DNA from: Thalia democratica
Taxonomy: Eukaryota
Assembly: GCA_965202585.1 (NCBI GenBank)
Contig: OZ241827.1
Coordinates: 12,028,001 to 12,092,000, forward strand
Direction: 5' to 3'
DNA length: 64,000 nucleotides
A program made the translations under genes and the position numbers. Under the pieces are notes generated by a model. That model worked only from the letters and a program-made list of their open reading frames with translations. It made no database searches and was not told the origin of the DNA. Positions 1 through 64,000 of this stretch are shown here, piece after piece; positions within the stretch are counted from its first letter, which is position 1; each line of letters opens with the position of its first letter.

Positions 1-389
1 ATAAAAGCGCGTTAAGACAGTAATTGCCAGGCCAATACACATTTAAGTAACAATATTTGACGGATCAGTTCAGTATACCATAAAATATAACTAAAAGATG
101 AACGAAAAACACAAACTTATTTAATGTCCTATATTTTTATTGAAGTTAAGGCTTATCAGCAAAAATAAGTTAGTTCTCATTAAATATGATATTAAGAGCT
201 CGTTTTTGTCAATTCAAAAATCACTACTCGATAATTTTTATGAGAAATTTTTGTTTTAAGTTTTTTGAAGAAGAAAACAGTTCAAGTTTTGACGTTAAGT
301 TTTAATCCTTAAATTAAATTAAAAAGAAGTTATGCTAATGTTATACTATTTATTTGCAGACAAAAATGTAAACAAACTATAAAATAAAA

Positions 390-1729
390 TTAAAGACTAA
401 AATAAAAGCATGAATTTTCCATTTCAAATTCAGTCATTGTTCTAGCTTGCTCCAGCAAATTGAATGTTGGTTGCGCATGTCTTCTACGACGAGCTTCTTC
501 TCTCAACCGTTGATTTTCTGCTGGTATTCTTAGTGGTGTTGTACTATGAGAAGTATAAATATAAACAGTTAATTATTTGTTTTCATTAGCTTATATGGAA
601 ATCACGTCGAGTTATGATGAATAATCAGTAACTTTCAAAGATTATATTAAATCTTTTTTTAACTTAATTTAAATTAAGCTAAGTTTATATGGAACAGCTT
701 TAAGGGACCTAAATAGCTGTATTTCATTAAGGATAATAAAATAAGAAAACCTTGCTTTTAAAAAGCAGACTATTTTCGCCTTAAAAATAAAATTATACTT
801 TTTATTTCAGTCAAGTTCACTGTTTTATGTACTAGTCTACTAATTAGTTTGACAAAAGATAGTGTTAAAACAATCAGAAAAATTATACAAAGTTCTACAA
901 CAAATTATTTTTTATTTTAACTCACTTTGAAAGGTGATCATTAGATTGTACATTGGCAACATTTCCCTCCAAGCTCTCCTTGACGATTTGCTCCTTGTTT
1001 TTAATAGTTTTTTGTTCCTTGTTCCAATCTCCGAAGGTTTCCTTTTGACTTTTTAAAATCTCATCAAAGATTGAGGTCGTTTGTTCTGAAATACATTAGG
1101 GTTACGTTTTTGCTGAGTTTATTTATTTTTTATAGACGTAATGTACTTATAATAAAATTATTAATTTATCATTCATTTTTGGATTAAGGTGTGCTATCTA
1201 CTTTGTTAAAAATGGAATTGACTATGTTAAGTTATTTGAATAATTAAAACATACGTTTAAAGTTTTTTCTATTGATTTTGCTCGCTTTTACTTCTTTGAT
1301 ACCTTTCACATGTTTATCGCACACCTGTTTAGAAATTTTACGGATTTAAAATGTAAAAATATATTTTGGTATACTAAATGTTTTATATGGTTGTTTACTA
1401 CAAACCTATGAAGTAACATAATAATTAAGTTGCTTAATTTCTAAAAGTAAAAATAGCAATTTTTCAAACTCTGTTTTTATTAAGGTTTTTTTATGAAATA
1501 ATGGTATGTTAACAAAAACATAAATTATTATTATTTAAGCAATCTAATTTTTTTTGGTTATAAAAAACGATGATTTTTTTATTTGTTTAACATGATATTA
1601 GAATAAAAATTTTGAAATTGACAATAAATACTTTATTTTAAAGTCTTTAAAAACTGTATTCTAAAGTTGTAGCAATGCACAGAATAACTTTACTGTATTA
1701 AATACTGTATAGTTTTTTAGTATTTCAGG

Positions 1730-1774
<45 letters not shown>

Positions 1775-4700
1775 CTGTATTCTTTCTTTTAATGCTTTAA
1801 GTATCTGTTAAAATCATTCGCATCCATTTTTTAAATCTAAACCAAACTTACAACAGTAACTTTATCTACCTTTTTATTCTCTACATCGTTGCGGGGTAAC
1901 TCTTTTAAATGTGTTTCCTCATTTGCTTCATTTCCATTAGTCAATTTTTTTTGGTAAAACAGCAAGTGTAAATCCCAAAGTGGTTTTTTCATTGCTAGTA
2001 GGCACTTTTGGAAGATTAGACGTTCTGTTTTGTTATAATTAATAAGAAATATAAAAAAAGCTTGTCACTTAGAACATAGCTAAGTTAGTAGATACATTCG
2101 AATTGTGTCTAATTAGTATCTTTAGTAAAACGAAGCTGCTTATTTTTTGTTAAGTATGTGACAACTTTGAAAGCTAGCATTATAAATAATCAGTAACTTT
2201 TTTTGAATTATCCTAAACATTTTTTAAAATTGAATCGAAATGATCTAAATTGCCATAGAACAGCTCAAAATGGACCAAAATAGCTTTATTTCGAAAGAAA
2301 GGGTGAAAAAAAACCTTGCTTTTAATAGGAAGATAATTTCTCTTATCAAAAATATAATTCTACTCTATCAAACTCTATCAACTGTAAAGAGCTAGTTTAT
2401 TTAACAACTTGATAAATTAGTAAATAAATAAAAATGTCCTAAAGTAGTTTTAAAGTTATACAGAGTTTCCAAAAATATTATTTATACAAGCTTAAACTCA
2501 CTTTTGAAGTCGATTATAGTTTGCACATTTCTATCCGTGTCCACTTTATTTTTTATGTTATGCGGTTTGTGCTGTAAGTGATGAGGACTTACTCTCTTAT
2601 TTCCACTTAATGTACTCCTTTTTTTTTATTGAAGCATTCTCGTTTGGATTTTTTCTGATGATCGTTTTGTCTGAAGTTCTGTTTTGTAATAAATCATCAA
2701 AAAAATTATAAAAAAACATTTCACTTAGAACATAGCTAAGTTAGAAGATACACGTAAATAATGTCTAATGAGTAACTTCATTAAAACTAAGGTGATTATT
2801 TTTTTAAATTGTGGTAACTTAAAGTTGTGTTCAATTAACATTAAATTAAAAGATTAATATTACATATTTTTGTGAGTTTAACAAAGTTGGTTGTAAATGA
2901 GTTACGTTTGCATGTCTATGCACCTAGTAAAAGCCTTAAAGTTTTCGAACTGTTAAAATAGGTCTTTTTTCTTTAATAAATTTATGATTATTTTAGTCAA
3001 AAGATATGTTTTTTGTATTTGCTAATTTTTGTATTTTCTTATATTATTTTAAATCATAAGTATTTTAATAAATTAACTTATACATAATTTTGAAATATGA
3101 CTTTTGATTTTATTAACATTTGTTTACATCATTGTACATCCGTTGTTAATGAAATATAATTTTTTTAGTTTTACATAAATAATATGTCTTACTACATTTA
3201 AAATAGATTTACTACTAAATCAGTAATAAGTCAATTGATTGCTAATACTTACACTTATTACAAATTAGTTAATGAATTAAATGAAAAAATCTAATATTTA
3301 TAATTTATCAAAAACTTATACACAAAGTTATTAAAAAACAAATAAGGTCCAATAAATAAACTAGCTTGTTAGAATATTTAAATCATTAAAGGATCATATA
3401 TACTCATCTTAAACCATTAAAAACCATATTAACTAGAATTAAATCATATACGAAAACAAACTATATAAAACATAGTAACTTTACATACAAATATTAAAAA
3501 AGTGTAAACCTACTAAACATACAGACGATTTTATACTCGTCGACTTATAAACATAGCTTTTAAACCTTAACAAAAAAGTTAGATTTATAGTTGAAGGTTA
3601 TAAATAAAGTAAAATAATTAAATAGTTTATTCAAAATCTTTACCTTTTTGAACTGTGCGATATACTTTTTGATCTCTTGTAGTTCTTCTTAACTTTTTCA
3701 ATTTCTCTACGGTTCTTGTTGTACAAAGTTTTTCTTGCTAGCTTTTGAGCTGAAGAGTCTAAAATATAAAACAGTATGTTTGAATAATTTTACTGACTTT
3801 TCTTGTTGACTTACAACTAAATTTAAATTCTGATATTTGTTCCTCTTAACAATAAATTGTTAATCTTTTAAATTATTGATAACAGAAACAAAACTTACAG
3901 TTTGCAGATTTTTTGTTGACGACGTTATGATACTTTTTAGTTTCTTTTTTGATTGGTCTGGTTGTTTTGATTTGAGAATGAAGAGTTTGACTACTGGAAG
4001 CCTTTAAATCTACTTCACGACTCTGTTTTTTTTTTGTGGTTTAATTTTGCTTTCGAATTAACTAAGTCATTTTGTGCCAAAGTTTTTTGATTAATCTATA
4101 CAAACTTTTAATAAAAAGCAATAAACATACTATTTTTTTATATAACTTAGATAAAGTATTTATATAACATTCTATATTTTTGATTGTATTCAACCTAGAA
4201 CAAAAGATGAAAAATACACTTGTTGAATGTTTGATTTTACAAACAAAAACATTTTATATTCATCAATATAGCTTTTGATAAAAAACTTACCTTGCCAACG
4301 TCTAAAACATTTTTGTTTTTCTTTCTGATTTACAATGGCGGTACTTTCTGTTGACCTTTGTCACAATTACTTTCATCAGATTCGATATCTTCTTCAAATA
4401 AACTTTTTGTAGCAGCGATAGACCTTTTTGGTTGTATTCTAAAGTTGCTATAACAATTTTTCAGGATTAAAAGTTTAAAATAAATAAAATATTAAAACTT
4501 TATAGAAATAAAATTTTAACATATTATAGACGTAAAAATGTTTAACTGTAAAAATAAACACAAATTATATTTATCAAATAAAAGGCTTTAGTCTATAAGT
4601 TTTACATTTGTTCGAACATAAACGTTAATTTTTAGAAGTAGTTTGCATAACTAGATTTAAAACTTTAAAGAACTCGTAGTTTATATTTTACTATATAGCA

Positions 4701-6371
4701 AAATTTATTTAAAGTATGTAATATAAAAAAAACTAACCTTGTTTTATTTTTTGTTTTCGGTAAAAATTCTTCATCTGACGAATCAAGTTTTGCAATTGAT
4801 GTTTTTTGGTTTGTCTTAAGAAATTTAAAAGTTACAAAAAAAGTTTTGATGTTTTTAAAATATAGTATAATTATGCTTTCCTTACTTAAAACATGTTAAG
4901 TTTGCATTTTTTTGTAGTAAGGTTTTTATTATTTAGGCAAAGTATTCCAAAAATAAGTTGAAGCATAACTATTTATTATTTAATTTCACAAAAAATTATT
5001 TTATAACATATAAAATAAAATAACACATTATTTATCGTTCCTTTTAAATTTTATTATCGGCAATAAACATATAATATTAACTATAGAAATAAGATTATAA
5101 ATCCTCACTTTTGTGGAGCTGCTTTTACTTCTATTCTCTTCTTTTGTTACCAGCTTACTAAATTGTCTCGTTAAATTTTCTTGAAGTTCAAGAGCCATAT
5201 CGGCTATTTTGTGTCCGGGCTGTTTTTTAATATTAGGTGTGAAATTTTTTTCTTAATTATTTAATATAGAAAACATTAAATTTAATTGTAGAACGTATGT
5301 TTCAACATCAAAAAATCAAGTAATATGTATTAAGTCTGTAGAAAGCAAGAAGCAACACTTAATCATTATTATATTATTATACATTTGTTTTATTAATGAG
5401 CTATAGTATTCCCTTTGAATGAAAAAAAAAAAAAACTTTAAACTTACAGAAATGTACTCGTAAGAGTTTTTGAACATCAATTCAAAATCTGCTAAACATT
5501 CGTCAGCATTTTTGTACATGTTGTTGTCCAGTTTTTTTTTTGATATCTCCGATGCACATTGGCTTTTTGATGACTTTAAAGTAGTCCTGTAAAATATTTA
5601 TTTCTATATTAGTTATTATTTTATAGTGTAATTTCCAGTTATTAATACCTATCTTGAACTATTTGTAAATGTTAAAATAATAGATACTTACAAACTTTAA
5701 AAAGAACACTTACAAAAAGTAAAAGCCAAAACTATAACTAAAAAGTCGATAAAACTTATGACTATTTTCAAAGTATATTATTTTAAACATGTACACTGTA
5801 ATGGTTATTATTTGTTCATTTTTGTTTTGTTATCTTGATATAACATCATCAATTATTAATAAGCTTTATAAAGTTTCAATTGAAAATTATTTTGTTATCA
5901 CAACTTGTTTAAAATCAACTAAGATAAATAGTGCAAGTTAAATCTGTAAACAATAAAACACAAACAGGTGCTCTAAGCTGATTTTTAGTAATATAATGCC
6001 AGTTTCAAAATGGTTTTAGCGAGTCAAACTAAAAAATTCATCAAATTATCATAAAGTCCATCATTAAAACCTTACATGCAATGATTCTTATTATTGTGTA
6101 GGCACTTATTTAGATTAGTTTAACAAAATAGTTGCTTTTTTAGAGAACTACAATATACTTAAAATTAACAAAAAACACAAATTTTATATATTGGGAGAAC
6201 TTTTTATGAATATTCACAAACAATAACTAAATACTGTTTGAATACTTCACAAAAACTTACCTGTATATCTTGCACAATCGGATCAACAGGGTCATGAAGT
6301 GGCTGGCTCATTGCGTGAAGGAGCATTCTAGGCATTATTTCTTTTTTGATGGATTCAAGTTTGTAATCCAT
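390..6371 (-). pseudogene. BET/BRD4-derived single-bromodomain gene, copy A (12 exons, disrupted)
   Basis: Exon 1 MDYKLESIKKEIMPRMLLHAMSQPLHDPVDPIVQDIQ; exon 2 DYFKVIKKPMCIGDI...MYKNADECLADFELMFKNSYEYIS; last exon ...EEARRRRHAQPTFNLLEQARTMTEFEMENSCFYFSL*. Lesions: +1 in an A-run in exon 2 (5532-5541), TAA in exon 5 (4330-4332), +1 A-run in exon 6 (4026-4035), +1 in exon 8 (about 2619-2627). Confidence 0.85.
1731..1770. repeat. (TA)20 microsatellite in an intron
   Basis: Read directly; the right-arm counterpart near 28271-28286 is shorter. Confidence 0.95.
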
Positions 6372-6599
6372 ATTTAAGTTTATTATTATGCTTCTGTTAT
6401 TTTTAATTTGATGTCATTTATACGTAAACTATTGAGTTTAGTTAGCAAAAAAGAAATTAAATAAGACTTACTCCTAGTATTTTATATCCACAATGAATAC
6501 ATATTTGTAAGAAATGTCTGAGCTAATACACACCTACTGTGCTCTTATTAGTCCTTACCAAGTATTATTGTTGTGTAAACATAAGAAGTGTTTTTAGAA

Positions 6600-8580
6600 A
6601 AATAAAACTAAAATATTAATAAAACACAGTTAAGGTATTATGTTGCTTGTGATGTACTCAAGTTTGTAAGATAGGTTTAAGTTTTTTATAAGTTATCTAG
6701 GAGTTGCTACCTAAGTGCATTTCTCCTTTCAGATTATACAAATGTCTAGCTAACAAATTCTTAGGAGGCACTCCTAACATAATCTTTTTATCTATTATTT
6801 TTCTAATAAAAATTAATTCTAAGTTTATTATAAATGTATTAATAAAAAATATAAGTTTTATATATATTTCTAGTTTATTTATTTCGTTTTTTATACAAAA
6901 TTTTTCGTTTCAAAAATAAAAAATGTTCTAAATACTAGGTTCGTACATTATTCTCATGATGTTGGAACAAAATTTATTAACTCTTAATGTTTTATTATAA
7001 ATCAACACAACTTTTAACATGCAACTTCAAATCTAACTCTAAATTTATTTTGTTTATAAAACTACCGTCTTTAAAATAAAATAACTTCAAAAGCATAACA
7101 TTTTGAATAGTTTTTCTCGTTTCGTGTAAGTTTAATAAAAAAACAACTAATATTTGTATGTATGTTATGTGACACAATATATTATACAAATGTTTAAAAC
7201 GTAATACAGAGTATAAAAATCATCGCTAGTTTACTAAAAATTCAGTCAGACCTAAAAAAGTTGAATCAGCAAAATGTAATAAATTGTATTTCTTATCTTA
7301 TTTTTTTAACTTTAATTTTTGATATGTTTCGGTTAGGTTGGATAGGGAGAAGGCTATCAATAAACTACTTATCAACAAAAGCTTTAAAAAGGCTGCTAAA
7401 TCATTATTTTTTTCAACGTTTTTTCAGACTGACTTGTGAATATAATTTCAAGAAATCATTAGATAAGCAATTCATTTTTTTTACATATAACCTTTAAATT
7501 TAAAAAAATCACAAAAAATAACTGGAAAACCTGGAATTGGTTCTTAGAAGAATAAAAATTAAATGTTCTAAAGTTAAGTGGTCTTAGGTTAAGTGTCGAT
7601 AAATGAATAAAACTAAATAATTAATAAAACACAATTAAGGTACTATGTTGCTCGTGATGTACTTAAGTTTGTAAGATGTGTTTAAGCTTATTATAAGTTA
7701 TCTAGGAGTTGCTACTTAAATGCATTTCTCCTTTAAGGTTATAAAAATGTCTAGCTAACAAATTCTGAGGAGGCACTCCTAACATAATCTTTTTATCAAT
7801 TATCTTCCTATAAAACACATTATTGCTATTTATTTTTAGTTTTTTATAAAATATTTTACTTTCTTTTCGCCTTTTTAATTAAGTTTTTTTTTTAATTTAA
7901 ATTTCAAATAAAATTAAGCAAATATTAAAACAATTAAAAGTGCGAAAATGATGCTCTAATTTTTATATAAATGTGTTGATAAAAATTTTAAGTTTTTTAT
8001 AATTTTTTTTTTCATATATTTCGTACTTTTTACAATTTTTTTCTTTGAAAATTAAAAATTGTACTAAATTCTAGGTTCGTACATTATTTTGATGATTTTG
8101 GAACAAAATCAATTAACTCTTAATGTTTTATTGTAAACCAACACAACTTTTACCTTGCAACTTCAAATTTAACTCTAATTTTATTTGTATTTGAAACTAA
8201 TGTTCTTAAAATTAAATAATTTATTAAGTAAAATATTTCGAATTTTTTTCTCGGTTTTATATAATTTTATAAATAACCACTAATATCTCTATGTATGTTA
8301 TGTGACAGTGTATATATTCAAATATGAAAAACGTAATGACAAGTATAAAAATCATCGCTATTTTACGTCAAACTCAGTTAGATCTAAAAAAGTTGAATCA
8401 GCAAAAAATAATAAATTGTATTTCTTATCTATTTTTTTAAAATTAAATTTTTTATAAGTTTAGGTTAGGTTGGTTACGAAAAAGGCTATAATTAAACTAC
8501 CAATTAACAAAAGCTTTAAAAAAATTTGCTAAATCATTTTCAAAAATTAAAAAATCATCATAAAATATAACTGGAACAAC
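6600..8580. repeat. Two diverged tandem copies of a ~1-kb unit upstream of BET-like copy A
   Basis: TCTAGGAGTTGCTAC...AGGCACTCCTAACATAATCTTTT occurs at about 6697-6790 and 7701-7795. It is mirrored in the right arm at about 22150-22250 and 23160-23250. Confidence 0.8.
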
Positions 8581-11500
8581 CTTGAATTGGATATGTTTTA
8601 TCAAAAATTTTTAATTAACATAATAAAACCTAGAAATTTTATTTAACATTCATCAAAGTTAGTGAAATTAAAAAATTGTAATTGTGGTGAAAACAATAGT
8701 AGCCTATTGATAATAATTAAGCTACTACAAACTGTAAATTCTTTAAATTGTTTTTATAGAATCAAAATGTTTAGTAGAAAAACTATTTTAAAACGGCTTT
8801 TAAGTTATGAAACTTTAGTTACGGCCTAGCACTACTTAGATTTAAATAAGATTATATTTATCAAGCTCTAAATTTAGTTAATCTATACTTTATTACAAAC
8901 TAATAAAAGCTAATTCCTCGCATGAGTTCAATTTTATTATTATTATTAATATCAATTATTAATTATTTTTATAATTAGTAAACATAAATTTACAACAAAA
9001 TAATTTTTAAGCATCATAAACCAGAGTAACAAAATTTTATAATGTATCATTTATTAATACAAACTATTAGGTCAACGTAAAAGTCAAAGATAAAAGTTTT
9101 TTAAATATAAGGAACATTTTAAACAGTTTTTAAACTGCTTATTGCCAACTGTCGTTATTCAAAAGAAAGAAAATTATATAATAGATTGATTAATTCAACT
9201 GAATTTTGTATCAAATTAACTTTATTATAACATATCATACCTATGTGTGAAATAACAGTTAATAATATACTTGCACGCTTTTCAAAGCTATTTAAAGATT
9301 TATGATAAGTATGTTATAAACTGTATAATTTTATGAAAAATATAATCAAATTAAGTTAAAAGATTAAGTTATAATACTTTGTTAATTTCCTTGTTAATCG
9401 CGTTAGTTAATTAAATTAACATATTTTAAGACTGTAAATTTAGTACCCTTTTCTAAATTAAAATGAATTTTAAATTTAACCTCAGTTTTTGTATTTTAAC
9501 TATTATATTTAATTACTAGTTGTTAAATTTCTTTGAAAAACGTAGTAAAAATTGAAATTTTTAGTTTTAGTAAAGTGAATTTTTATTTTTAGGTAGTTAA
9601 AATTTTCAGTTAAATCTTCATTGGCAACTCTATCATGATGTTTTTAACATAATAAAGATTACATATAAAATATCAAAATATACTTTCAAATCTGTTTTAA
9701 TAACTTGATTCCGTAAAATTTAAAATGTTGTTGTTATTCTTTCTTATAAGCATGTTATGTTATGAAAATACATTTTCGTAGGTTTATTTAGAATTGTAGA
9801 TAATAATCAACTAAGTTTTTGATCGTTTAATTACAACTTTATAAACAAACTTCTCGTTTTTTAGTAACAATTTTGAATAGAGTTTAGTTCTTCTTTAAAA
9901 GTAGAACCTACGAAGAATGTTTTTTTAATAATTTTACCCCGCCAGTAATTTTTAAATTATGAAATAATATCTAGTTTATACTAGTTTGAACTGATTTTAA
10001 ATAGAGAGGTTAGCTAAATAGTTAAGTTTTTCTTAATTTGATTACTTAGTTACTTAATTTAATTAATAACACTTAAGTACTTAAAGACTTAGGTACTTAA
10101 ATAATGAGTTTTCTTAGGAGAAATAACTGAAAGGCGTAATCATTTTAGAATTAATATTTTAAAGCTATAAACTAAAATTGTAATACTTTTTAAAAATAAT
10201 GCTACCCGATTAATTCTATCTAAATAATAATTTTGCATACATATGAGCAATTTTTTTAACATTATATTTTGATTTCTAAGTGTTAATAAATTTATTCTAC
10301 AATAATAGGAAACAAAATGATTAAATAACCATACTGTTTTTCAAAGTTTATATAGTTTTTTTGTAATTTTGTTTAGTTATAACAGATAGGCTAACTCATT
10401 CTAGTTTGAAGTATTTTGAAAACTCAGAATAATTCAGTCTTGTTTCTGATGTTTAAATATATAGGATAACTTAAGCAAGCTTATCACTTGATAATTTAAT
10501 CAAAAAAATAGATTTCTATTGATTTGAAAAAACTTATTTAGATACTTTTAAAGTTAATCAAATATTTTAAAAATTAATTAAAAAAAACTTAAGATGACTT
10601 AGTTTCACATCATCTTTCCAGAAGTTAGTTAGTTAAAAAGTACAAGAGTTTATTCATCACAGTTGTAAAGAAAGATGGTATTTTTCCAAATAAAGATAAT
10701 TCAATATTTTATTCAGTTGTAATATAAGAAATCAAAAAGACATTTTAACAATTCAAATTCTAATATATATATATTCAATTTGCTTTAAAAAATCATATAA
10801 TAGTTACCCATTTCATTTTAAAAAGTCTAAAACCAATTGTTTTAGTGTTTTCTCATGATTTTTTCTCAATTTTTTATTTGTTTTTTGTAAGGTGTTTCCA
10901 AAGTTTGTAGGGTATGGATTGTGGTACACTTAATTTATTGACCCTCCCCGTTTTAATTAACCCTACGTTATCAAAATACTTAGAAATACTAGATGTTATT
11001 TTAGCTACTTTACATAAATCAGAAAAGACTATTTTAGTAATTTATCTTTAATAAAATGAACCACTAAAAATTATTAAAAAAAAAAAAGTTAATTTTTTAA
11101 ATAAATTAGAATAAATAAAACTTTATAATAATTTGAGTTTAAAAATAATTTACAGGTTACATTTAGAACTATAAAATATTAGATAACTTTTAAACAATTT
11201 AGTATGGCCGAATAAAAACTTATAATACTTGAATAATAAACATACAAAAAAAATAACATGCAGTTCTAAAAATTGTCTAATAGTAACTTTGAGCAGTACC
11301 TCAATACTACCTCTAGGTCTTACCAACAACTATCCCAAAATAGTTAGAACATTGTCTTAAATACTTGTGTTCTGGTTGAATAATTTTGTGACAATCAATA
11401 TTACGACACTCAAAAACTTTAAAACAGGGGAAGATTAAATGATAAACGCGTGCCATTACAATTTAATTCGAATACATTTAATTTATAATTTTTTCCATGG

Positions 11501-11699
11501 ATTCAGACGAGACTATACAAATAATGAATATTAACTTAGAGTAAATTTGTAATATTCTAGACTAAAAATAGTCCATTAGTATTTAAAACTTTATTTTAAA
11601 CACTATTAAGTTCTTAAAAACTTCTTCAATAAAAAAAAACATACTTAAAAAAAAATAACAGTTTACTTGCGTTTTGTTATAACACTAAGTAAAATCTAA

Positions 11700-12595
11700 G
11701 GAGTCACATAATTTTGAATACAAAATATAAGATACAATAATAACACCTCGTCAAAGAAGTATAAATTTATACAATTTAATTTATCAGCGTTATAGGAGGT
11801 CTGAATTAATTAGTTTATAATTAAACGATCAATTGTTCTATAGTGCTTTGAACACATTTTACATTTTTTTTAATAAATAATAAACTGTTTTAAACTGTTT
11901 TATATGGAACTTATTAACTAACAATTTCACTGTACACTGCAACAATACAGTACAATGAACAAACAGTTTGTCTGTTTCAAATTAAAATGTCATGCTTGAT
12001 TGATTGTATAATTACTTTTCAGTAATAAATTCACAACTATGGTATGTGTAATGAAAATATTTAAGATTTTTATTCAAATTTGTCTAAAACCTGTCCACAG
12101 GTAATAATTTGCTTAAACAAAACAAAAGATTTAAATAAATTAAATCCTGATTACTTACATTTATAGTGTTTGTTTAGGTTGATTTGAAATAGTAGAACAA
12201 CTTCATATACTTGCAGTTCTAAACCAATACGCTTGAGAAAGTTTTTGGTGAAAACTATTAAAATTAAGGTTATGTTTAAGCTAATAATGTACCAGGCTTT
12301 CCCATAGTTAGCCGTTTCAGAAATTTTTGTGGCTATAGGCTGCAAAGGGGTAAAAAGGGGGTCGTGAGTAGTTATTCGAGAAATTCTCGGGGTAGTAGGC
12401 CGCAAAGGGGATCGTGGGTAGTAAAGGAGTCTCAACGGGACCATCATAATTCAAATCGTTCATTTGACATTCTGAAGTTTACAGTAAACCGCTAAAAAAA
12501 TATTTAAATGTAATATTAAAACTTGTACTAGAAAATCAGAGTTGATGGTGAAGGGCAAAAAAATGTTTTCTGAGTATTAATCGCCAGTCTTTTAA
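11700..12595. repeat. ~0.9-kb unit, copy 1 (direct copy at ~13067-13925, inverted copy at ~16670-17490, diverged homolog at ~41385-42405)
   Basis: Shared motifs CAGCGTTATA and GTACCAGGCTT...TAGGCTGCAAAGGGGTAAAAAGGGG in the main copies. Confidence 0.8.
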
Positions 12596-13066
12596 CTTTA
12601 TAATTAATGTGTATATTTTTTTATTTTTACTTGAACATGTTAATACTTGAGTTAAACCGTGCCAAAGACTTTTTAAGATAAAATTTTTTAAGTATGTATT
12701 TTTTTAATTTTTATACAATTATCTATTTAAACTTTTGACCTTCTTTATAAGCTCTTTTTTGACCGAAAAGTGACCGAAAGTAAAATGACTTTTAATAAGT
12801 TCAAAAGTAAATTTAAAATAAAAATGACCTTTTAAAGTTCAAAACTTAAGCTATTTTAAATAAATGAATTATATAATTAATATAAATTTATATTAATTAT
12901 AAAAATACAAAAAGTAGCTGTTCATTGTTTTATGTGGTTTTGAGATTACGGAGAATGGTAATGTTAATTTTTAAATAGAATTCACAAACTTATATTTTTT
13001 TATGAATCAGTTCAATAGCATTTATATGTTATTTGCATTTAATAATGAAATTAAACGAAATCAAGG

Positions 13067-13925
13067 GAGTTATCATAATTTTGAAGACAAAATATAAGAT
13101 ACAAATATTATACATTGTAAAAGAAGTATAAATTTATAGAATTTAATGTTTCAGCGTTATAAGAGGCCTGAAATAATAAGTTTAAAATTAAACGATCGAT
13201 TGTACTAGAATGCTTTGACCACAATTTGCATATTTTTTCTAAAAATCAAATAATAAACTATTTAAAACAAATTTTTATGGAACTTATCAACTAACAATTT
13301 TACTGTACACTGCTACAATACCGTACAATGAACAAACAATTTGTCTATTTCAATAAAAAATTTCATGCTAGATCGATTGTATTATAATTTTCTAGTAAAA
13401 AATCCACAACTATTGTGTGTGTAATGAAAATATTCAGGATTTTTATTTTAAAATATTCTAACCCAGTCCACAGGTATTAATTTACTTAAAAAACAAAAAA
13501 ATTTAATGAATTTAATGCTGATTACTTAAAATTTATAGTGTTTGTGTAGGTTGATTTGAACTAGTAGAACAACTTCATATACTTGCAGTTCTAAACCAAT
13601 ACACTTGAGAAAGTTTTTGGTGAAAACTATTAAAATTAAGGTTATGTTTAAGCTAATAATGTACCAGGCTTTACCATAGTAAGCTCTTTGAGCAGTTTTT
13701 GTAACTATAGGCTGCAAAGGGGTAAAAAGGGGGTCGTTGGTAGTAAAGAAGCCACAATGGGGCCAACAGACAATAATCTAAAGCTTGCACTTGACATTCT
13801 GAAATTTACAGTAAATTGATAAAAAAATCTTTAAGAGTATTATTAAAACTTGTATTAGAAAATCAGAGTTGATAGTAAAGGACAAAAAAAAACGTTTCCC
13901 GAGTACTTAAAGGCAGTTTTATAAC
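13067..13925. repeat. ~0.9-kb unit, copy 2, in the palindrome spacer
   Basis: Direct match to 11700-12595; 15615-15760 is likewise a direct copy of 12715-12865. Confidence 0.8.
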
Positions 13926-16900
13926 TTTTGAAAAATTGTACTTTCCTACTTGCGCTGGTTTAGAAATTTAGGGGACCAAAAGCTGCAAAAAGAGATGGGG
14001 CCATAAGTCCATTAATTAAAACTTACACCAGATTTTCTTTAGTTGAAATGAAGAGCATAAAATTGAGGTCTTAGGCGTATTTGATATTTGTATTTAAGAG
14101 AGGCCATAGCTTATTTTGTTTCGTTTGCTTTTGAAAAAAAATTTATACAATAGGTTTTAAGGATAAACTAAGTTCTAAAAAAAGTGTATAATAAGGTTAA
14201 AAACCACGACTAAACTAAAAATAATTACTCAAACTTTTTATATGAAGTATCCTTAAAAATTAAGCCAACCATTTTGTAATTTTAGTTTATAGTTGTCTCT
14301 ATCATTTATGTGTAACTTATAACAAGAAAACAAACAAAATAATTGTATAATAGTCATACAACTGATATGTAGAAACAACTTTAACAGAAATCGTTTAACA
14401 CACTATTATAAAATTAAAATGTTTTTTTATTAAAAAAAAGCCTTTAAAACATTGCAAACTTAAATTTCACAAAGAAAAATAAATAATAAATATTCATATA
14501 TAATTTTTTTTATTTTTTAACTCAGATTAATTTAATATGTGAAATAAACAGTATTTGAAATTTTGCAAAGTTTAATGATATTCAAGCCTAACTGCTAGTA
14601 AAAAACTTTTAAAATTTTGAATGTTGTGGTTTATTTCTAAAAAAATTATAAACTTTACTTATTTAGCTTTAATATCTAAGTAAATGGACATATATATATA
14701 TATATTAATTTATTTTTAAATTTCAAATTTATTGAGAAAAATTATGTAAAAAGACTCTAAAATAACAAGATCACTTAAGTATTAAAACAAATTTCAACTG
14801 TATCATTTTAAATTTGTTAATAGAACTTTAAACCTAAGATTGGTTAAAATTTTTAAGTATTAAAGTATATTAATTTAATTCAATTTGATTACAATAGATT
14901 TTAAAAATATAATTCTAACTGAAATAATTAAAACACTGTGGGTAACATATTTTTCTAAAACAAAAGCAGTAATAATAAATTTAATAAAATACTTTCTGTA
15001 ATCAATTTAAAATATCTGTAATTGAAGCAATTTAACCCAGTACAATTTAAATATCTAACAATTCCAACAAAGTTAATAAACATATTTTAAACAGTTTGTA
15101 ATTAATCTTAGTTAAATAGTACACTGTTGTCAATTAAATATTTAGAATAAAGCAAAAAAACACAACTTAGTGTTAACTACTACATTTTTTCAAGTAAAAA
15201 ATATTCTTACTATTAATTATTTATGTAAATTAACATTAAACTACAGCTTATCAGAATTTTATAAAGAAATTTTTAACTTTTTTATTGGATTTCTTTATTT
15301 TTTTAACATTTTCAATTTTCTGCAAAGAAATTTTTTCTAGAAAATAGTTTACTAATACTTTTTATTTTTGTATAAACTCAGACTGTCTTCTTTAAGTATT
15401 TTTTTAAGTAGCTTAAAATAAAAATAAACTTTCCATAGTTTTTAATTTTTTAAAGAACAACTTAAAAATCTTAAGGAAAAAGAGAATTTTATAAATAGGA
15501 AATGCTGTCTGTAACAGTTATGCTTACTTGATTATTTTTATACTAAAATTAACTATGCAAGTTCTTTTTTAGATAAAATGTTTAAAGATTTAATTTTCAA
15601 ATTTTTAAACAGTACTTATCTATTTAAACTTTTAACCTTCTTTATAAGCTGTTTTTTGACCAAAAAGTGACCGAAAGTAAAATGACATTTTATAAGTTCA
15701 AAAAAAATTAAGATTTAAAATGACCTTTTAAAGTTCAAAAATTAAGTTATTTTAATAAATGTTTGAAAATTTTTTAAAACTTTTCATTTTTTAAATTATG
15801 TTCAAAAATTCCAAAAATCATTTAAATAAGCTTTTACAATTTTCTAACATAAACCATTTTTTTAAAACATCTAATTTTAACCAAGGGATGAATAACACAT
15901 AACCATTAACTTTTAGTCACCTAGCACTTTGTTAAAAGTATCTCGATTCTCGACTAGTATTTGTTTTATAATCAGATATCTTTCTTATATACTATTAAAA
16001 TTTAAAGTATTTCAACAAAAATTTAATTGCAAAATTTGTCTAAATTATTTGTGAGTAAGAAGTGTAGCTAGTCTAATTACTTTTATGATAGTTTTATATT
16101 TTACCGTTATGTTTATGTATAATCCTAAATAAAAACTATTTGTCATTCGGTGAGATAACTTATCTATATAAATCAAACTTAATTTTAATTAAATTATTTT
16201 TTAAACGAAATGATTTTTTGAATTAATTTTATTCTTAATTTTATGTATCATTTTGTTTAAGTGGGCTAGGTATTGATGCCTGGGTCCATCGTATTGACAA
16301 TAAATTTGCAATTAAAGTAAACGAGGAAACAAAACATTTTATTACAAATTTTAGTCCTTACTATCATCTATAGATGCAATTTATAAGCTTTTAGTTTCTT
16401 CTGATAAAAGATGAAAGTAGGACTAATTTTTGTAAAAAATATTTTCTTTGCTCGATTACTCAAATTAGAATTAAAAAGAATTTCGATTAAATTAGAAGGT
16501 CAAAAAAGAGCTTATAAAGAAGGTCAAAAGTTTAAATAGATAATTGTATAAAAATTAAAAAAATACATACTTAAAAAAATTTATCTTAAAAAGTCTTTGG
16601 CACGGTTTAACTCAAGTATTAACATGTTCAAGTAAAAATAAAAAAAATATACACATTAATTATAAAGTTAAAAGACTGGCGATTAATACTCAGAAAACAT
16701 TTTTTGCCCTTCACCATCAACTCTGATTTTCTAGTACAAGTTTTAATATTACATTTAAATATTTTTTTAGCGGTTTACTGTAAACTTCAGAATGTCAAAT
16801 GAATACTTTGAGTTATGATGGCCCCGTTGAGACTCCTTTACTTCCCAGGATCCCCTTTGCGGCCTATAGCCACAAAAATTTCTGGAACAGCTATCTATGG

Positions 16901-19900
16901 GAAAGCCTGGTACATTATTAGCTTAAAAATAACCTTAATTTTAATAGTTTTCACTAAAAACTTTCTCAAGCGTATTGGTTTAGAACTGCAAGTATATGAA
17001 GTTATTCTACTATTTTAAATCAACCTACACAACAACTATAAATGTAAGTAATCAGCATTTAATTTATTTAAATATTTTGTTTTGTTTAAGCAAATTATTA
17101 CCTGTGGACAGGTTTTAGACAAATTTTAATAAAAATCTTGAATAATTTCATTACACATACCATAGTTGTGAATTTATTAATGAAAAGTTATTATACAATC
17201 AATCAAGCATGGCATTTTAAATTGAAACAGACAAACTGTTTGTACATTGAACTGTATTGTTGCAGTGTACAGTAAAGTTTTTCAGTTTATAAGTTCCATA
17301 TAAAACAGTTTAAAACAGTTTATTATTTATTAAAAAAAAATATGTAAAATGTGGTCAAAGCATTCTAGTACAATTAATCGTTTAATTTTAAACTAATTAA
17401 TTTAGACCTCCTATAACTCTGATAAATTAAATTGTATAAATTTATACTTCTTTTATAAGGTGTTATTTTTGTTTCTTATATTTTGTATTCAAAAATTTGT
17501 GACTTCTTAGATTTTATTTAGTGTTATAACAAAACGCAAGTAAATTGTTGATTTTTTTTAATGAAGAAGTTTTTAAGAACTTAATAGTGTTTAAAATAAA
17601 GTTTTAAATACTAAAATACTATTTTTAGTCTAAAATATTACTAGTTTACTCTAAATTAATATTTATTATTCGTATAGCCTCGTCTGAATCATTTAATCTT
17701 CCCCTGTTCTAAAGTTGTTGAAAGTCGTAATATTGAATGTAACAAAATTATTCAACCGGAACACAAGTATTTAAGACATGTTATAACTATTTTGGGACTA
17801 TTCTTGGTAAGACCTAGAGCTTGTATTAAGGTATTGCTAAAAGCTACTATTAGACACTTTTTAGAACTGCATGTTGTTTGTTTTTGTATGCTTGTTATTT
17901 AAGTATTAAAAGTTTTTATTTGGCCATAATAAATTGTTTAAAATTTCTTTCAATATTTTATAGTTAACATTATTTAAAGTTTTACAGTATTTTACTTTTA
18001 AACATAAACTATTATAAAGTTTTTTTTATTCTAATTTATTCAAAAAATTAACTTATATTTTGTTAACAAAACATTGAAATTCCATGGTTCTTTTTATTAA
18101 AGATAAATCACTAAAATAGTATTCTCTGATTTATATAAAGTAGCTAAACTATCATCTAGCATTTCTAAGTATTTTGATAACGTAGGGTTAATTAAAACCA
18201 GGAGGGTCAATAATGTAAGTGTACCACAATCCATACCCTACAAACTTTGGAAACACCTTACAAAAAATAAATAAAAAATTGAGAAAAAATCTTGATAAAG
18301 CACTAAAACAGTTGGTTTTAGACTTTTTAAATGAAATCGGTAATTATTATATGAATTTTAAAAGCAAATAGAATAAATATATGACAATTTGAATTGTTAA
18401 AATGTCTTTTTAATTTTTTTATTACAACTGAAAATAATATTAAAATATCTGTATTTAGAAAAATACCATATTTCTTTACAACTGTGATGAATAAACTCTT
18501 GTACTTTTTAACTAACTAACTTCTGGAAAGATAATGTGAAACTAAGTCATCTTAAATTTTTTTTAATTAATTTTTAAAATATTTGATTAACTTTAAAAGT
18601 ATCTAAATAAGTTTTTTCAAATCAACAGAAATCTATTTTTTGATTAAATTATCAACAGATAAGCTTGCTTAAGTTATCCTATATATTTAAACATCACAAA
18701 CTAGACTGAATTATTTTGAGTTTTCAAAATACTTCAAACTAGAATGAGTTAGCATATCTGTTATAATGAAACAAAATTACAATAAACTATATCAACTTTG
18801 AAAAACAGTATGTTTCTGTAATCATTTTGTTTCCTATTTTTATAGAATAATTTTATTTATATTTAAAAAATAAAATATATTGTTGATAAAATTGCTTATA
18901 TAAAAGCTAAACTATTATTTATATAGAATGAATCAGGTAGCATGGTTTTTAAAAGTTATTTAATTTTAGTTTATAGCTTTAAAATATTAATTCCAAAATA
19001 ATTACGCCTTTCAGTTATTTCTCCTAAGAAAACTCATTATTTAAGTACCTAAGTCTTTAAGTACTTAAGTGTTATTAATAAAATTAAGTAACTAAGTAAT
19101 CAAATTAAGAAAAACTTAATCTATTTAGCTAACCTCTCTATTTAAAATCAGTTCAAACTAGTATAACCTAGATATCATTTTGAAATTTTAAAATTACTGG
19201 CTGGGTAAAATTATTAAAAAAACATTCTTCGTAGGTTCTACTTTTAAAGAAGAACTAAACTCTATTCAAAATTGTTACTAAAAAACGAGAAGTTTGTTTA
19301 TAAAGTTGTAATTAAACGATCAAAAACTTAGTTGATTATTATCTACAATTCTAAATAAACCTACGAAAATGTATTTTCATAACATAACATGCTTATTAGA
19401 AAGAACAACAACAACATTTTAAATTTTACGGAATCAAGTTATTAAAACAGATTTGAAAGTATATTTTGATATTTTATATGTAATCTTTATTATGTTAAAA
19501 ACATCATGATAGAGTTGCCAATGAAGATTTAACTGAAAATTTTAACTACCTAAAAATAAAAATGTACCTTTATTAAACTAAAAATTTCAATTTTTACTAC
19601 GTTTTTCAAAGAAATTAAACAACTAGTAATTAAATATAATAGTTAAAATACAAAAACTTAGGTTAAATTTAAAACTCATTTTAATTTAGAAAAGGGTACT
19701 AAATTTACAGTCTTAAAATTTGTTAATTTAATTAACTAACGCGATTAACAAAGAAATTAACAAAGTATTATAACTTAATCTTTTAACTTACTTTGATTAT
19801 ATTTTTCATAAAATTATACAGTTTATAACATACTTATAATAAATCTTTAAATAGCTTTGAAAAGCGTGCAAGTATATTGTTAACTGTTATTTCACACATA

Positions 19901-21055
19901 GGTATGATATGTTATAATAAAGTTAATTTGATACAAAATTCAGTTAAATTAATCAATCTATTATATAATTTTCTTTCTTTAAAAAAAACGACAGTTGGCA
20001 ATAAGCAGTTTAAAAACTGTTTAAAATGTTCCTTATATTTAAAAAACTTTTATCTTTGACTTTTACGTTGACCTAATAGTTTGTATTAAAAAATGATACA
20101 TTATAAAATTTTGTTACTCTGGTTTATGATGCTTAAAAATTATTTTGTTGTAAATTTATGTTTACTAATTATAAAAATAAAATTGTTTGCTTTATCTTTC
20201 CTGTTAAGATCTCAATATTTTTGTAAAACTAAATCTTTTAATTATGTTTAGTTGTTTGAACTCATGCGAGGAATTAGCTTTTATTAGTTTGTAATAAAAT
20301 ATAGATTAACTAAAATTAGAGCTTGATAAATATAATCTTATTTAAATCTAAGTAGTGCTATGCCGTAACTAAAGTTTCATAACTTAAAAGCCGTTTTAAA
20401 ATATTTTTTCTACTGAACATTTGGTTTTATAAAAACCATTTAAAGAATTTACAGTTTGTAGTAGCTTAATTATTATCAATAGGCTACTATTGTTTTCACC
20501 CCAATTTTTTTAATTTCACTAATTTTGATGCATGTTAAATAAAATTTCTAGGTTTTATTATATTAATTAAAAATTTTTGATAAAACATATCCAATTCAAG
20601 GTTGTTCCAGTTAAATTTTACGATGATTTTTTAATTTTTGAAAATGATTTAGCAAATTTTTTCAAAGCTTTTGTTAATTGGTAGTTTAATTATAGCCTTT
20701 TTCGTAACCAACCTAACCTAAACTTATAAAAAATTTAATTTTAAAAAATTTGATAAGAAATACAATTTATTATTTTTTGCTGATTCAACTTTTTTAGATC
20801 TAACTGAGTTTGACGTAAACTAGCGATGATTTTTATACTTGTCATTACGTTTTTCATACTTGAATATATACACTGTCACATAACATACATAGAGATATTA
20901 GTGGTTATTTATAAAATTATATAAAACCGAGAAAAAAATTCGAAATATTTTACTTAATAAATTATTTAATTTTAAGAACGTTAGTTTTAAATACAAATAA
21001 AATTAACAAAAGGGTTGATCATGCCAATTCGATCATCAGACCACAAGTTTCGGTA

Positions 21056-21098
21056 GACTGAGACCGGTTTCGTCCTTATTAGGACTCATCAGTCAGTC
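21056..21098 (-). ncRNA. Minimal type I hammerhead ribozyme
   Basis: Minus strand GACUGA-CUGAUGA-GUCCU AAUA AGGAC-GAAA-C CG G-UC-UCAGUC. Stem I GACUGA/UCAGUC (extendable to 21044-21114), complete core, stem II, minimal palindromic stem III ACCGGU, and a GUC cleavage triplet (cut between 21062 and 21061). Confidence 0.9.
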
Positions 21099-21239
21099 AC
21101 AACCGAAAAACTTGTAGTCGTCAATCTACAAACAGTTTATGATGCTTTCGCATAAAGCAACCATTTGCTGGCAATGATTAGTGACGTCAGTATTGTCTTT
21201 GCCGTGCAACGTTTAAAGCATTGTCCACTAGGCAAGACA

Positions 21240-21715
21240 TCTGGTACGCTCGTTCTGCAGACTTTCGCCGTTCTGCATCGTTCTGGTAAGCTCGTTCTGC
21301 ATCGGATCTGGTAAGCTCGTTCTGCATCGATCTGGTAAGCTCGTTCTGCATCGATCTGGTAAGCTCGTTCTGCATCGATCTGGTAAGCTCGTTCTGCATC
21401 GATCTGGTAAGCTCGTTCTGCATCGGATCTGGTAAGCTCGTTCTGCATCGTTCTGGTAAGCTCGTTCTGCATCGATCTGGTAAGCTCGTTCTGCATCGAT
21501 CTGGTAAGCTCGTTCTGCATCGATCTGGTAAGCTCGTTCTGCATCGGATCTGGTAAGCTCGTTCTGCATCGTTCTGGTAAGCTCGTTCTGCATCGTTCTG
21601 GTAAGCTCGTTCTGCATCGTTCTGGTAAGCTCGTTCTGCATCGATCTGGTAAGCTCGTTCTGCATCGATCTGGTAAGCTCGTTCTGCATCGATCTGGTAA
21701 GCTCGTTCTGCATCG
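21240..21715. repeat. 24-bp minisatellite (GATCTGGTAAGCTCGTTCTGCATC)n, about 18 units
   Basis: Tandem units with GTTCTGG/GATCTGG variants and occasional 25-nt units. This explains the three repetitive ORFs in the track. Confidence 0.95.
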
Positions 21716-23555
21716 GACTTGTTCTGCTGACTTTCGCCGATTTTGTTGATTGACAAATAAAATTAGAGTTAAATTTGAAGTTGCAAGGTAAAAGTTGTGT
21801 TGGTTTACAATAAAACATTAAGAGTTAATTGATTTTGTTCCAAAATCATAAAAATAATGTACGAACCTAGAATTTAGAACAATTTTTATTTTTCAAAGAA
21901 AAAATTGTAAAAAGTACGAAATATATGAAAAAAAAATTATAAAAAACTTAAAATTTTTATCAACACATTTATATAAAAATTAGAGCATCATTTTCGCACT
22001 TTTAATTTTTTTAATATTTGCTTAATTTTATTTGAAATTTAAATTATAAAAAAAAACTTAATTAAAAAGGCGAAAAGAAAGTAAAATATTTTATAAAAAA
22101 CTAAAAATAAATAGCATTAATGTGTTTTAAAGGAAGATAATTGATAAAAAGATTATGTTAGGAGTGCCTCCTCAGAATTTGTTAGCTAGACATTTTTATA
22201 ACCTTAAAGGAGAAATGCATTTAAGTAGCAACTCCTAGATAACTTATAATAAGCTTAAACACATCTTACAAACTTAAGTACATCACGAGCAACATAGTAC
22301 CTTAATTGTGTTTTATTAATTATTTAGTTTTATTCATTTATCGACACTTAACCTAAGACCAACTAACTTTAGAACATTTAATTTTTATTCTTCTAAGAAC
22401 CAATTCCAGGTTTTCGAGTTATTTTTTTGTGATTTTTTTAAATTTAAAGGTTATATATAAAAAAATGAATTGCTTATCTAATGATTTCTTAAAATTATAT
22501 TCACAAGTCAGTCTTAGCTGAAAAAACGTTGAAAATAATAATGATTTAGCAGCCTTTTTAAAGCTTTTGTTGATAAGTAGTTTATTGATAGCCTTCTCCC
22601 TATCCAACCTAACCGAAACATATCAAAAATTAAAGTTAAAAAAATAAGATAAGAAACAAATTTATTACGTTTTGCTGATTCAACTTTTTTGGTCCGACTG
22701 AATTTGAAGTAAACTAGCGATGATTTTTTTACTCTTTATTACGTTTTTCACACTTGTATAGTATGTTGTGTCTTATAACATACATAGAGATATTAGTTGT
22801 TTTTTATTAAACTTGTACAAAACGAGAAAAAATATTCAAAATGTTATGCTTAAGAAGTTATTTCATTTTAAAGACGGTAGTTTTAAAAACAAAATAAATT
22901 CAGAGTTAGATTTTAAGTTGCAATGTTAAAAGTTGTGTTGGTTTACAATAAAACATTTAGAGTCAATAAATTTTGTTCCAAAGTCATTAAAATAATGTAC
23001 AAACCTAGTATTTAGAATATTTTTTATTTTTCAAACGAAAAAAATTGTATAAACTACGAAATAGATAAACAAAAAAGATATATAAAACTTAGAATTTTTG
23101 TTAATACATATATAACAAACTTAGAACTAATTTATAATAGGAAAATATTTGGTAAAATTATTATGTTAGGAGTGCCTCCTAAGAATTTTATTACTAAATA
23201 TTTGTGTAATCTGAAAGGAGAAATGCTTTAGATAACAACTCATAGATTACTTATAATAAGCTTAAACATATCTCACAAATTTAACCTTATCATATAATAC
23301 CTTAACTATGTTTTATTAATATTTTAGTTATAACATTTTAAGAACACTTAATGGTTTACACAACAATAATACTTGGTAACGACTAACAATAGCACAATAG
23401 TAAGCTTACACACTTCTTACAAATATGTATTCATTGTGGATAAAAAATACTAGGAGTATGTCTTATTTTATTTCTTTTTTGCTAACTAAACTCCTTAGTT
23501 TACATATAACTGACACCAAATTATAAATATCAGAAGCATAATAATAAACTTAAAT

Positions 23556-26500
23556 ATGGATTACAAACTTGAATCAATCAAAAAAGAAATAATTCCTAGA
23601 ATGCTCCTTCACGCAATGAGCCGGCCATTTCATGATCCTGCTGATCCGATTGCGCAAGATAGACAGGTAAGTTTCTGTGGAGTATTTAAATAGTAATTAG
23701 TTAATGATTTTGAATATTCATAAAAATTTGTACCGATAAATAATATTCTTGTTTTTTGTTAATTTTAAGTATATTCTAGTTCTCTAAAAAAACGACTATT
23801 TTGTCAAACCAATGTAAATAACTGCCTACATAATAATAAGAATCATTGCATGTAAGGTTTTAACGATGATTTGATTAATTTTTAAGTTTGACTCCTTAAA
23901 GTCAATTTAAAACTGGCATTATATTACTGTATAACAACTTAGAGCACCTGTTTGTGTTTTATTCTTTTAAATTTAACTTGTACTTTTTATCTTAGTTGAT
24001 TTTAAAAAACTTGTGATAACAATATAATTTTCAATTCAAACTTCATAAAGCTAATTAATAATTGATGATATTATATCAAGATAACAAACAAAAATGAACA
24101 AACAATAACCATTACAGTTTACATGTTTAAAATAGTATACTTTGAAAATAGTCATAAGTTTTGCCGACTTTTTATTTATAGTTTTGGTTTTAACTTGTTG
24201 TAAGTGTTCTTTTTTAAAATTTTTACGTATATTTAATTTTAAGAACTGCATATAGATCAAGATAGGTGGTATTAATAACTAAAAATTACACTATAAAATA
24301 TCACCTAATATAGTAATAAATGTTTTACAGGACTACTTTAAAGTCATCAAAAAGCCAATGTGCATAGGAGATATAAAGAAAAAACTGGACAGCAACATGT
24401 ACAAAACTGCTGACGAATGTTTAGCAGATTTTGAATTGATGTTCAAAAACTCTTACGAGTACATTTCTGTAAGTTTTTTTTTTTGTTCCTAGGAAATAAT
24501 ATAGCTCATTAATAAAACCAATGTATAATAATACAAAAATAACTAAGTGTTGCTTCTTGTTTTCTATAGACTTAATACATATTACTTGATTATTCGATGT
24601 TGAAACATACGTTCTACAATTAAATTTTTTTTTTCTTTATTAAAAATATGTTAAAAACTTCACACCTAATGTTAAAAAACAGCCCGGATACAAAATAGTC
24701 GATATGGCTCTTGAACTTCAAGAATATTTAATGACACAACTTAGTGAGCTGGTATCAAAAGAAGAGAGTAGAAGTAAATGCAGCTCCACAGAAGTGAGAA
24801 TTTATAATTTTAATTCTATAGTTAATATTATATATTTAATGCCAATAATAAGATTTAAAAGAACTGTAAACAATGTGTTATATTTTTATTTATGTTATAA
24901 AACCATTTTTTTTTTTGAAATTAAATACTAAATAGTTATGCTTCAACTTATTTTTGGAATACTTTGCTTAAATTAAAAAAAATGCTTATTACAGTAAAAT
25001 CCAAACTTAACATGTTTCAAGTAAGGAAAACATAATTATACTATATTTTATAAACATCAAAACAATTTTTGTAACTTTTATATTTCTTTAGACAAACCAA
25101 AAAACACCAATTGCAAAACTTGATTCGTCAGATGAAAAATTTTTGCCGAAAACAAAAAATAAAACAAGGTTAGTTTTTTATTATATGACAGATTTTAAAT
25201 AAATGTTGCTATATAAAAAAATATAAACTACGAGTTCTCTAAAGCTTTAAATCTAGTTATTCAAATTACTTCTAAAAAGTAAAGTTTATGTTGAAACAAA
25301 TGTACAATTTATAGACTAAAGCCATTTCATTTGATAAATATAGTTTGTGTTTATTTTTACAGATAAACATTTTTACGTCCATAATATGTTTAAATTTTAT
25401 TGCTTGCAAGTTTTAATATTTTTATATTTATTTTTGAAAATTATTTCCACGAAAAATCTTTACAGCCACTTAGAGATACCTAGAATACGACCAAAAAGGT
25501 CTATCGCTGCTACAAAAAGTTATTTTGAAGAAGATATCGAATCTGATGAAAGTAATTGTGACAAAGGTCAACAGAAAGTACCGCCATTGAAAATCAGAAA
25601 GAAAAACAAAAACGTTTTAGACGTAGGAAAGGTAAGTTTTCTTATCAAAAGCTATATTCATGAATATAGAGTTGTTGTTGTTTGTACAATCAAACATTCA
25701 ACAAAAGTATCTTTCATCTTTTGTTCTAGGTTGAACACATAGAATATTATATAAATGTTCTAGATAAGTTATATAAAAAAGTAATATGTTTATTGCTTTT
25801 TACTAAAAATTTGTATAGATTAATCAAAAAACTTCTGCACAAAATGACTTAGTTAGTTCAAAAGCAAAATTAAACCACAAAAAAAAAACAGAGTCGTGAA
25901 GTAGATTTAAACGCTTCCAGTAGTCAAACTCTTCACTCTCAAAACAAAACAACCAGACCAATCAAAAAAGAAACTAAAAAGTATCATAACGTCGTCAACA
26001 AAAAATCTGCAAACTGTAAGTTTTGTTCCTGTTATCAATAATTTAAAGAAATAACAATTTATTATTAACAGGAACAAACATCAGAATTTAAATTTAATTG
26101 TTAGTCAACAAGAAATGTCAGTAAAATTATTTAAACATATTGTTTTTTATTTTAGACTCTTCAGCTCAAAAGCAAGCAAGAAAAAGTTTGTACAACAAGA
26201 ACCATAGAAAACTTGAAAGATTTAAGAAGAACTACATGAGATCGAAAAATATATCGCACAGTTCAAAAAGGTAAGGATTTTTAACAGACTAACCAATTAT
26301 TCTACTTTATTTATAAATTTAAACTATAAATCTAACTTTTTTGTTAAGTTTTATAAGCTCCGTTTATAAGTCAAACAAATATAAACTCATCTGTACGTTT
26401 AGTAAGTTCACACTTTTGTCATGTTTGTATGTAAAACCATAGTTGATTTATATAGTTTGTATTCGTAGACGGTTTAATTCTAGTTAATATGGTTTTATAA

Positions 26501-29500
26501 TGGTTTTAGATGAGCATATATGATTTTTTAATGATTTAAATATTCTAACAAGCGAGTTTATTTATTGGACCCTGTTTGTTTTTTGATAACATTGTATATA
26601 AGTTTTTTAGAAATTATAAATACTAGATTTTTTTATTTAACTTGTTAACTAATTTGTTATCAGTGTAAATACAAGCAATCAATTGACTTATTACTGATTT
26701 AGTAGTAAATCTATTTTAAATGTAGTAAGACATATTATTTATGTAAAACTAAAAAAATTATATTTCATTAACAACGGATGTTCAATGATGTAGACACATG
26801 TTAATAAAATCAAAAGTCATGTTTCACAATTATGTATAATTTAATTATCAAAATACTTAAGATTGAAAATAAAAAAATAAATTTATAGCCAATACAAAAA
26901 TCATATTTTTTGACTAGAATAATCATAAATTTATTAAAGAAAAAAAAGCTACTTTAACAGTTAGAGAACGTTAAGGTTTTTACTAGGTGCATAGACATGA
27001 AAACGTAACTCATATACAACGAACTTTGTTAAACTCACAAAAATATGTAATATTTATTTTTTAATTTAATATTAATTGAACACAACTTTAAGTTAGCACA
27101 ATTTAAAAAAATAATCAGCTTAGTTTTAATAAATACACTCATTAGACATTATTTACATGTATCTTCTAACTTAGCTATGTTCTAAGTGAAATGTTTTTTA
27201 TATATTTTTTGTTGATTTAAAACAAAACAGAACTTCAGACAAAATGATCAACAGAAAAAATTCAAGCGAGAATGCTTTAATAAAAAAAAAGAGTACAATA
27301 ATTGGAAATAAGAGAGTAAGTCCTCATTACTTACAGCACAAACCGCATAACAGAATAAATAAAGTGGACACGGATAGAAATGTGCAAAATATTAATCAAC
27401 TTCAAAAGTGAGTTTAAGCTTGTAAAAATAATATTTTTGGAAACTCTGTAAAGCTTTTAAACTACTTTAGGTCATTTTTATTTATTTACTTATTTTTCTA
27501 CTTATTAAACAAACTAGCTCTTTACAGTTGATAGAGTTTGGTAGAGTAGAATTGTATTTTTGATAAAAAAAATTATCTGCCTGTTAAAAGCAAGGTTTAT
27601 TTTTCCACTCTTTTCATCGAAATAAAGCTATTTTGATCCGTTTAAAGCTGTTCTATGGCAATTTAAATCATTTCGATTCAAATTTAAAAAATGTTCAGGA
27701 TAATTTATAAAAAGTTACTGATTATTTATTATGCTAGCTTTCTTTATTATTCTTCAGTAGTTTAAGTTTAAGAACTCGACCTTTTTGACGTTTTTTGCTT
27801 TGCAATTAACCTAATAAAACTCATAAAAGTTTATAGTAATTAGCTTTTAAATTAACGGTAATTAAACACAACTTAAAGTTGCCACATTCCTAACAAAAAA
27901 TAACCAGCTTGGTTTTAGTAAAGATACTCATTAGACACTATTCGAATGTATCTACTAACTTAGCTATGTTCTAAGTGACAAGCTTTTTCCATATTTCTGA
28001 TTAATTATAACAAAACAGAACGTCTAATCTTCCAAAAGTGCCTAATAGCAATGAAAAAACCACTTTGGGATTTGCACTTGCTGTTTTACCAGAAAACTGG
28101 ACTGATGGAAATGAAGCAAATAAGGAAACGCTTTTAAAAGAGTTACCCCGCAACGATGAAGAGACTGAAAAGGTAGATAAAGTTATTTTTGTAAATTTAG
28201 TTTAGATTTGAAAAATGGATGCGAATAATTTTACTCGATAGTTTAAGCATTAAATAAAGAGTACAGTTAATATATATATATATATAGCACCCAATACTAA
28301 AAAAACTATACAGTAGTTAATACAGTGAAGTTATTCTTTGCATTGTTACAACATTAGAGCTTAGTTTTTAAAGTATTGTACTATAAAAGAAAAGTATTTA
28401 TTGTCAACTTTAAAAATTTTATTCTAATTTCATATTAAACAATTTAAGAAACAATTGTTCTATAAACTTGAAAAAATTTAGGTTCCTTAAATAATAATAA
28501 TTTAATTTTTGTTATTTTAGCATCATTAAAAAAACCTTGATAAAATCAGATCTCGAAATTTATTATTTTCAATTTTAAAACTCACTTTTTTTATTTCTAT
28601 AAAACTTCATATAATTGTAATAAACAACCATATAAAATATTACGTATAACAAAACATATTTATGCATTTTAAATCCGTAAAATTTCTAAACAGGTGTGCG
28701 ATAAACATGTGAAAGATATCAAAGAAGTAAAAGCGAGCAAAATCAATGCAACAAATTTTAAACGTATGTTTCAATTATTCAAATAACTTAACTTAGTCAA
28801 TTCCATTTTTAACAAAGTAGATAGCACACCTTAATCCAAAAATGAATGATAAATTAATAATTTTATTATAAGTACATTACGTCTATAAAAAATAAATAAA
28901 CTCAGCAAAAACGTAACCTTAAATATATTTTAGAACAAACGACCTCCATCTTTGATCAGGTCTTAGAAAGTCAAAAGAAAACCTTCGGAGATTGTACCAA
29001 GGGACAAAACACTAACAAAAGTGAAGAGCAAATCGTCAAGCAGAGCTTGGAGGGAAACGTTGCCAATGTACAATCTAATGATCACCTTTCAAAGTGAGTT
29101 AAAGATAAAACAAAGATTTGTTGTAGAACTTTATATAATTTTAAAATTTTTTTGAGCCTTTTTTTATCAGACTAATTTAGTAAACTAGTATTAATCAGTA
29201 AACTTTATTGGAAAAAAATTGTTAGATTTAATTTTAAGGCAAAAATAGTACGCTTTTTAAAAGCAAGGCTTATTATTTTATTATCTTTAACGAAATAAAG
29301 CTATTTGGGACCGTATAAGCTGTTCCATAGCAACTTAGCTCATTTTAAATTAAGTTAAGTACAGATTAATGATAATCTTTGAAAGTTACTGATCATTCAT
29401 CATCCTAATTTTCCTTATACTCTTTAGTAGTGTTAGTTTTATAACTCGACCTTTTAGACCTTTTTCTTATTATTTATCATTTCCAAATAAACTAATTAAA

Positions 29501-29691
29501 ACTATTAGTTAATTTTTTATATTTATACTTTTCATAGTGCAACACCACCAAGAATACAAGCAGAAAAGCAACGGTTGAAAGAAGAAGCTCATCGTAGAAG
29601 ACTTGCGCAACCAACATTCGATTTGCTGGAGCAAGCTAGATTAATGACTGATTTTGAAACGGAAAATTCATGTTTTTTTTTTAGTCTTTAA
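23556..29691 (+). CDS. BET/BRD4-derived protein, copy B: atypical BD1-like bromodomain, basic low-complexity middle, BRD4-CTD-like C-terminus (542 aa if one A-run is A9; as given it stops at 227 aa)
   Basis: GT-AG exons 23556-23666, 24331-24468, 24683-24793, 25092-25168, 25466-25631, 25819-26015, 26156-26270, 27231-27407, 28019-28172, 28694-28763, 28934-29093, 29538-29691. Phases are consistent except for one extra A in A10 at 25879-25888. SRPFHDPADPIAQDRQDYFKVIKKPMCIGDIKKKLDSNMYKTADECLADFELMFKNSYEYISPGYKIVDMALELQE aligns with BET BD1. The end QRLKEEAHRRRLAQPTFDLLEQARLMTDFE resembles the BRD4 CTD. Confidence 0.82.
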
Positions 29692-31806
29692 TTTTCTTTT
29701 AGAGTTTGTTTAGAATTTCGTCTGCAAATAAATAGTACAACATTAGCATGACTTCTTATTTATTTCGTTTTCTTAATTTAAGGATAAAAACTTAACGTCA
29801 AAACTTTAACTATATACTGCTTCCAAAAGTTTGAATAACAAATTCTTTTTATAATTTTTTAAGTAATGATTTTTAAACTGAAAAAAAATATGGGCTTTTA
29901 AAATCGTATTTCAAAAAAACTAACTTATTTTTACTGATAAGCTTTAACTACAAAAAAAAATTTAGGACATTAGAAAAGTTTGCGGTTTTCGTTTATCTTA
30001 CTTTGATATTTTATTGAATGCTAAAAATAATAACTCGAAAACTAATTCTTTTAAATTAAAAAAAATAGTTGTCTACCGGCTCAAAAATCTTAGGATCTTG
30101 CCCGATTAGGATCCTAAATACTTGTCAAAATTTCTTTTTGGTTTCTAGTCTAAGATATTACAGTATTGTCAGATAGAGTACTTCTCACAAGTATGCTACT
30201 CAAAGCAACCCGTAAAGATCACTGCCCTGTTTAGAAAGTCAAGTTGTTTTAGTTATCTATCGATTCCGTTTCAAAAGGATGCGGCTGAATCTAAAATCGT
30301 TTTTAAAAAAAGGAACTAAAAAGGTCTGTCCCGACCCTCCGACATGTAAACTAGTCAATTTTTAATATATTGCATTATAATTGAAGTTTTAGAAGATGAA
30401 AACAATTTTCTCATTATAAAGTCAAATGTAAAAAATAGTAAAAAAGGCAGATTCGGTTCGCAAGCAAAGCAACTTTTTTATTATCAAATTCAAAAATACC
30501 GAGATTTAAAAAAAAAAACTGATAGTTTGTTTTTTTATTAACAGATTATAGTTTTACCTGAGTAAAGTGTGAATAAATATAATTAAAATTCCTAAAAAAG
30601 TAAAATGTAGTAACATTTTTAGGTCGTTTAGTTTATGCTACTAGATACTAACCTGTATGATATGTTTTTAACTAGGAAATTAAAATACCATGTAAAAAGA
30701 TAAAACTATTTAGACAAGGGGTCGGTAGCCTTATGTAACTCACAGGCCAACTTTCCTAGGAACAATTGCTTGCGGGCCACACTATTTAGAAAAAAAACCT
30801 TTGAGGGCCGCATTAATAAAAAAAGTTCTAGTATTAACAAGCAAAATAATATTAAGATCAAAACTATGGTATATTAAGCAATATAAGAGCACTAGCACTA
30901 ATAAAGAGTAGTAATTTATCTAAGAGTCTAACTGTAAATTTTTATTACAAGTCTCAAACTGTTTATTTATTTATGAAATGTATATTTCTGACTGAAAAAG
31001 AGTTCGCAGGCCGCAGATTTTAACTTTAAGGGCTGCATTTAGCCCGCGGGCCGAAGTTTGCCTACCCCTAATTTAGCCGTTTGTAAACTTGTGGATTTCA
31101 ATAAAATTCCTTGAACTGATACAGTAACTGTTTTTTGAAACTTAATTGAAATCATCTTAAACATTTTTAAAAAATAGTAGCAAAATTAAAACCTAAGTAA
31201 CATTAACTAAAAAATCATAAATTTACAACAAAAATAAACCTTAAAGTATTACTATGATTAGGATGGTTTTAAAAGTTGAGCCCTTTTACCTTTCAGCTGT
31301 AAGGCAATTTATAAGTAGGAAATATCATGAAAACAATCTGTGGAAATTTTAAGATGTTTTAAACAAGAGTCAATTGAGACGTCATCAGTTTTAACCTATA
31401 TAACAATCCCTATGTAAGCTGAATGGGACCTTAAAATTTTGACCTTGTTCGATTAAGATTTTTTAGAATTTTAAGAATTACGACAAAAAACCTTCTAACT
31501 ATAATAAATACTTTAAAGATACTACAAAATAGTTTTTTAACCAAAATAGTTTATATGTTTTTTAACCTTAAAACATAAGTTAATGAGTGTTTGCAGTCAC
31601 CGTAAAGTATCTATTTGTCATTTAAATGTCAAGTTTTGTGACTTATTTTGCATAGCATTAAAATCAATAATATGTTTTATTCGTATAGTGAACTATAAAA
31701 AATCATTGATTGTAAATTATACTGAAAAAGTTATGTAAAAAATAAATGACAGGTTTTTTAAATAAAAATGATTATAAATTGTTTACTTAACAATAGAAAG
31801 GTGCTC
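28308..31806 (+). repeat. Source copy of a recent direct segmental duplication (other copy 60500-64000)
   Basis: Near-identical sequence at an offset of about 32.19 kb, continuing to the window end. Confidence 0.95.
30716..31070. mobile_element. hAT-type MITE
   Basis: Termini AAGGGGTCGGTAGCC and GTTTGCCTACCCCTA; 8-bp TSD ATTTAGAC/ATTTAGCC; GCCCGCGGGCC subterminal motifs. Confidence 0.75.
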
Positions 31807-34244
31807 AGCAAATTTTTTCAAGGACATGGTTTAAAATAAAATTTTATTTATTTTATTATAAATCCACGTTATTGCAATCTGTTATAAGCTAACAATTATT
31901 TATACGATTATTTAAAAAGTATAGGATAAAATGTTAGACGTAAAATATAAGAGTTTATACTAGATTATCGAATTTAGTCGTCTAAATTTGAATTGTCAAG
32001 ATGTGAATTGTCGTAATTTTAGTTGTAAAAATATGAATAGTTGTCCACCCAATTTATTTTAACAATTTTAAAGTTTAAAAACAAATATCGATCCATAATG
32101 TTTTTACTTTACGCTAGTTTACTCTCAAATTTATATAATTCTGGTACACTTATATATCATAGAAAATACATGGTTAAGTTTTAATCTTTTTTATTAGTTT
32201 AATCGAAATATCTGTTTGCATATTTTGTGTAATTTATAATTTCTTTACTATAATTTAAAAAAAATGTAATTTTCTGTTTTGTAATTAATTTACCAACTGT
32301 AGTTAAAAACTTATAACTAATAGTTGCCAAAGGGTCCTAACAATAAACTAAAAAATAAAAATAGCCAAACGAAAATGTTATACACAAGAAATGTTTAGCT
32401 AATTTTAAACACATTATTTTTCCTACTATATCGCTAAAGTACTTTAATTTCGCATACTAGTAAAAAAATGTGGAAATAAAGTGTAGCATTTTTTGATGCA
32501 AACATATTGTTCATCAAAATGTTTCTTTTATTTTGGTCAAAACTAAGTTGAAGAAGTTTTTTACTAATTTTAATAAAAAATTTAAGGGGTAAATAAAGTA
32601 CGTTTATAATAACTTTAATCTGCTCTAAAACAGTACTTTTTAAAGCTATAGGTAAACAGAAAAATCAATTCAAGTTCAAAATAAACTAAAATAATAACTT
32701 ATTCAAAAGGCTTTCGAATCCGCATACTGCAATTTATCATACAGCGCTTTGCCTAATAAGCCATAATAAATTTGTTTTAATGTGAATACAAACAAGTAAA
32801 ATTTGTTTAACAATTAAGACAACTTTATGCTTAATTATTACTTAATTTTATTTTTAATAGTTAGCTTGTTGTTCGTCTTTGTTTTATATAAAGTAGGCTT
32901 TATATAGGTGTTGCTTATTGTTTTGAATATTATTAATATTTGATCAGACAACTCAGTTTATAATTTCAAATGATACGATTATTAATAATGATAAAAATAG
33001 TTAATCTAAACAGTATTTTATTAAGTTATGTGTTTTTATAACTTATACAACAAAAAACTGAATCATAAGCATTTTATATTCTTTATACAAAAAGAATTTA
33101 AATAAGTGTATGTTTTAATTGGTTTTTTTAAGTATACTTTACTTTATTACTTAAAGTTTGTTTGTATTAGTTTTTCACTGTACTGTATATGTGTTTATTT
33201 TATTACGACAGTAATGTAAATAGATAGCTCAAAAACGGTATGCATTTTTTAAGCATATTTAAGTACTTGGAGAAATTAAGAAAAGATTTGTAGAGACCAA
33301 TCAAAACAAGTTTATGCTAAAAATATTTTAACTGATCTTCAAGTTAGCTTTTTAAGAAAACTGTCTGATTGGTTCAATTTTAAAATATTCATGATGCTGC
33401 ATTTTTACCAAAACATACTAGCATTCTAGAACGGCTCTAATTAAAAAACACTACGACTGTACAAATAAAAGCTACTGCTAAAAATGTTGGAAAGAACCAA
33501 ATTTTAAAATAGTTTTTGTAATCCTGGCCGGGTTTGATCTTAAGTACTTATTATATATTAGAAAGTTTTACTAATTTAAATCCTATAGATTTAATCTGCT
33601 TGTTAAATAAATACAATATAGATTCATAAATAGTAATTACGTATCATATTATAACTTATTTCGTAAAAAAAAGTTGAAATATACTTTAAAGTGTTAATAA
33701 ATACACTTTTATTTTAGAATATTTTATTTTAAAAGCATACAAAAAACGTATGTCTTGCTGTAAACAAAAATTATGCTACATAAACAAATTTTATTTCTTT
33801 TGTTGTCCATGCAAGCAACATTAACAATTAAGTTGTATTTTTTTTATGCGAACTATATAATTTATAGTCTGTAATAAATGCTTAATGCAGAAATCAAATC
33901 ACGAAAATGTTAAAATATTTTACGTTTAACTTAACAGTTAGTTCTTATTGTGACTATAAACGAATTAGAACATAAATTTTTGCAAGTATTTATATTTACA
34001 AAACCAAAAAGGAATTATAAGAACATGGAGCCGTAATAAATTGAAGTATAGTATCAACTGTAGTAAAGGCCCATAAAGTAGTAGAAATTACAATTGTAAT
34101 AAAAAGTTTTCAATTCCACTTAGGATTACACTTCTACCATAACAAAAAAGAAATATAGATTAATTTTAGTAACTGATTAAAACTATAAAACGGACTACAA
34201 TAGCAAAAGATGTCTCTGTTATACTACCAAAGGCTTTTCTTTTT

Positions 34245-36178
34245 TTTATAAGTTGTGGTAGAGAAATAAAAGTTTTTCGCTGTTATTTAGAAGCAATCGA
34301 TTGCGCTTTTGCTCGTACAAATTCCCAGCTTCAGCTTATAATATTTCAGAATACACATAAGATAATGGTGAAGCAAGTTATTTCCTTGCAAAACTGGCAA
34401 GAAGTTGGTACTTTGTTTTGTTCTAGTTCAACCTGTTTTAGACTTCATCCTCTTCAGCATCTGCATTCAAATTTTCTGTAGCAAAAATGACCTTTACTTC
34501 TGCTTCAACTTTTTTAAAATAAAATTCAAGCAACTTTTTCTCGTCCTCCTGTCTTTGATTATATTTTAAACACAAAGAATAGAAAGTTTAAAACTTCTTC
34601 GGGTCAAAATTTACAGAGTGTTGTAGTTTTAGTTATTCTGGTAGCAATATAGTACAATAACCACCTTAATTAGCATCGTAACAGATATGTTTTTTTAATA
34701 TTTAATTTTAGCTGCTCTTTATTATTCTTTTGAGGTATAATGGAAAGCGGAAAGTCGACATCGTGGATCAAAAGCTTCTGTGACTAACAGTAACTTGTTG
34801 TCATTCAGGTTTAAGTTATTGTTATTGGTAAAGACCCTTCTATCGCAAGTCTCTCCTATGTTTTTGGCAAGAGTTTTAGAAACATTTGATACTTCTTCTT
34901 AAATTTCATGAAAGTTAACAAACTTTGTCAGTGATTTTGCATGCAGGATCACGCTTGAGAGCAGTTCATTTTTTACTACACTCCTTTCTTACAAATAAAA
35001 ACGAGCAGCAGAACGATGTGACTAACCAGTTGCCATTCTTCCGGTGTAATATTCGAACCTTGGTTGTTTCTATAGTTAGCCACATAGTAGCAGAAACTTG
35101 ATTTTAGCTTTTTCAGTCTCTCTAGAACAAGATATGTTAAATTCCACCTTGTATCTACATCTTGACCAAGAAGCAAGGTTTTTTGTTTTGTTTGTGCGTG
35201 GTCAAAAGCTACCTAAATCTTATTAGTGTTTCGTTCGCCATAGAAGAATGGCTGAAATGGCAAACTATTTTTCGTACCTTTACTAATAGAATCGTAACCT
35301 AAAACATTACAACTTTTTAACAATTTTACACAAATGTTCCTAAATAATGAACACTAAAATACTAGCTCAAGCGTATAGATAAAACAGGGTACTGACGAGG
35401 TTTTATTCTTTGTCTTTTTAATATTTCTTGCGTTGTTTCGCAAAAAAAAAACTTGAAAACGATCAAAGGTAATATTCCAATTACTAAGCATATCCTGAAT
35501 GTAGTTACAGATGTTTTGGCTAGTGTGCTCACCCTCCATTTCCCGGCAATTTAAAAGACGATGTTTGAGCTAAAAATTTTCACTTAACTAGTGCGCGGTT
35601 AAAGAAATTTATGATTTGTTCTCGAATTTTTCCACATATCGCTTGTGAATGACAAAGACGAAGCATGTGACAACTCTTTAGTAATATTTCTGCTTCAGAC
35701 TATCATAAGCCTGTGGAAGCATGATTTCATTAAAGTACTATTTCATTAAAGTACTTAGTACTAGGAATTACGTATCTTGGCTCTAATTCAGCTAAGAGCT
35801 CTATTAAGACTTGGTCTTCCACAATTGAAAAACGCTGATTGTCCATAGCAATCATATTAATATTTTTTTTATGAACTTTAATTGCTTTAGAACCCGTAAT
35901 GTCCCAGTGTTTCATAGACTTATAACCATCAAGGCTAGTTTGCCTGATAGCTTCAAGCTTTCTTTTCTTCGGAGGTTCGGGTGTAGTACAACTTCTATCT
36001 TAGTCTAAAGATTAACTCTCACTGTGTGGAGTTTTCAATTGCTTATGCATGGAAGAGGTAGTATAGGATTTAGACTTTCTACTTACTTTTTTTTTATATT
36101 AGCTTCGCAGATATTGCATACTGCGATGAAATTATCTTCCAAACTTGTAGTAAAGTGTTGCCAGGCTATTGAAGGCAT
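34245..36178 (-). pseudogene. Decayed hAT transposase (BED finger, DDE and dimerisation-domain remnants)
   Basis: MPSIAWQHF...VCNIC (BED), MDNQRFSIVEDQ...LEPRYVIPSTKYF, DVDTRWNLTYLVLERL and a C-terminal KRNRLL...EKLLFLYHNL; many stops and frameshifts. Confidence 0.85.
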
Positions 36179-36879
36179 TATTAATAGTGGAAATGAAAAA
36201 TAACTTTAGAATAATAATATAGTATTATAATAATAATAGTATTATAAAATTTTAATGCAGTGAATCTTAGTTCTAAATAGCAATGTAATTTCACCGTTGT
36301 GTAAATCTTACTTTGATAAAGCAGTTAATATAAGTCGTAATAGTTTTGTTCTTAAATTACGTTTTCAGTTGAATAAAACATTTTATGAATACAAAAAAAA
36401 AACACTGTTTTTTAAACTACTATGCAAAACACGATACTACAAAATACAAACCAATGTATCTTTAAATAGTTATTAAGCTTATGCTCTTAAAAAGCTCAAG
36501 CTTTATTTATACTGACCTATAGAGTCAAACTTATTTTATTAAATTTAAAATTAATATACATTGTTATTTAGCATTTGGACCGAAATAGGTTCTCGAGCAA
36601 AAGTAAAAATCTTAACATATGTAGATAAATAAGAGCGGGTATCCACAAAGCTTAGACTAAACGCATTAACTATGTATTCAATTTTTTTTTTGAGAGTCTA
36701 AAAAAGTGTTATCATAGTTTTGTACTGTGGGCGATTTCTAGGTAAAAATTGATAAGGCTTTTATAAGTGTAAAAAACCATTTTTATCCACTCAAGCGTGA
36801 AATCATCAACTAGTTTAACATTTAGCTTTTGACAATTAATAAAATAAAATTCAAAAAGTTCAAAGTGGTCTACCAAATC

Positions 36880-37093
36880 CAAAATTTCGGATTCGGCAAA
36901 ATCCTAATCCGAATTTTACTTCGAATTTATGATTCGGCCGAATACGAATCCGAGTTCTTTTTTAATTTAGGATTTGACCGAATCCGAATTCAAATCTCAT
37001 TTTGAAATTTAGATTAGGCCGGATACAAACCCAAGTCCAAAAAGGCAAGATTCGTCCAAATCCGGGTCCAATTCTTGATTCGGTAGATCATTA
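36880..37093 (-). mobile_element. 5' terminus and subterminal repeats of the hAT element
   Basis: Clustered GATTCGG/CCGAATCC motifs ending in GATTCGGTAGATCATTA. The matching opposite terminus was not found. Confidence 0.55.
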
Positions 37094-38725
37094 TTTTAAT
37101 ACGTAATGAAATATTGATTAAAATGTTATAAAACTAATCCTATAATCATATAAAACTAATATTACAAAACTAATCTAATAACATAATAAAAGCTTTTTGA
37201 AAGAAAGGATTTTCCAATTTAATTTACATTAGTATGTAAGAACAACCGATCAGTATGTTCAATTATACATATAGATATATATAAACAAAAATTAATGTTG
37301 AAAGAGTATGTTAATTTTAATATTTCTGATTGAAATATCTTGTAAACTAATAATGGTTTATGTACTACAAAACTTTATTGGAAAGTTTCTTACTATAGTC
37401 AAAATTGTGTGCATTGTAATTTTCTTTTTAATTTAGTAAAAAAATTCTAAAAAACAGCGCAAAATATGTGTTGCAAAACCTTCCCGACAAACTACGGTGG
37501 TTGGAAACGTTGAGCATTTACAAAATTCGTTAAAAAATTGAAATTTAATTGAAAGTCTACAAATATTTAGTTTATAAAAAAACGTTTACGAAAAAATAGC
37601 TTAGCACCTGTAATTACCGAAAAGATTTAATGTTGATATTTATGGCTAGTTTTATTTTATTTTTTCAAATGAATGTTGGTTGAAGTTTATAACGGTGTTT
37701 ACTTAATCAATGAAGTTTTTGAGAAAATTAATTTAAATTTTAATATTTAAGTTATAGTAACACCAATATATACTATAAAATATGCTTTCTATATTTATTT
37801 TACAATTGAATAGAAAAGTTTACAAATAATAAAACTGATTAAAATCAGTAATACAAGCTTATTTAAGTTAATGTTTTTTAAGGAGAGATGAAAACTTAGT
37901 TTATGACTTTATCTCAGTTATTTTCAAGCTTAAATACCTTACAAAACAAACCTTATATTTATTATTACATTATTTCTTTATTGTTTTCTATAAGAGAAAC
38001 TTGGTATAGTTTTCATTAAACAAAATACCTAAAAATAAAGAATAACATTTAAATTTTATTACTGTGCATTACTTTTGTGCACAATGGAAAACATTTGCAT
38101 GTAGTTTGTTTACTAAATGGGTATTCTTTGAATAACTTACAGAGTCCAAGTATTTTTACACAGTTTTTTGAGATTATTAGTTTCTTTTGTAACAAGAAAC
38201 TTATTATGAAACTAAGAAATAAACACTGCTCAAAAGCTGATCTGTCTTTTTCACATTTTTAAGTATAAATAGTAAAGTCTTTTTATTGTTTGAAAATATT
38301 AAGCAGGTACTTATAAAGTAATTAATCAAATCAAACCAAGTTACCGAAAAGAATTTAACTTAAGTTATGTTTTTGCTAAGCGTGCAACATTTACATGATC
38401 GCAGGCCGCACAATTTCTTTTCCTGGGCTGCATTAAATTTAAAAAAAATTTACTTGCGGGCCGAAGATGATTTCGGCGAAGATTACGCGGAAATATCGTC
38501 TGATGGTTAGTAACTTTAGGTTAGACACACACATGTATAAATAGAAAAATTAGTTTTGTATAGATAAAAAAAAGTAATAACCGAAAACTAGGATAAGGAC
38601 TTTATTAAAACTAAAATAGTAACAAAATTAAAAAAAAACAAAAATATGTTTTTAAACTTCAATAATGTATTGCTATTTAAAACGTATTCATTAAATATTG
38701 TAGCTTTCGCAAAATCATCCAATTT

Positions 38726-39790
38726 TTAAGGTTGCTTGCGGATTTCTTTTTTCATCAACACTATCGGGGAAGTTATCAATTGTCCAAACTCAACATTGTA
38801 CCCGCATTTTTTGTAAAATTCCACCACATCGTGTGAGGAGCTCACCACGCAACAATTAAATCCTCTTTTAAATGCCGAATCCTCAGCAGCTAACAACATT
38901 CTCTTACCAAGCTTTTTTCCTCTGTAATCTTCTGATACTGTCACTATAAAAAAATAATTTTTTTATTATAAAGTACATGGTTTATGAACAGTTAATCCCT
39001 ATAGATTTATAAAATGAACTTTTACTTCAGTAGATAAGCTTTAGCATTTAAAATATTTTGAACCAAGTTAATTATATACCTTAACTAGTTATTGTTTTAA
39101 ACTTTCTTTAAATATAACACATCAAGTTGACTTACCCAAATCAAACTTAACAGTAGTGTTTATTTCAATAAATTTTTCCCAATATATTTTTTCAACATCA
39201 TTAAAGTCTTTTATTTTTTCGACAAGAACATGTCCCATTATTTTATGAGGATTAACGGAAGTATCCATGTATGCAAATGAAGTTGGTAGGTCATCACAAG
39301 AATTTGCTAATGACTCCATACTGTTTTTTATTTGTTTGTAAACTTATTTAATCATAAATCTACAAATTTTCTTATTTTAAGTCATCAAGTTGGTAGTTTC
39401 TCACAAGACTGTGCGAGTATATCTATCTGGAGTTATAAGAGTATTGTTTAATATACACACAAAGAGAGCAACTTTAAACTACCAACTAACTTAACAGTAT
39501 ATTAAAACATCCGTTTTAAACTTCAAGTAGGAGTTTCTCATACTAAAACAACTAATTTTATTAAGTTTAGATGTTAAAAGTATTACACAGAAGGTTAAGC
39601 TTTATACATAATTATCTATAAACTAATCTATAAACTAAGTAATACAAACGGAGAATTTCATACAAACTCACTTAATATCAAAGTAGAAAGGAAATTCCTT
39701 TTCTATCAGTTGATAGCAATCTTCTCGGAATTGAGGTCGTAGTTTATGAACAGGTATGAGCTCAAATTTTCTCGAATTTTTCACTTGCAT
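38726..39790 (-). CDS. NAA80: NAA80-like GNAT N-acetyltransferase, 3 exons, 173 aa
   Basis: Exons 39790-39672, 39320-39136 and 38943-38726 splice in frame: MQVKNSRKFELIPVHKLRPQFREDCYQLIEKEF...ESLANSCDDLPTSF...IMGHV...VTVSEDYRGKKLGKRM...DVVEFYKKCGY. It has the acetyl-CoA motif RGKKLG and NAA80-like N-terminal motifs. Orthology is not established. Confidence 0.75.
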
Positions 39791-40389
39791 TATTTTTGTT
39801 TTTTCACCTAATTCGCTCATTATTTGTTAGTTATTACAATTTTCTATTAAATGTATAAGTAAATCATTATTAAATTATTCTAACATAAGGGACTTTTTTA
39901 ATATTTAGAAAAAAAACAGAACACAAAGTTTAAATAACTCATACATATTTAGAGCTATTTTTATCAGTAGAATAAAAGCTAACAATTACTTAAATTATTA
40001 AATTGTAACAACTGCAAAATAACAATTGAAACTTATTAAATTTACATACATATAACTAACTCCAGTAAAACAGTAAAACTACAAATCAATAAAATAGAAA
40101 TAAACGCCTAAAGAATTATCACGTATTAGCAAAAGAAAAAACAGTGTAGTCTAAATAAAATTGCTTAAATTGAATTGGGAACAAAAAAAAAATAAATACG
40201 TATTACTATTTCAGCTGCTAAATAAAAATGACAGATTTTTTTGCTGTCTTGGTTTATTTACATTAAACTTCTTGAGCATATCATTTAATATTATTATAAT
40301 AGAATACTCTTGGAAATATAATATATATACCATAAAATCATACATTTATTACTTTTTTTAATAAGCAGTTATATAGTTACTACATTTGT

Positions 40390-40510
40390 TCATCTAAGAG
40401 TTACTCTCTTAGTGAATTTCTTCTTTGTGCTTAAGTAAATGTAAAGTGAAATATTACTTAGGTAGCACTCCTAACATAAATATTTTGTCTAATTATTTTC
40501 CATTAAAAAA
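40390..40510. promoter_or_regulatory. Diverged copy of the shared upstream module, ~0.65 kb 5' of the NAA80-like gene
   Basis: CTTAGGTAGCACTCCTAACATAAA and its flanks match 6697-6810; same orientation relative to the gene. Regulatory function is inferred. Confidence 0.55.
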
Positions 40511-41932
40511 CATTATACCAATAAAACTTTTATAATTTTCTTTGAAGTATTTTAACTTCTGTAACGTTTTTAATACAAAAGTTTCTTGCCTAAATTTAAT
40601 AGTATGTTAAGTTGTATAAACTTTTAATATTTAAAAAGTAATAAAAATATATATAAACCTTACTTTAAATGTGTTAGTAAAAAACCTAAGTTTTGTATGA
40701 TTTTGTTGTCTTTATCATTTTTTTTATCTTACAAAAATTTCAAGTTTGTCAAATTTTAATTCAGATTATAAGTTATAAGCCCTAAGTTAAATTTTAGTTA
40801 TAAACTATTATAAGAGCTAATCCCTAACTAGAGTAAAATGTTTTAACATAATTAAAAGGTTTTTGTTTTTAAAAGAGTATTAAGATTTTAACAGAAATGT
40901 AGAAAAAGTATTTTTAAATTATTAGTTTACATAAAACTCCTACAAAAAAATTGTAACTATCAGAAATAACAATAACTTGAATGGTTTTACCAAAGTTAAT
41001 TTCCTTATCATTCAGATTTATTATTTTTCCAGGGATGCAGTTCAGTCCAGCCTAAGTACATTGTACGTAATAACTTAAAGTACATAAGTAATATTCTAAA
41101 CCAAAAAATAGTACTTTATTATTACAAATATTAATTTAAAACACTAATAATAAGTATAAAACATCCATATATAAAAAAAACACTAAAATTAACACTTGAA
41201 AACTGATTGTAGATAAATACTTAATTTTTTGTAGAAAAAAAAGCCAAGTGAAAAGTTTATTTGAAACCAAAATTTTAAAAGCCATGAAAGATTTTTTTTT
41301 ACAGGACAACATTTTTAAAGAAATGGAGGGCATTAAAAAAAAAAATTATCTAAAATGTTTTTTTAGGTAAATGTTAAAAACATATTTTTATGTGGTTTTA
41401 ATATTAGAGAGAAAGTTAATATAAATTTATAAACTAAAAATTTCTTTCAAAACTTTTTACTATCATGCATCATTTCAGCAGCATGAATAAGATACGCATT
41501 TTTGCAATATTAAATGAAATCAAGGCAAATAAAATAAATATATTTACAAATTAAAAATTATAAAAAGTATGTCTTGTAATTAAAAAAAAAAATCATAGAA
41601 TTTGTTTTTCCAGCGTTATAGAAGGTTTAAACTAGTTATTTCAAAAAACGTACATCGATTGTACTAAAATGCTTCGACCAAAACTTAAAAAAAACTACAC
41701 TTCGAAAAAGAAATAGTAAACTTTTTAGAAAAATTTATTGATTTATAAACTAATAATATTATTATGCACTGTGCAGTTTTTCTATTGATGACAAAGCAAC
41801 AACTATTACTGTGATATTACCAAACACTTTTTCCTGTTTTAACTTAAAATGACATGCTCGATTGATTGTAAAAGAGTTTTCTATTAAAGTGTTTACAGAT
41901 TATGATGTGTACAGATTATGTATAAGATTTTG

Positions 41933-42357
41933 GGGTGCACGACTATTCAAATTCGGACAACTCAAATTCCGACAATTCAAATACTTATAAAAAAAAATTA
42001 AAGGGTTATAACTAAAAAAGTAATGCATATTTGTCAAATATAAAAAATACATATGTAGGTCCTATTAATATCTACAAGCCATTTTTTTTTGCTTTTGCAA
42101 AACATTAAATATTTTTTTAGATATGACTTAAATAATAAAAAAAATATAGTTATCTTAAGTAATTTTGAAATATCTTAAAAAGTATTTAAGATTTCGCAAA
42201 AAGGAAAAAGTTGCTTGTAGGTTTTAATAAGATCTACATACGTTTTTTATATTTAAAAAAAATTATAACAATTTTTGAGATATAGTCTTTTAAATGTTTT
42301 TTCAAGAGTTTGAATTGTCGGAATTTGAGTTGTCCTAATTTGGATTGTCATGTAACC
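41933..42357. mobile_element. Mutator-like foldback MITE
   Basis: ~50-bp TIRs (GGGTGCACGACTATTCAAATTCGGACAACTC...), perfect 9-bp TSD AAGATTTTG (41924-41932 and 42358-42366), and an internal inverted repeat. Confidence 0.85.
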
Positions 42358-42743
42358 AAGATTTTGAACTAATTAAAAAAAATTCTATACCCAATCTACA
42401 TGAAATAGTCTAGTCAACTATTTGAAAAAGTTTATTAGCTTAAAGATGATTGCTTAATTTATCATTTATCATGTAGGGTGATATTTTTATCACCCTAAAT
42501 AGCCTAACTCAGGCAAGAATGAAATTTTTACAAAACTCAGGATAACTCAGGCAAGTTTTTTTTTTTAATTTCCTGTTACTTTTAATACTTCTCGAAAATC
42601 TGAATCTAATTTATTATAAATTTTAACTGATATTTAGTTGTATTTGTTTAATATTTTATCAATAGCTAGATTTCTATTAATTGAGAGGTTTTCTGAAAAC
42701 TTTTTTTAAAATAAATCTATTATTTAAAATATTGTACTATTTA

Positions 42744-43706
42744 TGTATTTAATGGTACTTATCAGTTTTTTTAGTAAATATTTTTTTAATTATTTGATGT
42801 AAAACTTGTTTTGGTAAAAGGAATATTGGTTTTTGATTTAATCTGTGGAATTAAGTAACTCGGTAAAATAGAGTGGGAGGCCCGCAGAATTGTAAATGAC
42901 CAACCGAGTAGCTTTTTAAAAATTTTAGTTAAATCAAGCCCGCGAAAGATAAAGCTGCACCACCGCTAAATCAATTTTATAGCTTTTACTTTATATTCTA
43001 AAATTTTTGATTGAGATTCAAAATAAGATTTTAGTTAGATTTTACGGATCATTTTAAAATTGCATTATTAGTTCAAAATTTGAAAAACTAATTAAAATTC
43101 ATGTTTCTACGAGACAAAATAAACAATTGAGTAATTTTTTTTTGTTTCATTGTTTTACTTTTTGTCTTATTATAAACAACATTTAAAGAAAAGTTACTCT
43201 TCCAGATTAATTGCTAAGTTATAAAAAAACTAAATATAACAATGTCGGAAAAATACAACGATTTGTCCCAAAACAGTAGTGATGACGTTCTACCATTTCT
43301 ACATAATAATGAGCATATGCTTTCATTGGAAGACCAAGACAAAATTCTTTCAAAAATGTGTGATGACGACTTTATTAGACGCGAAATAGAAAGCATTGGT
43401 TCTTTCGCGCTAACTGCAACAAACAGTTTAATGCAAGATGAGCAAAACAGAATAAATATAAACGAGCAAGAAAGTTGTCAGCCCGCTGTGTTTTCTTCGA
43501 CAAATCAAGCTCCTAGCTACACAGTGCAAAATCAATATGAAAATAATCCAAGTTGTGCAAGAGGTCAGCCTTTGTATCAAAATGTTCAGAATTGCACATT
43601 TCAAGCGCACCAAGGTGGCATGCTTAATTACTCAAACTATCATACATTAACTTCTTCTTCTGACTATAGTCTACAACAAAATTGTCAATCAAATACGAAC
43701 AGCTGT
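42744..43706. repeat. 963-bp inverted duplication arm (other arm 52465-53427)
   Basis: Near-identical reverse complement covering the promoter and 5' part of exon 1 of the double-homeobox gene. Confidence 0.95.
43242..43706 (+). pseudogene. Truncated duplicate of exon 1 of the double-homeobox gene
   Basis: MSEKYNDLSQ...QSNTNSC, then it breaks into the tandem array; no homeobox exons follow. Confidence 0.88.
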
Positions 43707-46700
43707 ATTCTATATTCAAAATTGATTTTAAATATTTCATTGAAAAAAAAAGTTAAAAAAGTATAGGATTTATGAAAAAATTGTGAGAAAAAAATAAGTT
43801 ACTGATCAGAAAATGAAAGGACAAAAAAGTGGGCGCTGGACAGCCTGCCTGTTTTATTTCGGCTGCCTGTCCTGCGTACCAAGTTCACGTCCCAGTGGAA
43901 TTACAATCTCCTTCTGAAAAAACGACCTAACAAGGTTTACAATCTAATGCACATCGCGCTAACAGGAGTGCTAGCAGCTAATCGCATTTTTATATACTTG
44001 CGTGGTCGTCCCCATAAAAGAGCAACCACCGGGACTCGAACTCGGGACGCAGGGCCGGCAGTCGCATAAGCAAACCGCTGGGCCATACAGGCGCCCGCCT
44101 GTCTACTCTAATTACTGTATATAAACCATCTATATTCAAAATTGATTTTAAATATTTCATTGAAAAAAAAAGTTAATAAAGTATAGGATTTATTAAAAAT
44201 TGTGAGAAAAAAATAAGTTACTGATCATAAATTGAAAGGACAAAAAAGTGGGCGCTGGACAGCCTGCCTGTTTGTTTTCGGCTGCCTGTCCTGCGTACCA
44301 AGTTCACGTCCCAGTGGAATTACAATTTCCTTCTGAAAAAACGACCTAACAAGGTTTACAATCTAATGCACATCGCGCTAACAGGAGTGCTAGCAGCTAA
44401 TCGCATTTTTATATACTTGCGTGGTCGTCCCCATAAAAGAGCAACCACCGGGACTCGAACTCGGGACGCAGGGCCGGCAGTCGCATAAGCAAACCGCTGG
44501 GCCATACAGGCGCCCGCCTGTCTACTCTAATTACTGTATATAAACCATCTATATTCAAAATTGATTTTAAATATTTCATTGAAAAAAAAAGTTAAAAAAG
44601 TATAGGATTTATTAAAAATTGTGAGAAAAAAATAAGTTACTGATCAGAAATTGAAAGGACAAAAAAGTGGGCGCTGGACAGCCTGCCTGTTTGATTTCGG
44701 CTGCCTGTCCTGCGTACCAAGTTCACGTCCCAGTGGAATTACAATCTCCTTCTGAAAAAACGACCTAACAAGGTTTACAATCTAATGCACATCGCGCTAA
44801 CAAGAGTGCTAGCAGCTAATCGCATTTTTATATACTTGCGTGGTCGTCCCCATAAAAGAGCAACCACCGGGACTCGAAATCGGGACGCAGGGCCGGCAGT
44901 CGCATAAGCAAACCGCTGGGCCATACAGGCGCCCGCCTGTCTACTCTAATTACTGTATATAAACCATCTATATTCAAAATTGTTTTTTAATATTTCATTG
45001 AAAAAAAAAAGTTAAAAAAGTATAGGATTTGTGAAAAAATTGTGAGAAAAAAAGAAGTTACTGATCAGAAATTGAAAGGACAAAAAAGTGGGCGCTGGAC
45101 AGCCTGCCTGTTTGATTTCGGCTGCCTGTCCTGCGTACCAAGTTCAAGTCCCAGTGGAATTACAATCTCCTTCTGAAAAAACGACCTTACAAGGTTTACA
45201 ATCTAATGCACATCGCGCTAACAAGAGTGCTAGCAGCTAATCGCATTTTTATATACTTGCGTGGTCGTCCCCATAAAAGAGCAACCACCGGGACTCGAAC
45301 TCGGGACGCAGGGCCGGCAGTCGCATAAGCAAACCGCTGGGCCATACAGGCGCCCGCCTGTCTAGATCCCAGTGCGTCACATTACAATCTCCTTCTGAAA
45401 AAACGACCTAACAAGGTTTACAATCTAATGCACATCGCGCTAACAAGAGTGCTAGCAGCTAATCGCATTTTTATATACTTGCGTGGTCGTCCCCATCTAA
45501 GAGCAACCACCGGGACTCGAACTCGGGACGCAGGGCCGGCAGTCGCATAAGCAAACCGCTGGGCCATACAGGCGCCCGCCTGTATACTCTAATTACTGTA
45601 TATAAACCATCTATATTCAAAATTGTTTTTTAATATTTCATTGAAAAAAAAAAGTTAAAAAAGTATAGGATTTATGAAAAAATTGTGAGAAAAAAAGAAG
45701 TTACTGATCAGAAATTGAAAGGACAAAAAAGTGGGCGCTGGACAGCCTGCCTGTTTGATTTCGGCTGCCTGTCCTGCGTACCAAGTTCACGTCCCAGTGG
45801 AATTACAATCTCCTTCTGAAAAAACGACCTAACAAGGTTTACAATCTAATGCACATCGCGCTAACAGGAGTGCTAGCAGCTAATCGCATTTTTATATACT
45901 TGCGTGGTCGTCCCCATAAAAGAGCAACCACCGGGACTCGAACTCGGGACGCAGGGCCGGCAGTCGCATAAGCAAACCGCTGGGCCATACAGGCGCCCGC
46001 CTGTCTACTCTAATTACTGTATATAAACCATCTATATTCTAAATTGATTTTAAATATTTCATTGAAAAAAAAAGTTAAAAAAGTATAGGATTTATAAAAA
46101 ATTGTGAGAAAAAAATAAGTTACTGATCAGAAATTGAAAGGACAAAAAAGTGGGCGCTGGACAGCCTGCCTGTTTGATTTCAGCTGCCTGTCCTGCGTAC
46201 CAAGTTCACGTCCCAGTGGAACTACAATCTCCTTCTGAAAAAACGACCTAACAAGGTTTACAATCTAATGCACATCGCGCTAACAAGAGTGCTAGCAGCT
46301 AATCGCATTTTTATATACTTGCGTGGTCGTCCCCATAAAAGAGCAGCCACCGGGACTCGAACTCGGGACGCAGGGCCGGCAGTCGCATAAGCAAACCGCT
46401 GGGCCATACAGGCGCCCGCCTGTCTACTCTAATTACTGTATATAAACCATCTATATTTAAAATTGATTTTAAATATTTCATTGAAAAAAAAAGTTAAAAA
46501 AGTATAGGATTTATTAAAAATTGTGAGAAAAAAATAAGTTACTGATCAGAAATTGAAAGGACAAAAAAGTGGGCGCTGGACAGCCTGCCTGTTTGATTTC
46601 GGCTGCCTGTCCTGCGTACCAAGTTCACGTCCGAGTAGAATTACAATCTCCTTCTGAAAAAACGACCTAACAAGGTTTACAATCTAATGCACATCGCGCT

Positions 46701-49116
46701 AACAGGAGTGCTAGCAGCTAATCGCATTTTTATATACTTGCGTGGTCGTCCCCATAAAAGAGCAACCACCGGGACTCGAACTCGGGACGCAGGGCCGGCA
46801 GTCGCATAAGCAAACCGCTGGGCCATACAGGCGCCCGCCTGTCTACTCTAATTACTGTATATAAACCATCTATATTCAAAATTGATTTTAAATATTTCAT
46901 TGAAAAAAAAAGTTAAAAAAGTATAGGATTTATTAAAAATTGTGAGAAAAAAATAAGTTACTGATCAGAAATTGAAAGGACAAAAAAGTGGGCGCTAGAC
47001 AGCCTGCCTGTTTGTTTCGGCTGCCTGTCCTGCGTACCAAGTTCACGTCCCAGTTGAATTACAATCTCCTTCTGAAAAAACGACCTTTAAGGTTTACAAT
47101 CTTATGCACATCGCGCTAACAAGAGTGCTAGCAGCTAATCGCATTTTTATATACTTGCGTGGTCGTCCCCATAAAAGAGCAACCACCGGGACTTGAACTC
47201 GGGACGCAGGGCTGGCAGTCGCATAAGCAAACCGCTGGGCCATACAGGCGCCCGCCTGTCTACTCTAATTACTGTATATAAACCATCTATATTCAAAATT
47301 GTTTTTTAATATTTCATTGAAAAAAAAAAGTTAAAAAAGTATAGGATTTGTGAAAAAATTGTGAGAAAAAAAGAAGTTACTGATCAGAAATTGAAAGGAC
47401 AAAAAAGTGGGCGCTGGACAGCCTGCCTGTTTGATTTCGGCTGCCTATCCTGCGTACCAAGTTCACGTCCCAGTGGAATTACAATCTCCTTCTGAAAAAA
47501 CGACCTTACAAGGTTTACAATCTAATGCACATCGCGCTAACAAGAGTGCTAGCAGCTAATCGCATTTTTATATACTTGCGTGGTCGTCCCCATAAAAGAG
47601 CAACCACCGGGACTCGAGCTCGAGACGCAGGGCCGGCAGTCGCATAAGCAAACCGCTGGGCCATACAGGCGCCCGCCTGTCTACTCTAATTACTGTATAT
47701 AAACCATCTATATTCAAAATTGATTTTAAATATTTCATTGAAAAAAAAAAAGTTAAAAAAGTATAGGATTTATAAAAAAATTGTGAGAAAAAAATAAGTT
47801 ACTGATCAGAAATTGAAAGGACAAAAAAGTGGGCGCTGGACAGCCTGCCTGTTTGATTTCGGCTGCCTGTCCTGCGTACCAAGTTCACGTCCCAGTGGAA
47901 TTACAATCTCCTTCTGAAAAAACGACCTAACAAGGTTTACAATCTAATGCACATCGCGCTAACAGGAGTGCTAGCAGCTAATCGCATTTTTATATACTTG
48001 CGTGGTCGTCCCCATAGAAGAGCAACCACCGGGACTCGAACTCGGGACGCAGGGCCGGCAGTCGCATAAGCAAACCGCTGGGCCATACAGGCGCCCGCCT
48101 GTCTACTCTAATTACTGTATATAAACCATCTATATTCAAAATTGATTTTAAATATTTCATTGAAAAAAAAAAAGTTAAAAAAGTATAGGATTTATGAAAA
48201 AATTGTGAGAAAAAAATAAGTTACTGATCAGAAATTGAAAGGACAAAAAAGTGGGCGCTGGACAGCCTGCCTGTTTGATTTCGGCTGCCTGTCCTGCGTA
48301 CCAAGTTCACGTCCCAGTGGAATTACAATCTCCTTCTGAAAAAACGACCTAACAAGGTTTACAATCTAATGCACATCGCGCTAACAGGAGTGCTAGCAGC
48401 TAATCGCATTTTTATATACTTGCGTGGTCGTCCCCATAGAAGAGCAACCACCGGGACTCGAACTTGGGACGCAGGGCCGGCAGTCGCATAAGCAAACCGC
48501 TGGGCCATACAGGCGCCCGCCTGTCTACTCTAATTACTGTATATAAACCATCTATATTCAAAATTGTTTTTTAATATTTCATTGAAAAAAAAAAGTTAAA
48601 AATGTATAGGATTTATGAAAAAATTGTGAGAAAAAAAGAAGTTACTGATCAGAAATTGAAAGGACAAAAAAGTGGGCGCTGGACAGCCTGCCTGTTTGAT
48701 TTCGGCTGCCTGTCCTGCTTACCAAGTTCACGTCCCAGTGGAATTACAATCTCCTTCTGAAAAAACGACCTAACAAGGTTTACAATCTAATGCACATCGC
48801 GCTAACAAGAGTGCTAGCAGCTAATCGCATTTTTATATACTTGCGTGGTCGTCCCCATAAAAGAGCAACCACCGGGACTCGAACTCGGGACGCAGGGCCG
48901 GCAGTCGCATAAGCAAACCGCTGGGCCATATAGGCGCCCGCCTGTCTACTCTAATTACTGTATATAAACCATCTATATTCAAAATTGATTTTAAATATTT
49001 CATTGAAAAAAAAAGTTAAAAAATTGTGAGAAAAAAAGAAGTTACTGATCAGAAATTGAAAGGACAAAAAAGTGGGCGCTGGACAGCCTGCCTGTTTGAT
49101 TTCGGCTGCCTGTCCT
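43707..49116 (-). repeat. Tandem array of ~420-bp units (13 tRNA-like heads, one 0.22-kb partial unit at ~45363-45585)
   Basis: Marker GGGACTCGA at about 44031, 44450, 44869, 45290, 45512, 45933, 46352, 46771, 47189, 47610, 48031, 48453 and 48874; few differences between units. Confidence 0.97.
44022..44102 (-). ncRNA. tRNA-derived (SINE2-like) Pol III head, first unit shown, repeated in every unit
   Basis: A box TGGCCCAGCGG (44085-44075), B box/T arm CCGAGTTCGAGTCCCGG, Gly-like loop CTGCCGG, upstream TTTATATA, downstream T4 and T6 runs. The acceptor stem does not pair. Confidence 0.65.
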
Positions 49117-50019
49117 ATTTTACATGTTACTGAAAAATTATAAGTTTCCGTAACAAAAAATGCTCGTTTTTGCCCAGCTGAAATAGATTTCAAATAAAAC
49201 TTTAATTGTGACGTGATAGTAGGTAAAAGTTTAAAAGTAGCATTTTTTCTGGAAACCTTTTTTGAATGATTTATTATCAAGTTTTACATTCTGTTATACT
49301 GGTATTTTAAAAATGTTAAAGTTCAAAACATTTTATTTACCTTAAAAATAAATTATTTCAGCTGTGCTTTTTATTTACTCTGTTCCAAACAAAATATTAG
49401 AATTATTGATAATGCTCGTAAAAATTATGTTCTCAATTGTTTTAGTTAACTGACCTGCATTTTTTGCAAAAACCTCGTCCGGGAATTTTTGTAATATTTT
49501 AGCTGTTTTAGAAGTTAATTTAATTTGATCTTTAAAAAAACATTATAGTAGTTGCAGAATAGTAAAAGTATAAAACAGTTTTTAATAATATGTAATGTTT
49601 AACTACAAATTAGATAAAGTAGTATATTTAAACCAAATAAGTCTTACTGTAGTTTATACAGCAAGTAAAGTTTAAAACAAAAAAAAAAGACTACTTGTAA
49701 AACATCAAACGCGCATTGTTTTAATTAACTATTTGCATTTGGAACGGTTTTAATTTCCGACATGGTAGTTTTATTCCAATAAATAACAGCACTGAAATTT
49801 TAATAGTTTATTACTACAAATAAAAATACAATGACCTTAAAGATTTAATAGAATTCATAACAGTTTATTATAAAATTTATATATGACAAGCTTTTCGTAT
49901 CTGAAAGACATCTAAAAATAATTTTAGTTTTTAACAACATTCTAACTTGTTTACTATTGAACTAAAAGTCTAATATAAAAAAAAACTTGGCAAAATCTAA
50001 AATATATTAGAACTTTCGT

Positions 50020-50200
50020 ATATAAGTTATCGAAATTCGAGTTGCCAAAATTATTAATTTTATCGTCGGAACTTAAGGTTCCTTGTTTAAATTTTTGAAT
50101 TTAAGTTTTTCAAAACTAATTTGTCAGAGTTTAAATTGTCCGAATTTGAGTTGATGTCGGAATATAAATTGTCGGATTTTGAGTTGTCCTAAAGTGAGTT
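50020..50200. mobile_element. Fragments of Mutator-like TIR repeats related to 41933-42357
   Basis: Repeated TTGTCCGAATTTGAGTTG and TTGTCGGATTTTGAGTTGTCCTAA motifs. Confidence 0.5.
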
Positions 50201-50696
50201 TCGAGTTTTAGTTTTCATAATTTAGTTAGTAACGCATCATTTATAGATCATTCCGATTGAGTTGCTCACGTAGGTATAAATAATTGAATAGGTTTTGATT
50301 CGAACAAGAGTATAAATGTGTATTGTTAATCTAAACAAAAATACAAATCAGGTAGATATGAAGTTTATTTCTTTCGAGCATAAGTTCTAAACATAAAAGT
50401 AGTTAAAACAGCAGAAAACAGGTTATGTAGGTATATTTATAATTGAAAAAATATTTATATGGTGTCCATCTTAATATCATTTACAAAACGATAAAATAGT
50501 ATGTAATTAAAAAAAATATGCGTATAGAAAATAACTAAACATATTTTAAAGGTTTGTTCACCATACAATTATTTGTTTTAACACAAATAAAAATCATACT
50601 AGAAGCTAATCAACTTTTAATAAAGTGTTCGAATAATCTTTAACTAAGTAAAGTAGTGACAAAATGAAAAATTAGTTTCAGTAAATACTGTATATA

Positions 50697-52929
50697 TCAT
50701 GCAAGTTCATTTCTTTTAATTTCTTTTCTTTTCTTTTCCTCTTGTCGTTTGTTATTGAACCAACACTGTAAAAAGAAATGTTAGTTAGTCATTTATGTAA
50801 AAACATCAAACTAATTCTTTGAAAGAAGAAGAAAAAATACAACTTCATTATTATATTAAAAGACTAAAGAGGGTTATTATTATTCTTTAAATTAATTGAA
50901 GTATGAATACATAAAATACACTTAAATCTTCCAAGTGTCCTAAAAGCAACTTCTCTCTATCTAAAAACAACATAACAAATAAAAAAAATTTAATCAAATT
51001 CTTTTATATAAAAACAAACTATTTACTCTGCATTTATTTTCAGGCAGGCCAATTTTTTCGACAAGTTGAAAAAACTCTTTTTTGTTTGGTCTTCTATTTT
51101 CCCTGTTAGTTTTTTCGTACAGTTCTTCGAAACATTTCAACTGATGTGAAGTATAGCTGGTGCGGGGTCTAAGTTTTGAAACGTTTTTCATTATAAGTAA
51201 TAGCACTTTTGTTTCAATATATGTTTAAACATACAAACTTAATCTTCATTGTGTGTTGAAAACTAGCTTTGATTGTCAAAAAAACATTTTTTACGTGTTT
51301 TTATAACTTTGAAATTTTTTAATGAAACTCTTACCTTTTCTTATTTTTTTTCGTTTTCTGGTCTATGACACAGGACTCCCTTTCTAAAATACATTATTAG
51401 GTAATTTTTTTTATATGTTATTTATCAAACTTACTTAAATACAAAATTAATATTTTTTTTTAAATCTAGGTAGAAAATATGTTTCAGAAACACTATTGTT
51501 TTTTTGGTCATATTTTTTCAACTTATTTGTTTCAAATACTAGGATAACAAACAAACAAACTATTATTTTCAATGAGTTTAATTTCTTTTGAATAAGTTGC
51601 AAGAAGGTGTTTAAATATTTCCTCATGATTACCTCCCTTAATCTTCTCAACTGCAATACCTTGACTTTTATCTTTATGTATTCTATTTTGAAACCAGGAC
51701 TAAAAAACTTTAAAAATATTAGAGCTTTATAAATTAATTTATTAATTTTTAGTAAAAAAAAGTAAACTTTTATTATTTCTTTTATTACATGAACTTGATA
51801 AAAAAACAAACTTACTGTTAGTTCTCTTTTACTAAGACCAGTTAATTTTCCAAGTTTGTCCCTTTGATCTGGCAGTGGGTGTTTAATTCTTTCATAAAAA
51901 TATTCTAACATTGATGATTGAGAGAATGTTAAGTGTATCCTTTGTCTGTATGTAAAATCATACTTAAACTTTCCGAATTTTCACACATTACATTATTTAA
52001 GTTAATTTTGAAAATTCAAATAAAATAAATTTGTAAACTAGTTAAATTTTCTACTAGTTTAAAGTTTTGAATTTACTAACTTTCGTTTTTTTAGTTTAGA
52101 TTCCTGCTGTTTACATTGTTCGTTGGAATTATCAAATTCAAGTTTTAAATTATTATTTAAAATCAATGCATCGGATGAAGGTTCTGAAACTTTTTGCTGC
52201 AAACACCACTTTCCAAGTTTGGCATCTATGGATGATAAATAATAATTGACTGCTAAGAAAAAAAAAATTTTCAGTTAAAAAATTTAATTAAAGTTTACCT
52301 TTCATAGAGGGGTATGCACGTGGCAGTTGAGCAAAACTATCTGCTTGAGCAGGATTAACCGTTGTTACATTGAAATTATTTGCACAAGAAGGTTTCAGCT
52401 GGATACCATCTTGCAAACAAGTACTCAACTGCTGGTAGTTGTCAAAACATCTGTTTGACTGGTAACAGCTGTTCGTATTTGATTGACAATTTTGTTGTAG
52501 ACTATAGTCAGAAGAAGAAGTTAATGTATGATAGTTTGAGTAATTAGGTATGCCACCTTGTTGCGCTTGAAATGTACAATTCTGAACGTTTTGATACAAA
52601 GGCTGAGCACTTGCAAAACTTGGATAACTTTCATATTGATTTTGCACTGTGTAGCTAGGAGCTTGATTTGTCGAAGAAAACACAGCGGGCTGACAACTTT
52701 CTTGCTCGTTTATATTTATTCTGTTTTGCTCATCTTGCATTAAACTGTTTGTTGCAGCTAGCGCGAAAGAACCAATGCTTTCTATTTCGCGTCTAATAAA
52801 GTCGTCATCACACATTTTTGAAAGAATTTTGTCTTGGTCTTCCAATGAAAGCATATGTTCATCATTATGTAGAAATGGTAGAACGTCATCACTACTGTTT
52901 TGGGACAAATCGTTGTATTTTTCCGACAT
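50697..52929 (-). CDS. Double-homeodomain transcription factor, 7 exons, 443 aa (410 aa with the alternative exon-4 donor)
   Basis: Exons 52929-52299, 52252-52081, 51945-51816, 51699-51561 (or -51660), 51383-51335, 51168-51027 and 50765-50697 are all in frame. HD1 RKQRIHLTFSQSSMLEYFYERIKHPLPDQRDKLGKLTGLSKRELT|SWFQNRI; HD2 KKRPRTSYTSHQLKCFEELYEKTNRENRRPNKKEFFQLVEKIGLPENKCR|CWFNNKRQ. Confidence 0.88.
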
Positions 52930-53194
52930 TGTTATATTTAGTTTTTTTATAACTTAGCAATTAATCTGGAAGAGTAACATTACTTTAAATGTTGTTTATA
53001 ATAAGACAAAAAGTAAAACAATGAAACAAAAAAAAATTACTCAATTGTTTATTTTGTCTCGTAGAAATATGAATTTTAATTAGTTTTTCAAATTTTGAAC
53101 TAATAATGCAATTTTAAAATGATCCGTAAAATCTAACTAAAATCTTATTTTGAATCTCAATCAAAAATTTTAGAATATAAAGTAAAAGCTATAA

Positions 53195-53305
53195 AATTGA
53201 TTTAGCGGTGGTGCAGCTTTATCTTTCGCGGGCTTGATTTAACTAAAATTTTTAAAAAGCTACTCGGTTGGTCATTTACAATTCTGCGGGCCTCCCACTC
53301 TATTT
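53195..53305. mobile_element. Probable hAT MITE end fragment in the double-homeobox promoter (mirrored at ~42870-42970)
   Basis: TAGCGGTGGTGCAGC terminus-like sequence with GCGGGC motifs; no TSD identified. Confidence 0.35.
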
Positions 53306-53629
53306 TACCTAGTTACTTAATTCCACAGATTAAATCAAAAACCAATATTCCTTTTACCAAAACAAGTTTTACATCAAATAATTAAAAAAATATTTACTAA
53401 AAAAACTGATAAGTACCATTAAATACAGAGTCAATAGTTATTACAGCTTATTGATAAATACAAAAATTGATAACAATATTTAATTATAGTAATCATTATT
53501 TATAAAAACGTTTTTCCAGCTTAGACTGTTTTTAGATATAATTTCAAGAAATAATTAGATTAGCAAATCACTATTCTTAGATAAAAGCAACAAACTAAAA
53601 AAATTCGCAAAAAAAAAACTGAAAAACCT

Positions 53630-54021
53630 AGATTTGGTTCTTAGAAGAAAAAAAAATTAAGTGTTTTTAAGTTGAGTGTTCTGAAAAGAACAAAAATAAA
53701 ATACTAATTATTTTTGTTTACTGTTATATAAATTTGATATATTCAAATTTGTAAGATATGTTTATGTTTATTATAAGTTATCTAGGAGTTGCTACCTAAG
53801 TGCATTTCTCCTTTCAGATTATACAAATGTTAAGCTAACAAATTCTTAGGAGGCACTCCTAACATAATCTTTTTATCAATTATCTTCCTATAAAAAATAT
53901 TATTTCCTTTTTTATAAATTTTTTTAGAATATTTTTGTTTCATTTGAATTTTTTTAATCGAAATGTCTTGTCTAAATTTAAATAAAAAACTAAAATTAAG
54001 CAAATGTTAAAAATTAAAAGT
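53630..54021. promoter_or_regulatory. Shared upstream module, ~0.7-1.1 kb 5' of the double-homeobox gene
   Basis: High similarity to 7540-7931 and 6690-6800 (upstream of BET-like copy A), same orientation. Regulatory function is inferred. Confidence 0.65.
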
Positions 54022-54520
54022 TGTAATGATATTAACATCTCATTTTCGTATTTTAAAGTGGAGGTTGTTAACTGTTTTACGCAGACTTTGTGACGTGCTT
54101 CCAGTATTAAAAAAACAAACATATTTTTATAAAAAAACAAACATTTTTTTATATAAGGAGTAAAACTTCCTTTGAATTAATATAAAATCAGCGCGTTTTC
54201 TTAAAAGAGTGAGTTCTAAAAACCATCGGTCACTAAACATTGTTAAACTGAGGGAAGTAACGTCGTAGAGAATCTATTCACTCAAGATATTCAATAGTTG
54301 CTATCGACGCATAAGGGACTAAGAGTTCGGAAATTCACTACGATTGTTGGGTGATAGTTAGTATACATTCGAAGAAACTGTTAGTCTTGTAATTATTGTA
54401 TTATTTTTTAATCGTGTTGTAGTTTTTGCATGCACTTATTTCTCTTATAATTTTGTAAATAAATTTCACAACTAAAAAAGAAATATATTTTAGCTTAAAC
54501 CTACTTTATTAAAATCGTAT

Positions 54521-55873
54521 ATGTCGAAACATCATAATAAGAATAAGGATAATTATAAACCGTTATCTTTACAACAAATCACCACGCGCTCCAATAAAAA
54601 GAAAATGAACACCAGGGCAGATACAGCAGCTCACAGTGGAGACCACACAGCGTCCAATAATAACCCGGAATCTTCGAAACATACGGTTACAAAAAAAATA
54701 ACAGAAGAAAATCGCGCAAAGTCTACCTTTAATCCAAATGCTCCCGATTTAGATAACGTTATACGCGAGGGGGAAAATTCTTTTCCGTCAATTAACCCCC
54801 AAGAAAGTCAGGGAAATATTAATTTAGCTTCTCAAAACCGCGGCCTAGACGATCTTACGCATGCACGAGAAATGTACAACCAAAAGCTAGCAGCGGTCCA
54901 AAAATTAGAAGAGCAGGAAGAACTAGTTAAATTGCGAAACGAAATTAGTAAGTTAGATATTAGATTAGGCTATAATAAGGTAGAACAAATACCAGAGCCT
55001 TACGAGCGCGAAATTCCACTAAAACGCGACCCTTTTTTTGAAAATTACGAAAATCAAAGTTATATAAATAATAATTTTAACGATACATTCAGAGCACAAA
55101 GATTAAGTAAAAAGTTTAAGAGATTAGACGTTGTAAAAAATCCTCGAGATACTATTAACTACTTTGAAGAAGAACTACATGGTGAAGGTATTGTAAACGA
55201 TTTAGAAAAATACAATTATTTAATAGGGTTTTGGCCAAGAGTCGACATTTCTGATTACTATAAGATGTCTGAAAGAAATAAAAGAAATTATAGTTCACTA
55301 AAAAACTTTTGTTCAAACCGCGACAACGAATTAACTGAAATTTTAGATAAAATTCCTATCTGGGAAACTAAAACAACTTTTAATCAAATCTTTTCCACCG
55401 CCACGAAATGGGCGAAGTGCCCGGAAGAAGACAGAATAAAGTTTTTTCTAGCGTATTTAATGCCATCCTCAATAAAAAGTAAAATTAAAGAGTATTACGA
55501 TGCGGAACTGGACGTCTTTAGACGTAAAAGTCAAGCTATATGGAACGCTCATAAGGAAAGCGCATTACAGTCAAATCAAGTGAATTACAATAGATATCAC
55601 AGACCTGATCATTATACCAAAAAAAATAATTATCAAAGAAGGATGCGTTCTAACCCTCAACAAGAGTCTTATCCTAGAAATAATAATACAAACAACAACC
55701 TTGGTCATCAACAACAAAATAGAAACAACTACAACTCGAACCAATCTTTTCAAAGATACCGAGATAATGAAAGAAGAGAATACAATTATTCAAATTCATA
55801 TTCACGTCCTTATGCTCATACAAACAATCAAAATCGACAACAGGGAAACGATTCCCCGTCGTCCCGACAATAA
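54521..55873 (+). CDS. gag: Gag polyprotein (450 aa, N/Q/R-rich C-terminus, no CCHC knuckle)
   Basis: Long ORF directly upstream of pol; coiled-coil-like and basic segments. Confidence 0.8.
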   Translation: MSKHHNKNKDNYKPLSLQQITTRSNKKKMNTRADTAAHSGDHTASNNNPESSKHTVTKKITEENRAKSTFNPNAPDLDNVIREGENSFPSINPQESQGNINLASQNRGLDDLTHAREMYNQKLAAVQKLEEQEELVKLRNEISKLDIRLGYNKVEQIPEPYEREIPLKRDPFFENYENQSYINNNFNDTFRAQRLSKKFKRLDVVKNPRDTINYFEEELHGEGIVNDLEKYNYLIGFWPRVDISDYYKMSERNKRNYSSLKNFCSNRDNELTEILDKIPIWETKTTFNQIFSTATKWAKCPEEDRIKFFLAYLMPSSIKSKIKEYYDAELDVFRRKSQAIWNAHKESALQSNQVNYNRYHRPDHYTKKNNYQRRMRSNPQQESYPRNNNTNNNLGHQQQNRNNYNSNQSFQRYRDNERREYNYSNSYSRPYAHTNNQNRQQGNDSPSSRQ

Positions 55874-55909
55874 GAGGAAGAGACGATGGGTGCAGAAATA
55901 AGCCTCTTA
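55843..55909 (+). other. -1 programmed ribosomal frameshift signal (G GGA AAC plus H-type pseudoknot)
   Basis: Heptamer 55843-55849 in the gag frame. Stem 1 CCCGTCGTC (55855-63) / GACGATGGG (55882-90); stem 2 TAAGAGG (55871-77) / CCTCTTA (55903-09). The pol frame is -1 and open from 55771. Confidence 0.82.
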
Positions 55910-55995
55910 ATAGATATCTTAGTAACGTTGTTAAAAGAGTTAATATATCCCATCGTACAAACCATAACCAACTTACAAATAATAAAACCAACGAT

Positions 55996-58900
55996 ATGCG
56001 AAATCCTAAATTAAATTATTTTAAAAATTCCAATAACAAACCTGAATTAACTCTAAATAGTCCAAAAAATTCTCTCTCAAATACTAAACTAATAGCTAAC
56101 AATAACCTTAATACTAATAGTTCAAAATGTAATAATATCTGGAACTTCAAAATTAAAAAGGCTTCACCTGTTAATTTTTATAAACTACCACAAAACTTAC
56201 TATTCACCATAGATAATAATTCTAATGTTTTATTTTTGGTAAATACCGGATGTGAGATTTCCATCCTTCCCAAAAATCTTACAAATGGCATTAATCACTA
56301 TTTTAAACCACAAAGTAAAACAATTAAAGGAATAGGTAACACTCCTATACATCCTATAGGGAGTGTTGATGTTATATTAGAGTTTGGTAATTTAAAAGCT
56401 GTTAAACATAATTTTTGGGTCACACAAGAATATAGGGATTATGGAATAATTGGGTTAGATTTCTTAAAAACTCATAAACTCTCTATTTCTTTAGAAGAAC
56501 TGAGGTTGTATCAATACAAAACCAAACGTGTAGTCAAATTATATACAGCTGACGAATTGCCTAAATCGGTAGTAGTTTCTTCGCACAATCTAGAAATAGT
56601 TAATAGTGAAATTACTTCAGACTTTCAAAATAAATGTAGGGATCTACTTAATGAATTTCCAGAGCTTACAGAAACACCTGATTATACTCGACCGGTAAAA
56701 CACGGGCATTCTTTAGAAATCATAGTTGAAAATTTTAATCCTAAATTAGTTAAAGCGCGTAGATGTAATGGTATAAGACGCAAAATGGTTGAACAAACGT
56801 TCGATGATCTTATAAATAGGGGAGCAATGTCACGTGGTACGTCAGACATGTGTGCTTCACCCATTACTATTGTTCCAAAAAAAGACAATAGTATTAGGGT
56901 ATGTATAGATTATACAGTTCTTAATGCACACACACGCCCAATGTCTTACCCCTTGCCTAGGATTGATGAACTTGCAGAAATTATACCTGAAGGAACACAG
57001 TATTTTTCTTGTCTAGACCTTAAAGAAGCTTACTACTCATTACCTATAAAACCCAGCTCTCAAAAATATGCCGCAATCATTGCTCACCACGGGGTATTCA
57101 TACCCCAACGCACGTCATTCGGGCTGAAAAATGCCCCTATGGCGTTTCAGTCCATGATGCAAAGCATATTAGCGGGTTGTTATGAATTTACGTTTGTTTA
57201 TCTAGATGATATTCTAATTTTTAGTAAATCCAAAATGGACCATTTAAATCACCTCAGAAAAATTTTTCAAACTTTACACAAAAATGGGTTATACCTTAAT
57301 ATGAAGAAATGCGTTTTTGCTCAACATAGACTTGACTTCCTCGGTCACTCGGTAGGGATTGACGGGGTTGATGTTTTACAAACCAAAATAAAAGCAATTA
57401 GGGAACTTCCCAAACCTACGAACCGCAAAGAGCTAAAACGATTTCTTGGGTTATGTAACTATTATCATAGGCACATCCCAAAGCTAGCCGAAACAACTGC
57501 TCCACTTAACGAAATATCAGGGGGCCCTAAATCTACAAATAGGAGACCTTTACATCTAAACGAAACTCAAATTAAATCCTACAACGACACGTTGGCTACC
57601 TTATCAAAAGCAGCGACTCTCGCTTTTGAAGACCATGAAAAACCATTAATTGTTTATTCAGATGCATCCGACAGTCATGTCGGAGCAGTGCTGGAACAAG
57701 AGGGTAAGAATGGTGAAAAACGTCCCCTCGCATTTTTTTCTAAAAAACTGCCAGCCTTGAAAGCTGTCAAATCGACATTTTTTAAAGAATTGCGTGCATT
57801 ATACTTAAGTTTAAAACATTTTCAAAGTCGTATTATAGGACGACAACTGTTTGTTAAGACTGACAGTCTGTCCGTGGCAAAAGCTATTAATAATCCTATT
57901 GGGAACCAATCTCCAATAGAACAGCGCTACATTGCCGCAATAAAAGAATTTAATCCAACAGTTATGCATATTACAGGAGATGAAAATAAAGTAGCCGATA
58001 CATTAAGTCGACCACCTTTAGTAACAGCTATGTACGTTAAAACGTCACATGATGATTCGGATTACATTTATACATCTGAAGAAGATACCGAAGATAGTTT
58101 GTCTGACTATCAGTCATCTGAAAGCGAAGAAGAAGTTATTACTTCAGAATCTTTAAACAAGGAAGAAATAGCTAAGCTACAAAGTAAAGAGCCTGATTTG
58201 ATAAAAACAGCATATGAGCATAAAAAAACAGTCAAATATTTAAAACCAGAAAATCTGGCAGTAATAGTTGAAAATGAACAGCAAAGAATCATCCTACCTT
58301 TTGCTTTAAGATTATCTGCTTACGAAATAGCACATGGTTATTTACATCTAGGGAAAGAGAAATCAGTGTTAGCAACTGCAAAAGACTATTGGTGGCCAAC
58401 TTTACGAAAAGATGTAGAGTACTGGGTTCAGTCATGCTATACCTGTCAAGCCACGAGAACAACTAGGCATAACCGCCCAAAAATTGGGCTATACCCCGCC
58501 AATATCGAGCGTTTTCAATTCGTACACCTAGACCTCGTAGGTCCGATTGAAAAGAAATCGGAAAATTATAACTATATTCTTACAATGAGAGACAGATCAA
58601 CTGGCTTTCTAGCCACTGTTCCGATTGTGGATAAGAAAGCAGAAACAGTCAGAGAAGCTTTTATACAAAACTGGTGTGGTCACTATGGCATTCCACAAGT
58701 CATAATGACTGATAATGGACGTGAATTTTCAAACTCGATTCTAACTCGCACTTTCGAGGAACTTGGTATTGATCATAGATTTTCACCTCCTTACAGTCCT
58801 CAAACTAATGGATTCATCGAGAGGGTACATAATCCAATAAATGTAGCACTTCGAGCACTTCCTGACAAAACAAACTGGCCCCTACATTTGCCATTGATTA

Positions 58901-59412
58901 CTATAAGCATAAACAACTCTTTCATGGAAGGTTCACCTTTTACACCATCACAATATGCGTTGGGAACGTGTGTGAATGTCAGTGGTCGTGTGATGTTAAA
59001 CGAAGTAAGCGATATCGCATCGGAAAATGATGTTTTTGAATCTAGAATTTTTCTACATACAATGTCAAAAGTTAAGAAAGTACAAAAAAATTACAAACAG
59101 AAATCCGTTTATTATGAACCGGGACTGTTTAACAGCGAACAGGTTTGGTTAAAACGGAAAAGTAGAAAAAAGCTCAGTTCTTTATACCAAGGGCCTTACC
59201 CCGTGCATTCATTTAGCGAACACTCGGCGATTATTGATAAAAATTCAAAACTTTTGAAAGTAAGCATAAGAAACATTAAAGCTTATATTCCCAGGGAAAA
59301 CCTTAACGAAAAAGGTGAAATAGTAGGGAAAAGCATGGCATATAACTTAAGGGAACGCAAAAACAAAATTAATTATGCAGAAAGTTCGTCCGATGACGAA
59401 ACTAATGTCTAG
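55996..59412 (+). CDS. pol: Pol polyprotein (protease, RT, RNase H, integrase); probably translated as Gag-Pol from ~55849
   Basis: PR FLVNTGCEIS; RT RVCIDY...LDLKEAYY...YLDD; RH SDASD...TDS...ADTLSR; IN H-x3-H...CxxC, LDLVGP, TDNGREF, NGFIERVH. Confidence 0.97.
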   Translation: MRNPKLNYFKNSNNKPELTLNSPKNSLSNTKLIANNNLNTNSSKCNNIWNFKIKKASPVNFYKLPQNLLFTIDNNSNVLFLVNTGCEISILPKNLTNGINHYFKPQSKTIKGIGNTPIHPIGSVDVILEFGNLKAVKHNFWVTQEYRDYGIIGLDFLKTHKLSISLEELRLYQYKTKRVVKLYTADELPKSVVVSSHNLEIVNSEITSDFQNKCRDLLNEFPELTETPDYTRPVKHGHSLEIIVENFNPKLVKARRCNGIRRKMVEQTFDDLINRGAMSRGTSDMCASPITIVPKKDNSIRVCIDYTVLNAHTRPMSYPLPRIDELAEIIPEGTQYFSCLDLKEAYYSLPIKPSSQKYAAIIAHHGVFIPQRTSFGLKNAPMAFQSMMQSILAGCYEFTFVYLDDILIFSKSKMDHLNHLRKIFQTLHKNGLYLNMKKCVFAQHRLDFLGHSVGIDGVDVLQTKIKAIRELPKPTNRKELKRFLGLCNYYHRHIPKLAETTAPLNEISGGPKSTNRRPLHLNETQIKSYNDTLATLSKAATLAFEDHEKPLIVYSDASDSHVGAVLEQEGKNGEKRPLAFFSKKLPALKAVKSTFFKELRALYLSLKHFQSRIIGRQLFVKTDSLSVAKAINNPIGNQSPIEQRYIAAIKEFNPTVMHITGDENKVADTLSRPPLVTAMYVKTSHDDSDYIYTSEEDTEDSLSDYQSSESEEEVITSESLNKEEIAKLQSKEPDLIKTAYEHKKTVKYLKPENLAVIVENEQQRIILPFALRLSAYEIAHGYLHLGKEKSVLATAKDYWWPTLRKDVEYWVQSCYTCQATRTTRHNRPKIGLYPANIERFQFVHLDLVGPIEKKSENYNYILTMRDRSTGFLATVPIVDKKAETVREAFIQNWCGHYGIPQVIMTDNGREFSNSILTRTFEELGIDHRFSPPYSPQTNGFIERVHNPINVALRALPDKTNWPLHLPLITISINNSFMEGSPFTPSQYALGTCVNVSGRVMLNEVSDIASENDVFESRIFLHTMSKVKKVQKNYKQKSVYYEPGLFNSEQVWLKRKSRKKLSSLYQGPYPVHSFSEHSAIIDKNSKLLKVSIRNIKAYIPRENLNEKGEIVGKSMAYNLRERKNKINYAESSSDDETNV

Positions 59413-60261
59413 GCTAAAATTGCAAATAAAAGTAATTTTAATTATAAACTTTAATTTTTTGGGAAACACAAATTTTAAACTTTAACAGAATTACTTATCA
59501 GTGAACACGGGTTCAATAACTTTTTTGGTTGTGAAATACTTTTTTCTTTCTAAATTTTTCTATAAATACTGTTGTTATGTAGCAACTTATGAATACATTT
59601 ATTGAAATATTTTAAATAATGACGCTTATTGAAACAAAGTTAATGTCTTAAACAGAGTTTTGTTGTGACAGGTTTCAATTAAGTTTCATTTTTTATTATT
59701 ATTTAAATTTTTCCCTTATAATAATACAGTTATCAAACTCTATTCACGTATTCAAATTCAAGTTCAAGTTTATACTTGACGTTTTATTACGGATAAAAAT
59801 AAAGCACTTATTACTCCCTTAAGTAATTGCTTTCGCCACGTGCACATGACAACAGCTTATTTTTCTCTTTTTCTATTACACTTTGATAAGTTTTTTTTTG
59901 AGTGCATGTTAAATTTTAGTCAAAATTTATTTTACGACACATTATAAATAAATGGTTTTTTACAATTCTTTAGTTATAAACTTCTTTTATGAAGTTCACA
60001 TGTGTTGTAAAACAATAACGACTTTTAAAACTTAAACTGCTATTCAATTTACGTTTTTTTTATTAAATGAAACAGCGGAAACACCTGCAGTAATAAGAAT
60101 TAACTAACTTTAAAATTTAATGTTTAGTCTAGTTTAAAGCAAACTCCTTTTGTCATAAGACAAAATAAATATTAATGAGTTTATGGCAATTTTTTTTTCT
60201 TTTTGTTTTACCGTTTCGGTATATAATTAGAATCGTTTAGAAGCAACGCATTCACCTAAAA

Positions 60262-60500
60262 ATGCTGACAGTATTAACTGCTCTATTCGCTTTAAATTTC
60301 GTTGAAGCGGACGAAGTTATCCGCAAACATGTTTTGCCATTGTGCGAAAACGTTCCAGTGAAATCGTATATGCTGAGAGACCCAGGCCCGTGCAAATCAG
60401 AAAACTCAACAAGGACTATATTCCCAATTGATGTGTATAAGCCAATGGACAACACGATAGATATCAAAGCTACAGCATGTCGAATTAAGATTGAAGTTCA
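60262..60500 (+). CDS. env: Env-like glycoprotein N-terminus, truncated by a rearrangement
   Basis: Signal-peptide-like MLTVLTALFALNFVEA, spaced cysteines, N-glycosylation sequon NST, position 3' of pol. Codons after about 60500 come from the duplicated intron. Confidence 0.65.
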
Positions 60501-60887
60501 TACAGTATTTAATACAGTGAAGTTATTCTTTGCATTGTTACAACATTAGAGCTTAGTTTTTAAAGTATTGTACTATAAAAGAAAAGTGTTTATTGTCAAC
60601 TTTAAAAATTTTATTCTAATATCATATTAAACAATTTAAGAAACAATTGTTCTATATACTTGATAAAATTTAGGCTCCTTAAATAATAATAATTTAATTT
60701 TTGTTATTTTAGCATCATTAAAAAAAAACCTTGATAAAATCAGATCTCGAAATTTATTATTTTCACTTTTAAAACTCACTTTTTTTATTTCTATAAAACT
60801 TCATATAATTGTAATAAACAACCATATAAAATATTACGTATAACAAAACATATTTATGCATTTTAAATCCGTAAAATTTCTAAACAG

Positions 60888-61886
60888 GTGTGCGATAAAC
60901 ATGTGAAAGATATCAAAGAAGTAAAAGCGAGCAAAATCAATGCAACAAATTTTAAACGTATGTTTCAATTATTCAAATAACTTAACATAGTCAATTCCAT
61001 TTTTAACAAAGTAGATAGCACACCTTAATCCAAAAATGAATGATAAATTAATAATTTTATTATAAGTACATTACGTCTATAAAAAATAAATAAACTCAGC
61101 AAAAACGTAACCTTAAATATATTTTAGAACAAACGACCTCCATCTTTGATCAGGTCTTAGAAAGTCAAAAGAAAACCTTCGGAGATTGTACCAAGGGACA
61201 AAACACTAACAAAAGTGAAGAGCAAATCGTCAAGCAGAGCTTGGAGGGAAACGTTGCCAATGTACAATCTAATGATCACCTTTCAAAGTGAGTTAAAGAT
61301 AAAACAAAGATTTGTTGTAGAACTTTATATAATTTTAAAATTGTTTTGAGCCTTTTTTTATCAGACTAATTTAGTAAACTAGTATTAATCAGTAAACTTT
61401 ATTGGAAAAAAATTGTTAGATTTTATTTTTAAGGCAAAAATAGTATGCTTTTTAAAAGCAAGGCTTATTATTTTATTATCTTTAACGAAATAAAGCTATT
61501 TGGGACCGTTTAAGCTGTTCCATAGCAACTTAGCTCATTTTAAATTAAGTTAAGTAAAGATTAATGATAATCTTTGAAAGTTACTGATCATTCATCATCC
61601 TAATTTTCCTTATACTCTTTAGTAAAGTTAGTTTTATAACTCGACCTTTTAGACCTTTTTCTTATTATTTATCATTTCCAAATAAACTAATTAAAACTGT
61701 TAGTTAATTTTTTATATTTATACTTTTCATAGTGCAACACCACCAAGAATACCAGCAGAAAAGCAACGGTTGAAAGAAGAAGCCCATCGTAGAAGACTTG
61801 CGCAACCAACATTCGATTTGCTGGAGCAAGCTAGATTAATGACTGATTTTGAAACGGAAAATTCATGTTTTTTTTTTAGTCTTTAA
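60888..61886 (+). pseudogene. BET-like copy C, exons 10-12 only
   Basis: VCDKHVKDIK..., QQTTSIFDQV..., ...EEAHRRRLAQPTFDLLEQARLMTDFETENSCFFFSL*; no 5' exons. Confidence 0.85.
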
Positions 61887-62912
61887 TTTTCTTTTAGAGT
61901 TTGTTTACAATTTCGTCTGCAAATAAATAGTACAACATTAGCATGACTTCTTATTTATTTCGTTTTCTTAATTTAAGGATAAAAACTTAACGTCAAAACT
62001 TTAACTATATACTTCTTCCAAAAGTTTGAATAACAAATTCTTTTTATAATTTTTTAAGTAATGATTTTTAAACTGAAAAAAAATATGGGCTTTTAAAATC
62101 GTATTTCAAAAAAACTAACTTATTTTTACTGATAAGCTTTAACTACAAAAAAAAGTTTAGGACATTAGAAAAGTTTGCGGTTTTCGTTTATCTTACTTTG
62201 ATATTTTATTGAATGCTAAAAATAATAACTCGAAAACTAATTCTTTTAAATTAAAAAAAAAATAGTTGTCTACCGGCTCAAAAATCTTAGGATCTTGCCC
62301 GATTAGGATCCTAAATACTTGTCAAAATTTCTTTTTGGTTTCTAGTCTAAGATATTACAGTATTGTCAGATAGAGTACTTCTCACAAGTATGCTACTCAA
62401 AGCAACCCGTAAAGATCACTGCCCTGGTTAGAAAGTCAAGTTGTTTTAGTTATCTATCGATTCCGTTTCAAAAGGATGCGGCTGAATCTAAAATCGTTTT
62501 TAAAAAAAGGAACTAAAAAGGTCTGGCCCGACCCTCCGACATGTAAACTAGTCAATTTTTAATATATTGCATTATAATTGAAGTTTTAGAAGATGAAAAC
62601 AATTTTCTCATTATAAAGTTAAATGTAAAAAATAGTTAAAAAGACAGATTCGGTTCGCAAGCAAAGCAACTTTTTTATTATAAAATTCAAAAATACCGAG
62701 AATTAAAAAAAAAAACTGATAGTTTGTTTTTTTATTAACAGATTATAGTTTTACCTGAGTAAAGTGTGAATAAATATAATTAAAATTCCTAAAAAAGTAA
62801 AATGTAGTAACATTTTTAGGTCGTTTAGTTTATGCTACTAGATACTAACCTGTATGATATGTTTTTAACTAGGAAATTAAAATACCATGTAAAAAGATAA
62901 AACTATTTAGAC

Positions 62913-63267
62913 AAGGGGTCGGTAGCCTTATGTAACTCACAGGCCAACTTTCCTAGGAACAATTGCTTGCGGGCCACACTATTTAGAAAAAAAACCTTTG
63001 AGGGCCGCATTAATAAAAAAAATTCTAGCATTAACAAGCAAAATAATATTAAGATCAAAACTATGGTATATTAAGCAATATAAGAGCACTAGCACTAATA
63101 AAGAGTAGTAATTTATCTAAGAGTCTAACTGTAAATTTTTATTACAAGTCTCAAACTGTTTATTTGTTTATGAAATGTATATTTCTGACTGAAAAAGAGT
63201 TCGCAGGCCGCAGATTTTAACTTTAAGGGCTGCATTTAGCCCGCGGGCCGAAGTTTGCCTACCCCTA
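62913..63267. mobile_element. hAT-type MITE (duplicate of 30716-31070)
   Basis: Same termini and TSD. Confidence 0.75.
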
Positions 63268-64000
63268 ATTTAGCCGTTTGTAAACTTGTGGATTTCAATA
63301 AAATTCCTTGAACTGATACAGTAACTGTTTTTTGAAACTTAATTGAAATCATCTTAAACATTTTTAAAAAATAGTAGCAAAATTAAAACCTAAGTAACAT
63401 TAACTAAAAAATCATAAATTTACAACAAAAATAAACCTTAAAGTATTACTATGATTAGGATGGTTTTAAAAGTTAAGCCCTTTTACCTTTCAGCTGTAAG
63501 GCAATTTATAAGTAGGAAATATCATGAAAACAATCTGTGGAAATTTTAAGATGTTTTAAACAAGAGTCAATTGAGACGTCATCAGTTTTAACCTATATAA
63601 CAATCCCTATGTAAGCTGAATGGGACCTTAAAATTTTGACCTTGTTCGATTAAGTTTTTTTAGAATTTTAAGAATTACGACAAAAAACTTTCTAACTATA
63701 ATAAATACTTTAAAGATACTACAAAATAGTTTTTTAACCAAAATAGTTTTGTCTTTTAACCTTCAAACATAAGTTAATGAGTGTTTGCAGTCACCGTAAA
63801 GTATCTATTTGTCATTTAAATGTCAAGTTTTGTGACTTATTTTGCATAGCATTAAAATCAATAATATGTTTTATTCGTATAGTGAACTATAAAAAATCAT
63901 TGATTGTAAATTATACTGAAAAAGTTATGTAAAAAATAAATGACAGGTTTTATAAATAAAAATTATTATAAATTGTTTACTAAACAATAGAAAGGTGCTC

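What the first reader, a model, noticed from the sequence alone, without database searches (positions are those of the whole stretch)
6600..54021. Three unrelated genes share homologous upstream modules: a possibly co-regulated, shuffled gene cluster
Seen: the module TCTAGGAGTTGCTAC...TTAGGAGGCACTCCTAACATAA lies 5' of, and in the same orientation as, both BET-like copies (6697 and 7701; 22150 and 23160), the NAA80-like gene (40390-40510) and the double-homeobox gene (53630-54021). A second module (about 12925-13480) recurs at 41385-42405 upstream of the NAA80-like gene. Inference: a modified acetyl reader, an acetyltransferase and a double-homeobox factor were placed under one promoter cassette inside an amplicon. 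This resembles a young germline, sex-linked or selfish gene system.
Basis: partly seen in the sequence, partly recalled or inferred. Interest (0 to 1): 0.8.

Follow-up and report, generated by a model that had tools for sequence, protein, structure and literature searches.

The report
Low-copy upstream repeat with conserved core
A 0.4-1.1 kb non-coding block really does sit upstream of a bromodomain, an acetyltransferase and a double-homeobox gene in a duplication-riddled stretch of a very AT-rich marine animal genome. It looks like a low-copy duplicated segment with an oddly well-kept 100-nt core, and nothing shows it to be a shared promoter.

Summary
The core motif occurs six times in the window, against about 0 expected by chance. 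Four copies come from one locus, through a 1005-bp tandem duplication and a 30-kb palindrome, so there are three independent loci.

In all three loci the gene lies on the same side of the module and is transcribed away from it. The homology starts 215-570 nt upstream of the ATG. The gene-proximal DNA is not shared.

The acetyltransferase locus matches the BET upstream region in four colinear non-coding blocks over 1.7 kb. That pattern indicates segmental duplication, not insertion of a small mobile element.

The new result is a 100-nt core that is 92-98% identical among copies A1, A2 and D, while their flanks are 48-81% identical. It is an imperfect 85-nt inverted repeat with no Rfam match and no covariation.

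Core integrity does not follow gene integrity. The pristine A1 core adjoins a frameshifted BET copy, and the decayed B1 core adjoins the intact one.

Expression could not be tested. The promoter-cassette and germline/sex-linked/selfish readings remain unsupported.

The parts
6586..7405 (+). Module copy A1 (core 6696-6782). It begins 215 nt upstream of the BET-A ATG (6371) and lacks about 130 nt that copies A2, N and D have.
7399..8538 (+). Left part (7399-7590) plus module copy A2 (core 7701-7787). It is the second unit of a 1005-bp tandem duplication.
21755..22546 (-). Module copy B2 (core 22153-22239), the palindrome partner of A2. It is 99-100% identical to A2.
22525..23351 (-). Module copy B1 (core 23161-23246), the palindrome partner of A1. 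Its core is decayed, with 12 private changes and a 1-nt deletion.
40350..40734 (+). Module copy N (core 40392-40479), 572 nt upstream of the GNAT ATG (39820). It is the oldest copy, with 67-71% identity in the core.
53491..54079 (+). Left part plus module copy D (core 53781-53867). The core lies 852 nt upstream of the homeobox ATG (52929). Homology to A2 ends at about 54035-54079, where other repeat and retroelement DNA begins.
11595..13939 (+). Second module, present as two tandem units (11663-12610 and 13029-13939) in arm A. A third copy lies at 16653-17635(-).
40755..42018 (+). Three further non-coding blocks (40755-40976, 40993-41188 and 41313-42018). They are colinear with arm A at about 8830-9060, 11460-11649 and 12854-13531.
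69..6371 (-). BET-like copy A. It has a frameshift inside the bromodomain exon, and stops in exons that are open in copy B.
23556..29691 (+). BET-like copy B. Its bromodomain exon 24283-24489 is intact (Pfam E=1.5e-14).
38729..39820 (-). GNAT acetyltransferase gene, with at least 3 exons.
50697..52929 (-). Double-homeobox gene, with two homeodomain-matching exons.
42560..43706 (+). Inverted copy (92-98% identical) of homeobox exon 1 plus 674 nt of its upstream DNA. Its partner is 52465-53603. It includes only about 110 nt of the module's left part.
54521..59412 (+). Ty3/gypsy-type gag (54521-55873) and pol (55996-59412; protease, RT, RNase H, integrase). No LTR pair lies in the window.
60500..64000 (+). 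Start of a second 32.2-kb tandem unit, 98.7% identical to 28308-31806. It begins inside the BET-B gene body.

Best explanation
The module is a low-copy non-coding duplicon. It is a piece of intergenic DNA, with a 0.4-1.1 kb first block followed by further blocks, that was copied around this region by segmental duplication (dispersed, tandem and inverted) and not by high-copy transposition.

One old duplication placed it next to the GNAT gene. Another placed it next to the homeobox gene. A 1005-bp tandem duplication and the 30-kb palindrome then produced the four BET-side copies.

Within it, a core of about 100 nt, which is an imperfect 85-nt inverted repeat, evolves in concert among copies A1, A2/B2 and D. 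This could be short-tract gene conversion, purifying selection, or both. Copies B1 and N decay freely.

Shown: the copies, their non-independence, the colinear blocks, the low copy number, the core-versus-flank contrast, and the mismatch between core and gene integrity.

Inferred: that duplication rather than transposition spread the module, and that conversion and/or selection keeps the core. Any regulatory role is possible but is not needed to explain the data.
For: Copies and significance.

Palindrome, tandem unit and 32.2-kb unit.

The N locus is colinear with arm A in four blocks over 1.7 kb (z = 9-39), with no coding signal. A small mobile element would not give this pattern.

Copy number:
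- In the bin holding the core, summed contig depth is 3.5-6.2 times that of the homeobox gene in four runs.
- At letters private to copy D (53765, 53767), D-type depth is 12-15% of the total. It equals the depth of single near-identical contigs in the neighbouring gene and gag.
- This gives roughly 6-8 other copies per D copy, so the family is of the order of ten.

Core versus flanks:
- A1-D: 99/101 in the core, 67% and 48% in the flanks.
- A2-D: 92% in the core, 65% and 64% in the flanks.
- A1-A2: 94% in the core, 81% and 75% in the flanks.

A1 has 0 private changes and B1 has 12.

Conversion is active here. A patch at 7069-10068 is 95-99% identical between the arms, against 84-92% elsewhere.
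Against: - Being upstream of a start codon, in one polarity, at 3 of 3 independent loci is unlikely for neutral junk in a gene-poor genome. This fits a regulatory role or an insertion preference better.
- Three lineages keeping the same roughly 100-nt tract is more easily explained by selection than by repeated conversion with the same boundaries.
- The depth figures come from assembler word depths summed over contigs. The tool itself warns that these are not copy numbers.
- The rest of the genome could not be searched.
Confidence: 0.5

Rival explanations
1. Shared upstream regulatory cassette. On the gene strand, the core would supply a TATA-like element, a start site and a short non-coding leader ending at a GT (TTAG|GTAGCA), or an enhancer. 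It would drive the bromodomain, GNAT and homeobox genes together.
For: - Same polarity and a position -0.2 to -0.9 kb from the ATG at all three independent loci.
- The core is far better kept than its flanks.
- On the gene strand the invariant 15-mer follows an A/T-rich TATA-like stretch. A GT is kept in A1, A2, D and N and lost in the decayed B1.
- Acceptor-like sites lie just upstream of each ATG.
Against: - The gene-proximal 215-570 nt are not homologous.
- The pristine A1 core adjoins the frameshifted BET-A, and the decayed B1 adjoins the intact BET-B.
- The candidate donor is weak.
- The N copy has lost three of the four AGGAG motifs.
- The short ORF in the core is interrupted in D (reading).
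- No RNA run holds the locus.
Confidence: 0.2
2. The core is a small non-coding RNA gene family with a few active copies (A1, A2/B2, D) and pseudogenes (B1, N). Its position next to protein genes is a by-product of co-duplication.
For: - The pattern of a gene-sized (100-150 nt) block at 92-98% identity with diverged flanks and decayed extra copies is typical of small-RNA gene families.
- A run of at least four T follows the 3' hairpin on the + strand in every copy.
- The A1 and N cores fold better than shuffles, with z from -2.2 to -2.9.
- Core integrity is independent of the neighbouring gene.
Against: - No Rfam family reaches even E<=2.
- There is no compensatory change, and the covariation term is unfavourable on both strands.
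- The A2 copy folds no better than shuffles.
- No A/B boxes, C/D boxes or usable H/ACA pockets were seen by eye.
- T runs are common in 24% GC DNA.
Confidence: 0.12
3. Transposon-derived element. One version is a MITE-like 85-95-nt inverted-repeat element embedded in the block. The other is the LTR of the adjoining gypsy-type element with solo LTRs elsewhere. In either case it would sit near gene starts because of an integration preference.
For: - The core has 24-nt terminal inverted arms matching 20/24, and folds as a panhandle.
- T-rich direct repeats flank it in A1.
- Copy D lies directly 5' of gag-pol in the same orientation.
- Some LTR elements are known to target promoters (general knowledge).
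- Salp genomes are about 80% repeats, many of them unclassified (PMC10686999).
Against: - Only about ten copies at 80% likeness or better.
- No LTR pair, no TG..CA ends and no clear primer-binding site.
- Conservation runs past the inverted arms into both flanks.
- The flanks of all copies are homologous, so there was one insertion at most.
- A uniformly ageing insertion cannot give 98% in the core against 65% in the flanks.
- The N-A homology continues for 1.7 kb.
Confidence: 0.13

Closest known systems
Low-copy repeats / core duplicons of segmentally duplicated regions (e.g. primate LCR16a-type duplicons; duplicated genes that acquire foreign upstream DNA)
   Same: A low-copy block of about 1 kb is found at several nearby sites, flanked by different genes. 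It spread by tandem, inverted and dispersed duplication and shows patchy identity from gene conversion.
   Different: The block here is non-coding and very small. Its 100-nt core is kept far better than the rest. No transcript or promoter capture has been shown.
Ampliconic palindromes with germline genes (mammalian X/Y amplicons; Stellate/Su(Ste) in Drosophila)
   Same: Large gene-bearing palindrome, tandem amplification, arm-to-arm conversion patch, and chromatin and transcription-factor genes.
   Different: - The arms are only 84-92% identical, not above 99%.
- One BET copy is degraded.
- By other notes of this scan, such palindromes are common across this genome.
- The probable host is hermaphroditic.
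- No expression or sex-linkage data are available.
Multicopy small-RNA gene families (snRNA, snoRNA, Y/vault-type clusters)
   Same: A gene-sized conserved block with diverged flanks, a few near-identical copies plus decayed ones, and a T run after a terminal hairpin.
   Different: No Rfam match, no covariation, no recognisable promoter or box elements, and no RNA evidence.
MITEs and solo LTRs near gene starts
   Same: Terminal inverted arms, AT-rich flanks, a position upstream of genes, and an adjoining gypsy-type element.
   Different: Copy number is of the order of ten. The flanks are homologous at all copies. There is no LTR pair and no independent target-site duplication.

Membership tests
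High-copy interspersed repeat (SINE/MITE) | Hundreds or more dispersed copies | tested here: not met
   Core-bin depth is 3.5-6.2 times the neighbouring gene. D-private letters make up 12-15% of the depth, so the family is of the order of ten copies at 80% likeness or better. Older copies would not be seen.
High-copy interspersed repeat (SINE/MITE) | Terminal inverted repeats (MITE) or internal Pol III A/B boxes (SINE) | tested here: inconclusive
   24-nt inverted arms match 20/24. No A/B boxes were seen by eye, and no tRNA was found.
High-copy interspersed repeat (SINE/MITE) | Independent insertions with unrelated flanks and target-site duplications | tested here: not met
   The flanks of all six copies are homologous. 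A TSD-like T-rich repeat is seen only in A1.
LTR of the adjoining Ty3/gypsy element | Matching LTR at the other end; TG..CA termini; primer-binding site next to the 5' LTR | tested here: not met
   No direct repeat lies between 53400-54500 and 59400-60700. The ends lack TG..CA. The 3' end of the element is cut off by the duplication junction at 60500, so this test is incomplete.
Known structured RNA family (Rfam) | Covariance-model match at or near the gathering score | tested here: not met
   The best hits are 10-16 bits against gathering scores of 40-55.
Structured RNA gene (any) | Compensatory changes that keep the pairs | tested here: inconclusive
   There were one or no double changes, and the covariation term is unfavourable. 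Only three independent lineages are available.
Shared promoter / cis-regulatory cassette | Same position and polarity relative to each gene | tested here: met
   The gene lies on the TCTAGGAG side and is transcribed away. The core is 325, 572 and 852 nt from the ATG.
Shared promoter / cis-regulatory cassette | Homology covers the proximal promoter / start site of each gene | tested here: not met
   The gene-proximal 215-570 nt are not homologous (z from -0.2 to 3.2).
Shared promoter / cis-regulatory cassette | Element integrity follows integrity of the driven gene | tested here: not met
   A1 is pristine beside the frameshifted BET-A. B1 is decayed beside the intact BET-B, although B2 is intact 1.3 kb upstream.
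Shared promoter / cis-regulatory cassette | Transcripts start at or splice from the element; genes co-expressed; open chromatin | not testable with these tools
   No RNA run holds the locus.
Germline / sex-linked ampliconic gene system | Large palindromes and tandem amplification of the genes | tested here: met
Germline / sex-linked ampliconic gene system | Near-identical arms (>99%) kept by conversion, with intact gene copies | tested here: not met
   The arms are 84-92% identical, apart from one 3-kb patch at 95-99%. BET-A is degraded.
Germline / sex-linked ampliconic gene system | Sex-biased read depth; germline-restricted expression | not testable with these tools
   No sexed samples or RNA were available. 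Salps are sequential hermaphrodites (PMC10686999), if the host is a salp.

The most novel reading that the evidence does not exclude
The 100-150-nt core is a functional element kept by selection in several copies. It would be either a shared start site or leader that wires a bromodomain reader, an acetyltransferase and a double-homeobox factor into one expression programme, or a new small-RNA gene family that has been co-amplified with them in a pelagic tunicate.
Probability: 0.25. Interest if true: 0.6.

Novelty: new member of a known kind. Interest (0 to 1): 0.3.

Why it matters
If the core were a working shared regulatory element, this would be a clear case of unrelated chromatin and transcription genes being wired together by duplication of upstream DNA. 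It would come from a poorly studied chordate relative whose genome is full of large palindromes.

As it stands, the finding mainly documents how nested segmental duplication scatters intergenic blocks next to different genes. It also singles out one 100-nt element whose conservation needs explaining. A genome-wide search and a modest RNA data set would settle the question.

Tried and rejected
- **Known RNA families:** Rfam at gathering score over the whole window, and at permissive E-values on the D core, the A1 core and the second module. Nothing credible was found.
- **tRNA or tRNA-derived SINE:** no tRNA was found.
- **RNA structure:** RNAalifold on both strands showed no covariation.
- **Other RNA classes, by eye:** a U7-like Sm motif on the gene strand, C/D and H/ACA snoRNA layouts, and spliced-leader RNA were considered. 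None meets the defining boxes, and no model hit supports them.
- **Coding exon:** the short ORF across the core is stopped in D and N. A six-frame comparison of the N and A blocks gives only weak hits in mixed frames.
- **Metagenome scan:** the conserved 20-mer gave one unrelated 43% GC contig in JGI metagenome contigs.
- **Viral contig scan:** no match.
- **Extra loci through proteins:** the exact look-up of homeobox exon 1 found nothing on record. The homologue search with the last GNAT exon found no candidate.
- **RNA runs:** none hold the locus.
- **Shared downstream module:** none is shared behind the three genes.
- **LTR pair for the gypsy-type element:** none in the window.
- **Literature search for the core strings:** no paper.
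- **The scan's own index, by sequence:** blank.


Full report
**What is there**

The window is very AT-rich, about 24% GC. The 15-mer occurs 4 times and the 22-mer 6 times within 3 mismatches, against 0.06 and 0.00 expected from shuffles. A profile built from the copies finds exactly six cores and nothing else above noise:

| Copy | Core position | Strand |
|---|---|---|
| A1 | 6696-6782 | + |
| A2 | 7701-7787 | + |
| B2 | 22153-22239 | - |
| B1 | 23161-23246 | - |
| N | 40392-40479 | + |
| D | 53781-53867 | + |

**Architecture of the window**

A self-comparison shows nested duplications:
- Positions 69-12764 and 30025-16498 are the arms of a palindrome of about 30 kb. The arms are 84-92% identical, apart from one patch (7069-10068) at 95-99%.
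- Inside each arm, a 1005-bp unit carrying the module is tandemly duplicated.
- Positions 28308-31806 recur at 60500-64000 at 98.7% identity, which is the start of a second 32.2-kb tandem unit.
- Positions 42560-43706 and 52465-53603 form an inverted repeat around a 420-bp satellite.

A1/A2 and B1/B2 are therefore one locus copied four times. The module occurs at three independent loci.

**The genes**

All three genes lie on the minus strand, to the left of their module.
- Bromodomain gene: copy A has its ATG at 6371, and copy B is on the other arm. The Pfam Bromodomain match is E=1.5e-14 for copy B.
- GNAT acetyltransferase: 38729-39820, E=2.5e-9.
- Gene with two homeodomain exons: 50697-52929.

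At each locus the gene is on the TCTAGGAG side of the core and is transcribed away from it. The NAA80 assignment was not tested. A homologue search with the last exon found no candidate.

**How far the homology goes**

- D matches A2 over 53491-54079 / 7399-7990 (74%, z=66).
- N matches A2 over about 40350-40734 / 7660-8035 (63-65%, z=17).
- On the gene side the homology stops 215 nt (BET), about 530-570 nt (GNAT) and 562 nt (homeobox) before the ATG. The proximal stretches are not related (z -0.2, 0.1 and at most 3.2).
- On the far side, the N locus continues to match arm A in three more colinear blocks: 40755-40976, 40993-41188 and 41313-42018, against about 8830-9060, 11460-11649 and 12854-13531 (z 14-39).
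It ends near 42018, not 42405.
- A six-frame comparison shows no coding signal in these blocks.
- Colinear blocks over 1.7 kb mean the GNAT-side and BET-side upstream regions are old paralogous segments, not two insertions of a small element.
- At D, the homology is cut at about 54035-54079 by other repeat DNA, followed by a Ty3/gypsy-type gag and pol (54521-59412). No LTR pair lies in the window.

**Is it a high-copy repeat?**

The genome itself could not be searched, so I laid Logan contigs of four runs on 50601-56600 at 80% likeness. The runs were three organism runs and one marine metagenome.
- In the bin holding the core, summed depth is 3.5-6.2 times that of the homeobox gene. Five copies in the window are similar enough to be laid there.
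- At two letters private to copy D (53765, 53767), D-type depth is 12-15% of the total. It equals the depth of single near-identical contigs in the gene and in gag. That gives about 6-8 other copies per D copy, against four in the window.
- Two loose-end consensus sequences match no window copy exactly.

A few more copies therefore exist elsewhere, some probably in the next tandem unit. The family is of the order of ten, not hundreds. The adjoining 54001-54200 bin is about 30 times the baseline. That bin is a different, partly low-complexity sequence.

**The unexpected part**

Identity is very uneven along the module.

| Pair | Core (101 columns) | Left flank | Right flank |
|---|---|---|---|
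| A1-D | 99/101 | 67% | 48% |
| A2-D | 92% | 65% | 64% |
| A1-A2 | 94% | 81% | 75% |
| A1-B1 | 86% | 79% | 82% |
| N vs A2/D | 67-71% | 41-47% | 56-63% |

- Polarising the changes, A1 has no private change in about 90 nt since the palindrome formed. B1 has 12 plus a deletion.
- The core is an imperfect 85-nt inverted repeat with 24-nt arms matching 20/24. It contains four AGGAG/CTCCT motifs. In A1 it folds as a panhandle (z -2.2 and -2.9), but in A2 it does not.
- The core has no Rfam relative and shows no compensatory changes.

**Does the core serve the neighbouring gene?**

Comparing the two BET copies exon by exon shows that arm A has a frameshift inside the bromodomain exon. This agrees with its weaker, shorter Pfam match. 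Arm A also has stops in exons that are open in arm B. The pristine proximal core (A1) thus sits beside the degraded gene, and the decayed core (B1) sits beside the intact one. The intact copy does keep B2 1.3 kb upstream. This pattern is not expected if the core were an essential promoter element of the adjacent gene. It fits short-tract gene conversion from a D-type donor, or a function independent of the neighbour. Conversion is clearly active here, as the 95-99% patch in the palindrome shows.

**Reading**

The best-supported account is a low-copy duplicon spread by segmental duplication, whose core evolves in concert (confidence about 0.5). A shared regulatory cassette remains possible (about 0.2).
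- In favour: the position and polarity at 3 of 3 loci are hard to credit as chance in a gene-poor genome. On the gene strand the invariant 15-mer follows a TATA-like stretch, and a GT is kept in every copy except the decayed B1.
- Against: the proximal promoters are not shared, core integrity does not follow gene integrity, and nothing could be tested at the RNA level, because no RNA run holds the locus.

A small-RNA gene family (about 0.12) and a transposon-derived element (about 0.13) are the other rivals.

**Context**

Earlier notes of this scan call the genome a salp or pelagic tunicate, and marine metagenomes do hold this locus. Those notes list many 28-62 kb gene-bearing palindromes elsewhere in the genome (unchecked here). 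Published salp genomes are about 80% repeats, and salps are sequential hermaphrodites (PMC10686999). The palindromic, amplified look of this locus is therefore not special to it, and 'sex-linked' is unlikely. The germline and selfish parts of the reading have no evidence either way.

**Verdict**

The interpretation as one promoter cassette in a germline or selfish amplicon is not supported by what could be tested. The one item worth following up is the 100-nt core, whose conservation among some copies is unexplained.

Noticed in passing
window 7069-10068 vs 19900-22900: A patch of about 3 kb in the palindrome is 95-99% identical between the arms, while the rest is 84-92%. This looks like a recent arm-to-arm gene conversion, and it includes module copies A2/B2.
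   Followed up: partly
window 5427-5634 (arm A) vs 24283-24489 (arm B): BET-like copy A has a frameshift inside the bromodomain exon, and stops in at least two further exons that are open in copy B. Copy A is probably a pseudogene.
   Followed up: partly
window 54001-54200: A short stretch between the module and gag has about 30 times the contig depth of its neighbours in all four runs. Many loose ends fall at 54058, 54087 and 54127. It is either a high-copy element or a low-complexity attractor, and it contains a 22-nt tandem duplication.
   Followed up: no
window 53200-53330 and its inverted copy 42789-42965: A GC-rich island of about 130 nt lies in otherwise AT-rich DNA, 270-400 nt upstream of the homeobox ATG, inside the inverted repeat. 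It has no Rfam hit at gathering score.
   Followed up: no
window 60262-60549: An ORF with a signal-peptide-like start lies downstream of the gypsy-type pol and may be the start of an env-like gene. It is cut at 60500 by the junction of the 32.2-kb tandem duplication.
   Followed up: no
window 41915-42373; also 49791-50173 and 31946-32072: A self-palindromic element of about 400 nt (75% between its halves) has weaker relatives downstream of the homeobox gene (z=9.5) and downstream of BET-B (z=6). It may be a foldback-type repeat.
   Followed up: partly
window 34979-35999 (-): ORF fragments look by eye like a hAT-type transposase remnant (D-x-TRWN-like motif). Pfam gave no hit at E<=0.1, so this is unconfirmed.
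   Followed up: partly
window 21005-21753: Arm B carries a 750-bp insertion that is absent from arm A. It includes a 24-nt minisatellite (21137-21818) that creates long spurious ORFs.
   Followed up: no
window 50601-56600, runs X1-X3: Single near-identical contigs over the homeobox gene and gag have word depths of about 700-1300. No single-copy reference was available to say whether this whole locus is amplified in those samples.
   Followed up: no

Follow-up and report, generated by a model that had tools for sequence, protein, structure and literature searches.

BET proteins link acetylated chromatin to the release of paused RNA polymerase II via P-TEFb, and to our knowledge every natural BET member with a P-TEFb tail also has two reading bromodomains and an ET domain. 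The long-isoform members, namely the BRD4 long isoform, BRDT-L and Drosophila Fs(1)h-L, are proteins of about 1000-1400 aa from genes present in one to four copies. Binding of P-TEFb by BRD4 needs its last 34 aa (PMC5133849), and a polybasic cluster together with a leucine motif (L-M...FE) is needed by Brd4 for P-TEFb activation (PMC4081074). In vitro, the isolated P-TEFb-interacting domain (PID) releases P-TEFb from inhibition by HEXIM1 (PMC4081074, PMC5133849). Such BRD4 PID fragments are laboratory constructs. Partial BET architectures are found in the testis-specific tBRD-1, tBRD-2 and tBRD-3 of Drosophila, lineage-specific and single-copy paralogues which have kept functional bromodomains and/or ET. 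We know of no report of a P-TEFb tail in these three proteins. tBRD-1 has two bromodomains and is without ET (PMC4345279, PMC4177214). Human atypical bromodomains, PHIP(2) being an example, keep the fold signature with the anchor Asn replaced (PMC5977933).

The gene described here, copy B, lies on the plus strand at positions 23556-29691 of the window, a 64,000-nucleotide stretch of contig OZ241827.1 from the marine planktonic animal Thalia democratica, and is a member of a family referred to here as mini-BET. It has 12 exons with GT-AG at every intron of the gene model and an open frame of 518 aa (coding sequence of 1557 nt without stop), and none of the 12 exons shows a frameshift, stop or lost splice site. 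The limits of this independently built model are exactly those proposed in the initial annotation. Like the BRD4 long isoform, BRDT-L and Fs(1)h-L, the mini-BETs have a BD1-type bromodomain and a terminal domain of about 35 residues with an arginine cluster, L-M and FE, and they stem from the canonical BET line of their own genome. However, they are without BD2, ET, a recognisable motif A/B or SEED and number more than 30 copies, and copy B has Asn140 replaced by Ile and Trp81 by Arg. They share with the tBRD proteins a lineage-specific, partial BET architecture, but this consists of BD1 plus tail, with the Asn lost in copy B and the gene amplified. As with the isolated PID fragments, the BET tail is apparently present without working chromatin tethering, as judged from sequence; here, however, it would be naturally encoded, amplified and attached to an N-terminal part of 470 aa.

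Exon 1 (23556..23666, aa 1-37) carries the ATG, which is kept in 29 of 30 paralogues, helix Z and, at 23622-23630, RPF in the position of the WPF shelf. The ATG is preceded at 22 nt by a CAG (23531..23533, plus strand), which is kept in all 16 copies inspected in the alignment of both subfamilies and is a possible (trans-)splice acceptor or initiator. Exon 2 (24331..24468, aa 38-83) contains the bromodomain core and alone matches the Pfam Bromodomain family PF00439 at 51.6 bits (E 9e-14, cut-off 21.7 bits), its best single-domain PDB relatives being BRD4 BD1. Within it are Tyr39 (24334-24336), the equivalent of the ZA-loop residue Tyr97 of BRD4, and Ile82 (ATT, 24463-24465), the equivalent of BRD4 Asn140. 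The exon ends with ...KNSYEYIS and is followed by exon 3 (24683..24793, aa 84-120), which begins PGYKIVDMA... and corresponds to the BC loop and helix C by gene model and residue alignment. Residues 4-110 of the spliced protein align with BET BD1 at E 6e-21, the 2-residue BD2 insertion is absent from the mini-BET bromodomains, and in a maximum likelihood (ML) tree these group with BD1 and apart from BD2 with support of 100/99. The lone bromodomain is thus of BET BD1 origin, as had been proposed.

The BC-loop Asn that hydrogen-bonds acetyl-lysine is Ile in copy B, and the same residue is found in all 25 close copies read, while the five sister-subfamily copies read all have Asn. The initial annotation had reported this replacement together with the RPF shelf of copy B (QPL in copy A) and the retained ZA-loop Tyr, and all of these are read in the sequence. 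Compared to BRD4 BD1, the pocket of copy B also has Trp81 changed to Arg, Val87 to Ala, Leu92 to Gln, Leu94 to Arg, Cys136 to Ser and Asp144/145 to Tyr/Lys, with the equivalents of Tyr97, Tyr139, Pro82, Phe83, Ile146 and Met149 kept. Asn140 and Trp81 are two of the four residues proven essential in BRD4 BD1 (PMC3979416). Loss of the key acetyl-lysine contacts is thereby supported, and copy B would probably not bind acetyl-lysine. In human atypical bromodomains the anchor is a polar Tyr, Thr or Asp which can bond via water, in contrast to the Ile of copy B, where further pocket residues are altered too; none of the human examples is a BET domain.

Exons 4 (25092..25168) and 5 (25466..25631) encode a linker, K/S-rich in the former and with basic clusters in the latter, where paralogues differ by in-frame 9- or 6-nt indels only. 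Exon 6 (25892..26015) has its acceptor after an A-run, and its AG/GT pair is also kept in copy A; an alternative acceptor at 25819 was rejected as the frame would hit a stop. The gene model continues with exon 7 (26156..26270) and exon 8 (27231..27407), the latter with an open frame in 19 Ile-type and six of seven Asn-type copies despite an identity of just 55-62% between the two subfamilies. Exons 9 (28019..28172), 10 (28694..28763) and 11 (28934..29093) form a block with entry and exit phase identical to that of exon 8. Exon 12 (29538..29691) includes the stop codon, and an AATAAA (29727..29732, plus strand) is read 36 nt past it. With the exception of exon 2 and the last exon, the exons of copy B have no Pfam matches.

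The last exon had been identified in the initial annotation as the BRD4/BRDT C-terminal motif. The core of this tail (29563-29667) reads EKQRLKEEAHRRRLAQPTFDLLEQARLMTDFETEN. Its match to BRD4_CDT (PF17105) is below the 27-bit cut-off (17.1 bits, E 0.0038); the canonical BET tail of the same genome, at 23.4 bits, also falls under this cut-off, and PF17105 is the sole family matched by the tails, in five of nine. The identification is upheld by hhalign, in which the family-tail profile matches 23 canonical BET C-termini over 34 columns (probability 94.6%, E 7e-8), and the tail of copy A matches the canonical BET CTD exon of its own genome by BLASTP (E 1e-6). The spliced copy B protein aligns with BET proteins at two places only, the BD1 position and the extreme C-termini, the tail HSPs stopping 3-5 residues short of the latter. 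The arginine cluster reads HRRR in copy B, whereas copy A and the Asn-type copies have RRRR, and R-L-M...F-E is invariant across family tails. With 76-78% identity between subfamilies, as opposed to about 62% for the bromodomain (hand count), the tail is the best-conserved segment. Unlike canonical BETs, it continues past the FE motif with ENSCFFFSL, an extension specific to the family, and it has RLK in place of the first basic motif RKR. By profile and sequence comparison the last exon is genuinely homologous to the BET C-terminal domain, and it may bind P-TEFb.

Both BD2 and ET are missing, as had been claimed. In the window no second bromodomain exon was found at E <= 1 other than exon 2 of copy A, nor was an ET domain (PF17035), and a whole-genome scan puts all ET exons elsewhere, on C6 and C7. 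No extra exons encoding either domain are therefore present in the window, and of the three domains of a BET protein in the strict sense copy B has BD1 and lacks BD2 and ET. Support from RNA was also sought for the gene. None of the RNA runs searched contains the copy B locus, and no contig on copy B exons was found in two low-depth, whole-plankton marine metatranscriptomes (X4 and X5); these contain the canonical BET gene with 13% of that locus's words. A search of 1.84 billion representative proteins gave 1,677 matches, and the best 150 of these included no spliced family protein, only exon fragments of 67-73 aa.

Copy B lies in the right arm (16498..30025) of a palindrome with arms of about 13 kb and a spacer of about 3.7 kb, the left arm (69..12764) being an inverted match to it at 80-95% identity. 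The left arm carries copy A (382..6379, minus strand), a pseudogene paralogue in which the 12 exons and AG/GT sites are recognisable. This has frameshifts in exon 2 (+1), exon 8 (-1/+1) and exon 9 (+1) and a stop in exon 5 (~4330-4332). The earlier statement that both copies share the Ile holds for the residue, as copy A also reads YEYIS, but its three frameshifted exons and stop disqualify it as a second intact gene. A truncated copy C (60879..61883, plus strand) consists of exons 10-12 only and sits in 60500-64000, a duplicate of 28308-31806 at 98.7% identity. Ampliconic gene families are found in palindromes on mammalian sex chromosomes. The mini-BETs resemble these in their near-identical head-to-head copies, arm-to-arm homology, mixture of intact and broken copies and omega near 1, although arm identity exceeds 99% in the mammalian palindromes. 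Genome-wide there are about 26 near-identical Ile copies, copy B among these, a sister subfamily of about seven copies with the Asn retained and more than 100 BET-like bromodomain exons. Copy B belongs to a large amplified family and is no isolated oddity.

Paralogues diverge by 0.17 in exons and 0.23 in introns. The exons have just two indels, of 9 and 6 nt, in comparison with about 33 indel events in introns, 29 of which are not multiples of 3, and the probability of an open frame after 104 neutral substitutions is 0.004. Since the frames are open at 17% divergence and the exon indels are in-frame, the family codes for protein, and by these sequence measures it is also fast-evolving. Exons of the Ile clade diverge at roughly half the rate of its introns (0.047 vs 0.084), and omega in this clade is 0.62 (p 0.03). 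The stem of the Ile subfamily in the ML tree is about four times longer than that of the Asn subfamily (0.40 vs 0.09). Omega on the bromodomain stem is about 1.3, with 47 nonsynonymous and eight synonymous changes, and is not different from 1 (p 0.6), a value compatible with relaxed constraint and equally with adaptation.

Copy B is best explained as an intact gene from an amplified, lineage-specific mini-BET family, likeliest a carrier of the P-TEFb tail that acts independently of acetylation, a reading to which we give about an even chance. In this explanation the family descends from a BET gene that retained BD1 together with the C-terminal P-TEFb-interacting domain (PID/CTD) and dropped BD2 and ET; it occupies palindromic and segmental amplicons, and its sequence changes rapidly while the reading frame is held open. 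The pocket was remodelled on the stem of the ~26-copy subfamily by the changes from Asn to Ile, Trp81Arg, Leu92Gln, Leu94Arg, Cys136Ser and Asp144/145 to Tyr/Lys. The domain architecture and homology, the altered residues, the copy number and the selection on the reading frame are shown by the sequences; we infer that copy B is expressed, no longer binds acetyl-lysine and binds P-TEFb. The product would be a putative nuclear protein which leaves acetyl-lysine unread while its BET tail remains available to P-TEFb (CDK9/cyclin T). P-TEFb might thereby be freed or activated away from acetylated chromatin, or become contested between this protein and the canonical BET protein. The recruiter or decoy roles put forward in the initial annotation are likewise candidate functions.

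It is possible, although in our view doubtful, that copy B is instead a silent young duplicate in a once functional family, with the Ile subfamily or copy B itself now decaying. Its palindrome partner is indeed a pseudogene, the RNA searches gave no transcript contig and roughly one in six paralogues is broken (4/25 Ile copies in exons 1-5 and about 3/25 in exons 10-12); a divergence of about 5% in Ile-clade exons is also too small to break most neutral copies, and the stem omega of ~1.3 would suit such a relic. However, the slower change of exons than introns and the omega of 0.62 within this clade argue against silence, as do the intact frame and splice sites in 12 of 12 copy B exons and the ATG, AG/GT sites and tail kept across subfamilies at 17-23% divergence. 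Adaptation may alternatively have driven the fast evolution, the more hydrophobic and basic pocket having been re-specialised for a new ligand, whether an acyl-lysine other than acetyl-lysine, an unmodified peptide or a protein of a virus or transposon. The long Ile stem with its excess of nonsynonymous changes, their concentration on the pocket lining around the retained residues, and the near invariance of Ile and the KNSYEYIS motif in 25 copies since the change are consistent with this, and the Asn is also missing from the human atypical bromodomains (PMC5977933). We nevertheless consider it unlikely, given a stem omega indistinguishable from 1 and the fact that Ile is used at this position by no known bromodomain, the 13 human atypical ones having Tyr, Thr or Asp (PMC5977933).

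A further alternative concerns the tail, which may serve a partner other than P-TEFb or be a basic nuclear-localisation plus acidic motif with no modulation of P-TEFb. The sub-threshold Pfam score, the ENSCFFFSL extension and the RKR to RLK change all point in this direction. Papillomavirus E2 also docks on the BRD4 C-terminal motif. Yet the two elements on which P-TEFb activation depends most (PMC4081074), the arginine cluster and the leucine motif, are invariant in the family and the extreme C-terminal position is kept, making this improbable and the last of the alternatives in our ranking. The amplicons could also have been left by a genetic conflict, in which rapidly evolving, palindrome-amplified BET mimics bearing the tail would act in the germline as dosage-dependent titrators of P-TEFb, like drive or suppressor genes, or as decoys for BET-docking viral or retroelement proteins. 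The mimics would then have been uncoupled from chromatin when one subfamily gave up reading acetyl-lysine; we regard this as distinctly unlikely, although a shade less so than a tail for another partner.

On the preferred reading of copy B as an acetylation-independent carrier of the P-TEFb tail, it would be unusual for a core transcription-elongation cofactor to be under ampliconic, near-neutral or adaptive evolution. Should the genes be silent, the locus would still show clearly how a gene in a palindromic amplicon loses domains, multiplies and decays. If naturally selected, a many-copy protein of BD1 plus tail, with sister subfamilies differing at the acetyl-lysine anchor, would be a ready natural experiment revealing the action of the tail once it is uncoupled from chromatin reading.

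The gene under study (copy B), a mini-BET composed of a BET first bromodomain (BD1) and the BET C-terminal tail, lies in AT-rich, eukaryotic sequence of approximately 25% GC, located at C2:12028001-12092000 within a genome of 802 Mb. The reading frames of 23400-29800 give a stop-free coding model of 1557 nt (518 aa) on the + strand with 12 exons, these being 23556-23666, 24331-24468, 24683-24793, 25092-25168, 25466-25631, 25892-26015, 26156-26270, 27231-27407, 28019-28172, 28694-28763, 28934-29093 and 29538-29691, the introns of which are all GT...AG and compatible in phase. The model begins and finishes at exactly the limits first assigned to the gene (23556-29691). There is an AATAAA 36 nt 3′ of the stop codon, and a CAG 22 nt 5′ of the ATG is kept in all copies inspected. 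For exon 6 a frameshift was considered, and a better-looking acceptor at 25819, which reads into TGA, was rejected; the acceptor chosen, 25890-25891, preserves the frame and has been conserved in the paralogue at 382-6379 (-), copy A. The introns around exon 8 are paralogous to those around the exon 9-11 block (27031-27236 with 27817-28024 and 27568-27795 with 29241-29465, 75-79%), and exon 8 and this block have identical entry and exit phases, with the joins of exon 7 to 9 and of exon 8 to 12 both in frame; exon 8 and exons 9-11 could be duplicated cassettes in alternative use. In the Asn subfamily, a sister group of copies discussed below, exon 12 is open and exons 10-11 are broken.

A Pfam scan of copy B, done exon by exon, gave 51.6 bits against the Bromodomain profile for exon 2 alone and no match in exons other than 2 and 12. 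The nearest single-domain PDB relatives of exon 2 are BRD4 BD1 chains, and a maximum likelihood tree of 23 BD1, 20 BD2 and 8 mini-BET domains bears out the proposed BD1 kinship: the mini-BET domains fall with BD1 at its split from BD2 (support 100/99), and their branch is very long, at 1.17 changes per site. The substitutions described in the initial annotation are also present: the anchor Asn is replaced by Ile (ATT at 24463-24465, exon 2 ending in KNSYEYIS and exon 3 starting with PG), copy A also reading YEYIS as had been stated for both copies, the WPF shelf is RPF in copy B (23622-23630) and the ZA-loop Tyr is retained (24334-24336). In BRD4 BD1 numbering the changes are Trp81Arg, Val87Ala, Leu92Gln, Leu94Arg, Cys136Ser, Asn140Ile, Asp144Tyr and Asp145Lys, while Pro82, Phe83, Tyr97, Tyr139, Ile146 and Met149 are retained. 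Binding of acetyl-histone and JQ1 depends most on four residues, Trp81, Tyr97, Asn140 and Met149 (PMC3979416), two of which copy B has lost, and human bromodomains without the Asn have Tyr, Thr or Asp there, never Ile (PMC5977933). With Asn140 and Trp81 replaced and Leu92 and Leu94 made polar, the bromodomain of copy B should not anchor acetyl-lysine. One Ile-type copy, at C5:79146607, has WPF in place of RPF, KPL or QPL. TGG differs from CGG or AGG by a single base, and copies are therefore polymorphic for the shelf Trp.

BD2 and ET are absent, as had been reported. The only other bromodomain exon in the window is exon 2 of copy A, on the opposite arm of a palindrome, and no ET is found in the window, the ET exons of the genome being located on contigs C6 and C7 only. 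For the last exon, homology to the BRD4/BRDT C-terminal motif is supported, with a match to the BRD4 C-terminal profile (PF17105, BRD4_CDT; 17.1 bits, E 0.0038) that is present in exon 12 but falls under the 27-bit cut-off. Five of nine family tails match this profile, with no other Pfam match among them, and the tail of the genome's own canonical BET gene reaches just 23.4 bits. The homology is accepted because three comparisons agree: hhalign of a profile of the nine family tails with 23 canonical BET C-termini (probability 94.6%, E 7e-8, 34 columns), BLASTP of the copy A tail with the canonical C-terminal domain exon of the same genome (E 1e-6, 42% identity), and alignment of spliced copy B with 152 bromodomain proteins, in which, outside the bromodomain, only residues 475-508 align, to the last ~35 residues of BET proteins. 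By BLASTP, copy B's own tail gave no match to the canonical exon (E 2.6). In the family tail, QRL.EEA.RRR.AQPTF.LLEQAR.M..FE.EN is invariant and takes in both the arginine cluster and a leucine-type motif; mutating these two elements abolishes P-TEFb activation by Brd4's P-TEFb-interacting domain (PID) (PMC4081074), and P-TEFb binding requires the last 34 residues of BRD4 (PMC5133849).

Copy B is one of many, and the finding is better seen as one about a family than about a single odd gene. The exon-2 peptide is found at 102 genomic places, including 25 at 89-100% identity (C2 11.3-12.1 Mb, C4 15.8-16.9 Mb, C5 77-79 Mb, with some on small scaffolds), seven at 77-82% (C4 97.4-97.7, 68.8 and 70.6 Mb), ~40 at 55-64% (C5 10.5-11.7 Mb) and further groups beyond these, as well as the canonical BET gene (C6 72.43-72.45 Mb). 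The tail peptide is found at 33 places, pairing with the 89-100% and 77-82% groups. A processed retrocopy was rejected as the source of the copies, introns being present in all of them and the open frames of the exon-2 matches all being of 112 aa or less. YEYIS was read in 25 of 25 close copies and in copy A, and EYN(P/H) in each of the five 77-82% copies that were read; the Asn-to-Ile change (AAT to ATT) is therefore a single event on the stem leading to the Ile subfamily and, on the copies read, defines one subfamily. The Ile stem is about four times the length of the Asn stem (0.40 vs 0.09, maximum likelihood). The Asn group retains Val87, Leu92, Ile94, Pro95 and Cys136 and has Gly at the position of Trp81. 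Between the subfamilies the tail is the best-kept protein segment (76-78%), the bromodomain being at ~62% by hand count.

The genome also contains other BET-derived loci. The ~40 BET-like bromodomain exons at C5 10.5-11.7 Mb, 55-64% identical to exon 2, with open frames of ~53 aa and a spacing of ~30-40 kb, form a second tandem expansion, an older one that lacks a matching tail exon. Three loci at C2:60813531-60913738 have a 50%-identical bromodomain exon and a tail-like motif (61-64%, residues 9-41) in frames of 183-200 aa and may be an older mini-BET lineage. At C6:72417205-72453555 the canonical BET gene (bromodomain, ET and C-terminal domain exons) is followed by two further loci with ET, one at 72.425 Mb and one at 72.418 Mb, an arrangement that resembles three BET-type genes in tandem. 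One 296-aa open frame at C7:11639168-11639947 contains three ET-domain matches in a row (47.7 to 61.1 bits); a triple-ET protein, if such a protein exists, would be an unusual BET derivative.

Copy A lies on the left arm (69-12764) and copy B on the right arm (16498-30025) of a palindrome with arms 80-95% identical and a spacer of ~3.7 kb. All 12 exons and splice sites of copy A are recognisable. Exon 2 carries a +1 indel, exon 5 a stop, exon 8 a −1 and a +1 indel and exon 9 a +1 indel, and copy A is a pseudogene. Copy C, which has exons 10-12 only (60879-61883), is located inside a 98.7% identical duplicate of 28308-31806. Five head-to-head pairs resembling A/B, with members 19-24 kb apart, were found on C2, and the palindrome itself has therefore been copied. 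Other features of the window include a Ty3/gypsy-type retrotransposon just upstream of copy C (54521-59412, +) with two long open frames of 450 and 1138 aa, the latter possessing protease, RT, RNase H and integrase domains. A tandem array of ~13 units of ~420 bp, 94-99% identical and with GC raised to 0.40-0.44 (43709-49116), is flanked by an inverted repeat of 963 bp at 98% identity (42744-43706 and 52465-53427). Overlapping open frames of 135-196 aa at 21137-21818 (-), in a GC-richer and internally repeated stretch, have a weak Cornifin/SPRR-like (Pro-rich repeat) Pfam match under the cut-off.

Whether copy B is a gene or debris was addressed with paralogue analyses covering exons 1-5 (30 copies) and exons 10-12 (30 copies). 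Across exons 1-5, copy B differs from the Asn copies at 17% of exon sites and 23% of intron sites, with just two exon indels (9 and 6 nt) against ~33 indel events in 1.35 kb of intron, 29 of which are not multiples of three. In simulations with the intron substitution spectrum, the 201-codon frame stays open after 104 substitutions in 0.4% of trials. Exons 1-5 are open in 21 of 25 Ile copies and in all five Asn copies, exons 10-12 in ~22 of 25 Ile copies, and exon 8 in 19 Ile copies and six of seven Asn copies despite only 55-62% identity between the groups; broken copies make up roughly one sixth. Within the Ile clade, exons diverge at about half the rate of introns (0.047 vs 0.084) and omega is 0.62 (p 0.03); the value within the Asn clade was left out as the root fell inside that clade, and dN/dS of the tail alone (50 codons) was too noisy, with ratios from 0.5 to 2.2. 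Judged from these comparisons, the protein has been kept translatable, with selection for the open frame, and this is consistent with a functional extreme C-terminus, which would require translatability. On the stem between the subfamilies, the bromodomain has 47 nonsynonymous and 8 synonymous changes (omega 1.3, indistinguishable from 1), and our reading is that bromodomain and linker were free to change, or driven to change. A 955 bp contig of ENA ERZ17084750 (L072) has the Ile, introns nearer the Asn subfamily (~9% mismatch) and exons nearer copy B (4%), a mosaic that is due either to gene conversion between subfamilies or to chimeric assembly; it was left out of the analysis as possibly chimeric at 3x coverage.

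The initial annotation had looked to RNA-seq junctions for support, and no transcripts were found in the RNA runs, none of which contains at least 5% of the locus words, or in the marine metatranscriptome runs X4 and X5, which are shallow whole-plankton samples. Compared at 90% likeness with 23620-29619, X4 and X5 had contigs on none of the exons and just spurious intron matches of ~20 nt; of the control, 3 kb from the canonical BET gene, they contain 13% of the words, as expected for its exons. Missing transcripts in samples of this depth lower confidence in the gene but do not refute it. Among DNA runs, X1 and X2 span the stretch completely, and none of the 40 differences listed for them (129 more exist) is at the Ile codon. 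A Tara Oceans contig (PRJEB4352) is 98% identical across exon and intron, which marks the source as a marine planktonic animal, and the tail had no match in JGI metagenomes. Among the best 150 of 1,677 phmmer matches of exon 2 to 1.84 billion representative proteins there is no spliced family protein; multi-bromodomain proteins dominate the top, and the only family matches are exon fragments of 67-73 aa (P0023, P0152).

Without BD2 and ET, the mini-BET is BET-derived but fails the definition of a BET protein. Among natural precedents for a partial BET paralogue, tBRD-1, -2 and -3, proteins of the Drosophila testis, come nearest (PMC4345279, PMC4177214); unlike the mini-BET, they retain other BET parts and are single-copy. 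A limited full-text literature search found no description of a BD1-plus-tail protein, of a BET bromodomain whose anchor residue is Ile or of a BET expansion of comparable size.

We regard the domain architecture, the altered residues, the homology at both ends, the amplification and the selection for an open frame as established. With its arginine cluster and with L-M and FE at the C-terminus, the tail should still contact P-TEFb, and the action of the copy B protein would take place away from acetylated chromatin. By analogy with isolated PID fragments, which free P-TEFb from HEXIM/7SK in vitro (PMC4081074), it could free P-TEFb from HEXIM/7SK, or else it could compete with full-length BET for P-TEFb. 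The initial annotation's observations are confirmed and its interpretation is supported in part, the role as a P-TEFb recruiter or decoy being one that we infer. The Asn subfamily, which may still read acetyl-lysine, is the natural comparison for the Ile subfamily.

Follow-up and report, generated by a model that had tools for sequence, protein, structure and literature searches.

A low-copy family of tRNA-gene-like tandem repeats in Thalia democratica, with a strand-specific T>C excess

The tandem array at 43709–49116 of the window, a 64,000-nucleotide stretch of Thalia democratica contig OZ241827.1, probably belongs to a family of tandem repeats that is young and low in copy number, and whose 419-bp unit would derive from a tRNA gene copied as DNA. 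Here, we show the anatomy of the unit, its relationship to tRNA genes, the distribution of its family across the genome, the lack of constraint on its sequence, and the local rearrangement at which the array is found.

As assembled, the array comprises ~12.9 head-to-tail units of 419 bp on the minus strand that are 96–98% alike, confirming the homogeneous array of tRNA-like units that had been predicted. Tandem Repeats Finder returned a period of 419 with 3.9 and 8.9 copies and 96–98% matches over 43709–49116; BLAST with one unit recovered 11 full units, one half unit (45381–45590), and partial units at the ends. The half unit has lost approximately half of the unit length, and at its junction (45365–45380, unstranded) 16 unrelated bases separate unit position 5 from position 210 of the next unit. 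The reference unit is 44110–44528, such that unit position p equals 44529 minus the window coordinate; it and all of the following features lie on the minus strand. A TATA-like element TTTATATAC (44536–44544), formed by the end of the preceding unit, is located 24–34 nt upstream of the tRNA-like start. Arm A (44440–44511) is a 72-nt tRNA-gene-like module with a decayed cloverleaf, an A box TGGCCCAGCGG (44494–44504), and a B box AGTTCGAGTCC (44451–44461). An anticodon-loop-like CTGCCGG is present in the unit; by reading of the sequence, the acceptor of the module is poorly paired (4/7 pairs) and most of the anticodon stem does not pair. Directly 3′ of the module is a T4 run (44435–44438), which differs between arrays and is not conserved, followed by a short hairpin, GCTAGCA/TGTTAGC (44377–44394), and a first conserved T6 run (44336–44341; unit positions 188–193).

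The downstream part of the unit includes arm B (44250–44323), a diverged copy of the tRNA-like module in inverted orientation, which contains the GGACAG...CTGTCC hairpin and aligns to the module with a local score of 30 (shuffles: 8.2 ± 1.4). The presence of this inverted, decayed copy inside each unit is a new observation. A second conserved T6 run (44242–44247) lies immediately 3′ of arm B, and an AT-rich spacer (44110–44241), the unit's most variable portion, makes up the remainder. The fold of the whole unit has a z score of −5.8. Within the array, the TATA-like element and A box are kept in 12 of 12 recognizable heads, as is the first T6 run; the B box and the T4 run directly after the head are each kept in 9 of 12, and the second T6 run is present in 11 of 12, being absent from the half unit. 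Every element that the original prediction had listed (TATA-like element, A and B boxes, Gly-like anticodon loop, unpaired acceptor, both hairpins, and T4/T6 runs) was found in the units.

Alignments indicate that the resemblance of the head to tRNA is greater than expected by chance. Against the tRNA-Gly-GCC and tRNA-Glu genes of the same genome, 43–46 of ~72 positions aligned (z = 6.6–12 vs. shuffles), an identity of 60–64%, and the ancestor may have been of either Gly or Glu type; the head did not align in this way with Ser, Lys, or Val tRNA genes of the same genome. Arm A matches the Gly-GCC and Glu genes of the genome in the length of each segment. The TATA-like element occupies −34 to −24, the same position as in every one of the 11 real tRNA genes that were inspected with enough flanking sequence (genes of this genome located by pattern search). 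The succession of TATA-like element, A box, B box, and T-run has the layout of a complete Pol III type-2 gene with tRNA-gene spacing, which, with the alignments, supports the tRNA-like character first ascribed to the units. Though alignment to the organism's own tRNA genes recovers this relationship, dedicated searches do not call a tRNA: ARAGORN found 0 tRNA genes in the array, and the Rfam tRNA model RF00005 had no match at E ≤ 1 in the array and none at E ≤ 10 in a single unit. A functional tRNA gene was rejected on these negative searches and on the lost cloverleaf, despite the tRNA-gene layout. The best Rfam match of the unit, mascRNA (E = 1.1), is at chance level. A ribozyme-bearing tandem repeat of the retrozyme or newt satellite 2 type was also rejected, as none of the Rfam ribozyme families (hammerhead, HDV-like, twister, and others) matched either strand at E ≤ 10. 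Across the whole genome, Rfam tRNA matches were dominated by a 16-kb periodic repeat on C6.

The family comprises ~150 units at roughly 35–45 loci, which are distributed over almost every large chromosome and contain 1.2 to >15 units each; these counts derive from the assembly, in which collapsed arrays may make them too low. BLAST with the unit returned at least 167 matches, on C1, C2, C4–C10, and unplaced contigs. With up to three mismatches, a 31-mer from the head and a 35-mer from the body matched the genome 150 and 136 times, respectively. The family occupies roughly 60 kb of 802 Mb, in interstitial positions on chromosome arms, and its largest cluster (~17 kb) is on C9. This distribution rules out the single rDNA-like locus that had been proposed; the array is instead one of a low-copy family found on most chromosomes. 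Classical satellite DNA forms long arrays, takes up a sizeable share of the genome, and is usually heterochromatic, a description that the low copy number, interstitial positions, and small genome share of this family do not fit. Diversity inside the array is 0.023, and arrays on C9, C1, and C715 are 97–98% identical to it. Because its own units are no closer to one another than arrays on other chromosomes are to it, homogeneity reflects youth and spread, and not only local concerted evolution. Arrays are entered and exited at random phase, and their flanks are mostly unrelated. Outside arrays, only two kinds of short internal fragment were observed (unit positions 36–151 and 57–124), within other repeats on C6 and C1. 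JGI metagenome contigs contained no exact match to a conserved 29-mer of the unit.

Locally, the array is found ~1.6 kb from the 3′ end of a double-homeobox gene, a distance that had been given correctly, and at the breakpoint of a local inverted duplication. The left flank (42744–43706, plus strand) is a 963-bp inverted duplicate (98.2%) of 52465–53427 (minus strand), which is inside and upstream of the intact double-homeobox gene and corresponds to its 5′ region and the start of its first exon. The duplicate ends 2 nt from the array, which is situated at the inner edge of the duplication. The right flank (49129–49464, plus strand) begins 12 nt from the array and is a 336-bp dispersed repeat with >1000 candidate copies; in five paralogous loci, at least 850 bp lie before this repeat, all missing beside the array. 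None of these five homeobox loci has an array at the corresponding place, which rules out a link to the homeobox gene family. An adjoining inverted duplication is present at only 3 of 22 arrays, one of the three at a contig end. The setting had also been likened to DUX4 and D4Z4. In D4Z4, the DUX4 gene is contained in every 3.3-kb unit. Both systems place a tandem repeat near a double-homeobox gene; however, the analogy fails because the tunicate gene is outside the array of non-coding 419-bp units, paralogous gene copies are arrayless, and the array is located at a rearrangement junction.

Substitutions in the family are strongly asymmetric: parsimony events include 225 T>C versus 22 A>G, as compared with 118 C>T and 107 G>A, and the asymmetry is evident at the column level (Fisher p = 7e-12). 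The excess is confined to unit positions 31–185, just upstream of the first conserved T6 run, and this hot zone matches the predicted +1-to-T6 transcript; the corresponding counts within arrays in the zone are 84 versus 3. Control repeats are symmetric, with no such strand bias. Neighbor preferences of the T>C changes are ADAR-like, the changes postdate a segmental duplication, and the C-sets of different copies are independent of one another. Retention of ancestral C was rejected, as C-sets overlap like independent draws and not like nested sets. G·T repair or A:C mismatch editing in a hairpin is not supported, given equal rates at G·U-paired, A–U-paired, and unpaired T in the hot zone. The erosion appears to be ongoing and affects the promoter boxes themselves. 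This strong one-strand excess is new here, and the pattern hints at transcription of the copies. One tentative account, itself rather less probable than its negation, is that germ-line transcription from the tRNA-type promoter is followed by ADAR-type deamination of adenines on the complementary strand, leaving a heritable T>C footprint over unit positions 31–185. The substrate could be template DNA within an RNA:DNA hybrid or, alternatively, antisense RNA later copied back to DNA. Were this so, adenosine deamination at a Pol III unit would have been recorded naturally in the germ line, and the record would indirectly prove transcription of a "dead" tRNA-derived satellite. The excess offers a testable lead toward transcription-linked mutation or RNA-mediated repeat copying. 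Cyclic contigs of 448 and 449 nt (419 + 30) containing the unit were identified in two marine RNA runs, at low depth and in environmental libraries that may contain DNA; the unit was absent from a second run of the sequenced organism's own sample (X21).

The original prediction read the array as a Pol III noncoding RNA locus or a TFIIIC insulator array. Multiple gene copies encoding a functional Pol III RNA, a tRNA-like or hairpin transcript of ~85–270 nt comparable to primate snaR or Xenopus OAX, would account for the complete promoter and T-run, for the first 35 nt of the head being nearly invariant over 150 copies, and for the coincidence of the T>C hot zone with the predicted transcript; additionally, arms A and B could pair as a long hairpin ending exactly at the conserved T6 run. 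However, selection for Pol III RNA or TFIIIC binding is not visible in the family, because 8 of 20 arrays across the genome have GCCCGA or GCTCGA as their B box, the first T4 run is usually absent across the 20 arrays, the B-box/T-arm region has above-average substitutions, and covariation in the unit structure is nil (term +1.97; 2/90 pairs compensated). Promoter boxes do not have lower rates per site, and stronger conservation of these boxes across copies was looked for and not seen. With neither covariation, cloverleaf, nor Rfam family, the sequences give no sign of a conserved functional RNA; moreover, array ends at random phase resemble insertions of junk DNA, and T>C erosion destroys the boxes such an RNA would need. 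A functional RNA family is, on this evidence, unlikely. It would be most surprising if the array were instead a set of TFIIIC-binding (ETC-like) sites forming a chromatin boundary beside the homeobox gene. The consensus-like B box in 9 of the 12 units, and the position of the array between the gene and an inverted gene fragment, are suggestive of such a role, but the five paralogous gene loci do without an array, other arrays have unrelated neighbors, and the family as a whole does not conserve the B box.

Other rivals concern how the repeat arose and spread. It is quite improbable that a tRNA-derived SINE retroposed first and was amplified in tandem later, as in the squamate SINE-derived satellites. 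A tRNA-related head with A and B boxes would be expected under such an origin, and the fragments within C6 and C1 repeats sit there as captured cDNA might. Against this, the near-equal counts of heads and bodies rule out a dispersed SINE with this head; no monomeric dispersed copies with tails were seen genome-wide, and the many monomers, LINE-derived 3′ region, and A-rich or simple-repeat tail of a tRNA-derived SINE are missing. The upstream TATA-like element, which an RNA copy would lose, is kept at tRNA-gene distance. Target-site duplications and tails were not seen at the array ends that were viewed. A very doubtful alternative is that the repeat is a tandem segment, internal or terminal, of some larger Foldback-, Helitron-, or MITE-like mobile element that carries the arrays. 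Inverted arms within each unit are in keeping with this, as are the C9 arrays, which lie head to head only 6 bp apart, and the three young arrays that abut inverted duplications. However, all-against-all BLAST of the flanks of 22 arrays revealed no common terminal sequence and no shared carrier element, and the inverted duplications beside arrays are copies of local, unrelated DNA.

The origin we consider probable, a tRNA gene copied as DNA, would proceed as follows. A tRNA-Gly(GCC)- or tRNA-Glu-type gene would have been copied along with the TATA-like element upstream of it and the T-run downstream; the unit also contains the inverted, decayed second module copy and the AT-rich spacer. The tRNA-like part has lost its tRNA fold, and its sequence drifts, with no selection visible on base pairing, the B box, or the first terminator. 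Blocks of 1.2 to >15 units, beginning and ending at any phase, have spread to ~35–45 places; some of these are sites of rearrangement, and the window's array replaces sequence kept by the paralogous loci. Movement of the blocks may go through DNA, by extrachromosomal circles or repair-associated copying, or through RNA. Where the TATA-like element, A box, and B box are intact, young units may still recruit Pol III, and the T>C changes at unit positions 31–185 could have been left by adenosine deamination that is linked to transcription and acts on the complementary strand. The family appears to have been caught young: its copies are few, its parent tRNA genes can still be recognized in this genome, and its insertion sites have empty paralogous counterparts for comparison. 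How a satellite is born and spreads should therefore be directly traceable here.

Among known systems, primate snaR arrays are similar in consisting of tandem Pol III-type units from a mobile or tRNA-like ancestor. However, for snaR, abundant transcripts and their binding to a protein partner have been demonstrated (PMC3045588), whereas the tunicate units are known from DNA sequence and constraint is absent. The squamate SINE-derived satellites, with units of 67–215 nt, are pieces of the abundant parent SINEs Squam1–3, occur at many short loci, and are viewed as early stages of satellite formation (PMC10702118). The tunicate family shares with them a low to moderate copy number, many short loci, and a stretch of tRNA-related head that includes box B, but has no parent SINE, its unit resembling a tRNA gene with flanks. 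The closest known kind, by layout and not by shared descent, is the tRNA-derived tandem repeats of amphibians: newt PolIII/TAN (~360-nt unit, derived from tRNA-Glu and reported to be transcribable in vitro), Rana/polIII (~250-nt unit, up to 10% of the genome), and Hy/polIII (~200-nt unit), with Xenopus OAX/satellite I in the same group; no matching dispersed SINE is known for these families (PMC10702118), and none was found in this genome. As in PolIII/TAN-type repeats, the array consists of head-to-tail units within ~200–750 bp, each with a tRNA-related segment carrying Pol III promoter boxes. The tunicate family, in a different phylum by our comparison and with far fewer copies (~150 units), differs by its upstream TATA-like element and inverted second module copy, and would extend tRNA-derived tandem repeats, described so far from amphibians, to a pelagic tunicate.

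Tandem Repeats Finder resolved a head-to-tail repeat with a period of 419 bp over window positions 43709–45364 and 45381–49116 (96–98% matches). A BLAST search with one unit against the window recovered 11 full units and a half unit (45381–45590); the array ends in a 401-bp unit on the low-coordinate side and a 164-bp unit fragment on the other. G+C content is 40–44% in the array, as compared with ~25% in the AT-rich window. Read on the minus strand, each unit begins with a TATA-like element (TTTATATAC), followed after 24 nt by a 72-nt tRNA-like module, or head, with an A box (TGGCCCAGCGG) and a B box (AGTTCGAGTCC); next come a T4 run, a short hairpin, a T6 run, a GC-rich segment with a second hairpin, a second T6 run, and finally an AT-rich spacer of 130 nt. 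All 12 recognizable heads in the array retain the TATA-like element and the A box, and 9/12 retain the B box and, likewise, the T4 run; the first T6 run is intact in 12/12 cases and the second in 11/12, the half unit lacking it. The original prediction thus describes the TATA-like element, boxes, T-runs, and hairpins accurately.

ARAGORN called no tRNA gene in the array, and no Rfam family matched it at E ≤ 1; a single unit searched at E ≤ 10 returned chance-level matches only, the best being to the tRNA-like mascRNA model (E 1.1) over the T-arm. The head is therefore not a tRNA gene, and the tRNA-finder and Infernal-type check proposed for the unit gave a negative answer. The claimed tRNA likeness itself held against real tRNA genes of the same genome, collected by pattern search: the head matches tRNA-Gly-GCC and tRNA-Glu genes at 43–46 of ~72 positions (z 6.6–12 against shuffles); Ser, Lys, and Val tRNA genes score z < 2. 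Segment lengths between the A box, anticodon loop, B box, and 3′ end equal those of real tRNA genes. In each of the 11 real tRNA genes for which enough flank was available, a TATA-like element lies ~24–34 nt upstream and a T-run immediately follows the 3′ end; the unit has both in equivalent places. The upstream element would be missing from an RNA copy of a tRNA; most probably, therefore, the unit arose from a tRNA gene copied as DNA, flanks included.

At tRNA gene loci L063, L064, L066, L073–L076, L033, and L034 (contigs C1, C2, C6, and C7), the TATA-like element lies ~24–34 nt upstream and a T4–T6 run falls 0–5 nt from the 3′ end. The presence of both features in every inspected tRNA gene with enough flank suggests that TATA-assisted Pol III promoters are the rule in the T. 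democratica genome. A tRNA-Gly-GCC pseudogene (L067, C2:16650100–16650330) within a large tRNA cluster has a 3′ half identical to functional copies and a replaced 5′ half; ARAGORN calls no tRNA there. Additionally, outside the window, the Rfam tRNA model matches partial tRNA-like sequence (model positions 8–63, 38.6 bits) at least 60 times over C6:22746503–24124559, spaced regularly at ~16.03 kb and split into two oppositely oriented blocks. A 16-kb macro-repeat, possibly mitochondrial-DNA-like, could account for them.

The whole unit is predicted to fold with unusual stability (z −5.8), the head pairing with unit positions 206–279. Aligned with the reverse complement of that segment, the head scores 30, as compared with 8.2 ± 1.4 for shuffles. 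Given this pairing and alignment score, each unit consists of a tRNA-like module, ~120 nt of further sequence, an inverted and decayed copy of the module, and the spacer; the hairpins noticed originally partly reflect this inverted copy.

Across the 802-Mb genome, which comprises about ten chromosome-size contigs, at least 167 unit matches occur, on C1, C2, C4–C10, and unplaced contigs. With up to three mismatches, a 31-mer from the head occurs 150 times and a conserved 35-mer from the body (the rest of the unit) 136 times, and these counts therefore rule out a separate dispersed SINE carrying the head. Among 20 loci fetched for comparison, arrays range from 1.2 to >15 units and start or stop at many unit positions; flanks are mostly unrelated, except for two segmental duplicates and a few other shared repeats. 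Array consensus sequences are 75–98% alike. The window array is 97–98% identical to arrays on C9, C1, and the unplaced C715, and its internal diversity is 0.023. Because between-array identity equals that among the window's own units, the homogeneity reflects recent spread of a young subfamily, beyond local homogenization alone. Of the proposal of a concertedly evolving single locus, the homogeneous array stands and the single locus does not, the family being present on most large contigs. Other repeats, on C6 and C1, also contain pieces of the unit. One of these repeats, at least 1.6 kb long (L068–L072, C6:7.29–9.44 Mb; at least five copies tens of kb apart, 95–99% identical), holds a 116-bp piece (positions 36–151); a 68-bp piece (57–124) stands alone at C1:25539868. 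At C9:43536118–43543149 (L014), two opposite arrays meet head to head across a 6-bp gap at unit positions 162 and 157, a palindromic junction just beyond the short hairpin (135–152).

The left flank of the window array (42744–43706) is a 98.2% inverted copy of 52465–53427, the 5′ region and first-exon start of the neighboring double-homeobox gene. A plus-strand open frame of 174 aa (43242–43766) is a truncated inverted copy of that first exon (52288–52929, minus strand) and runs into the array; this 557-bp segment has ~36 near-full-length copies in the genome, clustered on C2 (11.3–12.1 Mb), C4 (15.8–17.0 Mb), C7, and C10. On the right, a 336-bp MITE- or SINE-like dispersed repeat (49129–49464; >1000 candidate copies, 86–96% identity) starts 12 nt beyond the array. 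Five paralogous loci share this repeat and the sequence beyond it with the window; before it, these loci have no array but a stretch of at least 850 bp, homologous among them and missing from the window. The array thus occupies a rearrangement junction peculiar to the window's gene copy, as the inverted flank and these array-free paralogs show. An inverted duplicate of DNA 0.6–1.4 kb upstream also adjoins two further young arrays, one on C9 and one at the contig end of C715; none was found for the other 19 arrays within the flanks examined. The suggested analogy with DUX4 and D4Z4 fails: the homeobox gene lies inside the units of D4Z4 and outside them here, and since the paralogous loci also lack the repeat, the likeness is coincidental. 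Farther along the window, 54521–59412 (plus strand) contains two long open frames; because the second (1138 aa) has protease, reverse transcriptase, RNase H, and integrase domains, the segment is an apparently intact Ty3/gypsy-type LTR retrotransposon.

To assess selection, single units drawn from 20 arrays, one per array, were aligned. In 8/20 arrays, GCCCGA or GCTCGA replaces the B box core GTTCGA; the T4 run after the head is confined to the young subfamily, and both T6 runs are largely retained. With T>C set aside, the A-box and B-box regions are not depleted in substitutions (B-box region 1.92 per site, mean 1.31), the RNAalifold covariation term is positive (penalizing), and only 2/90 pairs show compensatory change. 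Because of this box variation, these rates, and the absent covariation, the 20-array alignment gives no sign that either a functional RNA or a TFIIIC site has been conserved. The original prediction, namely one Pol III RNA locus under concerted evolution, or a TFIIIC insulator array, beside a DUX-like gene, is thus only partly supported, the underlying observation being confirmed and neither function finding support. Young units may be competent for transcription. Sequence words from the unit occur in runs of 12 studies, mostly marine metagenomes, in keeping with a planktonic animal that is abundant, and two of the runs come from RNA libraries. When an 828-base query (flank plus one unit) was compared with four runs, the unit reached a high summed depth in the organism's own run; another run from the same organism's sample, of a kind not on record, yielded no unit contig. 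An oligo-dT RNA library gave a 449-nt contig (depth 5.7) and a metatranscriptome a 448-nt contig (depth 24.6), both at low depth, giving neither strand nor ends and open to DNA carry-over. These lengths equal one unit plus 30 bases, the form of a tandem or circular template in a 31-mer graph; if real, the putative transcription crosses unit boundaries.

Units compared in the tRNA-sense orientation show a marked one-strand bias. A C variant occurs at 71/147 consensus T positions versus a G variant at 8/97 A positions (Fisher p = 7e-12); C>T and G>A show no such bias at column level. Parsimony reconstruction on a 73-unit tree yields 225 T>C versus 22 A>G changes, and 118 C>T versus 107 G>A; T>C outnumbers A>G by 166 to 18 on the terminal branches, for which the direction of change is most secure. 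The excess is limited to unit positions 31–185, which extend from the A box and stop just short of the first conserved T6 run (within arrays, 84 versus 3 there and 40 versus 16 elsewhere), and is uneven among copies (heterogeneity p = 3e-15), one terminal branch carrying 10 T>C and no other change. C-bearing positions of heavily changed copies overlap like independent draws and not as nested sets; the changes are therefore derived, and retention of ancestral bases is ruled out. Two loci that are segmental duplicates of each other differ symmetrically in their flanks; inside the unit they show five derived T>C changes, all within 31–185, and no A>G. This difference indicates that at least some changes arose in place after insertion. 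Symmetry was likewise seen in a control repeat and in the flanking DNA of one duplicated pair.

Seen from the complementary strand, the mutated adenines have a 5′ neighbor order of U > A > C > G and a 3′ order of G > C > A > U; the 3′ G effect holds inside positions 31–185 (p = 0.0005) and the 5′ G depletion outside them (p = 0.05). This is the neighbor order reported for ADAR enzymes. The adenosine-deaminase domain PF02137 (ADAR/ADAT1-type) is found at two genomic loci, C7:19657995–19663369 and C7:15488599–15497429, the latter with stop codons inside the matched pieces. In DNA/RNA hybrids, ADARs can deaminate deoxyadenosine and keep their usual sequence preferences (PMC5389660). One of three readings is that the template DNA strand is deaminated in R-loops of a sense Pol III transcript, which would account for where the changes lie, the strand they affect, and their origin in place. 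Alternatively, an antisense RNA may have been edited and later copied into DNA, or antisense transcription may have produced an ordinary transcription-linked asymmetry, for which the effect size would be unusual. Within the zone, positions predicted to be G·U-paired, A-U-paired, or unpaired change at equal rates, and hairpin-mismatch repair is therefore unsupported. What merits further study is this one-strand pattern across a putative Pol III transcript.

As repeat biology goes, the main result is an ordinary one: a family of tandem repeats derived from a tRNA gene. A published account (PMC10702118) describes amphibian tRNA-related tandem families, namely newt PolIII/TAN (~360 nt, tRNA-Glu-derived, transcribable in vitro), Xenopus OAX/satellite I, Rana/polIII (~250 nt), and Hy/polIII (~200 nt), for which it gives no known matching SINE, as well as SINE-derived satellites in squamates. 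The T. democratica family shares the layout of the amphibian families and is filed, by layout only, as a putative tunicate member of the PolIII/TAN type. Its particulars are a very low copy number, an inverted second module in each unit, and a retained upstream TATA-like element, which points to a DNA-level origin from a tRNA gene.

Follow-up and report, generated by a model that had tools for sequence, protein, structure and literature searches.

The best-known amplified arrays of double-homeobox genes are those of placental mammals, in which embryonic genome activation is triggered by DUX and FSHD results from its misexpression. Tunicates form the sister group of vertebrates. DUX genes, which are restricted to placental mammals, were derived from the single-homeobox gene sDUX (PMC3004920), and DUXA carries an intron in each of its homeoboxes (PMC2211742). 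An intron between residues 46 and 47 of the homeodomain is found in many PRD-class members and has been used to place the divergent HOPX and LEUTX in this class, and Phe20 is present in all human PRD-class members except LEUTX (PMC2211742). In Crxos, a second homeodomain was gained independently (PMC5787275, PMC2211742). The DUX and Obox arrays provide precedents for amplified and fast-evolving homeobox genes (PMC2211742, PMC13558733, PMC5787275, PMC11196112).

Here, we analyzed a 64,000-nucleotide stretch of the genome of the tunicate Thalia democratica (contig OZ241827.1, positions 12,028,001 to 12,092,000, hereafter the window), in which a double-homeobox gene had been predicted on the minus strand. 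The gene belongs to an undescribed, lineage-specific homeobox family of about 38 loci. Since DUX genes occur in placental mammals only and were derived from sDUX (PMC3004920), while the host here is a tunicate, the double-homeobox layout arose independently of DUX and the resemblance is one of convergence, as the original prediction had proposed. With regard to the host, COX1 on the mitochondrial contig C1833 reads through TGA and has 35 AGA/AGG codons at glycines conserved in bovine COX1, for example in the GGFGN and DPAGGGDP motifs. AGA/AGG are read as Gly, as in the ascidian mitochondrial code, which is used across tunicates (PMC7047913).

The predicted seven-exon gene

Using scripted splicing, seven GT-AG exons at 50697-52929 (minus strand) joined in frame into 1233 nt encoding 410 amino acids with zero internal stops. 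All borders carried GT-AG exactly where the original prediction had placed them and, as it had also stated, the gene was visible in the list of open reading frames solely as fragments. The exons and their predicted contributions to the first (HD1) and second (HD2) homeodomain are as follows.

Exon 1, 52929-52299, minus strand: 631 nt; start codon ATG, residues 1-60 acidic, followed by low-complexity sequence rich in Q/N/S/Y
Exon 2, 52252-52081, minus strand: 172 nt with the acceptor first proposed, 145 nt when starting from 52225
3' end of exon 2, within 52252-52081, minus strand: basic N-terminal arm of HD1
Exon 3, 51945-51816, minus strand: HD1 residues 3-46, covering helices 1 and 2 and the first part of helix 3, up to a phase-0 intron
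Exon 4, 51699-51660, minus strand: 40 nt; HD1 residues 47-59, motif SWFQNRIHKDKSQ
Exon 5, 51383-51335, minus strand: 49 nt; 13-residue inter-homeodomain linker and basic arm of HD2
Exon 6, 51168-51027, minus strand: HD2 residues 3-46, with four extra residues in the loop between helices 1 and 2, up to a phase-0 intron
Exon 7, 50765-50697, minus strand: HD2 helix 3 (CWFNNKRQ...) and stop

The phases of introns 1 to 6 were 1, 2, 0, 1, 2, and 0, and the start codon of exon 1 was kept in paralogues and in divergent marine relatives. The N-terminus was, in line with its earlier description, acidic over residues 1-60 (14 D+E versus 5 K+R) and Q/N/S-rich over residues 61-210, where Q+N+S made up 41%. 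No Pfam family was matched by exons 1-2, and a search with the N-terminus in the ESM Atlas gave only a sub-threshold lead (0.78). Rfam and ARAGORN returned zero matches in the region around the gene. The G+C content was 27%; a Hydra origin, which this value might suggest, was rejected in view of the tunicate mitochondrial code and the relatives in Tara Oceans data.

Comparison with the paralogues led us to two corrections of the model. A divergent subfamily lacked the exon-2 acceptor at 52252; another acceptor, located 27 nt downstream and in frame (exon start 52225), was shared by the two subfamilies and a distant relative. Judging from this family-conserved acceptor, the protein may be 401 rather than 410 amino acids long. 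Exon 7 measured 70 nt in nearly all paralogues, and the window copy lacked one A of an A-run at about 50729-50733. The window copy reads past the TAA that ends most paralogues, which the deletion puts out of frame, and terminates six codons later, at the TGA at 50697, with a tail longer by six residues. The deletion lies downstream of homeodomain position 58, and the fold should not suffer from it; alternatively, the missing A may reflect an assembly error in the homopolymer.

The two homeodomains and their class

Both homeodomains are encoded across an intron.

Homeodomain 1, 51660..52088, minus strand: 60 residues, Q50, intron at 46/47; Pfam 41.9 bits; omega 0.20
Homeodomain 2, 50724..51342, minus strand: 64 residues, N50, intron at 46/47; Pfam 46.0 bits; omega 0.32

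When spliced, HD1 aligned to the Pfam profile PF00046 with 41.9 bits (E 9e-11, profile positions 1-56/57) and HD2 with 46.0 bits (E 5e-12, positions 1-57/57), both above the curated cut-off of 22.9 bits; the unspliced homeobox exon pieces scored just 19.1 and 24.7 bits. As the spliced pieces match the whole profile, the proposed junctions rebuild two complete homeodomains. In the register set by W48, F49, and N51, a phase-0 intron interrupted the boundary between residues 46 and 47 in HD1 as well as in HD2, which bears out the prediction of two homeodomains split in this way. These introns were kept in all paralogues and, for HD1, also in the divergent relative L010. The last residue of HD1, E60, straddles intron 4, with its final two bases at 51383-51382 in exon 5.

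The recognition-helix motifs WFQN and WFNN were present in the two homeodomains, with W48, F49, and N51 in place, and other positions were less typical. Homeodomain position 53 is usually Arg, and in HD1 it is Ile. HD2 carried N50 and K52, both unusual, and an insertion of four residues separating helices 1 and 2 that opened a gap in all alignments to homeodomains of solved structure. Position 20 was Tyr instead of Phe in both homeodomains, a conservative change, and position 26 was Pro in both, as is usual outside the ANTP class. The similarity between HD1 and HD2 amounted to only 11.5 bits, and a recent internal duplication of the homeobox was rejected on this basis. From their sequences, the pair would stem either from an old duplication or from the fusion of two different genes.

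For the class comparison, phmmer was run against solved structures (PDB) and single-domain scores were used. The best matches of HD1 were HoxB13 (31.7 bits), HHEX (27.5), Pitx2 (27.1), Paired (26.2), and DUX4 (26.1), with HoxB13/HoxA13 at about 30-32 bits and HHEX, Pitx2, Paired, DUX4, Prrx2, PBX, and ZHX1 at 25-27. For HD2, they were En2 (30.8 bits), Dlx5 (28.6), Pax6 (28.2), Lhx9 (28.0), and Alx4 (27.6), and the top matches, ranging from 27 to 31 bits, also included Engrailed. The best structure matches of both domains thus mixed classes within about 4 bits. Neither a paired box nor an OAR motif was found, exons 1-2 having no Pfam family and the protein ending 0-6 residues past HD2; these elements occur in subsets of the PRD class only. 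The PRD class had been proposed for this gene at the outset. The 46/47 intron in both homeodomains agrees with that proposal, the sequence matches point to several classes, and Tyr20 departs from the Phe of most PRD-class members. PRD-class membership of both homeodomains is plausible, with the intron position as its sole basis.

An amplified family and its conservation

In the 802-Mb assembly, exon 1 had at least 49 matches, and an exact-motif scan located the helix-3 exon of HD1 at 38 loci and that of HD2 at 35, with zero control matches. The 32-nt core of the HD1 helix-3 exon was nucleotide-identical in 28 of the 38 loci and is conserved in the relative L010, and the 30-nt core of the corresponding HD2 exon in 25 of the 35. 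The main clusters lie on four chromosome-scale contigs.

Cluster on C2: 11.3-12.1 Mb, including the window copy; two more copies at 89.6 and 91.4 Mb
Cluster on C4: 15.8-17.0 Mb, with a spacing of roughly 40 kb; one more copy at 26.1 Mb
Clusters on C7: 35.3-35.5 Mb and 44.8-45.0 Mb
Cluster on C10: 24.8-24.9 Mb
Small contig C390: also carries copies

The seven-exon model was projected onto 32 paralogous loci and was complete in 28. Fifteen of these 28 copies were intact, one intact copy having a GT-to-AT donor, and the other 13 contained stops or frameshifts; all seven exons and the splice sites were present in nearly every copy. Further copies were truncated tandem partials. The family undergoes birth-and-death turnover, with about half of its copies broken, and the mosaic identity among copies suggests gene conversion between them. 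Processed retrocopies were sought genome-wide by the junction patterns of exons 3/4 and 6/7, with zero matches. A search of sequencing runs for the locus turned up zero RNA runs, and the unitigs of three DNA runs extended over exons and introns equally.

Around the gene, two related features were located in the window.

Core unit, 50010-54021, minus strand: 4.0 kb, collinear in all copies; the gene is flanked by 1.09 kb on its upstream side and 0.69 kb on its downstream side
Truncated inverted paralogue, 42744..43706, plus strand: promoter region and exon 1 codons 1-165, convergent to the full copy

The 4-kb core was 83-91% identical to copies on C390, C4, C7, C10, and C2, and beyond it other copies run on into blocks like those at 6.6-23.3 kb of the window. 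Since this collinear homology extends past the core, the spread of the family looks like segmental duplication, as far as the sequence indicates. The end of the truncated paralogue coincides with the start of a tandem array (43707-49116). An intact-looking LTR retroelement of the Ty3/gypsy type lies 1.09 kb upstream of the ATG of the window copy, which it separates from the flank seen at other copies. It has 99%-identical copies elsewhere and is young.

Diverged relatives of the gene were present in Tara Oceans marine metagenomes, and the host is probably pelagic. In L010, a contig of 2.4 kb from Tara Oceans, the start codon, the division between exons 3 and 4, and the unusual Ile53 are all retained; its HD1 exon is 74% identical to that of the window copy, while its N-terminus is just 39-46% identical. 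The contigs of two further relatives were too short to extend to the homeoboxes. Searches for full-length homologues in a representative library yielded only open reading frame fragments from marine metagenomes, and a word-indexed library, whose length filter would drop a 400-aa protein, gave three exon-1 fragments only. A read-through open reading frame beginning inside HD1 had zero matches in the latter library, and scans of JGI metagenomes with HD1 and HD2 exon alignments gave no confirmed relative.

Constraint was estimated with a maximum-likelihood codon model (GY+F3X4), testing omega against 1 by likelihood ratio. Omega was 0.27 for both homeodomains together (LRT 38.8, P 5e-10), 0.20 for HD1, 0.32 for HD2, and 0.57 for the N-terminus (P 1e-4), all being values from a single tree that gene conversion among copies can distort. 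Parsimony counts on the family tree gave an omega of 0.32 in the homeodomains and 0.55 elsewhere. No coding constraint was seen in the 13-residue linker between the homeodomains, with 13 non-synonymous versus 1 synonymous change. Identity to the window copy was higher in exons (93.4%) than in introns (90.9%) and reached 94-98% in the homeobox exons, splice dinucleotides were conserved at 669 of 672 positions (99.6%), and indels and length differences among intact copies were multiples of three. Based on the omega values, the excess of exon over intron identity, the splice sites, the in-frame indels, and the conservation in L010, we conclude that this is a coding family maintained by selection, which is purifying on both homeodomains and weaker on the N-terminus. 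The constraint is much looser than that on classical developmental homeobox genes. The gene had been called fast-diverging, a description that is relative, the N-terminus being loosely constrained (omega 0.57) and the homeodomains being under clear purifying selection (omega 0.20 and 0.32).

Proposed role, alternative readings, and known systems

The window probably carries an intact member of a recently amplified family of some 38 loci, whose product would be a sequence-specific transcription factor in which a 13-residue linker connects two divergent homeodomains. In DUX4, the inter-homeodomain linker is of similar length and, by analogy with that protein, the two homeodomains would contact adjacent half-sites of a single DNA molecule. 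The acidic stretch of residues 1-60 together with the Q/N-rich region could act as an activation or condensate-forming module. Since the recognition-helix exons hardly vary, even in nucleotide sequence, all copies may recognize the same motif. DNA binding itself is only assumed, given that HD1 has Ile53 and no Arg and that HD2 has N50, K52, and the loop insertion. By analogy with the DUX and Obox arrays, the high copy number might serve to express the factor strongly for a short time, with the germline or early embryo as candidate settings.

Different explanations of the locus were weighed against this one. The family might be a non-functional passenger of large segmental duplications, with the window copy an unexpressed young pseudogene-in-waiting whose frame is open only through the recency of the duplications. 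The duplicated blocks do far exceed the gene, with >10 kb of collinear flank at other copies, stops or frameshifts occur in 13 of the 28 projected copies, and, in the window copy, 1 nt is privately deleted and an LTR retroelement lies a short way upstream. However, every region had an omega significantly below 1, with the lowest values in the homeodomains, exons surpassed introns in identity (93.4% versus 90.9%), 99.6% of splice sites were conserved, intact copies showed in-frame indels only, and HD1 was 74% conserved in a relative whose N-terminus had fallen to about 40%; we consider such a passenger origin unlikely. It appears very unlikely that the 4-kb core is the cargo of a mobile element or a captured gene that spread to four chromosomes. 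The sharp bounds of the 4.0-kb core (50010-54021), common to the copies on C2, C4, C7, C10, and C390, would fit that idea, as would the richness of the genome in young repeats, but most copies stay collinear past the core into further shared blocks, and the clusters have the spacing of roughly 40 kb that is typical of segmental duplication. Moreover, the unit showed no transposase, no reverse transcriptase and, in an unsystematic look, no terminal repeats.

The two homeoboxes could also belong to two adjacent single-homeobox genes with separate transcripts, given that their junction relies on tiny predicted exons of 40 and 49 nt, that the linker shows 13 non-synonymous versus 1 synonymous change and hence no coding constraint, and that the window copy has an ATG in intron 5 in frame with HD2. 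This ATG is, however, out of frame in several intact paralogues (e.g., L017 and L027), and exon 5 measures 49 nt in 26 of 28 copies despite its A-runs, with AG/GT kept in all of them. The 166 bp from exon 5 to exon 6 leave scant room for a promoter, and the phases 1, 2, and 0 close the frame exactly. There is thus little chance that the genes are separate, and a single transcript for both homeoboxes is favored, because the phases close the frame, the length and splice sites of exon 5 are kept, and the intron-5 ATG is out of frame in paralogues.

With the preferred reading, an amplified family of two-homeodomain transcription factors, the result for now is a well-supported gene-family discovery from genomic sequence, not a functional one. 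With it, the gene repertoire of pelagic tunicates, which is poorly known, gains a lineage-specific homeobox family that was previously unannotated. A more far-reaching proposal, which we regard as doubtful, is that a tunicate independently built a DUX-like system of amplified double-homeodomain activators that would act in a brief germline or genome-activation burst, possibly on repeat-derived promoters. If it were true, a DUX-like burst system in a tunicate would make the multicopy double-homeobox pioneer factor a convergent solution instead of a peculiarity of placental mammals. As an independently evolved and selectively maintained family, the tunicate loci would be a natural replicate for asking why such factors repeatedly become multicopy and fast-evolving, and for the question of whether the double-homeobox architecture is tied to early-embryo or germline biology.

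Among the described systems, the DUX family (DUXA, DUXB, DUXC, Duxbl, and the DUX4/Dux arrays) shares with the tunicate family two homeodomains a short linker apart, homeoboxes that are each interrupted by an intron at the equivalent 46/47 site, and multicopy arrays in which many copies are broken (PMC2211742, PMC3004920, PMC13558733). Double-homeodomain constructs of DUX4 gave the best whole-chain E-value to HD1 among solved structures, but only by the sum over two domains, and their single-domain scores of 17-26 bits were no better than those of many other homeodomains. Unlike in DUX, HD1 and HD2 of the tunicate protein are very dissimilar (11.5 bits) and not each other's closest relatives, and HD2 has the 4-residue loop insertion. 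While DUX4 and DUXC have a C-terminal transactivation domain, the tunicate frame stops just past HD2 in all copies, and the putative activation region is N-terminal. The copies are also intron-bearing and lie in blocks about 40 kb apart, in contrast to the 3.3-kb retrogene macrosatellite of DUX.

The eutherian ETCHbox/PRD-like arrays (the mouse Obox cluster, Crxos, LEUTX, and TPRX) are likewise lineage-restricted, divergent, and tandemly amplified, with the 46/47 intron (PMC5787275, PMC2211742), but differ from the tunicate family in that they have been traced to Crx/Otx-type ancestors and have known pre-implantation expression. That highly divergent double-homeodomain genes have arisen repeatedly, each time in a single lineage, is also shown by the independent Caenorhabditis HOCHOB and Dictyostelium double-homeobox groups (PMC4901127). 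These groups belong to unrelated taxa, the text consulted mentions no PRD-type introns in them, and they are likened to the present family by description only. HOPX, finally, resembles the tunicate genes in being divergent, in being placed in the PRD class mainly via its 46/47 intron, and in having an insertion between helices 1 and 2 (PMC2211742), although it has a single homeodomain with a one-residue insertion, does not bind DNA, and is a single-copy gene. Its insertion between helices 1 and 2 provides a precedent for the loop insertion of HD2.

Duplication of the gene with its surroundings

The window contains the following inverted repeat, distant from the seven-exon double-homeobox gene (52929-50697, minus strand):

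6600-23350: inverted pair with mutually matching arms (at ~6.6-16.5 kb and at ~23.3-16.5 kb)

This region was found to be ~78-95% similar to sequence lying directly upstream of other copies of the gene in the same genome (on contigs C390, C4, C7, C10 and C2, the last being that of the window); the homeobox gene thus belongs to a repeated block far larger than itself. Three places on contig C4 of the same assembly (G000) carried a partial copy directly before a full one, ~2 kb apart:

G000:C4:16178033-16180705: full copy and preceding partial copy
G000:C4:15780225-15782844: full copy and preceding partial copy
G000:C4:16975972-16978603: full copy and preceding partial copy

In all three, the partial copy retained exons 1-4, lacked the exons of the second homeodomain (HD2) and carried the same ATGG variant in exon 4. 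The pairs represent a secondary tandem duplication, which was in turn copied along with the large block. Also observed were several COX1 fragments, degraded and interrupted by many stops, at G000:C4:56.84-56.95 Mb, where they were grouped within ~100 kb, and at C757:31.3-32.1 kb; they have the appearance of mitochondrial DNA copied into the nuclear genome.

Sequences flanking the gene

The following features lie on either side of the gene:

42744-43706, plus strand: truncated inverted paralogue (promoter and exon 1 codons 1-165)
43707-49116: tandem array
54022 to at least 60000, plus strand: young LTR retroelement of Ty3/gypsy type
54521-55873, plus strand: open ORF of the retroelement, no Pfam match
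55996-59412, plus strand: open ORF of the retroelement (protease, RT, RNase H, integrase)

The paralogue breaks off exactly where the array begins, and the array therefore seems to have taken the place of the 3' portion of one gene in a convergent pair. No tRNA was detected by ARAGORN anywhere in 42000-54100. The retroelement lies upstream of the gene, 1.09 kb from its ATG, and has copies at 98-99% identity on at least seven other contigs, in addition to an older family at ~79% identity.

Conservation of the promoter and the recognition-helix exons

Within the A+T-rich promoter region, one element stood out:

~53205-53250: element of relatively high G+C content, ~280-320 bp 5' of the ATG, which includes GCCCGCGAAAGATAAAGCTGCACCAC (gene strand)

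It is conserved in 33 copies. An acceptor-like TTTCAG ~40 nt 5' of the ATG is likewise conserved and could be a trans-splice acceptor or the acceptor of a 5'-UTR intron. While divergence across the family is 7-10%, the recognition-helix exons of the two homeodomains were near-invariant, with every nucleotide, synonymous sites included, identical in 28 of 38 loci for exon 4 (51660-51699) and 25 of 35 for exon 7 (50697-50765). This identity points to gene conversion or to additional constraint, which may reside, for example, in splicing signals within these very short exons.
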